A DNA stretch of 64,000 nucleotides from assembly GCF_023055435.1 (NCBI RefSeq), contig NW_025963779.1, positions 86,242,001-86,306,000 on the forward strand, given 5' to 3'. Made by a program: the position numbers and the translations under genes. The notes beneath the pieces were generated by a model, which was given only the letters and a program-made list of their open reading frames with translations, made no database searches and was not told the origin of the DNA. Of the stretch, positions 1 to 64,000 are shown piece after piece (the first letter of the stretch is position 1; every line of letters starts with the position of its first letter). The DNA comes from Haliotis rufescens. Its lineage: Eukaryota.

Positions 1-351
1 TTAACGTGGAAAGTTCCATTAGCAACACAGGCTAGTTGTCATAAACATTTTCTTGCCCTGATGAACTGGACTGCTTCTTATCCTATGTAGTTTTTGTTTC
101 TTGGAGTCTTGTTAAGTGTTTTGTTTATTTATGCTCAAATCACTGCGTTGTAAATCAAGTAACGCCTGAATCCCACAAGGGATGGGGTTGGGAGGAAAGT
201 GTTCTATGAGATTGCAGTGCAGGTAAATGGGATTAGTGGCCTTCATTTCAGTGATGTTTTGTAAAATGTTACAAGCCACGGCCTAGGGGGCTAACATACA
301 TTTCTGCTTCTGCAGTATATAGTTCTTCTGTATTCTCTACCAGGTGCCTAG

Positions 352-893
352 CATCTTCCCGAGGCAAGAGAGTTAACTGACTTTAAAAGTCCAGTTTCCA
401 CCCTTGCCGAACTAGGCTGGTATTATTGAGTTACATTTTGGCTGGACTAATGAGTCTATGCATAGTCCAATCTAATTCGCGCACCGAAATCGAAGTCCGG
501 TTCGTAAACTGTCGTGCAGATTTCGGTCGATTGCAGGATTTGCAAAACATGTGCACCGCCAACTCGTCAGTAGATATTTTCCAAATCTTTTCATGTTTTT
601 AATCAAGGTGCTCACGTGATTTGATGCATTTCGCAATGTTAAAACCTGTTTTATCACAATATAGATCTTGATTATCGATCAGATTGTCCTGACTGGGCGC
701 CACCATATTGTGTGAAGCAAACGCAAGTGATATGAGAGGTGGAATCTGACTGGTCCACAGGAGAAGCTTAGAAGGGACATAACTGGTAATAGGCACTGGT
801 GGCGCTACGATCGAGCCCAGTATTTCCAGCCTAGTTTGGCAAGGGTGGAAACTGGACTTTTAAAGTCAATTAACTCCCTTGCCTCGGGAAGAT
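352..893. mobile_element. Non-autonomous TIR element (MITE), unclassified family E
   Basis: TIRs of about 68 bp: atcttcccgaggcaag...ctaggctgg (353-420) and its reverse complement (826-893); homologous copies at 62701-63254 and 10125-10400. Confidence 0.85.
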
Positions 894-1773
894 AGGCGCC
901 GAGATGGAAGCTGTGCCACTGTTCATGTGTCACGGGTGATTCTGTAGGTCCCATGTGACATCGTGGTCCAGGAAACCAACAGTTGTTCAACATGGAGGCT
1001 CGTCGGGAATAAGATGGCTGGGAACTGTAGTAGTGTATGGCATAGTTGCTTGTCACATGTGTTCTAGTCAAGGATTAACGTCACTGTAAAATCTATAAAA
1101 TCCTGACATTTTTAAACTTTTCAAAACTAAATAATGTCTGACAATTTTGCAGATGGTCTGTCCTCAGATATTGTTGGACAAGTTATGATGTGAGATTCTA
1201 ACACATTCTGAGAGCACAGTTGTGTCCCTTAGATGCCAGGATGTGCTGCTGAAGATAATTGGTTTGTCAGTACTGCACATGATCAGTGCTTCAGCAATGG
1301 GTAAATGACTGCATTAAGCTGTATGTTAATCACCTGTATTGAATTCCACATCACTCACTCATTCAAACACATTCCTGACCGTTAACATACAAAGCTAAAG
1401 GTTTCCTACAAACATGTAAAGGTCATCATGCTTTGTGCTGGAATTCCCATCATGCCCGCCTCACTGTTTGAGGACCTCGGAAGTTCAGGAAGGCAATTTG
1501 TAAAGCATGGCCTTGAGCGTCGTAACTGCTCTACATGATCAGTCAAAATTAAAAGAAAAGAAAAAAGGACTTAATAGGGATGCAAATTGGCACCAGCCCG
1601 ACTGCTTTCATGTATGGTTGAAGGTATCGATGGCGAGTAGAGATGCACCTCTTGTTGGGTGTAGTTACATGTTGTCACTGTTTACGCTGGTGTATGTTTC
1701 AGTTCAGTTGCATCCCAGCGTTACCCAGTAATTTACAAATTTACTCCAAGTTAACAGTATTATCACAGCAGTC

Positions 1774-2209
1774 CAGAGCTCCAGAAAACTTTTTGAGCAA
1801 TTGAGTTTAACTCACGGGTTTCTATTTTAATTGAGTTATTACATTTTTCATTGGGTAACCAATATTTTTTCACTCATCTATTCATCACTCTATTTGGTGT
1901 TTCCCCCAAAGAGTGAAGATTTTAAGATTTAAAAAAAATGAAATCATGTTTTAGATGTATGTAACCATGATAACTGTTCTTAATATATAGGCTTCACTCG
2001 GAAAGTGAATTAGCTTGTAATTGTGTTTTGGAAATTAGCTCCTTTGTACGCATGCTGAAAAAGCTTCATTGGGTATTTACGTGTGCTGTTTTTATATGTT
2101 TGAGTTTTTCATTTAATGCATGAGTTTGAGTTTTGGTACGCAAGTAATTAGTTTTGAATATTGAGGGGGGGAGCATTTTACACAAATACGCTGCTTATCT
2201 GTAGCTCTG
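1774..2209. mobile_element. MITE with CAGAGCT termini (hAT/P-like)
   Basis: TIR cagagctccaga...tctgtagctctg; flanks gcagtc / ggagtc. Confidence 0.6.
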
Positions 2210-2310
2210 GGAGTCAGAAGCAGATTAAAACTGAACAAAGGGAGGTAATTGTATTTGTCAATTGTTATTTTGAGGGCTGAGTGTGTCAGTGGGAATTGAG
2301 AATTATTTTT

Positions 2311-3284
2311 TTATCCCCCGCCGCGCGAAAGCGCGAAGCGGGGGATATAGTATTCACGACCGTCCGTCCGTCCGTCCGTCCGTCCGTACGTCCCACCTGT
2401 TTGTTGCCGCGATATCTCAAGAACTAAACACTGGATTGTCTTCATATTTGGAACTATGGTGTATATACAGACTCCGCAGACACCAGTCGGTTTTGGTGAC
2501 CTTGACCCCATTTTCAAGGTCACAGCAGGCATATCTGCTTTTGGAGTTGGAAAACGGTGTTGCCGCGATATCTCAAGAACTAAACACTGGATTGTCTTCA
2601 TATTTGGAACTATGGTGTATATACAGACTCCGCAGACACCAGTCGGTTTTGGTGACCTTGATCCCATTTTCAAGGTCACAGCAGACAAATCTGCTTTTAG
2701 AGTTGGAAAACGGTGTTGCCGCGATATCTCAAGAACTAAACACTGGATTGTCTTCATATTTGGAACTATGGTGTATATACAGACTCCGCAGACACCAGTC
2801 GGTTTTGGTGACCTTGATCCCATTTTCAAGGTCACAGCAGGCAAATCTGCTTTTGGAGTTGGAAAACGGTGTTGCCGCGATATCTCAAGAACTAAACACT
2901 GGATTGTCTTCATATTTGGAACTATGGTGTATATACAGACACCGCAGACACCAGTCGGTTTTGGTGACCTTGATCCCATTGTCAAGGTCACAGCAGGCAA
3001 ATCTGCTTTTGGAGTTAGAAAACGGTGTTGCCGCGATATCTCAAGAACTAATCGCTGGATTGTCTTCATATTTGGAACTATAGTGTATATACAGACACCG
3101 CATACACCTGTCAGATTTGGTGACCTTGACCCCATTTTCAAGGTCACAGCAGGCAAATCTGTTTTTGGAGTTGGAAAACGGTGTTGCCACAATATCTCAA
3201 GAACTAATTGCTGGATTGTCTTCATATTTGGTACTATGGTGTACAGGCGGGGGATATTTCGTCACTCTGTGACAAATACTTGTT
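2311..3284 (+). mobile_element. Helentron-associated element (HINE/DINE-1-like) with an internal satellite array
   Basis: Inserted in a T-run; 5' subTIR atcccccgcc with nearby inverted copy gcgggggat; (CCGT)n microsatellite; central tandem repeats; 3' subTIR ggcgggggat; terminal hairpin gtcac-tct-gtgac. Confidence 0.8.
2402..3244. repeat. 156-bp tandem repeat, about 5.4 copies
   Basis: Units start at 2402, 2558, 2714, 2870, 3026 and 3182; 52-aa periodicity in the ORF track. Confidence 0.97.
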
Positions 3285-4452
3285 GTATTTGTATCGCAGT
3301 TGATAGCAACAGATTGAATCCGATTTGCAGTTATACAGAACCAGTGGCGTGGTGAGGAACTGCCACAATCTCACCTCATTACCTGCCTCTTGAACCAGCA
3401 ACAGGAACCTCTGAGTCGGCTGTCACATGTGACGTGTATTTTCAGTTTGAACATTTTAGGTCATGTTTAGGGAAATTGTTAAAGAATCTTTGGATGAAAG
3501 TTTTTCATCATTTCTCATATTTATCTCATATTTATCTCACATGACTTTCAACAATATGGGTTGGCCAATCATAATTGCATTAACAATTGATGAAGCCAAT
3601 GAAACGGGCTGTTCCAAAAGACCCGTACATACAGCAATTGTGATACAAACCATAGAAGTTTTACTGCCATCGAGACAGCATAAATTATGCATTTATGCAT
3701 GCAGACAATGTATGCACTTTGTACTGATATTCAGTGGCAAGTGAGGCATGCTTGGCAATATTTCCGAATAGGTATATTATATTCATCTTTTGTTGCTATG
3801 GTCATTCACCCAACTGCACGCAAGGGTTAGATATTTCTCATCATTATTGGCATTCATGCATCAAAGTTGATTCAATGCTCGAGAATGGACACAGAATTAG
3901 GCCTGCTACTTTGTAGAGCCCCAAATCTTGCTGACAATGTTATATTTGCTTGATCTACCTTAAGTCCTGCTGGCATTGATTTACCAGGGTACAGGTCAAT
4001 CTTGGAGTGCTGCCATCAAAGAGGCTTGGTCTCTAACCTGTAATGGAGTCCACATTTAATGACATGTATATTATTTTGTCCCAGGAAGGTATTGATTGTT
4101 GACTCCAGCCCGGGCACCTTCACACATGGTCAGTCTCTGGGTGCTCGTGTCAGATGTCACCTTCCGGGGCCAGCTAGAACATGGCAGGATACAGAAATTG
4201 TTTTTGTCAATTCATGGAATTCATGGAATGAATTGAATCAGTTTGGTCAAACACAACCCAAAAAGTTACTTGACCTGAGAAAAGTAATCTTGTTTTGTGT
4301 CTTGCACTAATTGTAAAGGGCATGGCAAATGTGTTCTGGAATAAGCAAAATGTGGGGGGGGAAATTAATAACTGACTCTCATTTTTGGAAAAAGTGACAT
4401 TGTGTCTCTCTGTGAACTAATTCCCTACATAGGTACACCGTGTGAAGCCCAT

Positions 4453-4580
4453 NNNNNNNNNNNNNNNNNNNNNNNNNNNNNNNNNNNNNNNNNNNNNNNN
4501 NNNNNNNNNNNNNNNNNNNNNNNNNNNNNNNNNNNNNNNNNNNNNNNNNNNNNNNNNNNNNNNNNNNNNNNNNNNNNNNN
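4453..4580. other. Assembly gap (128 N)
   Basis: Run of N directly after a family B SINE fragment (gtgtgaagcccat). Confidence 1.
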
Positions 4581-4751
4581 TGTCATGGGTCTTTGTCCTT
4601 TTGACTCACTTTTGAATGCTGCAACTTTGCACTGATCATCCCTACAATAATCACTGAATTGCACATAGTTTGTCCAGACGTGATTTGAAGCATGGCGGCC
4701 TCATTTTGATTCCTCCTGCTAGTTCTGCCCAACTGACCTTTTGATGTTTTG

Positions 4752-4865
4752 ATTTGTTTGCTTGTTTATCGCCGCACTCAGCAATATCCCAGCTATATGA
4801 CGGCAGTCTGTAAATAATCAAGTCTGGACCAGACAATCCAGTGATCGATATCATGAGCATCGATG
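4752..4865 (-). mobile_element. SINE family A, 3' fragment
   Basis: Reverse complement of ...ctggtccagac...tatagctgggatattgctgagtgcggcg tail. Confidence 0.85.
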
Positions 4866-5657
4866 GGGATTTGGGATCAATGACCTTTTGATGTGCAGTA
4901 AGATTAGCAGAGAAAGGATATTTTATGAAACATTCTATTTCAATTAATAATACTCTTGATCACTATGACCTTTGTCCTTTACATAAATAAATCAGAGCTT
5001 TGTCTATTAGCCTGGCAATGGTGTTATCATGAACTGTTTACAGAATTTTGGTCATATTTCACACATGGCCACCGTGGTGAACATAATTGGAAAAATACTT
5101 TTTGGCCATTACTCAGCCTTCTGTGAATGATGTGGCATATAATTTAGTATACATTTAATTGAGGGTAATAGTGTCCAACTGACCGTGATCTATAACCTTT
5201 GATGTTCTTGCAATTATTCAGCCTACTGTCAAACCTTTTGTACTGTGTAGCTATAACACTACCCACTTACTCTCAGCCATGGTGTCAAATGTGATCACAT
5301 AATTATGCTCTCACTTTTTAAAAAAGGGGCTGCAATTTGATCAATCTTGAAACTTAAATTTCTTTTCCTTTCTCAAAATATTAATACCACTTCTGTCATG
5401 TACAATGAATTTTTGATTATTGAAAGATGGATGTGATAAGCATCTATTTCTAATAACATGAAGTTTGATTTATCGCTATGGAGCCCAGTGCCAATTTTAG
5501 GCCCACTGACTGTCTGTGTGTACTATTTCAATACATAGAACAAAAGAATCTTTCATCTTGGCTAGATATGTTCTAGTGGGTGACAGATATAGTTTTCAGT
5601 TAGAAACATATTCCTGTTTGTTGCTACAATCATTACATCTGATTGTCGTATGGTGAT

Positions 5658-6352
5658 GGGCACTGGTATAGTGGTCTAGTGGTGGAGTGTCCAGACGGAG
5701 AGCAGAAGGGCCAGGGTTTGATCCCTGTCTGTGTCATACCAAAAGATGTTAAGAGATAGTACTTGTTGTTATCCTTTGGGGCGCTCAGCATTAAGGGACT
5801 AAAACAAGGACTGGTCGGCTCAGAGTCAGTATACTGTGTCTGAGTGGGGTATTCATGTTAAACTGCGGCATGGTGTCTCAGGGCTAGCACTGTAAAATCG
5901 GCATCAGTCCGAGTATTACAAGCAGCCACACACACACAAATGTGCATACACGTCGCTATATACCATATTCAAAGTAATAAGCGCCCAGGGCACTCTCAAA
6001 ATTAGAAATAGGGGGCTCTTATTTGAATATTATTTTGGTGGAAAAAACAGAGTTGAAATATAAATTTTGTGGTTTATGCTGACAGCCTGAAATGTTTATG
6101 TACGACAGATATATTTTTCCAGAATTTAATTGCCCATAATTAAGGGTGCATATAACACACGAGTGCGTATTATACGCCAATAAATAAGTTTTGTGTACAT
6201 TGATCAATCGGAAGGGGTGCTTATTGGGATTGTTCACTAGTCAATATGTTAGCAATTATCGCCGTGGGCGCTTATTAGAGCAGGGCGCTTATTACGTCGA
6301 ATACGGTAAGACCAATAATCTTGGATGCGACGTTAAACCACATTTCACCCCA
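5658..6352 (+). mobile_element. tRNA-headed SINE family D (MetaSINE-like), interrupted by a MITE
   Basis: A box tggtctagtgg, B box ggtttgatcc, core cagcattaaggg...gactggtcggctcagagtcag...gctagcactgtaaaa; tail gacgttaaac resumes after the MITE; second copy at 50366-50682. Confidence 0.8.
5963..6306. mobile_element. Tc2/pogo-like MITE (CCGTATT ends, TA target)
   Basis: TIR ccrtattc..gtaataagcgccc / gggcgcttattacgtcgaatacgg flanked by TA; other copies at 34449-34762 and 39525-39874. Confidence 0.88.
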
Positions 6353-6624
6353 CCTATCAACCTTGTTATCAAACTATGTTCAGGAGTTTGTTAGGCATTT
6401 GGAATTTGGAAGAACATGAATAAATATCTCTTTTCATGGATAACAACTTTTTTATTCTTTGTAACGATGTATCAGGGCTACTTCTTGCCACTGATTGATC
6501 GCCTAATGAAGGGCCAAGATGTAGCCCTGAAATGTCCTGAAAAAATAATGACATTGTTATCTGTAAAAAAGTGTCACGTATTCCAAATGATTTGTCTTGT
6601 GATGATTTGGTTTCATGAGCCCAG

Positions 6625-6806
6625 GGCCCCGTTCCTCAAAGCGATCTTAGCGCTACAATGATCGTAAGCCTATGTTAAAGTATGGGACTTACGATCACCT
6701 TAGCGCTAAGATCGCTTTGAGGAACAGGGCCCAGGGCCCAGGGCCCCGTACTTTAACATAGGCTTACGATCATCGTAGCGCTAAGATTGCTTTGAGTAAC
6801 TGGGCC
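6625..6806. mobile_element. Palindromic PIF/Harbinger-like mini-MITE plus an adjacent inverted partial copy
   Basis: ggccccgttcctcaaagcgatcttagcgct...agcgctaagatcgctttgaggaacagggcc flanked by CAG/CAG; a fragment also lies near 12080-12140. Confidence 0.75.
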
Positions 6807-7564
6807 CTGGTTTGTTTTATCATGTCTTGTGTGTAATTTATATAAAGCTGAAGTTAAAAGAAAAACGAGAAAATGAAGAAATGCTATATTATTTGCATGA
6901 TGTTATACTTGATACATCCCTTACTACTGTCCCAGATGTATCAATCACAATTTAAATTATCTCAACAAAGCCATCGGTAACACAGCAATATTTTAAGAAA
7001 CTGTTTTCCTTGCCACTGGGATTTGTAATATTGACTCAAAAAATCTTTTGAACAACAAATTCAGTGTATCTGGCGGAACTAGGAAGACAAAGTCAGTGTG
7101 GCTGTCAATATCAGTGTTATGTATCAGTAGACACAAGCTTTGTTTTCAAATGGATGCAATCATTTCCTGACAAATCTCTATATTCCATCTGTCAAACTGA
7201 TAACAACAGCACGCGTCTGCTGAAGATAGATACATAAAAATCCAGGAATCATAAAAGAATATTTGCGTATAATATTTGAGGCATTAAGTGTATATTTATT
7301 GACTCTCCTTAAAGTGTTTTTGAAATGCTTTGTCATGCGCCTGTTACAGTGAGCATGTGTAGCACGCCAGAGGACTAGAGCACTTTGTGCATGTATTAGC
7401 CTCCATATGCGAGTCTTTATGTGTGGCTTATCAGATAAAATGGATTACAACATGGAAGCTGTGCCCCGAGCCAATTTCACGCGGGTAACTTTGACAGAAG
7501 TCACGTTCATGAGAGAACACAATTGAGTAGGTCAGGCCTCATTTCACACCAGTGGCCACATCTC

Positions 7565-7668
7565 TGACTTATTGAACTGAAACATTTCCATTGATTACTG
7601 ATCTTACTGAGCTGAAACATTTCCATTGATTACTGATCTTACTGAGCTGAAACATTGATTGCTGATCT
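7565..7668. repeat. Tandem repeat of about 35 bp, 3 copies
   Basis: ctgaaacatttccattgattactgatcttactgag repeated. Confidence 0.85.
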
Positions 7669-8650
7669 GTCAGTTTCTGTTTGACCTTGTTAACACTGAC
7701 TGTTGCGAAGATGAGCACAATGTGGACGTGGTTTGTTTACTGATGCCGTCTGCCATAAATACACAGCTATTTCCAGCTGTTTAGTGCCAACAGTTTCAAA
7801 CTGTGCAACCGATACTGTAAACCTTGATATTAACGCGATCGTGAATTTAATGCGAAAAATGTGAGTGGTCTTTGCTCGCATTATTAAACATCGCATTTAT
7901 ATCAACAATAAGACATTTTGGATAGCAGAAATACCAACTTAGACATACGCTGAAAACAAACAACTATGTATTCCACATCACTGTTTATTGAGCAGCACTT
8001 GTTTCAAGTATATAAACAATGTCATTCAAACACTAATTACATCCTGTGAATTGTCACTGCTGGGGTCAAGACAAGCATTCTACTCACTCATGTCATCACT
8101 GATCACACCTGCAAGTCCAGATAGACGCCACCCAACACAGTGTCTTTGCTCTTTGCGACTGCATCAAAGGCTGACACGAGCCAGCTTGCACATAATGTTT
8201 TAGCTGAAGTACTCTACTCAGCGCTAATAAGCGGTGCTATTTGGTGTGTGATTGGATTAATGTAAGGTTGGATTAAGGTGAGGATTCTCCAGTAAACCTG
8301 ACAGAGGACATTTTGTTTAGATATAAATCCACTGATGCTTGAGAGGAGGGGTGTCGCATTCATATTGAGTCCCATTTTTGGCTTGGGTCCAGCGGTCGCA
8401 TTCTTTTGGAGACGCATTAATTTCACGTTTTACAGTATTTAAGCCAGAATGGTCCGGTGCCACGATATAAAAACCTCTTTGCATAGAAGGATGGGGTAAC
8501 TTAGTGGTGCAAGGTTCAATCCCCATAATGGCTTTGCTGTTTTAAGCCTATTCTTGTGGGTCCTGATTAGATATTCTTTGAATCTGCTAAAAGGCCATGA
8601 AAACTCTCTCACTCTCTCATTTTACTATTAGTGTATTATCATAAAAGGCA

Positions 8651-8904
8651 TCCCCGTGAAGATCCAGGGTAAAATAGGTCTTTAGTAGCCCATGCTTGCC
8701 GTAAAAGGTGAATATGCTTGTTGTAAGAGGTGACTAACGGGATCGGGTGGTCAGGCCCACTGACTTGGTTGATGCATGTCATCGTGTCCCAATTGCGTGG
8801 ATCGATGCTCATGATGTCAATCACTGACTCGATTATTTACAGACGCCGTCATATAGCTGGAATATTGCTGAGTGCAGCATTAAACAACAAATAAATAAAC
8901 AAAA
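8651..8904 (+). mobile_element. SINE family A (non-tRNA structured head), full length
   Basis: cccgtgaagatcc...taacgggatcgggtggtcagg...gctggaatattgctgagtg...ttaaacaacaa. Confidence 0.9.
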
Positions 8905-8921
8905 GCTACAAGGCCATAAAA

Positions 8922-8995
8922 ACTCACTCACTCACTCACTCACTCACTCACTCACTCACTCACTCACTCACTCACTCACTCACTCACTCACTCAC
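8922..8995. repeat. (ACTC)n microsatellite
   Basis: About 18 perfect units. Confidence 0.98.
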
Positions 8996-10124
8996 TAGTG
9001 TATTGTCATAAAAGGCAGGTTAATGAGGATGACAATCAGATGTCCATCAGATGGTGAGCGAGAGATTCAGTTGTTGCCAGCCAGATATTTACCTGCTTCG
9101 GACCTGATTCTGATTGTTAGTGTCACATGGCAGGGATATCCCTGAATGTAAAGCAATCATTCACTCTCTCTGCAAATCAGATCTTGGTTGCCTGCCAAGA
9201 AATTTGGTATTGATAAATCCTAATCATTTGGGAGGAAAATCCTAGAATTGATATGCAAGTAGGAAATGTTTACCACTGTCGTGGATTTAGCCAGAATGGT
9301 AGCTAAATAATGTAGGGATTAAAATGGTGACTAATTAAGGTGAAAAATGTCCACTTGACTCAACATGTATCCTGGTTTACATAGGATGTGATGCAGGAAG
9401 CAGTTGTGATAAGAGGATCATAAGTGAAATGTTCTTACAGAATTACATACTTTCTGTTCTTTCAGCATCCTAGACTTTTGCTATGCTCCAATATAATCAG
9501 TGTACATGTGCAAGGCACTGTCAAACCTGTCTCAACACTGGTTAGTATTGACTCGGCGGTATAGGTTCATCAGCCTTAAAAATTCATGGTAGTCCACTAG
9601 CTCGAGACCACTAAGTTTTGCAGAGGGCAAGTAAAAAATCCAATGATGGTAGTCCTCATTGACCAGTAGCATTTGAGGGCTTTACTTCTGAACCAGTCCT
9701 CTATGTTTCAATTGTGCTTCAAATTGGAACTAAATAAAACTGACAGGAAATGTAAACATAGTAAACATTTTGTCTATGCAGGACTAGCTGCCAACTCAGA
9801 GGACTGGTGAAGTAAGGTTTACACTTGTCCTCTGGACCAGTCGTAGAATAACCAAATTTCTAATGTTTAATGTTGATCATGCATTCACTTGTCCAACAGA
9901 TGGCCTGGGTTTGATTCCCCTTCTGGGTTTACTGTGTGAAGTCCAATCCTTGTGGCAACTGCTTTTTGTTTTTTTGTTGTTTAATGCCGAACTCATTCAA
10001 TATGTCTTGGTGTCAACTGTGAAGATGTAGCTGAGAGTATGTCTTTTTTCAGAAATTTCTCAAACTTATCCAGGCATAGTGTGTGACAGCCATGCGATCA
10101 CTTGCCATAAGGCTAGACACAACT

Positions 10125-10400
10125 CGTCTTCCCGAGGCACGGGAAGTTAACTGATTGTAAAAGTCCACCCTTGCCGAAGACTGAAATTTCTGGGCTCGAT
10201 CGAGGCACCGTCAGTGGCTATTATGTCCCTGCTATGTTCCTCCTACTGACCAATCAGATTCTGTCTCTCATATGACTTGCACTGGCTTCAAACAAACTGG
10301 CAGTGCCCAGTCAAGACCATATGATTGATAATCAGAATCTTTATTGTGGTGAAATGGGTCTTACTTTGCGAAGTGCATCCAATCATGTGAGCACCTGTTA
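10125..10400 (-). mobile_element. MITE family E, partial
   Basis: Reverse-complement match to the right half of 352-893. Confidence 0.75.
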
Positions 10401-11788
10401 TTCTAGGCATTGTATTATGTGTCGAGATTAAGATTGTCATGGGTAAAAAAGGCTGCACTAGCAATCAGCTGTACAAACAGATCTGCAAGTGATTGGGTTG
10501 AAAAATATCCAATATTATAACTTATAAGAATTTTAATACAGTGACCGGAAGAAATTGTATCAGAAACTATAATTGTACTAGGAATAATATATTCCAATAT
10601 CTTGTTATTTTTTTGTTCTACATTTACTATATATATTTAAGATAATAATAACCACAAGCGTATTCCCCAATATTTTTGACGTATTGAACTGTTTGATAAA
10701 TCCCTTTTTGAGGCTTCCTGCTCGCTTGCTATTTTGCAAAAACAATATGTTGACATCTTATAGTCAAACAACAACTATTTTGATATTGTAAGAGTCAAAG
10801 TATGGCACGTATGATATATGTATCCTTTCTGTGACAACTAAGGCTCCCATCATGCATCAGTGGCGGTAATCTGATCGTTGGTGCTGTAAGTAACGGTGAG
10901 TTGGTTCTATCTGCCAATCAGTTCACACACGATTTCGCCAAAATGAATTTGAACAATATTGAATGTAACTTTGAATAAAATTAAATAAGTAGATTAGAAA
11001 CATGAGGCCAGATGTACAATGAACATGACAAACTTTCGTACTTCAGTACGGATTTGTTGACAGTGCAATGTCCGGTGTCATAGTAATGTCTTTGCACTGG
11101 GGAAAATTAATCAAAACTCGTTATCATGTATTATGCACACCCCTCTCTTCACAGCTGTAATTTTAGAAAGTGCCAGTTCTAAAACAATTTGTATGGCATA
11201 TTTAGCCTCTTTTTTTAGCCTCTTTTTTAGTCATTTACGATTATGTCTTGGTTACTTGGATATGCATGATTAGTTCTTGGAATCTAGGGAAACAGCTTAT
11301 TGAACTGTTTTGAAATGAACCAAGAAAGTCGAGGTTTTTTTTGTCACAACTCCAATATAAAAGTTAAAGATTAAGGTAACATACTATAGTAGCTAATCAG
11401 AATGACCCCAGACCCCACGTAATGTCTTACTGGTTGTGTAGACCTTCGCAGAAAATTTCAAACTTTATTTGACTCATGACTTCAGACCCACTTTCTTTGT
11501 GGAGAGTTTTCGTCTGCATTATGCATCAGTGGATGTATATTTAGCTACAACTAGTTGATTGGATGACAACAGTTAGTCTTCCCTCAGTGTTACGTCCAGG
11601 TCATTGTATGTATCACGCTTGCACAGTTGTCATTAATTAACAAATTGTCAGGTAATTAGTGTGCTTGGAAGGTGAATCTACTTTACGTTATATTATATTT
11701 ATGCAACAATAACGCTTTGTTGAATGGAACAGGGTTTTGATGTACTGCTCTTGTGTTAATTATGAACAGACATCAAGTGAGTTTAATG

Positions 11789-12038
11789 TGTGAGTGAGTG
11801 AGTTGCTTTTAACAGTATTCCAGTCATATGTGGGAGGAAAGCCCAAAGTGATGCAGGTCTCAGACGTTTACCACTTCGATGAACCCCACATGCACGGGTA
11901 TGGTGCTGACAAACCTAGAAACATAATCAGGGCGATCGGGATTCAAACCCACAATCATAGGTTTCTGGCGTGCCTTAGTGATGCAACTCTGCACAGCCAA
12001 TTGCGTTGCCTCGGACGACTGGGCCACCCGTGTCCCCT
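11789..12038 (-). mobile_element. tRNA-headed SINE family C
   Basis: Homologous to 21350-21629; 14-bp TSD aagtgagtttaatg. Confidence 0.9.
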
Positions 12039-12943
12039 AAGTGAGTTTAATGACAAGCCAAGGTGGCACAGATAGCCTGTCGTAAGTCTATGTTGAGATA
12101 TGAGACTTACGATCGATCACCTTAGCGCTAAAATTGCTTAGTACAACACCACCAAGATCTTCCAGAGCTGGTAGGAAGGGGACTAGGACTATCTATAGAT
12201 CGCACACAGCTAGTTTTATGTAGTACAATAAAATGTCACTGTCTTATAGACACACAGTGGAATGATATAAAACATTGATGAGTGGTAATTATAGCATCCG
12301 TTAATGAGGTGTAGATGTATATATATATATGGCGAGTTGAGAAGCTGGCTGGCCTTCATATAATATATTCATGTCATCAGAGATCCGTACAAGGCCGCCA
12401 TGACATTTACAGGAAACTATTCCTCATGGACGAACCACATATTTCACAGCACAATGGAAGGGCTTATCCAAATAAAATATGGTAATTTTAGATATAATCC
12501 GGAATGCAAGTTCATTATGTAGTTTTCCTGACTGCTTCCTCCTGGTTTTATGGTTGCCATGTAATTCAATCCATTTGCTTCACTTTCCTTGAAGTGTTTG
12601 TGTGTCACTATCACTCACACACATATTAAATGGCAGTGATCAGATGTAATCGCCAAATTGCTGTAGCAGGATAAAACTGTTTTAAACATGCGTAATTCAA
12701 ACCTTTGACCAAGGCATTTCTTGTTCCCAGTTATGTAAACTATTGGAAACAAAACATGGTGGCGGAACTTTTTTGAAGAAAGCAGAAAAGTTCACCTAAT
12801 TTTTGAAATGCCAGAGAACTACTGTTTAGTTTGTGTCTCTCGTGAGACATGTCGAAAAGGACACATTATTTAGTCACAGGCATTGTAGTATAGTCAGCTG
12901 TTTCAGTGGATTATTGTGGTTAGTGTTGTGAACTTAAAGCATA

Positions 12944-13615
12944 CGGGGGCTGGTCAAAAAGTTCTAAGCCTAACAAACAAAACCAACAATTGTGAAAGTG
13001 TTTTTAATTTTATTTTTCCACATAATCTTCCTACTTTTCAATACACTTCTCATATCGATAGTGAAGTTTTTCAATTGCAGTCAGGAAGAAGTTTTCTGAA
13101 GCTGCCCTGAAAAACATGGCAGCTTGTGACATGCAGTCATGAATTTCTTGGGGAGTACTTTTCTCTAAAGGCAAAAAAGTACCTGTGAAGATCCGGGGTA
13201 GAATAGGTCTTCAGCAACCCATGCTTGCTGTAAGAGGAGACCAACGAGATTGGGTTGTCAGGCTCGCTGACTTGGTTGATGTCATTGATCCCAATTGTGT
13301 GGATCGATGCTCATGATGTCAATCACTGGATTGTCTGGTACAGACTCGATCATATAGCTGGAATATTGCTGAGTGCGGCGCTAAAAAACAAACAAACAAA
13401 GAAAACTAAAGGCAAAAGATTAATGACTGCAGGGTACTCATTCTTTTCTATTTCTGTGTCCATTTGGACCCCTATCACATTCAACTGACTGTCACTGATA
13501 CACAAACGGCCTCAACAGACCAAATACACTTGCAATGTACTACATTGACAAGTTCACTTTGTTATGGCCCATAGTTGAAAGTTAGTTAGGCTTAGAACTT
13601 TTTGATCAGCCCTGG
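12944..13615. mobile_element. Mariner-like MITE containing a nested SINE
   Basis: TA|cgggggctggtcaaaaagttctaagcctaac ... gttaggcttagaactttttgatcagccctgg|TA. Confidence 0.85.
13181..13405 (+). mobile_element. SINE family A
   Basis: Full head; TSD ctaaaggcaaaa; nested in the mariner-like MITE. Confidence 0.9.
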
Positions 13616-14054
13616 TATACTAGATTGCCACAGAAATATTGATTGATGTGAAAGTAAAGAAGATGAAAAGGGTGCAGACTTTGCACATGAGGTTTCTGAT
13701 TGTGTTCAGGAATCCCCCAAAGCATGTGGACGCCTTTATCCAAATTTGCACGGAGCTATTGTTTAATATAAGATTGTCTAGCAATTCAGACTGTGTTTTG
13801 TCAGGTCTAAACAGATGAAAAGAAATGCTGTTCTGATCTTTCAGGATAAAAGTGGTATTACTTCATACATTTGTCTATCTGATTTATTTCAGGGAAAACC
13901 AAATAACGTTTGTGTTTTGTAACTAGGGTGTAAAGATTCAAGGAACTGCCACAACATGAGTGTCACTGTCAGATCATGTTTCAATACAAAACGATACACA
14001 TGCACATATGGATGACATAGGAAACTTGAATCAATAACAAATAAACAGATGCAA

Positions 14055-14156
14055 GGGTGTGGGTGGGTGGGTGAGGGTGTGGGTGAGGGTGTGGGTGGGT
14101 GAGGGTGTGGGTGGGTGAGGCTGTGGATGGGTGAGGCTGTGGGTGGGTATGGGTGC
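14055..14156 (+). repeat. G-rich (GGGT/GAGGGTGT) simple repeat
   Basis: Many GGG tracts with short loops. Confidence 0.9.
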
Positions 14157-14207
14157 GTGTATGCTTGCTACAAATATATTGAATACCCAATACACTGGAC
14201 CCAAGAG

Positions 14208-14343
14208 CAGGGTTAGAAATTGGTGCTAGCTAACCGCCCAACAGTTAAGGTATCAAAAGGACTAGTACATATTTGCCATTTTTAAGGGCTATATATTGTC
14301 ATTATAAGGACTAGTGGACCAAACATGTCAGTTTCTACCACTG
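14208..14343. mobile_element. Small CAG-ended MITE (family M)
   Basis: cagggttagaaa...tttctaccactg; flanks aagag/aagag; inverted homologue at 38103-38558. Confidence 0.7.
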
Positions 14344-14899
14344 AAGAGAGTGTTGAGCATGTGTATGGCCGTTATCAATCATGTTTTCTTGCATTACATA
14401 TCTGTTTGGATTTGTATGCAGTTAGCTTCAATGTTGGCTGTACGATTGCCCAGTAATGTGTTTTTACGAGATACAAAAACACTTCAAGCAAGGTGAGCTA
14501 TAGAGGGCTACATTGTTCGTGTCTTTCTTTGATCATGATACCTTTTGGAAACGTGTGCCCATACCGCCCATGTTCCCATGATGCACTGGGCGCTCACTGT
14601 TACACCTGCGCCATATCAGGTCACCTCTCCCACAATTGTTGCCTCTATGTATTGAGGAAAAGGCCAGGGCTTCGATTAAACAATGTTTAAACATTCACTT
14701 CTTCTATATCGAGACTGCATTGAGACCTCTCGTCCTCAACAGGGGAATGTCTCAAAATCTGTCAGGTGTTTTTTTGGGGAAAATAGTTTCCATGTGTTTT
14801 TTAGCCTTGTAATAAGTTTTACTTGAGGAAGCGAACAGAGGGACAAACTCCGCAGATGTAGATTTGAGGGCAGCTGCCTGTTGATGGAAAAGGTGATGG

Positions 14900-15380
14900 T
14901 GATGCTGATGCTGGTGGTGGGACAGTCCCCCCTGATGCAGGTGGTGGGACAGTCCCCCCTGATGCTGGTGGTGGGACAGTCCCCCCTGATGCTGGTGGTG
15001 GGACAGTCCCCCCTGATGCAGGTGGTGGGACAGTCCCCCCTGATGCTGGTGGTGGGACAGTCCCCCCTGATGCTGGTGGTGGGACAGTCCCCCCTGATGC
15101 TGGTGGTGGTGGTGGGACAGTCCCCCCTGATGCTGGTGGTGGGACAGTCCCCCCCGATGCAGGTGGTGGGACAGTCCCCCCTGATGCTGGTGGTGGGACA
15201 GTCCCCCCTGATGCAGGTGGTGGGACAGTCCCCCCTGATGCTGGTGGTGGGACAGTCCCCCCTGATGCTAGTGGTGGGACAGTCCCCCCTGATGCTGGTG
15301 GTGGGACAGTCCCCCCTGATGCTGGTGGTGGGACAGTCCCCCCTGATGCTGGTGGTGGGACAGTCCCCGCTGATGCTGGG
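14900..15380. repeat. 27-bp minisatellite, about 17 copies
   Basis: Unit ctgatgctggtggtgggacagtccccc. Confidence 0.97.
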
Positions 15381-16663
15381 GAATACTTAACGTTGCAGCT
15401 GCTAACGTTGTGGTGACAATTAGGCAGACAAGCTGAAATATTTTGAAGTTTAGGTTTCTTGTGGCTTTGAGTTTGTTTATCAAGGATAGACAGTTACAAA
15501 GTAAAGGGATGATGGGCGCCTTGTAGACTTGCACAAGTCTCTAAACCAATACTTATTAGTTTAAATCATTATTTCTATATTATGTAAATAATAACAAGTT
15601 GTCCCTTTAAGAGACTGGAGTCCTTAGTACTGTCTACAAATCTAGACTTGCCTATTAGGAGGATAGAATTACTACACATCAATGGACGTTTCTTTCAGTA
15701 CAGCCTTGGAGCAAGGCTAGGGTCCTTGCGGTTTGCTGCTGGAGTACTTTATTCTTAATCTGGTGGTCAGACTCTGTGACTAGGTTGATTCTATGTTAAT
15801 GTATTCTGATGGGGTTTATTGTGCTCATTATATCAATCGCTGGATTGTCTGATCTGGATTATTTACAGACCGCCATAATATAGCAGGAACATTCCTGAGT
15901 GAGGTGTCAAACGTCAAGCTAACAAATAAATTATTTATTTACAATTATTATCAAGACTGAAAAGTATATTTGGATTAACACATCCATTTTTCTCAAGAGT
16001 ATATTTTGATGTGCTATTTTTACCCGTCAGTCATATTAGAATTTCCTTTTGTTGATGTCCTCTCATGTCGAACACAACAGGCTGTGTCTGAGAGTTGACG
16101 TTTCCTCTTTCCTCGGAAGGAAAGACTGTTCAAGTTTCCTTCGTGAGCAGCTCTGTCATGTACACACATTAAGACTACTGTCAGCTACCTCGGAACCAAG
16201 TGTACATGCATGGTTATTTTGAACTGCAGTGAATATTTGTGTGAAACATTACCAAGTCGATAGATGATACCATTGTGGTATTCTCCTTGAAGGTCACATC
16301 AAGGTCACATCTCCACTAGTATGTCATGTAATGTTTAAGTCTTGTGATGTTGGGGTATAATACTATGTTATAAATGTTTAGAACTTGGATTTCTGACTTT
16401 ATTTTTTGTATCTGTTTACTCTGTCCAACAAAGAAAGTTGTCTGGAATGGAAGTTATTATGTTTTTCACAAATCTGAAAAAAAGGTAATAATAAAAGTAG
16501 TAGTTTGCAAGGAAAGACTATACTACTTGAACTTCTGTTGCCCTGAACTAGCAGACTGCTGTTAATTTCACCCTGCTGTGATATTGCTGGAATATTGCTA
16601 AAAACTGAGTGAAACCATAGTCACTCGCTCACTCTGTTAATTTTATGTTGTGGTTGTATTGAT

Positions 16664-16906
16664 TTGTTTGGTTGTTGTTTATCGCAGTACTCTGCAATAT
16701 TTCAGCTATATGACGGTGGTCTGTAATTAATTGAGTCTGGACCAGACAATCCAGTGATTGACATCATGAGCACTGATCCACAAAATTGTGATACGATGAC
16801 ATGCATTAACCAAGTCAGCGAGCCTGACCACCCCATCCCGTTAGTCACCTCTTATGACTAGCATGTGTTGCTGGAGGCCTATTCTCTACTCGGATCTTCA
16901 CGGGTC
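16664..16906 (-). mobile_element. SINE family A
   Basis: Full length; TSD tggttgtattgat / tggttgtatcgat. Confidence 0.9.
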
Positions 16907-16914
16907 TGGTTGTA

Positions 16915-17548
16915 TCGATATGAAGAAGGCGTTGATATGAAGGTGGTGTTGATATGAAGTAGGGGTTGATATGAAGGTGGGGTTGATATGAAGTAGGCGT
17001 TGATATGAAGTTGGTGTTGATATGAAGTAGGCGTTGATATGAAGTTGGTGTTGATATGAAGTTGGCGTTGATATGAAGGTGGTGTTGATATGAAGTTGGT
17101 GTTGATATGAAGTAGGGGTTGATATGAAGGTGGGGTTGATATGAAGTAGGCGTTGATATGAAGTTGGTGTTGATATGAAGTAGGCGTTGATATGAAGTTG
17201 GTGTTGATATGAAGTTGGCGTTGATATGAAGAAGGCGTTGATATGAAGTAGGTGTTGATATGAAGTAGGTGTCGATCTGAAGTTGGTGTTGATATGAAGT
17301 TGGTGTTGATATGAAGTAGGTGTCGATCTGAAGTTGGCGTTGATATGAAGTTGTTGTTGATATGAAGTTGTTGTTGATATGAAGTTGGTGTTGATATGAA
17401 GTAGGTGTCGATATGAAGTAGGTGTTGATATGAGGTAGGGGTTGATATGAAGTAGGTGTTGATATGAAGTAGGTGTTAATATGAAGTTGGTGTTGATATG
17501 AAGTTGGTGTTGATATGAAGTAGGTGTTGATATGAAGTAGGGGTTGAT
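16915..17548. repeat. 17-bp minisatellite, about 37 copies
   Basis: Unit gttgatatgaagtWggY. Confidence 0.97.
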
Positions 17549-17802
17549 GTAGCAAGTGTAACGGCTTGTACCAGTGTGGAGGATCTCCCAGAGTGTCATG
17601 ATATCAGTTGTAACAGTGTTGATAAGAGTCATAAAAAATCTTTTATCATCAAGTGCTGATATCAAAAGACACAATGGAATATTCATTTGTCATCCTTTAT
17701 CACTGTAGGTTATTATTTGAGAACTTATGCCCTGCCCAGCTTGGTTCTCAGCATCAGTGCTGTATTTCAAGTTTCAAGAAAGTTAAGCCTCTTAAGTATT
17801 TG

Positions 17803-17936
17803 AGTTAGTGAGTCTTGTTTTTAGCTTTTAGAAACATTCCAGCAATATCACGGTGGGGGACACCAGAAATGTGGGGAATTGAAGCCGGTCTTCGGCATGA
17901 CAAGCAAACACTTAAACCACTAGGCAACCCCACCGC
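17803..17936 (-). mobile_element. SINE family B, internally deleted
   Basis: Reverse complement of gggttgcctagtggttt...ctggtgtccccc...gatattgctggaat. Confidence 0.75.
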
Positions 17937-18367
17937 TGTGAACTTATAGTTATGAATAGAAAGAGACATGTGAGGGAATGGTAACCTGAGTGTGACAAGG
18001 AGAAATATGGAGATCTGAGCTTAAAAATTGACTTTAATATATTCTTTGCCTTTATGGAGTTATTAACTGAAAAAGACGGTGTGCACAATTTGCATAAATC
18101 TGTACACTTTTTTTTTATGTTTATTAACTTCTTAGATATGTGTGTCTGTTTCAGAATATTATAAAATATCATTTAGAATGTTTCTTTTTGTTTTATTTTA
18201 ATGAATGATACCGCTAAAAAATGCTCTAATTAGTATGACTTTTCTGTTCTCTTTCATGGTCAATCATTAATCATCAATGTCTTGTTGAAACAATTGTCAA
18301 TATGTGAATCTTAAACAAACCCAAACCCGTTGATGTCCGAGGCCTGTAAGCTGTGTGTTGGTTGCAG

Positions 18368-18524
18368 ATGGATCCAGGCCTGTATCAATGAAGACCTGCC
18401 ACCAACCATAGAGCTGGAGGAGGGGCTCCGGAATGGCGTCATTCTGGCCAAGCTGGGACGCTTCTTCTCACCACAAGTTGTCTCCCTTAAGAGAATATAT
18501 GACAGAGAACAGACGCGCTACAAG
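18368..18524 (+). CDS. IQGAP1: IQGAP exon (CH domain), 157 nt
   Basis: ttgcag|A TGG ATC...TAC AAG|gtacaa; WIQACINEDLPPTIELEEGLRNGVILAKLGRFFSPQVVSLKRIYDREQTRYK. Confidence 0.95.
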
Positions 18525-21500
18525 GTACAAATAGGGTTTTTATTCATATTTTCATGTTGATATAAAGGGTCTCAACTCTGAGGAGACCCGTGAAGATTCC
18601 GGGGTAAAATAGGTCTTCAGCAACCCATGCTTGCCATAAAAGGCGACTATGCTTGTCGTAAGAGGTGACTAACGGGATTGGGTGGTCAGGCTCGCTGACT
18701 TGGTTAATGCATGTCATCGATCCCAATTGTGTGGATTGATGCTCATGATGTGAATCACTGGATTGTCTGGTCCAGACTCTGAGGAAAAATAGAGAAAGAT
18801 TTGCTACAACAGACTGCCACTTAAACCACTGGTAAATTTCTTTCGGTCAAGTAAACTCGGACAATAATAAACCATATATTAACATGAACAACTGCTGAAA
18901 ATGAGGCTGAAAGATGGTTCATGCTCTTGGAGTCAAAAGACTGATGTAAAATAGAAACAACTTCAAAGTATTCTTATTTCAGTTTAACTTCAAAACTGTT
19001 CAACTAATTTGATCAAGCCATGGGGATGGCTGACAAGTAGGTGATAAGTTATTTGAAATGCCTACGACGATGAAACAACAGCAGAATATATCAACACCAT
19101 TTTGTTATTGACACTTGTTGTTGGCCAGTGGACAGGGAATTGTCAACATGATAGAGAGGCTTGTAGGAGTACATGACAGTCTGGACTGCCAGCCTAAGGG
19201 ACTCCTGTAGTCACAGGATCCTCAGTGCATACGGGATTTATCATACAATGGACAGTATTATTGATGCATCAAACCAATCCGATAAACTTGGAACTGATAA
19301 ATATGTAAATGAGGTCACCTCGTAGGAAGTACTTTTTATCTCTACACCAGTGTCCGAAATAACTGCCTGTAACTTTCAATTTGGCTGCCTGAAATTTTCC
19401 TCCACCTGCCCGACTGTCTAGCAGATAATTTGAAGACTACTTACGTATTCAGTTTTATTATAACTCCTTGTAGATTCTCAATTAATTGTTTGCATTATTT
19501 CAACTGAATCAAGACACGATTTGTCTCTTATTTTTCGTGACTTTCAATATCTATAACGTCTAATAATGCAGGCAGGTAACTTTGAAGATGGGCAGGCAAC
19601 ATTTATTGGTCATCAGCCTAACTGTCCAGTTGGGTTTTAAGTTATTTCAAACACTGCCTTATACATGGATGCATGTCTGCTTGCTCAATTAAAGCAATGT
19701 TCCCAATATGGCAGATAGGGGTTTACGGGGGTGTATGTGATTATGTAGACAAACACACCAGCAAATCATTTGATACAGTTTGATAAAGGGGCTGTTCCCT
19801 CCAACACTGTTTTCATATACAGTGTCTAAAGTTACTTCAATGGAGAAATTATTGACTAAAGCATTGATTATTGCAAGAATGACAAATGATAAAGAGATTA
19901 TTCGCCGGGCGTGTTCCTGTATCATAAATATCACATATTAGAATAATAAAGTACATGTATTATGCTTGCCAAAGACTTGTATAATACAAGTTTTCATTCC
20001 TAATATATGATATAATATGATATGGGAAAACACTCAGCGAATAATTCTTATACCTTCACAATAACTATACCTTCCCACATGCACATTAAGTACATGTCCA
20101 ATGGCATGAACAAAAAGTGAGCAGTGGTTTATTTGTAAGATGTGTAGGACTTAAGAGACTAGAAAAAAAAATAGTCTAAGACAAAACCCAGCTACCCACG
20201 TTTCTTGTCTGTGGGTGTTCCAGTTCAGTAGAGATTCCCTGCATCCTATTCTCAATTTCCCTGTGGGAGCTCTTGTTTTGATGTAATCCCCAAGCATGTT
20301 CATCAATGTTCATCAATGTTCATCATGTTCAGTATGTTCCGTATGTTCAGCTTGTCTTACCCAGGGGACCTCAGGCTGGTTTAGACAGCAGACTGTAGAT
20401 GTATACATGTGACAGTTTCGGCACTAGATTCCTGACTTGTCTTACGTTTGCAGGCGAAGGGTCTCCACTTCCGACACACAGACAACATCAACCATTGGTT
20501 TGCTGCCATGACCGAGATCGGACTACCACAGGTAAATACAACAACCCTGTGGAAATGTCACTTTTCCAACTATCCTGCCAGGCAGAACAAAGATAATTAC
20601 CCATTGTTGGTTTTAAGACGTTACACTTTGGGAATTGAAAGATGAGGTGAAAAGTGGATGGTATATTTAGTGATTCTATTCTGTTAGTGCAGATGGTGTG
20701 TAAAACCCATTTCACTCACTCACTCACTCACTCACTCACTCACTCACTCACTCACTCACTCAGTGTACAGCTCTAATGCTGATAGCATTCAGAAAGTGCA
20801 ATATTTCTTAAATAAAGGCTTAAATAAACTTTACCTTATTGAAACTATTCCATTTGGTTATCTGCATTTGTTAGGGTTTTTAAAAACGTGGATTTAAGAT
20901 TTTATATTGTGAGTGATGCCTGATACCTGATGATAACAATACTGTATTTCATGTATGTTTGTTGCCCATGCCACCATGTAAATGTGATCCCACACAGTGT
21001 TGATCACGATGGATCAGTCATAACACAATCATTGATTTTTGCAGATATTTTATCCAGAAACAACAGATATTTATGACAGAAAAAACATGCCACGAGCTGT
21101 CTACTGTATACATGCACTGAGGTGAGTTGGTCATAGCCATGCCAAGCAGCACAGAGTCTCTCAGTTGCTAGTTGAAGTAGGCTTCTCATGTCATACTATC
21201 TTTGTTAAATCTTGAAGGAACTTATTTGTTTGTACTTGTATTATTATACAGTTTTTTTTCTGGCATTGACTTTTTATGTATATTTGATAAGCACTTAGTT
21301 GGTGGATCATAGGGACACATGCTATTTGTGTGTCAACTTCTGTATACTTTAGGGGGCACGGTGGCCCAGTCGTCTGAGGCGCCGTGATTCGCTGTGCAGA
21401 GTTGCATCCCTTGGGCATGCAAGAAACCTATGATTGTGGATTCGAATCCCAGTTCGCCCCATTTATGTTTCTAGGTTTGTCAGCACCATACCCGTGCTCA

Positions 21501-24500
21501 TAGGTTTCACCGAAGTAGTAAAAGTCTAAGACCTGCGTCACTTCGGGCTTTCCTCCCACATTAAGCTGACACACCGTGATATAACTGGAATAATGTTAAA
21601 AGGGGCGTTAAACCCAACTCACTCACTCACTGTATACTTCATACACACCATTTGAGGTTTCTTGCTGACTTGGAAGTTGCACATAAATAGAATGGAAGTT
21701 GAATCCAATATCTTGACTCTACACTAAGGCATGGCAAAGGTGCTGGCATTCATAGCATTGTACAGGGTTCAATTTAACTGCTGACCTGTTGGCCCGGGGC
21801 TAGTTAAAATTACGAAAGGCTTGCTGAAACCTAAAGTAGATGACCCATCTGGCTTGTCAAAATTTCACCCCTTTTCTGTGTATGTTTAATGTTTTTAATT
21901 GGACACTGCCCGTGAATCATGTTATTTTGATGAGATAAAGTTTAAGGGGGATCAGGTCGTGTGAATGGTTAATTGAAAAATCATCTCCATAGTATGACAC
22001 AATCAGCAGCCATTTTGTAATGTTCTGTACAACATCATCTTTACTTGCTCATGAAATCGCCACAAAATGAGGCAAATGGAAGCCAAGATATATTCTCAGT
22101 GCAGGAAATGTTATTTAGGGGTGAGGAGTTCTAAAATATTTGGAGCCACTGGGTACCTTAGTCTTGGGACAGTTAGTTTGGAGAAGGACCAGTAACGTTT
22201 GAAAGGAGCAAGCCCTGCTGGCTACAAACAAATTTGTTGTTAAATCTACCCCTGTTGTATCAGTGGTGAGGGAGTTAATATTTAAAGTCACATCGGCAGT
22301 ATTTTAGCCACATTGTATCAGTGGCCAAGGTGGCCCTGTAGTGAAGGTCCCAGCCGTAGGCTGTGCAGAATTAGCCGGGTCGAATCTGTTGGTTGTCTTA
22401 GCTTCCCGTCTCTGAGCTAAGTCCCTTTGCCATTCTTCCCACATGAAGCCACACAAGATGATATCCCTGAAATACTGTTCCTCGTGACTGTAAAGCCAAC
22501 TCACTCACTCACTGATTGTTTACTGTGACTAAGCTGCAGCTTCTAGAGGCCAATCAAAAACTATAAGTGGGCTGTGTTGTCATAGATACAGGGGAGATAA
22601 TCCTGTGGGAAAACTCATTCCTCATTTCCCCCTTTTGTCAATCAATTTCGAAGGGAAACGTGAATTGTGGATGAATTTTTGTGAACATAATATTACAAAT
22701 ATTTAAAAAGCGTATTGCAGTATATCGGTATACTGTGAAGTATTAATACCTGTTAAGATCTGGGGTAGAATAGGCCTTCAGTAGCTTGCTGTAAACGGCA
22801 ACTATGCTTGCCGTAATAGGCAACTAAGGGGACTGGGTGGTCAGGCTCGCTGACTTGATTGATGCATGTCATCGTATCCCAAGTGTGTGGATCGATTCTC
22901 ATGATGTCAATCACTGGATTGTCTGGTCCAGACTTGATTATTTACAGACTGCCGTCATATAGCTGGAATATTGCTGAGTGAGGCATTAACAACAAACAAA
23001 CAAATTAATTATAATTGTCAGACGACCACAAGATAATGGTGTGTGCTGACTTCATGTGTAACCCTTGTCTGGCTTCTGTTTCAGTTTATACCTATTCAAG
23101 CTTGGGCTGGCCCCACAGATACAAGATCTCTACGGAAAAATAAACTTCACAGGTGTGTACAAATAAGCATTAAAATATATTTGTTGCAGGTTAAGCTATA
23201 AGTTAACTCTTTCAACACCGCAGGCCGGTACACCAACCAAGGCATGACTCCCTAGACACTGCAGGGCGGTAGACCGGCCAAGCTGTAGCCACAGCAAAAT
23301 AGTATTTAAATTTTTTTAACCTGTCTATGATTCATTTATGACATTTCACAATATCTGAAATTTATCATATTTTATCAAAAGATGAAAAATTTGTTCACTA
23401 TTTCCTGGAAAGGTATTAAAAAAATACTTTTCACACACACACTTCAACAGCGGGTCAATATCAAACATGTCAAAGAGCAAATTTAAGACATTTAAGCAAA
23501 TCTTTAAATAAATTATATAAAGTAATAAATAAAATTAATAAAAATATCTTCAATTTGTCAAACTTACTTCAAGTTATTATTTCCATCTTTTTTTTTGTGA
23601 ATGTGTAATGCAAGTCAAATGACATCCTGGCTCTCACCGCCTCGATTTCTTGGCTCAGACACGTTTAATACCAAAATATATGCATGAGAAATCTCTGCCA
23701 CAGCTCATAACCTGGCACGATACATCTACAAAGTTCCAGTTTTCAATATAGGTCACAGGATTATAGGAATAACATGATTTGACCAAAACCTTTTGCCTAA
23801 ATCTGTAAATTTTCATACTCAAGGACAGTAACCATTGCTGTAATTCTTCCTGTCCTATAAATGAATGCATAAGCTTCCTAATGATGCCAAACATCAAGCA
23901 ACTCGAGATGACTCGTTATTCATTTAAAGCCTTGAAAGACGGAGGTATTCCTCTGTATTTTCTCCTTTTACTGAGCGGAAAGCCACTGTTATCGGGTAAT
24001 GGGTGATGACAGATAATATTTACAATTCAATAATAAAAAAGAAGAAGAAATAGGTAGATGGATATTATGATATCTTATATTTGCCGAAAATCGTCAAAGT
24101 TTCACTTCCTTGGAGCTTAATCTGGACATTATGAATGTGTTAGCTTACATTTTATATTCATGAACAAACTTAATTGAGTTGTAAATGCTTTAATTAAATA
24201 ATGTGACAAACATAACTTTCATTTATAAACAATAGGATTAGACCTTTTAAATGGTGTCTAACATGTAGTAGCAAAGATGTTTTACAAGCAGATATTTTCC
24301 TTTATTAATGTGGGCTTCATCTGTCACACAAGTGTCAGGGAACTCGGTGTCACAGAAGTAAATGCTTCTGGTTGCCTGGTGTTGAATGAGTTAATGTACA
24401 CAGATGCCTTTTATAAAATGATTAATCAATTCTTTTGGATGAAAATCTAATAATTCATTTATTGTGGCCTCAGAAAACTGACCTGAATAAACAATTGCAA

Positions 24501-27500
24501 GTGTTTCTGTGGCATTTGATAGCCTAACCAAGCAGTTTCGTGTGTGTCTGTTTACCTAAACCGAAAGAAAGATGGGCCATGTCCACCAACAGACGACTGT
24601 TTCCTGATTGGATGACAATATAATGGGTGGGGCTTGTGTAAAATGGTGTCACTGATTCCATACTGTTGTCAACAGTTTTTCAATTTTAATGATTAAATAA
24701 GCAGTATGTGAAGTTATTATTGTTGACGCATTTGTTTTGAAGAATTGACTTCAATATGTTTTGTGTTTATGAAGTAATAAACGTAAAATCTGCTCTGCAC
24801 GTTTTGCGTTAATCGACTGTCAGGTTGCCCAGCATGCGCACAGGTTTTAAAGTTTTTACTTCCATTAAAAAAAACGCACAAAAAACTTGGGAAGTCAATT
24901 CTTAATTGTAATCTTCAAGGAAGTGCGCTTGTAATCTCCTTCACACGCTGATCCCTGCCAGGCTCAGCACTTAAAGAGATTTAGTACATGAAAAACATTG
25001 GTTCCTTCACAAAGATAGAGGGACCTTTGTATGACACACATGACAGCGGTTTAAGCATGTATTGTGGTGCAAAAAAAGAGAAGAATTATTGCTTAGCCTT
25101 GCTACTTTGTGTCACTTCTTTGTTGTTTTGTGTGCTGATAAGATTAACACAAACAATGCTTACATGTAAGAGTGAAATCACATCTTCACGTGGCGAGAAT
25201 GGATTTGGCGGCCATTTAGACAGCATGTCTCATAATGCAACTTTGTTAATTAAATGGGATTTCAGTAAAATTATTGAATGAGATTGCGGTAGTGTTATGA
25301 TAGCATATAAGCTTGCAGCATTATTATTATGATGGAAGTTATTAATTAATTATGTATTGACTGTGGCCATCTGGCGTAATGGAGATGTGGAATTGGCCAC
25401 ATGGTAGCTTTAGGAGCTATTGAATGTGGCCAGGCCACATTATAAGGAGTAATTGAATATGGCCATATGTCTTTGTAGAACACATGTTACTGTTATGTAT
25501 GTGACCTCATGTCATTATAGCAGAGTTACTGTGGCATTATAGCAGAGATACTATGACCTCATGGCATTATAGCAGTAACTGTGACCTCATGGCATTATAG
25601 CAGTTATTGTGACCCCATGGCATTATAGCAGAGTTACTGTGATCTCATGACAGTATAGCAGAGTTACTGTGTAATGACATTATTGTAGAGTTACTGTGAC
25701 CTCATGGCATTATAGCAGGGTTACTGTGACCTCATGGCATTATAGCAGGGTTATTGTGACCTCATGGCATTATAGCAGGGTTATTGTGACCTCATGGCAT
25801 TATAGCAGGGTTATTGTGACCTCATGGCTTTATATCAGGGTTACTGTGACCTCATGGCATTATAGCACAGTTACTGTGAGCTCATGGCATTATACCCGGG
25901 CTATTGTGACCTGCCGGCATTATAGCATATTTGAGAAAAATTAATGTAGTCCTTTAACTTTTTTGTGTGTAGTATATGAATTTAAACATTCTCGTTTTAA
26001 CCCCAAACTGTGTTTTTGTATATTTTATGATCATGTATTTCAATAAATTATGAAACATGCTTATGTGGACTTAGCAACTGTGAAAGTGTGATGAACTTGA
26101 GTGTGTCACCAGCTTCCAACATGGTCTGTATGTTTCAGAGGAGGAGATAAGCGCCATGAGGCGGGAGCTGGAGAAGTATGGGATCCAGATGCCGGCATTC
26201 AGCAAGATCGGTGGCATCCTGGCCAATGAGGTGATTATCTACATCAATGTCACAGAAATCCTTGAAAGTGTCAATGATAATTCAATCTGATCATTCTAAT
26301 CAATTCCATGTCATCAAATTGTTATGCAATCAAATCTACGCTTCTTGAAATTGTCACCATCCTGCTATTTGGCGTACATGATCTTCCCCCATCTATCGGT
26401 CACGGAGAGTCTTGCCAGTAATACCCCTTTAGGTTGTGTGTGGTGGGAAGTGTGAGGTACCTCCTAGACAACTTGGCTCCACTTAGACATGTCCTCTGAT
26501 CAGCTGATTGTGTTTGTATTGCAGTTATCGGTGGACGAGGCAGCATGTAAGTAGCCCTAACCACCTCTCTTTCACTCTACCTAACAAGCCCATTTCTGGT
26601 GTCCCCTGCCGTGATATTGCTGGAATATTGCTAAAAGCGGCGTAAAACCAAATACACTCACTCTCCTTAACAATCACCACACTACTTGTTCACAGGATAT
26701 TATCACTACATACACATCTTGGGGCTAGTAGTCTGTGTCCATTCAGTGGAGTCCTGAGGCTGCCCTTGAAGAAGCAGACCAAGGGCAGACAACTAGTCCC
26801 AGTTCATATTGACCAACTGGAGACAACTAGTCCCAGTTCATGTTGACCAACTGGAGACAACTAGTCCCAGTTCATGTTGATCAACTGGAGACAACAAGTC
26901 CCAGTTCATGTTGACCAACTGGAGACAACTAGTCCCAGTTCATGTTGGACTACCTTCTGTCAGTGACAAACATCAGCAAGGGAATAAGAAACATAAAAAA
27001 AGTTGGAAGTTGGTAATGAAACCAATGCAAAAGTTATGTTGTATTTACACCTTCCAACTGGAAAGTTCCATGCCCATATTTGTCAGAGGTATGTCAATTA
27101 CCATTGTTTTAGAAGTCAGAACTAACGACATATTCCGATTGACAGCTTTACAATGATACCAAATTATCTACATTTGATGGATTTTTCATCGGGATGTCGT
27201 AGATTAAAAATTACCGCTACTTTTCAAAAGTATGGCTCATTGAAAATGGCAGCAGTTTGGCATCAGTGCAACATGCACAGGTGATGTTCCAAAACATTGT
27301 GGTGGCGATGTGGCTGTATAAAAAAACTATTGAAAATATGATCAACCATGAAATTATACTGAAGTTTGCATATATCGAGTCACAACCTGGATTTAGAGAG
27401 AATATGTCATTAAAATTCAACCGTATAATAAGAACGGGAATTCTCATTCAAAGAATTGGCTACTCCCCAACTGGAAAACGACACATACTTCCATCATTCA

Positions 27501-30500
27501 GTCAAGTAAACATCGCTGCAAAGTTGTTTGGACAGACACAACATAAAGTACATTGGTAAAGCACACTCCACAAGTAACTATGATGACAACTTGTCGATCA
27601 TTTCATGATTTTTAGAACTTCAAGTTATTTGCAAAACGTAAACAAACCATTTAAGGTTCACAGGAATTTTGAAGATGTTCAAAGAAAACCCATTGATGCC
27701 TACATCGTAATAAATACCTCAGATCTAATAAGCAATAAGCGCACCATATTTGATTTTCGTATATGTCTGCAAGCATTACGACACAGGATTTGTACTTTTG
27801 TATGGCGAAAATATTCAACCAAAACACCTGAAATTAGGATTGGTGAATATTTAAAACTTGTTTGTTATATCCAGAAAGTTTTATGACATGATACGTTAGG
27901 TTAACCCTTATATACTCATTTCTGCAACTGACATCATGACCTCGAAAATTAACATTTGCATAAAAAATGTAATGAAATGTTCATAATTTACCGTTCCGTT
28001 GTTGTTTGCTGATAAATTAAATGTGAATCTATGCCCAGTTAAAACTACCATTTCAGAGGTATGATTATTGAAATTAATTTGCACAAATTTAACGATTGAA
28101 CAGGTTCCTAATATGAAACGCATCACACATTCAATCACGTAATTCAGGTAAGTTCAAGAAAATTTACAAAGTTTTATGTTCGCTTTCGTCTTAACCTCTG
28201 TATGTTTGAAAATGTCAGGATATTTTTATATGAAAATGTGAATTTTTCTATCAGGCAGAGGTAAGAAGCGTTAAAACAATTCAACAGGCTAAAGGTTAAT
28301 GTGCTTTTTCACAGTGGATGAATTTCATTAAGTGGCAGCCTTGACAGTTTTGTTTTGTTTAGCTGCCAAGCCTGTGCCATGCATTGAGGTGCAGGGTGTC
28401 CTTAGATCCCATGAGGTGCAGGGTGTCCTTAGATCCAGTGAAGTGTCTTTAGATCCTTTGAGATGCAGGGTGTCCTTAGATCCAGTAAAGTGTCCTTAGA
28501 TCCTTTGAGATGCAGGGTGTTCTTAGATCCAGTAAAGCGTCCTTAGATCCTTTGAGATGCAGGGTGTTCTTAGATCCAGTTACATGTCCTTAGATCCAAT
28601 TTGTTGCATGGTGTCCTTATATCCAGTGAAGTGTCCTTAGATCCAATGAGATGCAGGGTGTCCTTAGATCCAGTGAAGTGTCTTTAGATCCAATGAGATC
28701 CAGGGTGTCCTTAGATCCAGTGAAGTGTCCTTAAATCCATTTAGATGCAGGGTGTCCTTAGATCCAGTGAAGTGTCTTTAGATCTATTTAGATGCAGGGT
28801 GTCCTTATATCCAGTGAAGTGTCCTTAGATCCAATGAGATGCAAGGTGTCCCTAGATCCAGTGAAGTGTCCTTAGATTGTTTGAGATGCAGGGTGTCCTT
28901 GGATCCAGTGAAGTGTCCTTAGATCCAATTAGATGCATGGTGTCCTTTGATCCAGTGAAGTGTCCTTAGATCCAATTAGATGCAGGGTGTCCTTAGATCC
29001 AGTAAAGTGTCTTTAGATCCAATGAGATGCAGGGTGTCCTTAGATCCAGTGAAGTGTCCTTAGATCCATTCAGATGCAGGTTGTCTTTCGATCCAGTGAA
29101 GTGTCCTTAGATCCAATTAGATGCATGCTGTCATCAGATCCAGTGAAGTGTCCTTAGATCATTGAGATGCAGGTTGTCCTCAGATCCAGTGAAGTGTCCC
29201 CAGATCCAGTGAAGTGTCTTAAGATTGTTTGAGATGCAGGGTATCCTTGGATCCAGTGAAGTGTCCTTAGATCCAATTAGATGCATGGTGTCCTTTGATC
29301 CAGTGAAGTGTCCTTAGATCCAATTAGATGCAGGGTGTCCTTAGATCCAGAGAGGTGCAGGGTGTCTTTAGATCTTCAGGAGCCCTCGTCCTTACCACCT
29401 ACAATTAATTAAAACGAGCAATGTGTTTTCCATGACCTGCTCTGGAGACACATGTGGCTGAAATGTAGGCGTGATTTACTCGTTTCTTGAACCTGTTTAC
29501 TTGGCAGTAAATGAACAAGATATCCCAAGAGATTGACAGGCTGTAGGCGTTATTGATGGCCTGTCTGCCTCGTCTGTCACGCTGACCTGACAGACATCGA
29601 CGACAGGTTCCTCGTTTCAAGTGCAGAGGCTGTGTACCATAAATGTCAGGCATGTTTATTATAAATCCACTTCCATACTCACGTGGTGACATTGATCTCT
29701 ATACAGACTTTTTGATGAATCAAGGAGAAAATTACATTTGCTGTAATCATGAAATTTTCTGCTTACAACACTGTAATCTGTTTGTAGGAAATGGCACTGA
29801 GTGCAGCTGTGTGATGGATAGCAAATGGATTTCATTTCAAATAAAGCGTGTTTAAAAATGCAGTGTTCATAAACGGTGACAATCAAGGAGTCCTTATCAT
29901 TATTCTTAAGAAGGAAGGATTTAAAGAGGCCCTTGATTAAATTGCTAAAGCAAAAGCCCTCAAGGGCTCTCCTGTCTTTCTGCCTCTGAAGAAAGTAAAT
30001 CTCATCAGGATACTAAACCATACCATCAGATGCCTTGCTTGCCTAAAAAGGCGACTATGCTTGTCGTAAGATGCGACTTATGGGTGGTCAGGCTCACTGA
30101 CTTGGTTTATCCATGTCATGTCACAATTGTGTAGATCGATGTTCATGATGTTAATCACAGGATTGTCTGGTCCAGACTTGATTGTTTACAGACCGCTGTC
30201 ATGTAGCTGGAATATTGGAGAACAATAGGTACATGCCTCTATAATAAGTGATGAGGATGCTGAGGTACTCCATTTACTATATTATCCCTTTCTCCATGTA
30301 TTTTGATTAACAGGGATATCCAGATCATGCTTTGCGTTGTGGAGTACAGTGACATGGCACAAGTAGTGGGTTCTTTGAGCAATTCAAATCTTTGTGCAAT
30401 TTAGATAAGACTTTTCAGTCGTTTAAACATACCAGGATTCAAAGAAGACACTCAATTATGATTTTTATCATTTACAGTGTATTGCAAATATTGTTTTAGG

Positions 30501-33500
30501 TATTGATTTACACTGCAGGGGGTGTGTACTCTTGACTGGCAATCACTAGGATTGACTGACACATCGTCGTCACATTTCCGATTTCATTGCTAAACCTGTT
30601 CAAATGTATTGATTTGGTTCCCCATGAGATGGGTTTAGTGGCAAGAGCAGGATTTTAGAGGAGCATTTTTATTCTTTACAAACATGGATAAACTATCGTG
30701 TTATAAAATTGACAGCTAGGGTGACTGTCCTTTATGAATATATTTACTGTGTAATGGCTTTAGTGCTTAAACGGTTTTCTTATGTGGGGACTTTTGGATT
30801 GAATTGGTCGTCTGTAGTCTTTTCTTGTCACTGATTTAGGGGACACTCGGTTGATTGTGGGGCATCCTCTTGCCCGTATTGGTTGTTGGTCATGCTGTCA
30901 ATCACTGGTTTGTCCGACCCAGACAGGATCATGTACAGGTCGTCGTGATATATCTGGTATTGTTGACGGGTGGTGATCAATATTCATGCACGACTTATAG
31001 TCTTCCCAGTCTAGTGTGTCCAGTTTTGAAGCCTGTAAACATGTAGATGTACAAAAATCATGAGGTGTTTTATAAAAATAACAAGACTTCCAGATTCCAA
31101 ATACACATGGTTTTACCAACTACTTGTGTTACAGTATTTGCCATAATAATAATAAGTTATCTGGGCGCTTATTATAACCATTCACAAGTTAACTTTGTCA
31201 GACATCATGAATTAGTGGAGAAACTCAGTTCAAACATGGGGCGGTCGGGTAGCCTAGTGGTTAAAGCGTTAGCTTGTCATGCCGAAGACCCGGGTTTGAT
31301 TCCCGACATGGGTACAATGTGTGAAGCCCATTTCTGGTGTCCCCCGCCGTGATATTGCTGGAATATTGCTAAAAGCGGCATAAAACCATACTCACTCACT
31401 CAGTTCAAACATCAATGAAACTAATGTTTTCAGTAATAGTTACCAGGCAGTTTTATTCCCCTTCTACGCTGCTGTTTTCTGTTAATATCTGCGATATACA
31501 CAAGAAAATATTAATTGTCATGTAAATGTTCAGTCTCATTTGGGGGCGCTTGATGAAAATAGAAATTACAGACTGGTCAAGAAGTTGGTCAAAGACGTTT
31601 TTGTTAGTGTAGCACGCTTAGTATGGTGAATATATAATAATATCTTGCATGTTGGTTGTCAGGGGCAACACTTTTCCAAAATGGTATATCCTATTTTTTG
31701 TATCTGTTCCCTATCTGTGTTGACTTTTCTCTCGGTTCCATACCAGTATATGTATATATCCCGATAAGACATTTTACCCTGTCTGTATCAATGCACAAAT
31801 AAGTCAATACCTACCAGGAACCCCACGCTGATGCTGTGAACATATTCTTGTTGAAAGCACCCTATTCATTTGATTGATGTTCACTGGTTTGTGTGATGGG
31901 GTGTGATGGTAATGGGTTGTATATAGCAGTTGCTTGATGGAGAATTATGACAAAAGATGGTGGTAATCACAGAGCGGGAACAGTTCCACAGACCCTGACT
32001 GTATGAGCAATCAATGTCCATTAGTATCTCAGTCAAGGCAGTCTGCAGGAAATTAGTATCAGGTCTGAAGACGGGAATCAAGGCACAACTTGAGACACAA
32101 TCACAAAATCAATGTTTGGTAGTTACATGATCAGAAGTTTGTGATAAGTAATGACTTAATGGTAGCCCTTCCAAAAGAAATGTAACATTGGCTGACTTTG
32201 TGAAATGGATGTTGAAATCACTGATGTGTTTATTGTAGCAGAAGTATGTCTTTCATAAGAACATTTCATCTACATACCGAACAATTCGACAAATTGTAAG
32301 AATTCTTGATTTTGATGGTTTTTTGTCAGTTTGTTCCCATCCAGAAAAGTTAATTGTGATTGTAATTTTGGCTTATGAAACTATGTTCTGTAAATCATGA
32401 AATTGCTGTCTTGTCAAATTAATGAAAGTACTGATTCCTTGTTTCAAATGCATCATGAATTATTGCAAGTAGCCCTACCTTCAAAATCGAACGCTATCCC
32501 CTAATCACTTAACACCAAGAATGTTGACCACCACAATATGTTATAAACAACTACTATACGTCAAATAACAGTGTTTTCCTTTCTCCGAAACTTCTCCCGC
32601 TTGACATGCGATCCAGATTTCATGAAATGAGTGTCAGGAAATGCCAAATAAAGCATCATCACGTGAGCGAGGTCAGATAAGCCAACGGAGACTGCAAATG
32701 TTCCAAGTGTTTTCGAACGAGTTTGAGATATCTGTTGAGAATAATATGCAAGTGATGTATTCATCAAGCATCACCAACTCAGCTGTAACTGTATCGGACA
32801 TCTTCACTGTGTCCATGAGCAGTGTTTGTCATGATTGAAGTCTTTGATAGGCATTTGGAAGTTGGGAGAACATGAATACATGACACTTTTTTATGGATAG
32901 CAACTTCTTTTATTCTTTTTACAATGTTTACAAGCTGCTTGTTGTTCCTTCATCAATAAGAGAAGTTGCTATCCATAAAAAAAAGTAACATGTATTTTGT
33001 GATGATTGCCAAGAACAAAGGCAGCCAGCATTTTACTGCCATACCTGTTTGGTTCACTGTAACCCTGGCGCAGCTTGTGATGGTCCCCAGTGAGAAACAC
33101 TTAGTCAAGCGCTAAATTACATTGTTTGTTGAATGTTTTGTGAATGAAACAGGACAGTCATTGTTTCCAGTATGTGCAGCGAACCTAATTAACGACCAGA
33201 CAGTATGCCAAGATAAGAATGTGTCACTTTACGCTGGTCAAGGTCACTCTCTTGTTTCTCGTTAGTTTCATGCTTTGATTAATTTAATGATTTTCCGTAT
33301 TTCTCCTTGAGACTTGCACACCACTATTGGAGTTCTTACATCTTTTGCTCATTGATCATAACACCAACACCGACACAGCTTTTTACAGAGTAAACCTCTG
33401 ACAGTATCGGTATCAGGATACAATGTATGCTTGACGTAAGAGGTGACTAACGGGATCGGGTGGTCAGGCTCGCTGACTTGGTTGATGCATGTCATCGAAC

Positions 33501-36500
33501 CCAATTGCGTTGATCGATGCTCATGATGTCAATCACTGGATTGTCTGGTCCAGACTTGATTATTTAAAGTTTGCCGTCATATAGCTGAAATATTGCTGAG
33601 TGTGGTGTTAAACAACAACAGAAAAAAAAACACCAAATATTGATACATGGAAGTTACATCATTGGCAATTGTTGAGCTGTATTACAGCGGTACGGATTTC
33701 AGTGAAAAAGCAAAGAAAGTAACAGATTATCTGAAACCTGAAGAATAGGCATTTTGATGGGATAGTGCATATGATGTTTATCATCCAAGTGATGAAATGA
33801 TTGTAAAATACTTGTCATTGTGGGGGCGGTGCTGTTGCTATGCAGCTGGGTGGGGCCCAATGGTGGTTGTTATTGTTTTACATGCTCACAGGAGTGCAAT
33901 ACACTCAGCAGATATAATGTATATAGACAGAGTACACAAGAGATATTGAATATGGTTCCTCTTGTCTTGGGAATATTGATGTTTCAAATGTACTTTAATG
34001 ATACTAACTGAGTCACTTATTTTGATAGATTCCGATGAAAAATCTTTTATTGACATGTCTTAAATTAATAAGAAGAATATGATAGTTTGGTTATGTGTTG
34101 CCAGTTTATATGCACATGGCTATTTCTGGATACAGAATCCTGCATCCTAGCTCAACAAGAACCCAAATTACATGTTCAGAGTATTGCTGGGTGGACATTG
34201 TAGGACAACTGATACTCGAAGTGGATCCAGGAGACAAAGGATGCATTGTTACTATATTGGGAGTATTGTTTGAGAGGCATTTGTTGGAAGTTGATGGATA
34301 ACTAAGAAGATAAATGTTTATAGACAAACTTCATCGTACAAAGTAGACACTATCTATGGATAACAACTTCTCTATTATACTGTAATAGCGATGTTTTGGT
34401 ATAGATCCTGATACTGTTGTCAAGCAAGACTATGTTGGTAGTAGTATACCGTATTCGACGTAATAAGCGCCCCGCTCTAATAAGCGCCTATGGCAATATG
34501 TGCTAATATATTGGCTCGTGAACAATCCCAATTAGCACCCCTTCCGATTGATCAATGTACACAAGACTCATTTATTCGCTTATAATGCGCACTCGTGTGT
34601 TAATTATGTGCCCTTAATTATGGGCAATTAAATTCTGGATAAATATATCTGTCGTACATAAACATTTCAGGCTGTCAGCATAAACCACGGAAACGCTAAT
34701 ATTCTAAGAGCCCCCTATTTCTAATTTTGAGAGCGCCCTGGGCGCTTATTACCCCAATACGGTAGTTTTTTTTACATACAGGAGGACGATGGCACATAAT
34801 AACATTGAATTATATTTTCATATATAAATACTTTTGCCAGTACAGATATTGTGTGAAGATTGCAGCTCAGTACATTAATGCAGAGTTGGGTTTTCATGCC
34901 ATTTGTGTTTCAAGTATTCACTTCTTAGACACCTGTGAAGATCTGGGGTAGAATAGGTCTTCAGCAACCCATGCTGTCGTAGGACTATGCTTGTCGTAAG
35001 AGGTGACTAACGGGATCAGGTGGTCAGGCTCGCAGACTTCCTTGATGCATTTCATCGTATCCCAGTTGCGTAGATCGATGCTCATATCAATCATTGGATT
35101 GTCTGGTCCAGACACGATTATTACAGACTGACGTCATATTATTTTAAAAATCAGTGCCTTCAATGAAGTACTTAATTGATATTCTTTTTCGTCTTTTTAT
35201 TTATGTCATTCTATAACAAACCTCAGGAAGAAGTACTGGATATATTCATAGGCTCTGTTGGTCCCGTTTGGCTTTTAGAAGGCCTGTTTTTGCAACACTA
35301 GTTTGCTGACTATTAGATTCTGTATGTAGTAGTATGTGACTTTAGTCATGTTTAAAACAGCTCGGCTTCCTTCAGACACAGCTACACTAAACAGAGGAGG
35401 AAAGACAGCTGTGTGGGGGGCATTCTGAGGTTTGATTATAGGACTGAATGAAGTCAACAGAGAAATATACACCTGTAAACACTGTGTTTATTTAAGAAAA
35501 GAAATGACAAGCGAGAGTTGTTTATCGTATGATAAAACACTGCTTGGAGAATAAAGCTTGAGAGGTGCAGCCCCATAGTGTTTCTCCCTGCACTGTTTTG
35601 TTGTACGATAAACAACGACCACGAGTTGTTTATTTCTTATATGCGATATCAACAGTTTGTACTGCATCTTTAAGGATGTTAGTAAAATGTACAAACTTTT
35701 AGAATGATTACCCGTATTTTAATAATGACGACTCCCTGAATACAATCCGACCTAGGAAATGTCGGTCAACTCCATTTTATGAACATGGGGGTTAAGTTGG
35801 GTATTTCCTGCATATTCTCAAAATCCTCACGTCGGTTATCTGAACCTTTTCTCCCAACACCGATGGTCATATCTCCTACTTTTGGATGCGATTGTTCGGC
35901 CACTGCGTTTATCTGCGTTTCTCAGCTTCTTCAGCTACAATTCATAAGACACTTCCCTCTCAAAAATCATGTCGTCCAGTATACTACGTCATGAAGTTCG
36001 AAGGGCTTGTTCAAATCTCCAGAAATGACGTCATGACAGAACAATGTTTTATCATCAGATAAACCACACTTTGTACTTCATTGGTTTTTTTTATTTATGG
36101 CGTAGCCATCTTATATCATAAGTACTGTTTGATGGGCATTTAATAATGATCCATACTTAGCATGCCAGCGCATGGAGCCATCGGTTCGGAGAAAGCAATG
36201 TTATGTTTCACTCTTAAAGTTTGGACCAAGGATTTGTTGCAAGCAGTGGTAGAATTGCTGCTGCAGGTTTAAGCACTATTCACCAGTCCCTCACGTGGAA
36301 GAGGGAAGCACTTATCTCCCAGCTAAGTAACAGGACAATTTCACTTGGAAAAAATACAAACTTGTCTATGACAATCCTGGCAATGCCAGTTGAATCACAC
36401 GAGGCGCCTGGGAATGAGGAATCAATACATGCACTTGAAGATGTGGGTTCTGATGGAAGTGACAGCCCTGCCGGGGAGCACACTGGCGGGTCCACCGAGG

Positions 36501-39500
36501 TGCCAGAGCCCCGGGGGACAGGAACACAGGACAACTATACTGGCCATGAGAGACCATGAGAGAGTGATGGCGTGTCACTAACTGGATGGTGGAGCTCTTT
36601 AGAGAGTTAATAGGGACTACATTAATCTGAATTATATGTAGATAATCGCTCTGAATTGTAAATTAAGTTATTTGAATACTATATTCTGTGGGGATTTGAA
36701 TTTTAGAAATGTTGTGACTTAATACTATCATAGCACTAGTAAATTTTTAAAGTTTTTTTTCATGTAGATATTTTTTCTTGTGGAATTTTGTGGCTTTTAA
36801 ATGGCATTTCCATACAATCTATTTATCCCATTTGGGGTGGAAAGTTTATGCCACTTTCTCTGTCATGTGAAATGTGCTACATATATTGCCACTTACTGAG
36901 AGTATCCTCGTCAGACTCCTTCAAATGGCAGCTCTATGAATGTTGGATCGGGACCATGATGTAGGAGCAGTATTGGCCAGGGTCCTGTTCTTTATGTTAT
37001 GCAAACAAGTAATGATTGATCCTGTTTTTCAAGGGATTCCCATTGATAAGCAGTGTGTTTACAAGACAGAAGTGTATGATCCATATGGAACATGTCTGTC
37101 AGTCACTGTCATCATGTATCGTAGTTGTAGCACATTGTTGGGCTGAATCAGCAATTACTGACAATGGAAGCAATTCCCGACTAACCCCTTTAACACATGG
37201 GAATCAATTATGCTACAGTAGACTGTCATGGGTCTGGAGTACATATACATAATTTGTTTATCATTGACGCCCATTTTACAGTGTTCATGTCTGTGCATAC
37301 GAATCAATAATTAAGCTGCACGCTGGACAGAAATGTCAGCAGAACTATCAAGCCTGTTCGTTAGGCCTTGTGTTGATAGTTTTTCCCCATGATGTTAACA
37401 AGATTAGAGGAACTATCAGGCGAGCACTGCCAAATTGGTCGACTCGTCCCGATGCAGGCATCCTCTAACAAATAGCTAATCCATTACCTGCTGCATTACG
37501 CCACTGAGTTCAATTACACGACATTTGCCAGCGGCTGGCTGCCTCTGCAATCGCATCAATGATGGGTTTTCGTGCATCACAATAATGACACACTAAATTT
37601 TTATCTTTGAAACCCTGTCATTTTCTGACAGTTATTGAAGCGTGTGTATAATCAGAAGTATCAAGTTGACAGAGATGTATGTTTTCACGTTTTGGTTATT
37701 TCAATTGATGGAATAAAGTGATTTGGCAGATTGGATTCAGAAGGGGTATTGATTCAGAATCCTAAAGAATCTAATGCTTTGTAATGGTGTTATAGGTGAA
37801 TAACACGTTTTTCTTTTTTGATGTTTTTAAGTATGTTATTGAAACTCTATGTGTTTTTTTTGTTGAAGATACTAAAGCAATTTTGATGTGGATGTAAGAT
37901 CCCGTTGTCTAGCAACAGGGTCCAGCTATTTCTTTCAATCGGACATACTGGAGGTCTGTGATGGATAGAGGGAGATATGAGGTGTGATGCACTATGCTGT
38001 ATTCACCGTATTAAGCCTCTGACCAACTTCTAGACTAGTCTGTGGAAAATCTGTAAAATAAGCAATAAGTGCCTGGTAAATTGACAGGACAGTCTGTATT
38101 CCCAGCGATAGAAACTAACACTTTTTGTCCACTAGTCCTTATGATGATTACATATAGCAAAATCCTTAAACAATGCAATTTTCTACTAGTCTTTATGGAG
38201 GGCACCAGTGGCCCAATCGTCTAAGGCGGCGGGATTCACTGTGCAGAGTTGTGTCCCCTGGGCACGCCAGAAACCTACGATTGTGGGTTCGAATCTCAGT
38301 TCGTCCCGATTATGTTTCTAGGTTTGTCAGCACCATACCTGTGCTTGTGGGTTTCACCGAAGTGGCAAACGTATGAGACCTGCATCACTGTGGGCTTTCC
38401 TCCCACATTAAGCTGACACGCCGTGATATAACTTGAATAATGTTAAAAGGGGCGTTAAACCCACCTCACTCAATCACACACACTACAAGTCCTTATGATA
38501 ACTTAACTATTGGGCAGTTTGGCAAGGACTATAGGCCAAGTGCCAATTTCTAACGCTGATCTCCCTGTTCATGGTACAGATTCTATACAGGACCAGCAAG
38601 GAAGAATTAGTATGTAACTGCCGTGGAACCATTATCAAAAACGTTTCAATTCCATGAATGTTTGAACTGATTCTGTCCTCTGCTGCTTGATCACTGACGA
38701 CAAATTTAAGTTGTGTTTGTTTTAATAAGTGCCACCCTTTGTCAGTATTCTATGGTTGTTATGGTGAATACGGTAGCTGTAATGACCAGAAGCATGCAAG
38801 GAGATAAGGTGAAGGAGAGAGGCTCAGGCGAGGATCAATTAAACATCCCTGACATCAGCTGCTGATTCGGGCTGATGAGCAGATGAGCTGATAAAGGATG
38901 TGTTTGTCCTGGAAACAATGACATGTCGGGAGTTATCTGTAACCAGGGATGGAGTGTGTGGGCCAGCAGAACAGGTGCTGCAATTTGTTTGTGTAGAGTT
39001 GTGTCCCTTGGGTATTCCATGATCCTGTGAACACTGGGTTCGAATCTCAGTCACATTGATTATGAGCCTTGGCTTGCCAGAACCTCACCTATGCTGTACT
39101 TCCTAGACACTAGTCAGGGTTTCCTAGCCTAGTGGTTAAAGTGTTTGCTCGTCACACCGATGACCCGGGTTCAATTTCCCACATAGGTACATTGTGTGAA
39201 GCCCATTTCTGGTTTCCCCTGTTTTGATATTGCTGGAATATTGCTAAAAGCGGCGTAAAACTATGCTCACTCCAACATCATAATGACATGCTGTGGTATA
39301 TATAGTTTTTAAGGCAGGAAATTCAAAACTAATTTACTAAAAACGTTGAAAAGTCATCAATGACCTTAAAATAATGATTACTGTAAGGACCAGTAAACTA
39401 TTTCCTGGCAGCCATGACATGGAAATTTAATATCCCAGCAAACCAACAAACCCCACAATTTATTGACAGAATACGCTAATAAATTCATGCTAAAAACCTG

Positions 39501-42500
39501 GACCAACTGTTCAAATAGTACTTACCGTATTCGACATAATAACACCCCACTCTAATAAGAGCCGACGGCGATATTTACTAATATATTGGCTAGTGAACAA
39601 TCCCAATTAGTCACCCCTTCCGATTGATCAATGTACACAAGACTTATTTATTGGTGTATGATACGCACCCTTATGGGTAATTAAATTCTCGAAAATATAT
39701 CTATCGTGTATAATACGCACAGATACTTCTTTTATATCATTCAGGCTGTCAGCATAAACCACAAAATTTATAATTTTTCAACTCTGTTTTTTTTATCACC
39801 AAAATTATATTCTAAAAAGAACCCCTTATTTCTAATTTTGAGAGCGCCCTGGGCGTTTATTACGTCGAATACGCTATAGATCAAATTATGTCTTGATTTG
39901 TATTGGTGTGGATACCTTGCTTTGAATCAACACACTGTGTAAGCCATTCAAGTTGCAATATGCGGATTAGATTCTAGTTCAACTTTTATAAAAAATATAT
40001 TTTTTGAGTGTTTACCTTAAAGGATCATGTTACATTTGATATGAGAAATTCAGCATAAGTAAACTTTGTTCACAAAGTTGTGTTTGTTTTTCCAGTGCAC
40101 GCTGCCATCATTGCCATCAATGAAGCCATTGACAAACAGAATGCCCCAGATACAATGTCGGCCCTGCAGAACCCCTCCGCCATGTTGGTCAGCCTGGACA
40201 CTGCCAGCATGGACAGCTATCAGCAGTTACTGTACGATGCCAAGCAGACCAAGATGGAGAACTCCAGGAACAGGGTACCTTAGACCTACAGAACTTCTGT
40301 TTGACATGTAGGCTTGTATAACCACAAGTCCCTAGACACCTGTCTGACATGAAGGCTTGTATAACCAAAAGTCCCTAGACACCTGTCTTACATGAAGGCT
40401 TGTATAACCAAAAGTCCCTAGACACCTGTCTGACATGAAGGCTTGTATAACCAAAAGTCCCTAGACACCTGTCTGTCAGGGAGGGTTGTATAACCACAAG
40501 TCCCTAGACACCTGTCTGACATGAAGGCTTGTATAACCACAAGTCCCTAGACACCTGTCTGACATGAAGGCTTGTATAACCAAAAGTCCCTAGACACCTG
40601 TCTGTCAGGGAGGGTTGTGGGGCCAGTGGTTCCTCGACACCTGTCTGACATGTAGGCTTGTATAACCACAAGTCCCTAGACACCTATCTAGATCTGTCAG
40701 GGAGGGTTGTGGGGCCAGTGGTTTCTCGACACCTGTCTGACATGAAGGGTTACATGGTGGCTTGTCCCTTGACAAGTTGTGGGTCAGATGTGACTTTGAG
40801 AGATTCTGTTCCACTTTCTGTTGCCCATTTGTCCTGTCCAGACCTAGATCTTGTAATCATTGCCTTGTGAAACTGAGGCAATGCCTTAACACCCCATGAT
40901 CTGGTGGATAGAGCGACTGCCCTGAGAGCAGGTCAGTGGTTCGATACCTGGTCACATCGTACCAAAAGACATTCGAACATGGCACTTGTTGTTAACCTGC
41001 CTTGCGCTCAGCTCAGCACTTTATTATCATTAACACTTATTTTTTATTATAGACTAGTTTTTTTTACATCATTCTACTATTGCTGATGATTAGTTCTTTA
41101 AAGAATTGCTAATAATGGTCATGAAACTTTGTTTTGTGGAATGTATTAAATGATGTATGAAACATTTCAGAGCATGGACACTGAGCGACAATTTGAGCAT
41201 GACGTGTACGACGAACTACTGACACACGCAGAGATCCAAGGAAACATTAACACTATCAACAGTGAGTGAACAGTCATACCGGTCTCCTATCAGGGGAGGG
41301 TACTCTGGTCATTTAAGTATTGTGGTAGTTTTACAAATAGATAAACATTTAGTCACCTAAATAAAGTTTTCTTTTTTAAGAATGTATGAAAATAGAAAAT
41401 AAAATCCAAATGGAGACCAGAACATTGCTGAATTTCAGAGCCAGAGCTGAGGCAATCTAGACTTGCCAAATCATTCTAGACTTGAGTTGGATTCAATCTT
41501 ACTTTATTCTCTAGGGCCTGGGAACTAGGCTATATTGCAATATTCAGTATTAATGCAAACATTTGCAAGTCATTGTGTTGCTATTACAATAGTATTACCT
41601 TTACAGATCGAAATGTAAATGTTGTAGCATTATTGGAATGTGATGTCAAGGCCAAATAAGTCCACCATTCCTTGCTTCAGCATATTGCTGAAGTTGTTAG
41701 ATAGTTGAAGGAGGTAACGCTGATTGTAATCTAAAATGAATAAATGAACTGTTCTGAATGACCCACATATAGAAAATTTCACCCTCGTGTCTTTTTATAT
41801 CAAATATATCATCACGAGTTGATAAAAGTGGGAAAACTCCGAGGCTTGCCAAGGATTTTTTCCACTTTTATCAACGAGTGTTGATATATTTGATATCAAA
41901 TGACACGAGGGTGAGATTTTATTTATCATCCAACATCATTCTTCCAACTTTTTCAGTTTGTAGACCGTAATAAGCAGTGTCTTAAGTGTAAAAAGTACTG
42001 CCAACAGCTTCAGTAGCAGAGCCATTAGTAATGTCATTTGATTGTGACATCATGGTAACCAGTGATGTCACAATGGTCTGCAAAGCATTGTGATGCAATT
42101 TCATTGCAGCGATATCTACAGTGTAGATCTCACCCAAGCGATATCTCCTGTGGGAGCCAGTTTTAGATGATAAATGTCACTTCAAGCAAAGTATTAAATA
42201 ACCCAAACATTAAAGTAGTTGACTATCAGTAAATATCATCTTATTTAGGAGATAAACATACTGTGTTTTCAATGTAGAGCTAGGTTACCTGTAGATTTAA
42301 CCCCGCTAAATTGAATTTGGAACCGAACGCGCAGCGTGAGGTTTCAAATGTTAAATTTAGTGGGGTTAAATCTACAGGTAACCTAGCTCTACATTGAAAA
42401 CACAGTATGTTTATCTCCATTCTACCATGACTAAATAAAACGCGAACTCTTTGGTTTTAGCAAACATACTGAGTGAAGCGGCAAGGGATGAATCCAGTGT

Positions 42501-45500
42501 TTTGAGTGGGTTATCGATCTGAATTACGGAATCACCGAACAAAATATGGCGCTGTATATACTCAAGCAGTTTGTTGACACCGTAATACTTCACTCGAACA
42601 TATGACAGGCATTGAAAGCATATAAGCACAGCAACTTGGTAAGCTAACATGCGGTGGGCATCCCTAAAGAAAACAAGGCAAGCTTTGCAAGGTTTTCGCT
42701 CTACATCGCATGTCACCATTATGACGTCATATCGCTCATTGTGACGCAAAAGATATGACGTCACAGTCGTATACAGAAAAGCGCCAAAATTCCAAGCTTT
42801 CTGTTGTCTCCAAAACGTAAATACATTCCCTTTGTAGATTTCTAACGTGTTTTCTGCATGAAATGTATTGCCACACATCCTTTGAATACTGTAGTAACCG
42901 CATCTGTGCATTTTGTAACCTGTAATTGTAGATATAATTATTTAAATATGCCTACCGACAATGACTGAAAATAGTACTATTCTATGAATATTAGCTTCCG
43001 CGGTGATGCGGCCGTCAAACCAGCTGTTTCAATCAGAGGGGGGTTATTGTGATTTAATAGCCTCTGATTGACCAATCAGAATCGAGTAAATTCCAAATTC
43101 ATGGTAGAATATCGTTTAGCATGCCTCTTGAAACTGTTATCAGGCATGTTATCAATATCAACAAATGAGTATTCAATATCATTGCATCCCAATTACTAAG
43201 AATACATGGTAGACTAAACTGTTAGCTGTCATATTCTTTCATAAAATAGGTGTGAGTTTATTATTACAGTTTTGAAATCACTGTAGGTTAAAATGGACAA
43301 GTACATCATGTTGCCCGGATACCAGTCACACAATCAATAGTACTTGGTATGATATGGTGCATCTTCACAAGGCACGGCTCCAGCTGTAAACGATACACAA
43401 TTGTTGTTTCCCAGCATCCTCAGCTGTGGGCCATCTGCACGAAGCCCTCCTTAAGTCTGACCCTGCCCTGGTGCTGGCAGCCCTCAGATCCTCCCACCTC
43501 GGACTCAAGAACATCAAAGATGAAAACATCATGTTTTACATTGAGAAACTCCGGCAAGCTGCAGAGCTCAAGAAGGTATGTGAAAACATTAACTTGCTGT
43601 TTCATCTCCAATATGTGTTAGCTTAGGCATATACTGCTATAGGATATGTGGTAGTGATGTGACTGGTATGTAATATTGATGTGCCTGCGATATTAATGTT
43701 TTTATGCGATGTTGGCGTGCCATGCGATGTTGGTGTGCCATGCGATATTGATGAGCCATGCGATGTTGATGTGCCATGTGATGTTGATGTGCCATGCGAT
43801 ACACATGTGATGTTGATGTGCCATGTGATGTTGATGTGCCATGCGATACACATGTGATGTTGATGTGCCATGTGATGTTGATGTGCCATGCGATACACAT
43901 GTGATGTTGATGTGCCATGTGATGTTGATGTGCCATGCGATACACATGTGATGTTGATGTGCCATGTGATGTTGATGTGCCATGTGATGTTGATGTGCCA
44001 TGCGATACACATGTGATGTTGATGAGCCATGCGATGTTGATGTGCCATGTGATGTTGATGTGCCATGCGATACACATGTGATGTTGATGTGCCACCTTGT
44101 TTCAGAACAACAACAACGGGGAGGAGTCTGTGCTGGACAAAGATGAGATCCAGGCCGCCATTGACCAGGCAAACCTTGAGGCTGACACCGAGTACCAGAG
44201 TAAGGAAGCACCCCTTTACTTTATACATTTACTGATCTGCCGGTTGAGGTCGGGTTGCCTAGTGGTTAAAGTGTTTGCTCGTCACGCCAAAGACCCGGGT
44301 TTGATTCCCGACATGGGTACAATGTGTGAAGACCATTTCTAGTGTCCCCCACCGTGATATTGCTGGAATATTGCTAACAGTAGGGTAAAACAATACTCAC
44401 TCACTCACTGATCTGCCAACAATGGTAAAAAATTGACAATGTATAGTTTATTACAACTGATTGATGTGTACATTCTATACATGAACAAAACTGATGTGTA
44501 TTCGTAGAAAACGAAACAAAGGTATTCAGATAAAGTCAATAAAGAAAAACTGTGTGACATCCAACCCTGCCACTTGAAAGTCAATACAACAATGTCAAGC
44601 AATTGTCTGATAAATTGATAATACTGCTATGGTTGCTGTTTCACATGTATTTTCTTCAGGAACAAGCCTAGATATAATTTCATAAAAAAAATAAGAACCC
44701 CTAAAAATATGAAACGTGTAGACGTGTCTTACATACCATGTCATGCGTATGTGTAGTAACCCGTCCAGAGTACAGCTAGCATACACATGTTATAGCTAAT
44801 CACCTGAAGCAATCGGTGGCTCAATCATCGACTCTCTGAACTTTGCTTACTACTCAAAGGCAGTGATGTGATTTTGATGTAACAAATCCGTGTTGGGTGT
44901 CTGCTTGTGGTGTTCACTTGGACGGGATTCTCATCATAAATATCTCCTGTCCCAGAATCCCAGGCACTCCTGTCCATCAACTCCGCCATCAATAGCAACG
45001 ACCCTGCCCTGCTGATGAAGGCCCTACAGAACCCGTCTGCCCAGCTGCCGCCAGTCATCCCGGGGGCGGCCATGTTGTATCTGGATGAGTTCAGGAACAT
45101 CAGGACAGATAAACAGGTTGGGAATCAGAAACACGTTTCTCTAGAACCATGCATGAGAACCAGGAGATAGATGGAGGCATTGAATGATTAAGTAATCACA
45201 GCGATTGAAAATTTAGATATGCTCTGTATATGAATCAGTCAACTTCTGATATGAGTCAGACGTTTGAATGATGTGAGTTACTTTAGACATGAAGGGCTGC
45301 CTGATAGTGGAAACATGAATACGTTCATACACACTAAACATGTGTCAAAACATGTTGTGTCAACCTGGGCAAGTGACTTAGTTCAAATTTGCCTCTGTTC
45401 AGCCAGCAGAAATTGGGTACCCAATATATGAGGTTGATGTAAAAACTCACTGGCGCCTGTGGGCAGCTTTGGTTGTAAACTCCCCAGGGAGTTGAGAATG

Positions 45501-48500
45501 ATAACTGGAATGCATACGGATCCACTGGTGAAACAAATAAACCTCATTTTAGCAGATATCTGGGTAAGTGTGGTGTATAGAAGTATAATATGATGTTTGC
45601 TCGTTAAACATATTGGAACATTTCATTGTTGATAGAGCTAATATGAATTTGCAGAATATCCCCAGCTGGTTAATTGCATCTTTAGATATACATCATTCCC
45701 TATTTAAATGTCTGCATGGATGTGTTTGCAGGGTGACCTCGAACACGATGAGATTGCATCAGCTATCACAGGTGAGATGGGATTATCAGGAAGATTAATG
45801 TTCCGATTTCACAGAATGGTCATCATGACGGGAAATAAATATTAGTGCTGTTAATTAACATTTATGGCCTAGTGTTGACTGCTTCCTGTTGTGAAAATGT
45901 AAATAGTTCTTGGTTCTTGGTGCAGTCTCTTCCAAAAAGTTTCAAGTCTCCTCGTCTGTACTTGACTATTGGCATTATTTTCAGTACATTTTAATGTCAT
46001 GTGGACTGTTGCTATAGACCAAAGAATTATTTTCTGATCTCAGGCTTCAGCTTGTGACTGAACGTGTAGACTATGTATAGGTTTCATTGGCAGCCTGTGA
46101 ACAGTGTTCCTGCTGGCGTCCTGGTGGACTGGCAACTCTACAAATTACAAGTCCACCCTAATTTTTTGTCAGTCCCAGCTTTCAACAATTAAAAAAACAT
46201 CATGTTTCAACATCATGTTCAATGCCATTTCTGAAGTAACTTCCTCTGGTCTACACATCATTCACAATTTTCTCTTCATTTTGTAAAATATTTCGAGACT
46301 AAGTCACTACAAATATGTTTTTGACTTTGAAGATAAGCAAAATGTTATTTTCTTGCACTAAATATAGACAAGGGAAAATCCTGATGGTAACAGACAAGCT
46401 GACTTTGTTTGCAAAATATACTTATGTGAATATCGCCTATGTTTTGTTTATCAACAAAGATTAATAAGGCACTTTATTTGCCGGTGCAAGCCTAATTTTA
46501 CTCCTAAATTACTGGTAAACGGGGACACTTTATAATGAGATGAGTTTGTAATGTTAACAAATATGTGGACGTACATGCCCAATAGATGCCTGTACATTAT
46601 GAAAACCTCTTCTGACTTCTACAGCATTTATGTATGCCACTCAACATGACATTACACAGCCATGTTCACTCGTCGACTGAGCGAGAGGGACACACAGACT
46701 TGCTGCATTAAATACGAAGTTAGTTCTAGGAACTTGTGATACCAGTAGTTGTGTATCTGAGGTATGTTGACTCATTATGCTCCGTCTGTCCCCAGTGCTG
46801 ACTGCAGTGGCATTGATCAACCAGGCAGTGGACACCGGCAGTCCTGAGAACACCTTCAACGCCCTCTGCCAGCCAGACGCCCACCTTCTGGAGGTGGACG
46901 AGCACAATATGGAGAAATATCAGGACTGCTTGGCAGCTCAGAGGCACAGCAAGTCTGGGGTAAGGGGGATAACTCTGCTTTCTTGTTCTCAAAATTGGTC
47001 CATAGGAGGTCCATAATTGTATTGAAAATTGTATTGAAAAGTATTGACAATAGACTACAAGCTACTAGGAACTACAGAGTATCTTTTGTTTCATTTTTAT
47101 TTTTTAACATTATTTCACGAGGAACAGATAATTTGTAATTTTGATTTCTGAAAAGATTATTTTATCTTTATATTATCCTTTGAATTATTTTCTGAGGAAA
47201 GGTGAAAAACATATTTGCTTCACAAACACAAGTGGAGACATCAGCTGAGTCGACTATTGTTGAACATAACATCACCTGTCCTGAGAACTACCGGTCATGT
47301 GTTAATGATGAACACTGCTGTAAATCCATATTTGTGCTTGAGACAAAGTTCACCATTACAGAGTCCATGTGACCTGCTGACTCACCATGAGATCTCAACG
47401 TGTGTGGAGACCATCCACCAGCAGGTACAGGAGGAACATGAACGTAAGTCTTAGATAGCAGTCAGGGGAACAGTACCAGCAGGTGCAGGAGGAACATGAA
47501 CATAAGTCTTAGATAGCAGTCAGGGGAACAGTACCGGCAGGTGCAGGAGGAACCTTGACGTAAGTCTTAGATAGCAGTCAGGGGATTAGTACCAGCAGGT
47601 GCAGCAGGAACATTAACATAAGTTTTAGATTGTTAGCAGTCAGGGGAATAGTACCAGCAGGTGCCGGAGGAATATGAACGTAAGTGTTCTTAGTGTAAAA
47701 TACTCAACCACTAATTCTTTGATTGCATCGGGTCAACCCATAATTTCTCAGTGTATCTGACTTTGCGGGGACTCGGATGCAGAATAAGTCCACAGTAGTG
47801 GTCTTGTTGTAAATATTTACTACACTGGTCAGAAGCATGGACGCTTGTGTGTCATTGTATCAAAACAAGATTGATTGCTCTGTCAGGACTTACAGGCTGA
47901 CTGGATATGGCTGGAATATTGCTGACTGCGGACAGCATTGATTCACTCATGACATATACCTTAGTTTGGTAGACTGTTTTCAACTGACATTGGTATGTAT
48001 GTGGTGTGACTGCAGGAATCCTCGCTATCAACAAGATCAATGAAGCCATCACACGAGGGGAGCCAGAGGATACACTAGAGGCGCTACAAACACCATCAGC
48101 AAAACTGCGTGGCATTGACGCCCGACAGGCGTACCACTATCAGGCCCTGCTCCTCAAGGAGAAGCAACAGAAGGCAGAGGTGAGATCACAGCTGGTGCTC
48201 AAATTTGTCTGATTTCCGAAGATTGTAGTGGCCTGGTAGTGTGAAATGTTAAAGCAAAGGACTGGGTTTGATGCCCCACATCGGAACAATGTGTGAAGCC
48301 CAATTTCTGGTTTTCCGCTGCTGTATAACAGAGCTACCACTGTCAATCCCAACTAACTCACTCACTCACTCACTCAAAACTGGAAGTGTTATTGGTAATT
48401 GTCAAGTCTAACTCGTCTGTTTGATTTAGTTATTGCAGTTGTTAAATACTTGACTCTGGTTGTGAAGTGCTGTATTTGTGTACGCTGTTACAGGCAACTG

Positions 48501-51500
48501 ACGACGAGGATGCGGAGCTTTGGTTGGAGGAGATTCAGCTGTGTGTGGAAAAGGCCAACAAGGATGCAGATGAGGGTGTCAAGAGTGAGTACCTCCTGAC
48601 ACTGCTCCTACCTTCGTCTTTACCTTCTTTCTACCCTCGTCTTTACACTCTTTCTACCCTCGTCTTTACTCTCTTTCTACCCTCGTCTTTACTCTCTTTC
48701 TACCCTCGTCTTTACTCTCTTTCTACCCTCGTCTTTATGCTCTTTCTACCCTCATCTTTACTCTTTCTACCCTCATCTTTACTCTCTTTCTACCCTCTTC
48801 TTTACTCTCTTTCTACTCTCGTCTTTACCTTCTTTCTACCCTCGTCTTTACTCTCTTTCTACCCTCGTCTTTACTCTTTCTACCCTCGTCTTTACTCTTT
48901 CTACCCTCGTCTTTACACTCTTTCTACCCTCGTCTTTACACTCTTTCTACCCTCGTCTTTACTCTCTTTCTACCCTCGTCTTTATGCTCTTTCTACCCTC
49001 GTCTTTACTCTCTTTCTACTCTCGTCTTTACTCTCTTTCTGCCCTCGTCTTTACTCTTTCTACCTGCGTCTTTACGTTCTTTCAACCTTCATCTCTACGT
49101 TCTTTCAACCTTCATCTTATGTTCTTTCAACCTTCATCTTTATGTTCTTTCTACCTTCATCTTTACGTTCTTTCCACTTTCATCTTTGCGCTTTCTACCT
49201 TCGTCTTTATGCTCTTTTATATATATCCGTGGATAAACCTTCCACACTCAGTCACTTATTTCAAATCCTTACTGATATTCTTAAATGACAAACGGTAGTC
49301 ATTTATTGTTTTATTACTCCTTCAGTTTCCTTGGGCGTGAAGAACATCAACGAGGCCATCAGGGCTGAAGACGTCGCCCATCTACAGTCTGGTCTGACCA
49401 ACTCGGAGGTGGGGCTCCACAGTGTCACGCCCGACTGCACGCCCACCTACATGGGCAGCCTCAAGACTCTGCAGACCGAGAAGACAGAAGCTGGTGGGTG
49501 TACTGGCTGCACACATAACGATATTACAATATTTCGCAACCAGATCCGACAATACTTTCATCCTCCTTCCTAATGACTGCATGAATATTTGTTGATATGG
49601 CAGGGATTATAACCAATACCATGTTTGCAGTTTGTGGAACAATGTTTTGCATTGTTAATGTTGTCGTGTTGTAGGCGAGTGTGGCAGTGGCTGGATAATG
49701 AACAGGACACGGGATGGGTCCAAGTTCTTCTACAACATCAGCACTGGGGAGTATGAATGGTTCCGACAAGATGGCGTGGTAAAGGATCACAGCCTGCTTA
49801 CAAAAGAAGAAATTCAGGTAAGGTCATCATTGAAACAGTAGCACCACATCATGCTTGAAATAAAGATCATATGTTAATCAAACCTTTCTAAAATACACTT
49901 CTATGTTTATTAATATATAATGCAAGCTGATGGCCTTTCTGGCTTGATGATAAGAAATAAATACCTGAATTAACAGATAATTCTACCATGACATTTTAAA
50001 TCCTGTGTTCTGATTGGTCCGCCAGCAGTTTGATATATATGTTAAACCATAGTTTTGCTGATAACAGTGAAAGAAATGCTATCACTTTCTTTGATGTCAT
50101 GTCTGCCGCGTCACAATGCTTAGACTTCCCATCTGTATGACGTCATAATACTGATATCACATATGGTTTCAGATGAAATTTACAGGCATCGAATCTATAT
50201 TTGAAACCTCTACATTCAGAAGACACAACATTTATCTCGTAGACATCAACGTAGGAGCATGAATTAGAGCAAATCGAGACACATATTTATGCAGTGTTAG
50301 AAATTAAGCATAATAGTCCAAGGATCCTTGTTATAGCCCAAATATTATACATTTTAATGGTCTTAAGGGTCGGGGGTTTGATCCCCGGCTGCGTCATACC
50401 TAAAGACCTTAAAAGATGGTACTTGTTGTTGCCCTGTCTGGCACTCGGTATTAAGGGGCTGAAACAAGGACTGGTCGGTTCAGAGTCAGTATACTGTGTC
50501 TGAGTTGGGTATGGATGTTAAACTGCTTGCAGGGTATGTCAGTGGGCTAGCACTATAAAATTGTCATTAGTTCGGACCAGTACAGGCAGCCACACACACA
50601 TACACACATTTCTATGAATGCATGCACATCTCTATATAAGTGCAATAATCTTGAATGTGATGTTAAACCCCATATCGCCTGACCAAGCTGTATGATATCT
50701 GTTTTCAGAAAGTGATATCGGAGCAGACGGCAGCGTATGACCGGGAGCTGCTGTTCAAGGCCAACGAGCCACGTGTCGTGAAGCTGCAGGCCATGGTGAG
50801 AGGTCACCAGCAGAGGCTGAAATACAAGGAGAGACAGAACTTCATGAAGACACAGCTGCCAGCCATTGTGGCAATACAGGTACACTCCCCACCATTGTGG
50901 CAATACAGGTACACTTCCCGCCATTGTGGCAATACAGGTACACTTCCCACCATTGTGGCAATACAGGTACACTTCCCACCATTGTGGCAATACAGGTACA
51001 CTTCCCACCATTGTGGCAATACAGGTACACTTCCCACCATTGTGGCAATACAGGTACACTTTCCACCATTGTGGCAATACAGGTACACTTCCCACCATTG
51101 TGGCAATACAGGTACACTTCCCGCCATTGTGGCAATACAGATACACTTCCCGCCATTGTGGCAATACAGGTACACTTCCCACCATTGTGGCAATACAGGT
51201 ACACTTCCCACCATTGTGGCAATACAGGTACACTTTCCACCATTGTGGCAATACAGGTACACTTCCCACCATTGTGGCAATACAGGTACACTTCCCGCCA
51301 TTGTGGCAATACAGGTACACTTCCCACCATTGTGGCAATACAGGTACACTTCCCACCATTGTGGCAATACAGGTACACTTTCCACCATTGTGGCAATACA
51401 GGTACACTTCCCGCCATTGTGGCAATACAGGTACTCTCCCCGCCATTGTGGCAATACATTGCTGAATTGACATAGTGTCTCCTATGAGTTTATGGGTTTC

Positions 51501-54500
51501 TCAAATCTTGCTTGTAGCACATGTCATCCTAATTTCAGTCCTGGTTCCGCGGAGGCAAACAAAGGCGCCAGTTCAAGGGTCGATTGGACTATCTCAACAG
51601 CAACGAAGATGCTGCCATCAAAGTAGGTGCTTGTTTCAATAAGCATGTAAGGCCCTCTTACTAAATTTCATTGCATTCAGGAATAGCAGTGGTATGTGAG
51701 TGTAGACTTACTCCTGTTCTCTTGCTGAGATTATAACTGTAGTACATGAGTGTAGACTTAGTCCTGTTCTCTTGCTGAGATTATAACTGTAGTACATGAG
51801 TGTAGACTTACTCCTGTTCTCTTGCTGAGATTTTAACTGTAGTACATGAGTGTAGACTTGCTGCTGTTCTCTTGCTGCGATTATAACTGTAGTACATGAG
51901 TGTAGAGTTACTGCTGTTCTCTTGCTGCGATTATAACTGTAGTACATGAGTGTAGACTTACTCCTGTTCTCTTGCTGAGATTTTAACTGTAGTACATGAG
52001 TGTAGACTTACTCCTGTTCTCTTGCTGCGATTATAACTGTAGTACATGAGTGTAGAGTTACTGCTGTTCTCTTGCTGCGATTATAACTGTAGTACATGAG
52101 TGTAGACTTACTCCTGTTCTCTTGCTGTGATTATAACTGTAGTACACGAGTGTAGACTTACTCCTGTTCTCTTGCTGCGATTATAACTGTAGTACATGAG
52201 TGTAGACTTACTCCTGTTCTCTTGCTGCGATTATAACTGTAGTACATGAGTGTAGACTTACTCCTGTTCTCTTGTAGCTTCAGTCGTACGTACGGATGTG
52301 GCGGGAGAGGAAGAAGTACCGGGACAGACTCAACTTCTTTAAATCAAATGTGAGTAGGCAGGATTTACAATTCACGTAAATAATAATCAACATTAAACTT
52401 TTAAGAATTGTGCTAGTTGTACATCATACTGTATTGTTTTGTTTTGACAACCTATAGATATTCAGTAGCAGGACCATGCTAAGTATGGATCCTCCTACTA
52501 CAGTAGTCGTGTAGCTTCCGTGGCTCTGCCTGGGCTGATGGTGAGTGCCAAGACAATTGTTGTGTGAGCCGATGGCGTCATGACTGTCGTCGTGTGAGCC
52601 GATGGTGTCATGACTGTCGCCGTGTGAGCCGATGGTGAGTGTCATGACTATTGTTGTGTTGCAGGAGGATAAGATCATCAGGATCCAGGCGTTCTTCCGG
52701 TCCAACCTGGCTCGCCAGGACTACAAGGCCCTGAGTAAGTGTGGCTCGATAGGTCACCGATCAGGAACTGATAACTGCTCATATATCTTGTTCACCATAT
52801 TTTGTATAATAAATCTATATGATGTAAGAATGTATGTAATGAATATCAACACTGCAGAGACATTATCTATATTTGAAAGGTGAAACAAATATATATCTGG
52901 CAGTGTATTGCAGCATGACTCCTTTGTTCACTGCCTCCCATCCCCATGTGACTCCTGACTGACTGTTGCACATCCTCGCCTTGTGTTGCCGTGACCTGTG
53001 TAGATCCGGGGTAGAATAGGTCTTCATCGACCCATGCTTGCCATAACAGGCAACTATACTTGTTACAAGAGGGGACTAGCGGGATCGGGTGGTCAGGATC
53101 GCTGACTTGGTTGATGCATGTCATCGAATCCCAAATTGTGTTGATTGATGTTCATGAAGTCACCGGATTGTCTTGTCCACACTCGATTATTTACAGACCG
53201 CTGTCATATAGCTGGAATTATGAAATTCTCTTAGTAGGCAAAAACTGTGTTTTATGTATTTTTTTATGAACATGGATTCTGTTATATTATGAAACATGAT
53301 CTATGTGGACTTAGCAACTGTGAACGTGTACTAAACTTGAGTTGTCACTGGACTGTCTGGTACAGATTCAATTATTTGCTATAATATAGCTGGAATAGTG
53401 CGGTGTTAAACAAACATTGTGTTTTACAGTGCAAGACAGCAGCCCATCCTTGTCTGTTGTGAGGAAGTTTGTCCACCTCCTTGATGCCAGTGATAATGAT
53501 TATGCTGAAGAACTGGGTAGGTCTTAATGCATTCATGGTTTACATTCCTCATATAATGTATGAGTGATGGAAGATAACTGATACTTGTAGTCCCTGTACT
53601 TGTATCAATGTATCCACTCCTTCAGTCCATGCATGGAATATGCAGAACTCATCAACTGTTCCCATTATAGAAGTGGAGGTGAGGTACAAAGCGTGATGAA
53701 TGCAACATTTCATCACAAATTCTCTTGCGATTTGCTTGACCCAAGACTGTCAGAATAGTAGATACCTGGGCCAAGTCTGTCGGAATAGTTGATACAAGGG
53801 GCCAAGGTTTGGCGTAATAGCAGATACATATTGTTTCTAATGAAACTAATAAACGTGTGTTTCGCATACCATGTGTAGTAAAGCTGGTAACATAGTATCT
53901 GCAAATATCTGCAAAATGCCAAACTTACCAGTATGCAGGTGTTATTCCAGTTTCTGTTATGAAACCACCTTCACAAGAAGCAATATGTTCTGGATGCCTA
54001 TTAAACCACCTTCACAAGAAGCGATACGTTCTGGATGCCTATTCTGAGTTGGCATGTCGCTGCCTTCTGTTCCTTTCGCTCATGCCAATAGGTTCTGGTA
54101 TCGTGGTTCTTGTTTGTGTCAGCCTCGTTTTGCATGAAGAGACTTTAAGCTGTGTGAGAACTGAGGCCCTGGGGCACTGCTCCAAGCAAGTCAAGTTAAT
54201 GGTCTATCTTGTTTAATGTGCGGCTTTGGACAGAAGGTGAAGGTCAGTAGTAGCAGCCCAAGGTTGTCAAGTATCTTTGTTTTATTTTTTATTTTTTTAA
54301 TTTTTTTGGTCTACTCATTTGTAATGTACATACAGTTGCAATGGTTTTTTTGTCATACATTGCTGGTGTGTGTTTTAAATATTTTAATATTTATATATTT
54401 TTTTTTTTTTAAAAGGATAGACTATTAATAGTTGAAACATTTTTCTTTTTCATCTCCAAAATTTGGAATATTGGTTGTTTCATTATCATTATAGCTATTT

Positions 54501-57173
54501 ATTCAAGACTTAATTTTCTAACATTTACCAATAATGCTCTTCTAGGCTTTAAGCCTAAGTGAGCTGGTGTCAGGGGAGGTTTGTCCTTCATTCATAGTCT
54601 ACAAACATCTCTTCTAAAATCACTGTGGGGAAACTTGGCCTGCAATCTCCCGCCACTCACGGTCTTCAATGATCTGGATCCATTCATGTAGGAGTTATTT
54701 TCTTCATTTAAAAAAACACCAAAACACTGTTTCTGAAGACGAAATCCATAAAGCTTAGAAAACATAAGCTTAATATGATTACTAAGAATATTGAAGGCAT
54801 CATTATTATCATTTAACTAATAACATTGGCCATCTTGTAAACATCTCCCGTTTATTCAATTTTTTTTCTCTAAATGATTGTTCATGGACTTGTGGTGTTA
54901 CTTTACCCGGCTATCTCTGTATGGAAATACAACACATGATGTAAGCTATTGTACATTTTCATCCCATCTGTCCTTTTGTAAGAAGATAACAATCATGATG
55001 GCAGAATATTAACTTTGACAGAATATTTTCGTATGTGGTTCCTTCTGTTATTTTGAATATGGAACCATGTAAGCTACAGCGCCATGGTGCTACTTTTGGT
55101 TATAATTCTGTTGTCGATGTTTCAAGTTTAACTTCCTGGTTTCATGTACTTTGTGTTCAATCTTTGTTTTCACGTTTACATCATTTGTTATGGAGATCAA
55201 TGGCAACCTGTAGTATCGTCTGTGTGAAACTTATAGATAGATCCACGCTGTCATCACACTGCATGGAACAACTTGTGTTCATGTCAAACTAACTAATGTT
55301 ACCTCCTTAGGGGCGACAGTGCATGGTTGAGTTCCAAACATTGTCAAGCATGCCTTTTTCTGAAACAACATCGTCAAGCATGCCTGTTTCTGAAAAAACA
55401 CAGGGGTTGATTTAACTGCTGGAACGTAAAGTAGATTGCCCGTCTGGCTAGTCAAATTTCACCCCTTCTCCATGTATGTTTAATTTTTTAATTGGACACT
55501 ACTTGTTAATCATATAATTTTGCTGAGAAAATATTTAGGGGTCATGAGGTCTTGTGAAATTAATGGTTAACTAAAAGAAAGATATATCTTGATCATCTTG
55601 GTACAATGACAACCAGACGCCATTTTGTAATGTTGTGTACAACAACATCTTTATTTGCTTGTAAATTACCATGAAATGAGGCAAATGGAAGCCAAGATTT
55701 AATCTCAGAGTGCAGGAAAAGGCAGATCAGGGGTGAGGAAAACTTTTTCAAGTCCCGCTCGCTGGCTACACGACCACAGGTTTCGGCCCCTTCGTGGCCT
55801 CCGACATTTAGTTGTAAGCCAGTTACTTTTAAAAGGAGCAAACCCTGAGGGCCACATACAAATTTGTTGTTAAATCTACCCCTGAAAACATTGTAAATAC
55901 TAGTTTGTATGCACTATGTTGCCCCATTACCCATGAATACATGTGGCCACTTTGTGGTGTTGTCACTATTTGCAACCAATATGAATCAAAGGCCTGGTTA
56001 CAGCGAGAGGGAAGCCAGCGACTGATCAGACCAATGAGCAATCAGATTACATAAAACGAACATTCATGTTTCTTCCTTGCAATATTGCGTTCATCTGCTC
56101 TACGAATGCCTCTGTGGCCATGTGGATAGAGCATCTGCTCGGAGAGTAAAGGGTCAGTGGTTCAATCCCCTGGCCGCCTCCGTGATGTTAAACCCCATTT
56201 CACCTCGCCCACCCACTCTACACACATGGCGCACCAATAGGGTTTGTACATAGCTGATGTGGCCCGTGAAGATCCGGGGTAGACTAGGTCTTCAGCAACC
56301 AATGCTTGCCGTAAAAGGCGACTATGCTTGTCGTAAAAGGTGACTAACAGGATCGGGTGGTCAGGCTGACCTGACTTGGTTGATGCATGTCATTGATCCC
56401 AATTGCGTGGATGGATGCTCATGATATTAATCATTGGATTGTCTGGTCCAGACTCTATTATTTACAGACCGCCATCATATAGCTGGAATATTGCTGAGTG
56501 CGGCGTAAAACAACAAACCAACCAACCAACATAGCTGATGTGCAGAGTAGGGCTCATTTGACAACAATGAATCTTAATCAGCCTCATTTCCTTAGCTTAC
56601 AAACACGTCTCGACTCCTTGTGGCTGCATGTATTCGCAGGTGATGTGGAATGTAGTGTACACGAGCCTGTGAAGTATTGACGTTGTCGGAAACAGAGCTG
56701 TAGTCTTTTGATGATGATCTCCTGAGTTATTTCCCTTTCACTACAGAGTTACAGAAGCTTCGTCAGCAAGTGGTGTCTGAGATCAGGTCCAACCAACAGC
56801 TGGAACATGACTTAGACCAGATGGACATCAAGATCGGTCTTCTCATCAAAAACAGGATTACACTGCAGGCAGGTCTTGTATCTGGTGTTGGGACCAGTTC
56901 AAAATTGAAACAGCGGTACCAAACCCCCTATCACCCCCTATCACCCCCTATCACCCAACCCTGCCTGGGTACCTGCTGTAGGTTTCAAGAGTTGGGAACA
57001 AAAGTCTGATTGGGAATTGTTTTGTCCTGGCAAAAGTATTCAGATGCGATCAGGTCATTCAACATTGAAGTTGACTGAAGCTTTCTCTGTATACAAACAT
57101 CTAAAGTCAGAAGGAATGCATGTATAGTCCGAAAGAAATGCAATCAATAGTGACTTGTGGTGTAACCTTGGAG

Positions 57174-57232
<59 letters not shown>

Positions 57233-57578
57233 GAGTGTTACTGAGTGTTGAGTGTTATATTTTTACATACTTGTCTTTGTTTCCACAGGATGTTGTTAAA
57301 CAAAACAGAAAGTTGAACATCTCGTCTGAGTCGTACATGAAAGGTCTGAAGGCACTGAGTAAGGAGAGCCATGAGCGCCTAGAGGCATACCAGCACTTGT
57401 TCTACCTGCTCCAGACCAACCCTACGTACCTTGCCAAGCTCATCTTCGAGATGCCTCAGAGCCGCACCACCAAGTTCATGGAGGCTGTCATCTTTTCACT
57501 ATTTAACTACGGGTCGAATCAGAGAGAAGAGTATCTTCTGCTGAAGTTGTTCAAGACCGCACTGGAAGAAGAAATAGC
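18368..57578 (+). CDS. IQGAP1: IQGAP family Ras GTPase-activating-like scaffold protein (partial gene, 25 coding exons in window; 5' and 3' ends outside)
   Basis: The spliced translation is collinear with vertebrate IQGAP1/2/3 as I recall them: CH domain (ELEEGLRNGV, IFYPETTDIYDRKNMPR), IR repeats, WW, four IQ motifs and RasGAP start (YQHLFYLLQTNPTYLAKLIF). All junctions are phase compatible. Probably a co-orthologue of IQGAP1/2/3. Confidence 0.97.
18585..18775 (+). mobile_element. SINE family A, 3'-truncated but flanked by a TSD
   Basis: TSD actctgagga at 18575-18584 and 18776-18785. Confidence 0.9.
19348..19656. mobile_element. hAT-like MITE
   Basis: TIR cagtgtccgaaataac / gttatttcaaacactg; diverged 8-bp flanks ctctacac/ccttatac. 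Confidence 0.7.
20454..20531 (+). CDS. IQGAP1: IQGAP exon (CH domain), 78 nt
   Basis: tttgcag|GCG...CAG|gtaaat; AKGLHFRHTDNINHWFAAMTEIGLPQ. Confidence 0.95.
20713..20762. repeat. (ACTC)n microsatellite
   Basis: About 12 units. Confidence 0.97.
21045..21121 (+). CDS. IQGAP1: IQGAP exon (CH domain), 77 nt
   Basis: tttgcag|ATA...CTG AG|gtgagt; IFYPETTDIYDRKNMPRAVYCIHAL(S). Confidence 0.95.
21350..21629 (+). mobile_element. tRNA(Leu-like)-headed SINE family C
   Basis: A box tggcccagtcg, B box ggattcgaatcc, tttcctcccac core, ggcgttaaac plus (ACTC)n tail; TSD ctgtatactt. Confidence 0.9.
21763..22254. mobile_element. CAGGG-ended MITE (family J)
   Basis: TIR cagggttcaatttaac / gttaaatctacccctg; homologue at 55401-55884. 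Confidence 0.8.
22322..22512 (+). mobile_element. Diverged tRNA-headed SINE related to family C
   Basis: B-box-like gggtcgaatc, ttcttcccac core, (ACTC)n tail. Confidence 0.6.
22748..23003 (+). mobile_element. SINE family A
   Basis: Full-length homologue ending in (AAAC)n. Confidence 0.9.
23085..23152 (+). CDS. IQGAP1: IQGAP exon, 68 nt
   Basis: tttcag|T TTA...ACA G|gtgtgt; LYLFKLGLAPQIQDLYGKINFT. Confidence 0.95.
23207..24390. mobile_element. Non-autonomous piggyBac-like element
   Basis: TTAA|ctctttcaacacc ... ggtgttgaatgag|TTAA; no transposase ORF. Confidence 0.8.
25500..25928. repeat. 30-bp minisatellite, about 14 copies
   Basis: Unit gtgacctcatggcattatagcagggttatt. Confidence 0.95.
26139..26230 (+). 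CDS. IQGAP1: IQGAP exon, 92 nt
   Basis: tttcag|AG GAG...AAT GAG|gtgatt; EEEISAMRRELEKYGIQMPAFSKIGGILANE. Confidence 0.95.
26525..26546 (+). CDS. IQGAP1: IQGAP 22-nt micro-exon
   Basis: ttgcag|TTA TCG GTG GAC GAG GCA GCA T|gtaagt; encodes the conserved LSVDEAA(L) and is required to join the phase 0 donor to the phase 1 acceptor at 40096. Confidence 0.92.
26787..26947. repeat. 34-bp tandem repeat, about 4.7 copies
   Basis: Unit agacaactagtcccagttcatgttgaccaactgg. Confidence 0.95.
28385..29375. repeat. 47-bp higher-order minisatellite (20+27 subunits), about 21 copies
   Basis: gtgtccttagatccagtgaa alternating with gtgtccttagatccaatgagatgcagg. Confidence 0.95.
30037..30218 (+). mobile_element. 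SINE family A, 5'-truncated
   Basis: aaggcgactatgcttgtcgtaag...gctggaatattg. Confidence 0.85.
31238..31397 (+). mobile_element. Short tRNA-headed SINE family B
   Basis: A box tagcctagtgg, B box ggtttgattcc, (ACTC)n tail; 15-bp TSD actcagttcaaacat. Confidence 0.92.
33426..33630 (+). mobile_element. SINE family A, 5'-truncated
   Basis: Homology from tatgcttgacgtaagaggtgactaacggg to the tail. Confidence 0.88.
34449..34762. mobile_element. Tc2/pogo-like MITE
   Basis: TA|ccgtattcgacgtaataagcgccc...gggcgcttattaccccaatacgg|TA. Confidence 0.88.
34930..35140 (+). mobile_element. SINE family A
   Basis: Intact head acctgtgaagatctggggtagaataggtcttc; tail lost. Confidence 0.88.
35500..36080. mobile_element. 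Diverged long-palindrome element (Crypton-like, tentative)
   Basis: Imperfect palindrome gttgtttatcgtatgataaaaca...tgttttgttgtacgataaacaac; CpG and TGACGTCA-containing body like 42248-43111. Confidence 0.45.
38103..38558. mobile_element. MITE family M with a nested SINE C
   Basis: cagcgatagaaa...tttctaacgctg; reverse homologue of 14208-14343 once the SINE is removed. Confidence 0.75.
38198..38482 (+). mobile_element. SINE family C
   Basis: Homologous to 21350-21629; TSD ctactagtctttatg / ctacaagtccttatg. Confidence 0.9.
39116..39272 (+). mobile_element. SINE family B
   Basis: tagcctagtggttaaag...gctaaaagcggcgtaaaact. Confidence 0.88.
39525..39874. mobile_element. Tc2/pogo-like MITE
   Basis: TA|ccgtattcgac...gtcgaatacgc|TA; the body matches the other two copies. 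Confidence 0.88.
40096..40274 (+). CDS. IQGAP1: IQGAP exon (IR repeat region), 179 nt
   Basis: ttccag|TG CAC...AAC AGG|gtacct; HAAIIAINEAIDKQNAPDTMSALQNPSAML...KMENSRNR. Confidence 0.95.
40296..40750. repeat. 43-bp minisatellite, about 10 copies, starting about 20 nt after an exon donor
   Basis: Unit tgacatgaaggcttgtataaccaMaagtccctagacacctgtc with variant subunits. Confidence 0.93.
41171..41261 (+). CDS. IQGAP1: IQGAP exon, 91 nt
   Basis: tttcag|AGC...AAC A|gtgagt; SMDTERQFEHDVYDELLTHAEIQGNINTIN. Confidence 0.94.
41768..42175. mobile_element. Long-palindrome non-autonomous element (Crypton-like, tentative)
   Basis: Palindrome of about 150 bp centred on ccgaggcttgccaagg, then atttatcatc ... 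gatgataaat inverted pair. Confidence 0.6.
42248..43111. mobile_element. Long-palindrome non-autonomous element (Crypton-like, tentative)
   Basis: 171-bp palindrome (42248-42418) with 57-bp perfect arms, then attctaccatga ... tcatggtagaat inverted pair. Confidence 0.65.
43415..43575 (+). CDS. IQGAP1: IQGAP exon, 161 nt
   Basis: ttcccag|CA TCC...AAG AAG|gtatgt; SSAVGHLHEALLKSDPALVLAALRSSHLGLKNIKDENIMFYIEKLRQAAELKK. Confidence 0.9.
43675..44095. repeat. 18/29-bp composite minisatellite abutting a splice acceptor
   Basis: gatgttgatgtgccatgt and gatgttgatgtgccatgcgatacacatgt units run into ccttgtttcag. Confidence 0.95.
44106..44199 (+). CDS. IQGAP1: IQGAP exon, 94 nt
   Basis: tttcag|AAC...CAG A|gtaagg; NNNNGEESVLDKDEIQAAIDQANLEADTEYQ. 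Confidence 0.92.
44242..44406 (+). mobile_element. SINE family B
   Basis: TSD actgatctgcc. Confidence 0.9.
44956..45116 (+). CDS. IQGAP1: IQGAP exon, 161 nt
   Basis: tcccag|AA TCC...AAA CAG|gttggg; SQALLSINSAINSNDPALLMKALQNPSAQLPPVIPGAAMLYLDEFRNIRTDKQ. Confidence 0.9.
45732..45771 (+). CDS. IQGAP1: IQGAP exon, 40 nt
   Basis: tttgcag|GGT...ACA G|gtgaga; GDLEHDEIASAIT; required for phase continuity. Confidence 0.88.
46796..46959 (+). CDS. IQGAP1: IQGAP exon, 164 nt
   Basis: tccccag|TG CTG...TCT GGG|gtaagg; LTAVALINQAVDTGSPENTFNALCQPDAHLLEVDEHNMEKYQDCLAAQRHSKSG. Confidence 0.92.
47362..47443 (+). CDS. IQGAP1: IQGAP exon, 82 nt
   Basis: ttacag|AGT...GAA C|gtaagt; SPCDLLTHHEISTCVETIHQQVQEEHE(R). 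Confidence 0.9.
47417..47686. repeat. 58-bp tandem repeat spanning an exon end and donor, about 4.6 copies
   Basis: Unit ccagcaggtRcaggaggaacatgaacRtaagtcttagatagcagtcaggggaacagta. Confidence 0.93.
48016..48179 (+). CDS. IQGAP1: IQGAP exon, 164 nt
   Basis: ctgcag|GA ATC...GCA GAG|gtgaga; ILAINKINEAITRGEPEDTLEALQTPSAKLRGIDARQAYHYQALLLKEKQQKAE. Confidence 0.94.
48228..48376 (+). mobile_element. SINE family B, diverged
   Basis: gtggcctggtagtg...caatgtgtgaagcccaatttctgg...(ACTC)n. Confidence 0.7.
48494..48584 (+). CDS. IQGAP1: IQGAP exon, 91 nt
   Basis: ttacag|GCA...AAG A|gtgagt; ATDDEDAELWLEEIQLCVEKANKDADEGVK. Confidence 0.94.
48605..49215. repeat. 21-23-bp pyrimidine-rich minisatellite
   Basis: Unit taccctcgtctttactctctttc, drifting to aaccttcatctttatgttctttc. 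Confidence 0.95.
49326..49493 (+). CDS. IQGAP1: IQGAP exon, 168 nt
   Basis: cttcag|TT TCC...GCT G|gtgggt; SLGVKNINEAIRAEDVAHLQSGLTNSEVGLHSVTPDCTPTYMGSLKTLQTEKTEA. Confidence 0.92.
49675..49817 (+). CDS. IQGAP1: IQGAP exon (WW domain), 143 nt
   Basis: ttgtag|GC GAG...ATT CAG|gtaagg; ECGSGWIMNRTRDGSKFFYNISTGEYEWFRQDGVVKDHSLLTKEEIQ. Confidence 0.93.
50366..50682 (+). mobile_element. SINE family D (MetaSINE-like)
   Basis: Homologous to 5658-6352 without the MITE. Confidence 0.8.
50709..50879 (+). CDS. IQGAP1: IQGAP exon (IQ1 and start of IQ2), 171 nt
   Basis: tttcag|AAA...ATA CAG|gtacac; KVISEQTAAYDRELLFKANEPRVVKLQAMVRGHQQRLKYKERQNFMKTQLPAIVAIQ; the donor is duplicated in the downstream repeat. 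Confidence 0.92.
50862..51458. repeat. 29-bp minisatellite spanning an exon end and donor, about 20.6 copies
   Basis: Unit Rccattgtggcaatacag|gtacacttccc. Confidence 0.98.
51539..51622 (+). CDS. IQGAP1: IQGAP exon (IQ2), 84 nt
   Basis: tttcag|TCC...AAA|gtaggt; SWFRGGKQRRQFKGRLDYLNSNEDAAIK. Confidence 0.93.
51697..52274. repeat. 50-bp minisatellite copying the acceptor pyrimidine tract, about 11.5 copies
   Basis: Unit tgtagacttactcctgttctcttgctgMgattataactgtagtacatgag; the last unit ends in the true acceptor ctcttgtag. Confidence 0.97.
52278..52349 (+). CDS. IQGAP1: IQGAP exon (IQ3), 72 nt
   Basis: ttgtag|CTT CAG...AAT|gtgagt; LQSYVRMWRERKKYRDRLNFFKSN. Confidence 0.92.
52535..52650. repeat. 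Tandem repeat of about 30 bp, 3-4 copies, before an acceptor
   Basis: gtgtgagccgatggYgtcatgactgtcgYc. Confidence 0.85.
52665..52734 (+). CDS. IQGAP1: IQGAP exon (IQ4), 70 nt
   Basis: ttgcag|GAG...CTG A|gtaagt; EDKIIRIQAFFRSNLARQDYKAL. Confidence 0.94.
52993..53219 (+). mobile_element. SINE family A
   Basis: Head gacctgtgtagatccggggtagaataggtcttc. Confidence 0.88.
53430..53516 (+). CDS. IQGAP1: IQGAP exon, 87 nt
   Basis: ttacag|TG CAA...CTG G|gtaggt; QDSSPSLSVVRKFVHLLDASDNDYAEEL. Confidence 0.94.
55401..55884. mobile_element. CAGGG-ended MITE (family J)
   Basis: caggggttgatttaac / gttaaatctacccctg; flanks aaaaca/aaaaca. Confidence 0.8.
56262..56528 (+). mobile_element. SINE family A, full length
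   Basis: 14-bp TSD acatagctgatgtg; (AACC)n tail. Confidence 0.92.
56747..56868 (+). CDS. IQGAP1: IQGAP exon, 122 nt, ending at a GC donor
   Basis: ctacag|AG TTA...CTG CAG|gcaggt; LQKLRQQVVSEIRSNQQLEHDLDQMDIKIGLLIKNRITLQ. Confidence 0.9.
57174..57231. repeat. (ATCT)n microsatellite
   Basis: About 14 units. Confidence 0.98.
57289..57578 (+). CDS. IQGAP1: IQGAP exon (start of RasGAP-related domain), 290 nt
   Basis: ccacag|GAT...ATA GC|gtgagt; DVVKQNRKL...LEAYQHLFYLLQTNPTYLAKLIFEMPQSRTTKFMEAVIFSLFNYGSNQREEYLLLKLFKTALEEEI(A). Confidence 0.96.
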
Positions 57579-58797
57579 GTGAGTATTGAAATTGTGTACT
57601 TTTAACTTCTACAGTGAACGATAGCTGTTTTTACAATATGTTATGATTTAGTATTGTTATGAAAATGGCTGAAAGATTGCTGTGAATGTGATGTAAAATC
57701 TTTGCTCGCATTTATCATTTATGCTAATTTCTTTTAAGAGTCAAAATGTTTTCATCTTTGTTTTTCATCACCATATGCAAAATGTCAGATATTTCCGCTG
57801 CAGTTATCTGAAGATATGATCAATACTGCCAGGTGCCCTGATTCTCCGCCATGTTCTAGAGTTAGAAGGGAGATAACTCTATAGCCCTGTTCACAGTGCA
57901 TTAGATCACTTCCAGTCACCACCATGCACACCACCTACTTGCTTGCTATTAGGGACAGTATGGGGCAGTACTTGTCAACACAGACAAATATGTCACATTT
58001 ACTTGATCACTCTTAAGGTGCCTTGGTATATAGAAAGTAGTCATTAAAAAATACCTTTTTTGCCCTCCTAAGTGCCTTGCACCAATTAGGGCCCCCTGAC
58101 AAACCTCTAGATCAATCTGTAAATTATCTTTGAGATTTCCCAACAAAGACCATATTTTCTTGTACATTTTAGATACGTTTTTCCAGAAACAGCAGCTCAG
58201 AAGGGGTGTATAATTGCCCCGTAACGATTGCCATAATCCTTTTAGTTTCATCAACGTTTGAACTAAGTTTTTTCACTAAACATTAATCCTTGAAATCCAT
58301 GAAAACTGTATGGTGTTAACATTCGCAGGGATGAAATTTTTCCTTGAATTTTCGCGAATTTAGTGAACACAAATTTGTTAAATTTTGATGAACCCCATAT
58401 AAACTCCCCAAATTATGGGCCAAGATCCACTGAAAAGACATTTCAGCTAAAAAAGGAAAATATCCATTCTCATCCCTGTATTGGCCCCCATTTGTCAATT
58501 TTCTAAGCACTCAGGGCGCTTATTATGGTGAATACAGTACTTTAATATACCAGTAAATTATGTAAAGCAAGTTTTTATATCAATATTCATCAGTTCCTTC
58601 TTGTTTTATTATTCTGAAACTTAGGTTATTTATACTTTAGAATTACTGTGTTCTTGTTATCATTTACGAGTATCTCCTTGTTTCAAGTGAATGAAGCCAT
58701 GATTTAGGTATGGTGGTGTGAGATTGTGATGTGAGTAGTGCCCTGACGTGCTCCCGATGATGTGTGTGAGTGAGTGACCGATGTCGTTCTGTTGTAG

Positions 58798-58818
58798 GTT
58801 CCTGTTAGGTGGCTCTAA
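58798..58818 (+). CDS. Candidate alternative 21-nt microexon of IQGAP
   Basis: ttctgttgtag|G TTC CTG TTA GGT GGC TCT AA|gtaagt; phase 2-2, no stop, consensus donor, CTGAC branch-like motif about 50 nt upstream; no homology support. Confidence 0.5.
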   Translation, partial: VPVRWL

Positions 58819-59327
58819 GTAAGTCTCCGTCTAACTCCCCATATAGCCGGCCTCTCTACTTGCAGTAGTACACGCTAAGCACAGTGTCAAGGCACTATGC
58901 TTCGTGTCATTTAGGTTCCTTAATTCTTGTATTATAGAATCTTATTTGATTAATACGTTGAATTTATATTCCTGTTCTTTATATTGTATTTATATTCTTG
59001 TGAATAATAAGTAACATAAGTTATAAAAGTCTTGTAATTGTTTAACATATATACAGTGCTTCAGATTGTCAAAGTGCAGACAAGATGTCTGCCATTTCAA
59101 AGCAATATGAATCCCCAAGTCTTCTGTTTTTCACCTTGTCGATTTTCTCACTTGGTCACTTGACCTATGTTTTCAAAACATCTGAAGCTCTGATAAGAAA
59201 ATTCTACAAAAAACTGAATTTTTTTTATGGAAGTACAAGAACTAGTTGGAGTAGATATTGTCCTATTAATGTTATGAGATCTAGTTGCAGGATGGACTAA
59301 TCTCTGAGCTTATTGTTCTGTCAACAG

Positions 59328-59345
59328 CTTCTCCAGGGTGGAGAC
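59328..59345 (+). CDS. Weaker candidate 18-nt (or 9-nt) microexon of IQGAP
   Basis: gactaat...ttgttctgtcaacag|C TTC TCC AGG GTG GAG AC|gtaata; frame preserving but the donor is mediocre. Confidence 0.3.
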
Positions 59346-60138
59346 GTAATACGATGTATCGTTAGATTGTACTCAAACAACTTCAGACAGTTCATTCCAA
59401 ATTTAGAAAATCCTGCCTTTATTCTATTTTACACATTTATGTAGTTGTGTAGAAATACATAAATGGTCGGTTTTGGTGTTTAATTTGCAAGCTGTGTGTT
59501 TTCAGCAATACTGTCTCTTTATGATGTTTGGGTACATAACAGTTTATTACAATTGGTATATATCAATTTATACATGTAAATATATGTGTATACTCTTCCA
59601 AAAAAGAAGTGTTACATCTAATTGAGACTAGATTGAGATAATTCAATGCAAATATATGGTAGAATTAAACACAGAGCTATCCCAGAGGTGCTGGAGTCGA
59701 GAAGGGTGGTTTTGTGCAGGTGGTCTTCCTGCCTTGGGCCTACCAGAGATGCATGGCCTTCCAGTGATTGTGTGTGTCATCCACATCCTGGTGACGGTTG
59801 CCCTGGATACATTCATGGCCCGAGTGACATCCTGCTGGGCTAGTTCCAGCCTCCAGACTGCTGATGGGGTTGGTCTCGTGTCTGTCTTGTCAGGTTGAGG
59901 ATATCTGAGCGTATGTCGGGATTGAGATCATGCCCTGCCATTGATGCACACAGGGACAGAGCAAGTCATGTTGCATGTGAATGTGTACAGAATGTGCGAT
60001 ACCTACGTCAAACATTCTCTGTTGTCTTCTAGTAATTTCTGCTCATTTCTGTACATTTTAGCATTCATTACAATCAGCACTTGTGTGCATACCTACAGTA
60101 GCAATAATATATCGTTACCCAACTCATCTCCAGTGTAA

Positions 60139-60299
60139 CGCAGGTACGGTCGGGTAGCCTAGTGGTTAAAGCATTCATCATGCTGAAGACCCATGTTCGA
60201 ATCCTGACATGGGTATAATGTGTGAAGCCAATTTCCGGTGTCCCCCACTGTGATATTTCTGGAATATTGGTAAAATCAGAGTAAAACCATACTCACTCA
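60139..60299 (+). mobile_element. SINE family B
   Basis: TSD ctccagtgtaa. Confidence 0.88.
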
Positions 60300-60804
60300 C
60301 TCCAGTGTAATGTTTCTTTTTTTTTGAAGAGTATATACAGTGCATACTAACTACACATACCTAGTGATATACTGGGGTTGGATGTTTGAATATTCCAGGG
60401 ATGAGAAAAATATGTAAATATATGCAGTGTTCATTTGTCCATTGACTTGTTGAGATGTGGTGCCACTGCCCTCTTGACTACAGGACTGTCCTGAGATTCT
60501 GATGTCATCAATGAACATACCAATAAATGTATATAAGAACAGTTTAGTGGGTCATTTGGTGTTGTGGACCCTGTTCACAAAGTGATTGTAATGTTACAAC
60601 TGTCCTATACTTGCAATATTAACCATTGTCATTCATAAGATGAAATAGTCCTTCTGTTGTTTAACTTAAACCTCCCCACTTGAATTCTCATCCCTGTGGT
60701 CGTCATTACCCTGTTTACTTTTCAGCCATTGCTTTGTACGAGTTCACCTAGTTAGCTAGCGTTAATCGTACTAATGTGTTTCTCTTCTCTCTCTGCCTCC
60801 CCAG

Positions 60805-60810
60805 GCGAAT
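60805..60810 (+). CDS. Candidate alternative 6-nt microexon of IQGAP
   Basis: tactaat gtgtttctcttctctctctgcctccccag|GCGAAT|gtaagt; near-consensus branch point, long pyrimidine tract with TGC, consensus donor, frame preserving. Confidence 0.65.
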
Positions 60811-61812
60811 GTAAGTATGGACATGGTGTATGGGTGATGTCGTGTACCCGATATTACGTCAGTGTTGTTACCACCATCATAATCATGACATCCTCATTGA
60901 GACGGGTCTGCATCTCATACTGGGTTCATACTCTGGACAGACATCGGCCATATGTAGACAACGCCACCCTGTGCACTGACCTCCAGTGTTCCATATAAGC
61001 TTGAAAGTCAAGGTCATAACCCGAAAACTAAAAGTTTTAACTTAACAGTCCCTAGATTCACTTTAATGTAAAATTCAAGGATCCTGGACCTTTGCTTATT
61101 CTAACACAAGAGTAGCAGAAGACAATAAATAAAATTGAAAAAGTGAAACTTTATTAATATTTTGAGTAGTATTCTCTATACTACTTTGCCATATAGGTAT
61201 TTATATATTTGTTAAGTTTGTATTATTTCTGAATTGCAAAGGTTTGGTTACTTGTCTTTAGTGTGAAAGAGGTTGAAAATTGATCAAGTAGACTCCCCGA
61301 TGTATTGAACACAGATCTGTCCAGAGTATGACTCCATCCTCCCCTGTAGTCTGACGCATGTGTCGTGTGTAGGTATGTTGTACATACATCCATGTGTGGG
61401 ACAAGTGGGCGTGTCTGTGTGTCACACAGTGTGTACTACTCCGTACAGTGTACCCTATCATCAATACTTCCTTGTGTTTGGTTGGCACTGTGTGGAGCTG
61501 TCTTTAAATGTTAGAAGCAGTATGTAAGCTCTTCCCTCTTCAGGCAACCCACAGTTTATGTGGTACACACAGTTGAAACTGAACTCATCTTGAAGTGGAA
61601 CGTTTTTGTGCCTCGTGAAGTAGGTTTGAAATGAAATGTACACTATAGGATAAACATTTGAAACATCTAAATTGAAACACAGTTGTTTGTCTACTGATAG
61701 TGTGTGATGTACTATACTAGTGATGTGTCAAAATATATGTCAAGAATTTTAAATTTGAAGACATTTCATTAAACATTTGAGGATGTCTCCACATTGTTCC
61801 CCAAGCGTGATT

Positions 61813-61935
61813 TGGTATATAGGGCTGGCGTATCTAGCTGTCTGTCGTCGTCCAGTGGTATATAGGGCTGGCCTATCTAGCTGTCTATCATCCAGTGGTA
61901 TATAGGGCTGGCGTATCTAGCTGTCTATCATCCAG
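61813..61935. repeat. Tandem repeat of about 40 bp, 3 copies
   Basis: tggtatatagggctggcgtatctagctgtctatcatccag. Confidence 0.88.
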
Positions 61936-62700
61936 CTTACTTCTGTATCAGGCTGGTGGCACCAGAAACATGTATTCATTCTTTGATTCTCTCAGTTCCT
62001 AGTTTCCCATGCAGTTACTTGCAAGTTGGTCAAAGTTAGAACAGAAGACGGAGTAAGAGAAACTCCCACAGAATTCAAGAAAATAGAAACATTCATCCAT
62101 GTTGATATTTGTCTGTTTATTATTGTGTTGTGTAATACATTGCTGTTGTTTCTTGTCTTTCGTTCTACAGTGTGGGTTTTGTACTGTCTTTGTAACAGAG
62201 ATCCACTTGTAGGCCATGCAAACCTTTTGTTATTTTTATAGACAAGCCTATAGTAGGTTTTGCTGAGAAAGGACAAATTGTCTTTGGAAATGGGAGTTTT
62301 AAACATATTTTTGTTTTTCCATTATTTTTCAAGAAAATTGTTCTTTTTAAGGGACATAAGTCTTCATATCAACCCTAACAACAGGTTTTTTCTGTAGTAT
62401 TTTACCTTCTGTTTGTCCATATTATTGACTAAAGAAATAAAAAATGGGCTGGTAAATTTGGTAACATTGTTACGAAAGCTCCAACTCCCCATTGCATTGC
62501 ATGTTTAGGTAGATTATACATGTGCATCATACATGTACACAATTGTTGAACCAACAGGGTAATAGTTTATGAAGATAAGATGATGAAACACGACTGGAAA
62601 GTAATAAATAGAACTGAAAACACAAGCATGTTAGAAAATTCGATTCATGTGTGGTATGACACAGTGTATCAGTCGTTGTTGTCTGCATCATGAACCACAC

Positions 62701-63254
62701 CATCTTTCCAAGGCAAGGGAGCTGACTGAAATTGACAGTCCAGTTTCCACCCTTGCCGAATGAGGCTGGGATTATGGAGTTATTTTTTGGCTGGGCTAAC
62801 AAGTTAATGCACTGTCCAATCAAAATCGCGTAATGAAATCGACATCTGGTTCGTAACTGCCGTGCAGATTGTGGCCGATTGCAGGATTTGCAAAGCATGT
62901 GTGACGCCAAATTGGCTTTAACAGATATTTTCCAGTTCTTTTCATCTTTTGAATCAAGGGGCTCACATAATTCGCAAAGTAAGACCCGATATATCACAAT
63001 ATAGATTTTGATTATCGATCAGATTGTCTTGACTGGGCGCCACCATTTTGTTTAAAGCAAATGCAGACAGACAGATCGCAAATGCAAGTAATATGAGAGG
63101 TGGAATCCGATTGGTCAATAGGAGGGGACATAGAAGCAACATAACTCGTAATAGCCACTGGTGGCGCTACGATCAAGCCCAGAAATTCCAACCTAGTTCA
63201 GCAATGGTGGAAGCTGGACTCTAAGCCAGTTAACACCCTTGATTTGGGAAGATG
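62701..63254. mobile_element. MITE family E
   Basis: catctttccaaggcaaggg...ccttgatttgggaagatg; collinear with 352-893. Confidence 0.85.
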
Positions 63255-64000
63255 GAGTCACACTGCATCCATGAACATCCCCTCTCACTGCATGACGGTA
63301 CAGCCCAAAGAGGGTCCGTATATCCCATCTTACAGAAATATGAGAAATTATCGGGTGCAGTTTATTGGTCATTGCATGGTTAAGTAATGTATTCACAGTA
63401 AAGGCAAATAACAGTGCATGGGACAAGTGATATGAAATATGCATGCCACATAGTGTTTTAGTACCAGAAAACATTATTAAGACCAACAGATAGCAATTGG
63501 TACAGATTGTTTAGTACGAGTATGTAAGTAAGTAGTTGTGTTTCATAAATTTCTTGGGAAGTCGTACCTTGTCCTCACATTCATCAGTCATTTGCTACCT
63601 GTGTGTGTCCACCTCACGGATCTCTGACACTAATTGTTAATGTGCTGTGTGAATTAACACCTTATCTTCTCAGACCTTTGAATCCATATACCTACTGAAT
63701 TACACCAGAAAATAATGTTATATACATGCAATTAAGATAATTCATTCCAAAAAGATCATCAATATACTTGCAGATTTCAGGTAGTAAGAACAATTTAAAT
63801 GTCTGTTGGAAACGACCATAATGTTCCATCACATTGCTTGACTTTCTGTAGACCTCTATCTTATCACTGTGGTTGCTCACTCTTCTAAGCTGTCTCCTCC
63901 GTCAGTTGTCTGTCTGACTTACATACAGGATCAGTAGATTGGAGGCATGTTATCCACGGCAATATTGTATCTTCAGACGACATCGTACAGTAATGTTGGA

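Follow-up and report, generated by a model that had tools for sequence, protein, structure and literature searches.

How a SINE without a tRNA-derived head acquires a precise 5' end is the question raised by a 64,000-nt stretch of the Haliotis rufescens genome (hereafter, the window), in which copies of one abundant family begin at nearly the same base and share a head with the capacity to fold as RNA. The first-pass annotation had placed eight such copies and assigned their strands, and all eight are recovered at an offset of 0–2 nt. They are listed here together with the other copies and the host exons, the scores being those of the head model.

8651..8914, plus strand: SINE copy with full head and doubled 3' hairpin (38.3 bits)
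13180..13413, plus strand: SINE copy with full head and single hairpin (44.3 bits)
16655..16906, minus strand: SINE copy with full head, single hairpin and a 13-nt target-site duplication (52.7 bits)
18585..18780, plus strand: SINE copy with full head, 3'-truncated (48.9 bits)
22747..23012, plus strand: SINE copy with decayed head (26.1 bits)
34930..35139, plus strand: SINE copy with full head, 3'-truncated (50.9 bits)
52993..53218, plus strand: SINE copy with full head (36.4 bits)
56261..56528, plus strand: full-length SINE copy with a 14-nt target-site duplication and a (CAAC)n tail
4744..4884, minus strand: 5'-truncated SINE copy
15758..15926, plus strand: 5'-truncated SINE copy
30036..30217, plus strand: 5'-truncated SINE copy
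33426..33618, plus strand: 5'-truncated SINE copy
18368..18524, plus strand: host exon, IQGAP CH domain (ends approximate; E 5e-27 to IQGAP1 chains)
52665..52731, plus strand: host exon with an IQ motif (ends approximate)

The four 5'-truncated copies are accompanied by one fragment. The copy at 18585 lies about 60 nt downstream of the CH-domain exon, and the IQ-motif exon, for which no PDB match was found, is probably part of the same IQGAP gene. Seven of the eight headed copies are in sense orientation to this gene, as are 10 of the 12 headed and 5'-truncated copies together. A tRNA-headed SINE displays the same sense bias within the gene as the LP-type SINE described below, so the bias does not single out this head.

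An abundant SINE family with a fixed start

Exact matches to a 21-nt head sequence number at least 14,409 genome-wide, and their 5' ends bear out the precise start proposed earlier: 9,762 begin with GA, in 2,495 the A follows another base, and in 2,152 it is missing. Target-site duplications accompany 20 of the 25 full-length copies examined (five have none) and directly adjoin +1 in 13 of these 20, the remaining seven looking mostly like cases of a mutated duplication end. Such mutated ends also largely account for an apparent surplus of extra bases at SINE relative to LINE 5' junctions, which was accordingly set aside. Across four SINE families the start is fixed six bases before a one-base loop of the predicted head fold; the first base is G in 27/33, A in 23/34, G in 18/21 and G in 6/11 heads, respectively, whereas the base just before it shows no preference. 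In related families the 5' strands persist despite insertions of 50–140 nt inside the first loop. The element measures about 250 bp with a single hairpin and 270 bp with a doubled one, and ends in (CAAC/AAAC)n tandem repeats.

The reported absence of a tRNA head holds: ARAGORN predicts no tRNA gene, the only Rfam match in the window is the tRNA-like head of another family at 31243, no head with both A and B boxes was found, and the loop of the T-loop-like hairpin lacks the TC of a B box. Elsewhere, the head is fused upstream of tRNA-type heads (loci L101, L108, L119 and L174), and one element (L084) carries two heads in tandem.

Judging from shared features, this SINE is very likely the abalone LP-SINE, described as Hdi_LP and Hmi_LP with a head interpreted as a promoter (Matetovici et al. 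2016, PMC4758252). Both lack a tRNA head and have target-site duplications, a tandem-repeat tail and a similar length, tabulated as 255 bp for LP-SINE. According to the same report, the LP-SINE head of about 70 bp is common to the 5' ends of the LINEs Nimb-17_LMi, I-3_DR and RTE-9_CPB. The scallop head in its supplementary Fig. S2 has the same core and stems in other letters: by eye, the 17-nt core and stems equal those of the scallop "Nimb-17 homology" lines, which also show the head fused upstream of tRNA-type heads. The LP-SINE hexamer AATATA or ACTAAA before the tail repeats was not found in our copies, where AATATT lies some 20 nt ahead of the repeats; this could be a species difference. 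The SINE family appears to have been published already; the consulted portion of that report describes no structure, viral copies or partner LINE (PMC4758252). What the LP-SINE head does and where it comes from have been in question since 2016, and the head now appears as an RNA fold without an Rfam entry.

A predicted RNA fold shared by SINEs, LINEs and viral contigs

The head is predicted to form a conserved RNA fold of about 70 nt, comprising two tandem pseudoknots and a T-loop-like hairpin. In the copy at 18585 its parts are as follows, both pseudoknots being supported by covariation.

18587..18618, plus strand: first pseudoknot
18587–18590 with 18600–18603: stem S1
18591: one-base loop, U
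18592–18598 with 18612–18618: stem S2
18606–18611: A-rich loop
18619..18677, plus strand: second pseudoknot and hairpin
18619–18622 with 18628–18631: stem S3, whose loop CCC pairs with GGG at 18674–18676
18655–18669: T-loop-like hairpin, with a decayed duplicate hairpin at 18633–18647

Single copies fold no better than shuffled sequences (z -0.3 to -1.1), so support for the fold comes from comparison and not from energy. Compensatory changes across 27 heads provide this support, and covariation, which had been left as a check, is strong. The four pairings proposed earlier can all be drawn in the copy at 18585, yet only two are conserved across families, the 7-bp stem and the small 3' hairpin; the other two are out of register. 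In the 7-bp stem, 88% of cells are paired and double changes occur in 7/7 pairs. For the proposed closing stem the paired share of cells is 50% (own-versus-cross test, p=0.0004 with all 22 heads, p=0.57 with the six viral heads alone), and for the proposed loop pseudoknot 65% (p=0.53). Among 70 heads, most of the variation either lies at unpaired positions or preserves pairing. The idea that T-loop position 3 always pairs with the U in the A-rich loop was rejected: in these 70 heads position 3 is U in 36, A in 33 and C in one, while the U is constant, a constancy that had been set by the search pattern. The conserved single-stranded core includes a C-N-R-A stretch after the hairpin, recalling HDV J4/2. 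Rfam yields no match to the fold at gathering score in the window, nor at E<=10 in six viral loci and one SINE locus.

The first-pass annotation had also suspected a structured RNA derived from LINE 5' UTRs, and the sharing is supported: a model built from retroelement heads detects the fold, in sense and about 350–600 nt before ORF1, in 19 of 20 LINE loci chosen by protein alone. It precedes I/Nimb-type ORF1 (L125, L250–269) and, by eye, probably RTE-type UTRs as well (L076, L170); RTE-9_CPB is a reported RTE-type carrier of the head sequence (PMC4758252).

In the I/Nimb-type LINE of this genome, an HDV-like ribozyme lies directly upstream of the fold. The first 57 nt of the LINE fit the HDV-like plan (P1 from G1, P3/L3, P1.1, J4/2 with C, P2, element start), and an RF02682 match at L256:1406–1462 reaches 28.5 bits with E 0.0037, short of the gathering score, which is 44. 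The LINE starts at G1 of this ribozyme, which is present in 33/33 sequence-picked heads and retained in 846/877; a target-site duplication adjoins G1 in 13 of the 15 LINEs having one. The upstream T of the last ribozyme strand is missing in only 4/877 heads, all of them C-run expansions, and essentially none of the 877 starts at the fold. At the place of the SINEs' first purine the LINE has C. With this ribozyme, the I/Nimb group would join the six LINE clades to which a 2018 listing assigns ribozymes (PMC5786205).

Beyond retroposons, the fold occurs in sense, about 5–125 nt past the last stop, in the 3' UTRs of six RNA-virus-like contigs, five encoding RNA-virus proteins and the sixth being a small viral contig; it is in tandem in two of them, and one DNA virus carries it between genes. 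Three of its viral hosts have a tombus-type RdRP_3, and others include toti-like and tetra-like contigs. No base is fixed at the place equivalent to the SINE first base. Loci related through two of the viral proteins add no fold, L206 giving no model match and appearing to stop before the equivalent 3' UTR, and L207 ending inside the ORF; loci L035 and L039 hold the core only. Looser viral patterns returned mostly chance matches: 8/15 lacked the fold in one search and 13/16 in another (best 19.7 bits), and 66 stretches in a third yielded one new virus beside known ones, the rest scoring <=23 bits. Six GTDB matches lie in repeat-like, microsatellite-tailed or contig-end DNA by eye and were read as animal contamination rather than prokaryotic occurrence.

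Candidate functions of the fold

Since the fold is common to LINEs, non-coding SINEs, viral contigs and a DNA virus, the module must act at the RNA level, and its target is probably a conserved host machine. The best explanation, to which we assign a probability of about 0.4, is that the head blocks 5'-3' exonucleases and thereby fixes the SINE 5' end. On an intronic or read-through transcript containing a SINE copy, Xrn1/Xrn2 would digest the RNA until they reached the fold, leaving a stable unit-length SINE RNA that needs neither promoter nor cap; an I/Nimb-type LINE protein would then recognize the shared tail and insert a copy of this RNA into the genome. The product expected in viruses is a short 3' subgenomic RNA, like that left by known exonuclease-resistant RNAs (xrRNAs). 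The broader proposal, in which an undescribed xrRNA class has passed among animal LINEs, SINEs, RNA viruses and a DNA virus and host decay enzymes carve a promoterless, ribozyme-less SINE from introns, is put forward more tentatively still.

In favor of an exonuclease block are the equal distance from start to fold in the four families despite their differing first base, the retention of the 5' strands despite the loop inserts, the resemblances to class 3 and coremin xrRNAs given below, the sense placement in viral 3' UTRs (twice in tandem), the position upstream of tRNA-type heads, where Pol III would not include it, and the tolerance of sense copies within the host gene. Against it, the LINE 5' end is set by the HDV-like ribozyme and not by the fold, the features that define the known xrRNA classes are all missing, plain H-type pseudoknots do not stop Xrn1 (PMC10321173), modelling gave no ring enclosing the 5' end, and a mostly-purine first base in all four families fits polymerase initiation better. 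In miRNA-seq data, 65 reads fall on one SINE copy, on both strands and without a pile at +1, and no sense reads fall on the LINE head, both too few reads to weigh. If the fold does block Xrn1, it would represent a third route, beside promoters and ribozymes, to a precise retroposon 5' end, as well as a new xrRNA fold.

The LINE keeps the fold, with pair-preserving variation, even though a ribozyme sets its 5' end, implying some job besides 5'-end making. In the main rival, a possible though less favored one, the fold is a cap-independent translation element recruiting the ribosome or an initiation factor: it would serve the translation of viral RNAs without a cap and of LINE RNA left uncapped by the ribozyme, and would explain how ribozyme-cut LINE RNA is translated. 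Through it the SINE would dock close to where LINE proteins are made, much as Alu does via SRP9/14, its own 5' end being made otherwise, possibly by a promoter in the same DNA. The conserved position between ribozyme and ORF1, the pattern of variation among the 70 heads and the three tombus-type hosts agree with such a role, and ribozyme-linked cap-independent translation has reported precedent (PMC13725137, PMC6765202). A translation element alone, however, accounts neither for the fixed SINE start nor for heads before tRNA heads, and no Rfam enhancer or IRES family matches.

It is doubtful that the fold serves to bind the ORF1/ORF2 protein of the element, in the manner of the R2 5' pseudoknot, or a host RNA-stability protein. 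Its retention in both LINE and SINE would suit such a site, and an R2 protein is reported to bind a pseudoknotted RNA (PMC12222951), but the fold also precedes I/Nimb-type ORF1 and probably RTE-type UTRs, and occurs in viruses without such proteins.

That the head is an internal DNA promoter only, the "LINE promoter" of Matetovici 2016, with the fold incidental, is unlikely. A fixed purine start independent of spacer length, the G found at +1 in some 80% of heads, which could derive from a copied cap, and the agreement of the T-loop-like hairpin with 5/7 letters of the B-box consensus are set against compensatory changes and presence in RdRp-encoding contigs, which need an RNA-level job, against LINE copies that do not start at the motif and against one SINE family starting with A.

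Least probable, and very unlikely, is the new-class self-cleaving ribozyme first suggested for this locus, which would cut at the 5' edge and free the SINE from host RNA: the precise purine-first start, the C-N-R-A core and the LINE C that might silence cutting there would fit, but such a cut would remove the HDV-like ribozyme, which LINE heads keep, from every LINE RNA and the genome end from viruses whose 3' UTRs conserve the fold, and a tandem two-head element and common sense copies in the IQGAP gene also argue against it. The accompanying statement that the fold fits no HDV, hammerhead, twister, pistol or hairpin consensus is upheld by negative Rfam hammerhead, twister, twister-sister, pistol, hatchet and hairpin models (window and seven loci); permuted twister, pistol or HDV readings, drawn by eye from the consensus, require pairings that failed.

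Comparison with known RNA classes

Like the viral xrRNAs (class 1/2 of flaviviruses, class 3 of Tombusviridae/Solemoviridae, and coremin), the head is a compact pseudoknotted RNA found in viral 3' UTRs, sometimes doubled, as flavivirus xrRNAs occur in tandem; it differs from them in helix order, sequence and lack of an Rfam match, and is a candidate for such resistance. The three-way junction ring with double pseudoknot reported for class 1/2 (PMC12397905) is absent from the covarying fold. Class 3, as described there, stops Xrn1 precisely at the base of the first helix and uses a T-loop, a feature shared with the head; its plan is a P1/P2 stem-loop with an apical T-loop and a loop-to-3' pseudoknot, (PMC12397905), whereas in the head the T-loop-like hairpin sits within the second pseudoknot, in its final loop. 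Coremin xrRNA has been modelled as an H-type pseudoknot whose loop is a single base and which depends on a downstream hairpin, plain H-type pseudoknots not stopping Xrn1 (PMC10321173). The head has this one-base-loop pseudoknot and downstream hairpin, but the short hairpin with a YGAD loop and conserved spacer was not seen by eye in 27 heads. Among the papers listed by our literature search, none reports an xrRNA from a retroposon.

The head also resembles the HDV-like ribozymes at LINE 5' ends (R2, RTE, L1Tc/ingi Pr77), which are short modules that unrelated LINEs have exchanged and their non-autonomous derivatives retain, and shares with them a 7-bp helix with a purine at its start and C-N-R-A after a hairpin. 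In HDV-like ribozymes, however, P1 runs from the first base and the plan is nested (P1-P2-P3/L3-P1.1-P4), whereas the 7-bp helix of the head begins at +8, 7 nt inside the element, and its pseudoknots are tandem, with no P3/L3 active-site loop.

Tombusvirids lack caps and use modular 3' cap-independent translation enhancers. Like these, the fold is modular, of comparable size and located in the 3' UTR of viruses with tombus-type polymerases; unlike them, it has no Rfam match and is also present in retroposons, in a DNA virus and in contigs of toti-like and tetra-like type.

SINE copies and their host gene

All eight copies of the SINE placed in the window by the first-pass annotation were recovered at the same positions, together with four more truncated copies and one fragment. 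Its statement that the family has no tRNA head agrees with searches by ARAGORN and Rfam, neither of which returned a match at the SINE head. The host genome (1.33 Gb) contains at least 14,409 exact 21-nt SINE heads, starting with GA (9,762), with another base followed by A (2,495) or without A (2,152). Target-site duplications of 8–15 nt were present in 20 of 25 full-length copies examined and adjoin +1 in 13 of these 20; most of the remainder look like mutated duplication ends. The 3' hairpin of the head is duplicated (22 nt) in 20 of 30 copies. This internal duplication (18633–18669 in the window, shared by most copies) yields two T-loop-like hairpins, the first mostly decayed.

The window sits in a plus-strand IQGAP gene, recognized by a CH exon (E 5e-27) and an IQ exon, with SINE copies in or beside introns.

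IQGAP exons and tRNA-headed SINEs carrying the same LINE-type tail
18368–18524, plus, IQGAP exon (CH domain)
52665–52731, plus, IQGAP exon (IQ motif)
26586–26663, plus, tRNA-headed SINE
31241–31402, plus, tRNA-headed SINE
39125–39272, plus, tRNA-headed SINE
44248–44409, plus, tRNA-headed SINE
60147–60302, plus, tRNA-headed SINE
17801–17936, minus, tRNA-headed SINE

Ten of 12 SINE copies are sense to the gene, one of them 60 nt behind a splice donor. This arrangement is hard to square with efficient cleavage, but it concerns a single gene with decayed copies, and the tRNA-headed SINE, mostly sense to the gene, has a like bias. Other repeats in the window include long self-similar blocks, probably minisatellite arrays (2402–3243, 14900–15379, 16912–17548, 28379–29375, 48677–49217 and 50856–52274), and two interspersed families, one at 606–892, 10127–10396 and 62971–63211, the other at 11828–12035, 21354–21630 and 38200–38477, with a tail shared with the tRNA-headed SINE.

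Covariation and architecture of the head fold

Aligning 22 heads by sequence alone, 16 from retroelements and six from viruses, gives a predicted fold of two tandem H-type pseudoknots, the first formed by stems S1 and S2. The 7-bp S2 is paired in 88% of cells, with double changes at all seven pairs. It scores 0.435 for covariation; shuffles, a control that ignores relatedness, give 0.142 (0/500). The 5' strand of S1 finds its partner in the four bases that immediately follow S2's first strand rather than at the 3' end; the own-versus-cross test gives p = 0.00005 for the full set of 22 heads and p = 0.015 when only the six viral heads are used. The closing stem drawn earlier from the same 5' strand gave p = 0.0004 overall and 0.57 in viruses, this strand pairing as S1 instead, and the loop pseudoknot proposed with it fell away (p = 0.53). 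The 4-bp S3 adjoins S2 on its 3' side; p is 0.00005 for 18 heads and 0.0125 for the viral ones. Its loop pairs with bases past the final hairpin, at p = 0.005 over the 18 heads and without significance in viruses (p = 0.41). The first-pass annotation had proposed a search for covariation, and it is found for S1, S2, S3 and the second pseudoknot pairing.

Three of the pairings, namely S1, S2 and the one that completes the second pseudoknot, had been fixed before the heads of the LINEs and of loci L225–L229 were examined. The test set of nine consists of these heads and L065, which had been seen earlier; here p was 0.001 for S2 and 0.009 for the pairing in the second pseudoknot, and S1 was judged by visual inspection. 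S3 came to light once the test heads had been seen, and the viral contig L401, inspected by eye, is its sole fresh check. Single SINE copies fold no better than shuffles.

One loop of the first pseudoknot is a single U and another is A-rich, with AGAAU at its end; the second pseudoknot holds a hairpin within its last loop. A G-C pair closes the 7-nt loop of this hairpin, which has U in position 1, a purine in position 4 and A in position 5, a pattern that we take to resemble a T-loop. In older SINE relatives of the host genome (L185, L186, L177, L195), S2 differs in letters and keeps its pairing, and the second pseudoknot pairing is better than in the SINE. Tandem arrays of only the first ~48–52 nt of the head, spanning the first pseudoknot and running partway into the second, occur at L340–L342, L368–L370, L374–L375, L326–L327 and G000:C1:86723070-86723351.

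Occurrence in a LINE, in viruses and in metagenomes

Twenty LINE loci were chosen in the host genome by ORF1 protein alone, and a model search placed the fold, sense, upstream of ORF1 in 19, which bears out the earlier suggestion of a LINE 5' UTR link. ORF2 encodes endonuclease, RT and RNase H. The 3' tail of the LINE can be aligned to that of the SINE, most clearly in L260, and the layout marks the element as putatively I/Nimb-type. The LINE does not start at the fold, since a 57-nt HDV-like fold comes first (L256:1406–1462; RF02682, 28.5 bits, E 0.0037, below the gathering score). Target-site duplications adjoin its G1 in 13 of the 15 LINEs having one. The HDV-like fold recurs in all 33 other LINE heads picked by a 23-mer (L270–L306), three with point changes; genome-wide, its last strand is exact in 846 of 877 LINE heads, and the T three bases upstream is missing in four, all C-run expansions. 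The LINE is young and abundant (at least 877 heads), its first 57 nt being a compact, canonical HDV-like fold. Behind this ribozyme the head fold is still kept: variation among 70 LINE heads lies mostly in loops, S1 and part of S2 being fixed by the search pattern, and the outer hairpin pair is G-U in 33, G-C in 32 and U-A in three. One antisense 31-nt small RNA, of piRNA-like size, matches the LINE head at L255:1457–1487 (104 reads in run X21, one of three runs).

The core pattern matched nine viral stretches, seven with the whole upstream fold in differing stem letters; after later scans, the fold was present in seven distinct viral records, five of which encode RNA-virus proteins.

Viral records bearing the fold
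L041, viral contig, peptidase-A21 capsid; recurs as L051 in another sample
L046, viral contig, RdRP_4
L049, viral contig, RdRP_3 and noda-type capsid
L053, viral contig, RdRP_3
L401, viral contig, RdRP_3 and S-domain coat; two tandem fold copies
L040, 6.1-kb contig, last ORF without Pfam match; two tandem fold copies
L042, 212-kb DNA virus, fold between two genes

The fold is sense in all six small contigs, lying ~5–125 nt past the last stop and at most ~170 nt from the contig end. Viral heads score 36–67 bits with a model built from the 16 retroelement heads only, the core being fixed by the search patterns. An AT-rich inverted repeat follows the fold in L042 (~2980–3085) and is perhaps a transcript end, in which case the fold would lie in a 3' UTR there too.

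A metagenome scan retrieved 122 of an estimated 7,000 loci, in many repeat families. The head precedes an I/Nimb-type ORF1 in L125, is fused directly before a tRNA-like head in L101, L108, L119 and L174, and occurs as two complete tandem copies within one element in L084. SINE families in metagenome contigs (L062, L092, L132, L146, L095, L099, L070) have 50–140 nt inserted in the first pseudoknot loop, with the 5' strands kept. Six prokaryotic assemblies in the GTDB set also contain animal-type repeats that carry the head (L224–L229); these are likely host or soil-animal contamination.

Possible functions and comparison with known systems

Any proposed function has to accommodate the fixed SINE start, a role at the RNA level, the placement in viral 3' UTRs and the persistence of the fold downstream of a ribozyme. 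In four SINE families the element begins exactly six bases upstream of the one-base loop, the first base itself differing. The reading we favor, at a probability of about 0.4, is that the fold may be an exonuclease block setting the SINE start; we infer all functional steps, here and in the alternatives below. An exonuclease halted at the fold would leave the SINE 5' end at a fixed distance from the one-base loop, which would account both for a fixed start despite differing first bases and for 5' strands kept around the 50–140-nt inserts. Its weak points are the purine start of the SINE and the LINE insertions, which almost never show trimming to the fold. In the available parts of the sources, class 3 exonuclease-resistant RNAs halt Xrn1 at the first helix base and use a T-loop (PMC12397905), and the model for coremin is a pseudoknot that has a one-base loop and requires a second hairpin, plain frameshift pseudoknots lacking resistance (PMC10321173, PMC10520033).

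A translation element, for which excerpts of PMC13725137 and PMC6765202 offer precedent, is a tentative but serious alternative that would account better than an exonuclease block for the LINE and the tombus-type viruses, but leaves the SINE start unexplained. A protein-binding site is unlikely. The head was proposed as a promoter in the portion seen of PMC4758252, which cites the L1Tc promoter-plus-ribozyme as an analogy only; a promoter alone is quite improbable, since one starting at the fold should give LINE copies without the HDV-like ribozyme, and there are essentially none. Self-cleavage at the 5' edge of the fold, as first suggested, predicts the same missing copies, so that a new ribozyme is very unlikely.

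The core 16-mer had no match in the literature searched, whose scope ended short of subscription journals, Repbase, Dfam notes and bioRxiv supplements. Partial texts on LP-SINE names, Nimb ribozymes, retroposon xrRNAs and new viral UTR structures yielded no description of the fold. Six LINE clades with ribozymes, I/Nimb not among them, are given in the accessible part of PMC5786205, and no ribozyme mention was found in that of PMC11481361; sources beyond this scope may affect the novelty of both the I/Nimb HDV-like ribozyme and the head fold.

The SINE is probably of a known kind. Its head is an RNA fold that viruses also carry and for which no description was found, and it is probably not a ribozyme. 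The family is probably already in print as the 255-bp Haliotis LP-SINE (Matetovici et al. 2016, PMC4758252, seen in part); we infer that the window copies are Hdi_LP, in an abalone-type host, from a comparison made outside the Haliotis consensus itself. According to the same excerpts, the first 70 bp of LP-SINEs are common to scallop, oyster and Littorina SINEs and also occur in Nimb-17_LMi, I-3_DR and RTE-9_CPB. The scallop heads (Fig. S2 of that source) share the 17-nt core and, by eye, form the same stems with other letters.
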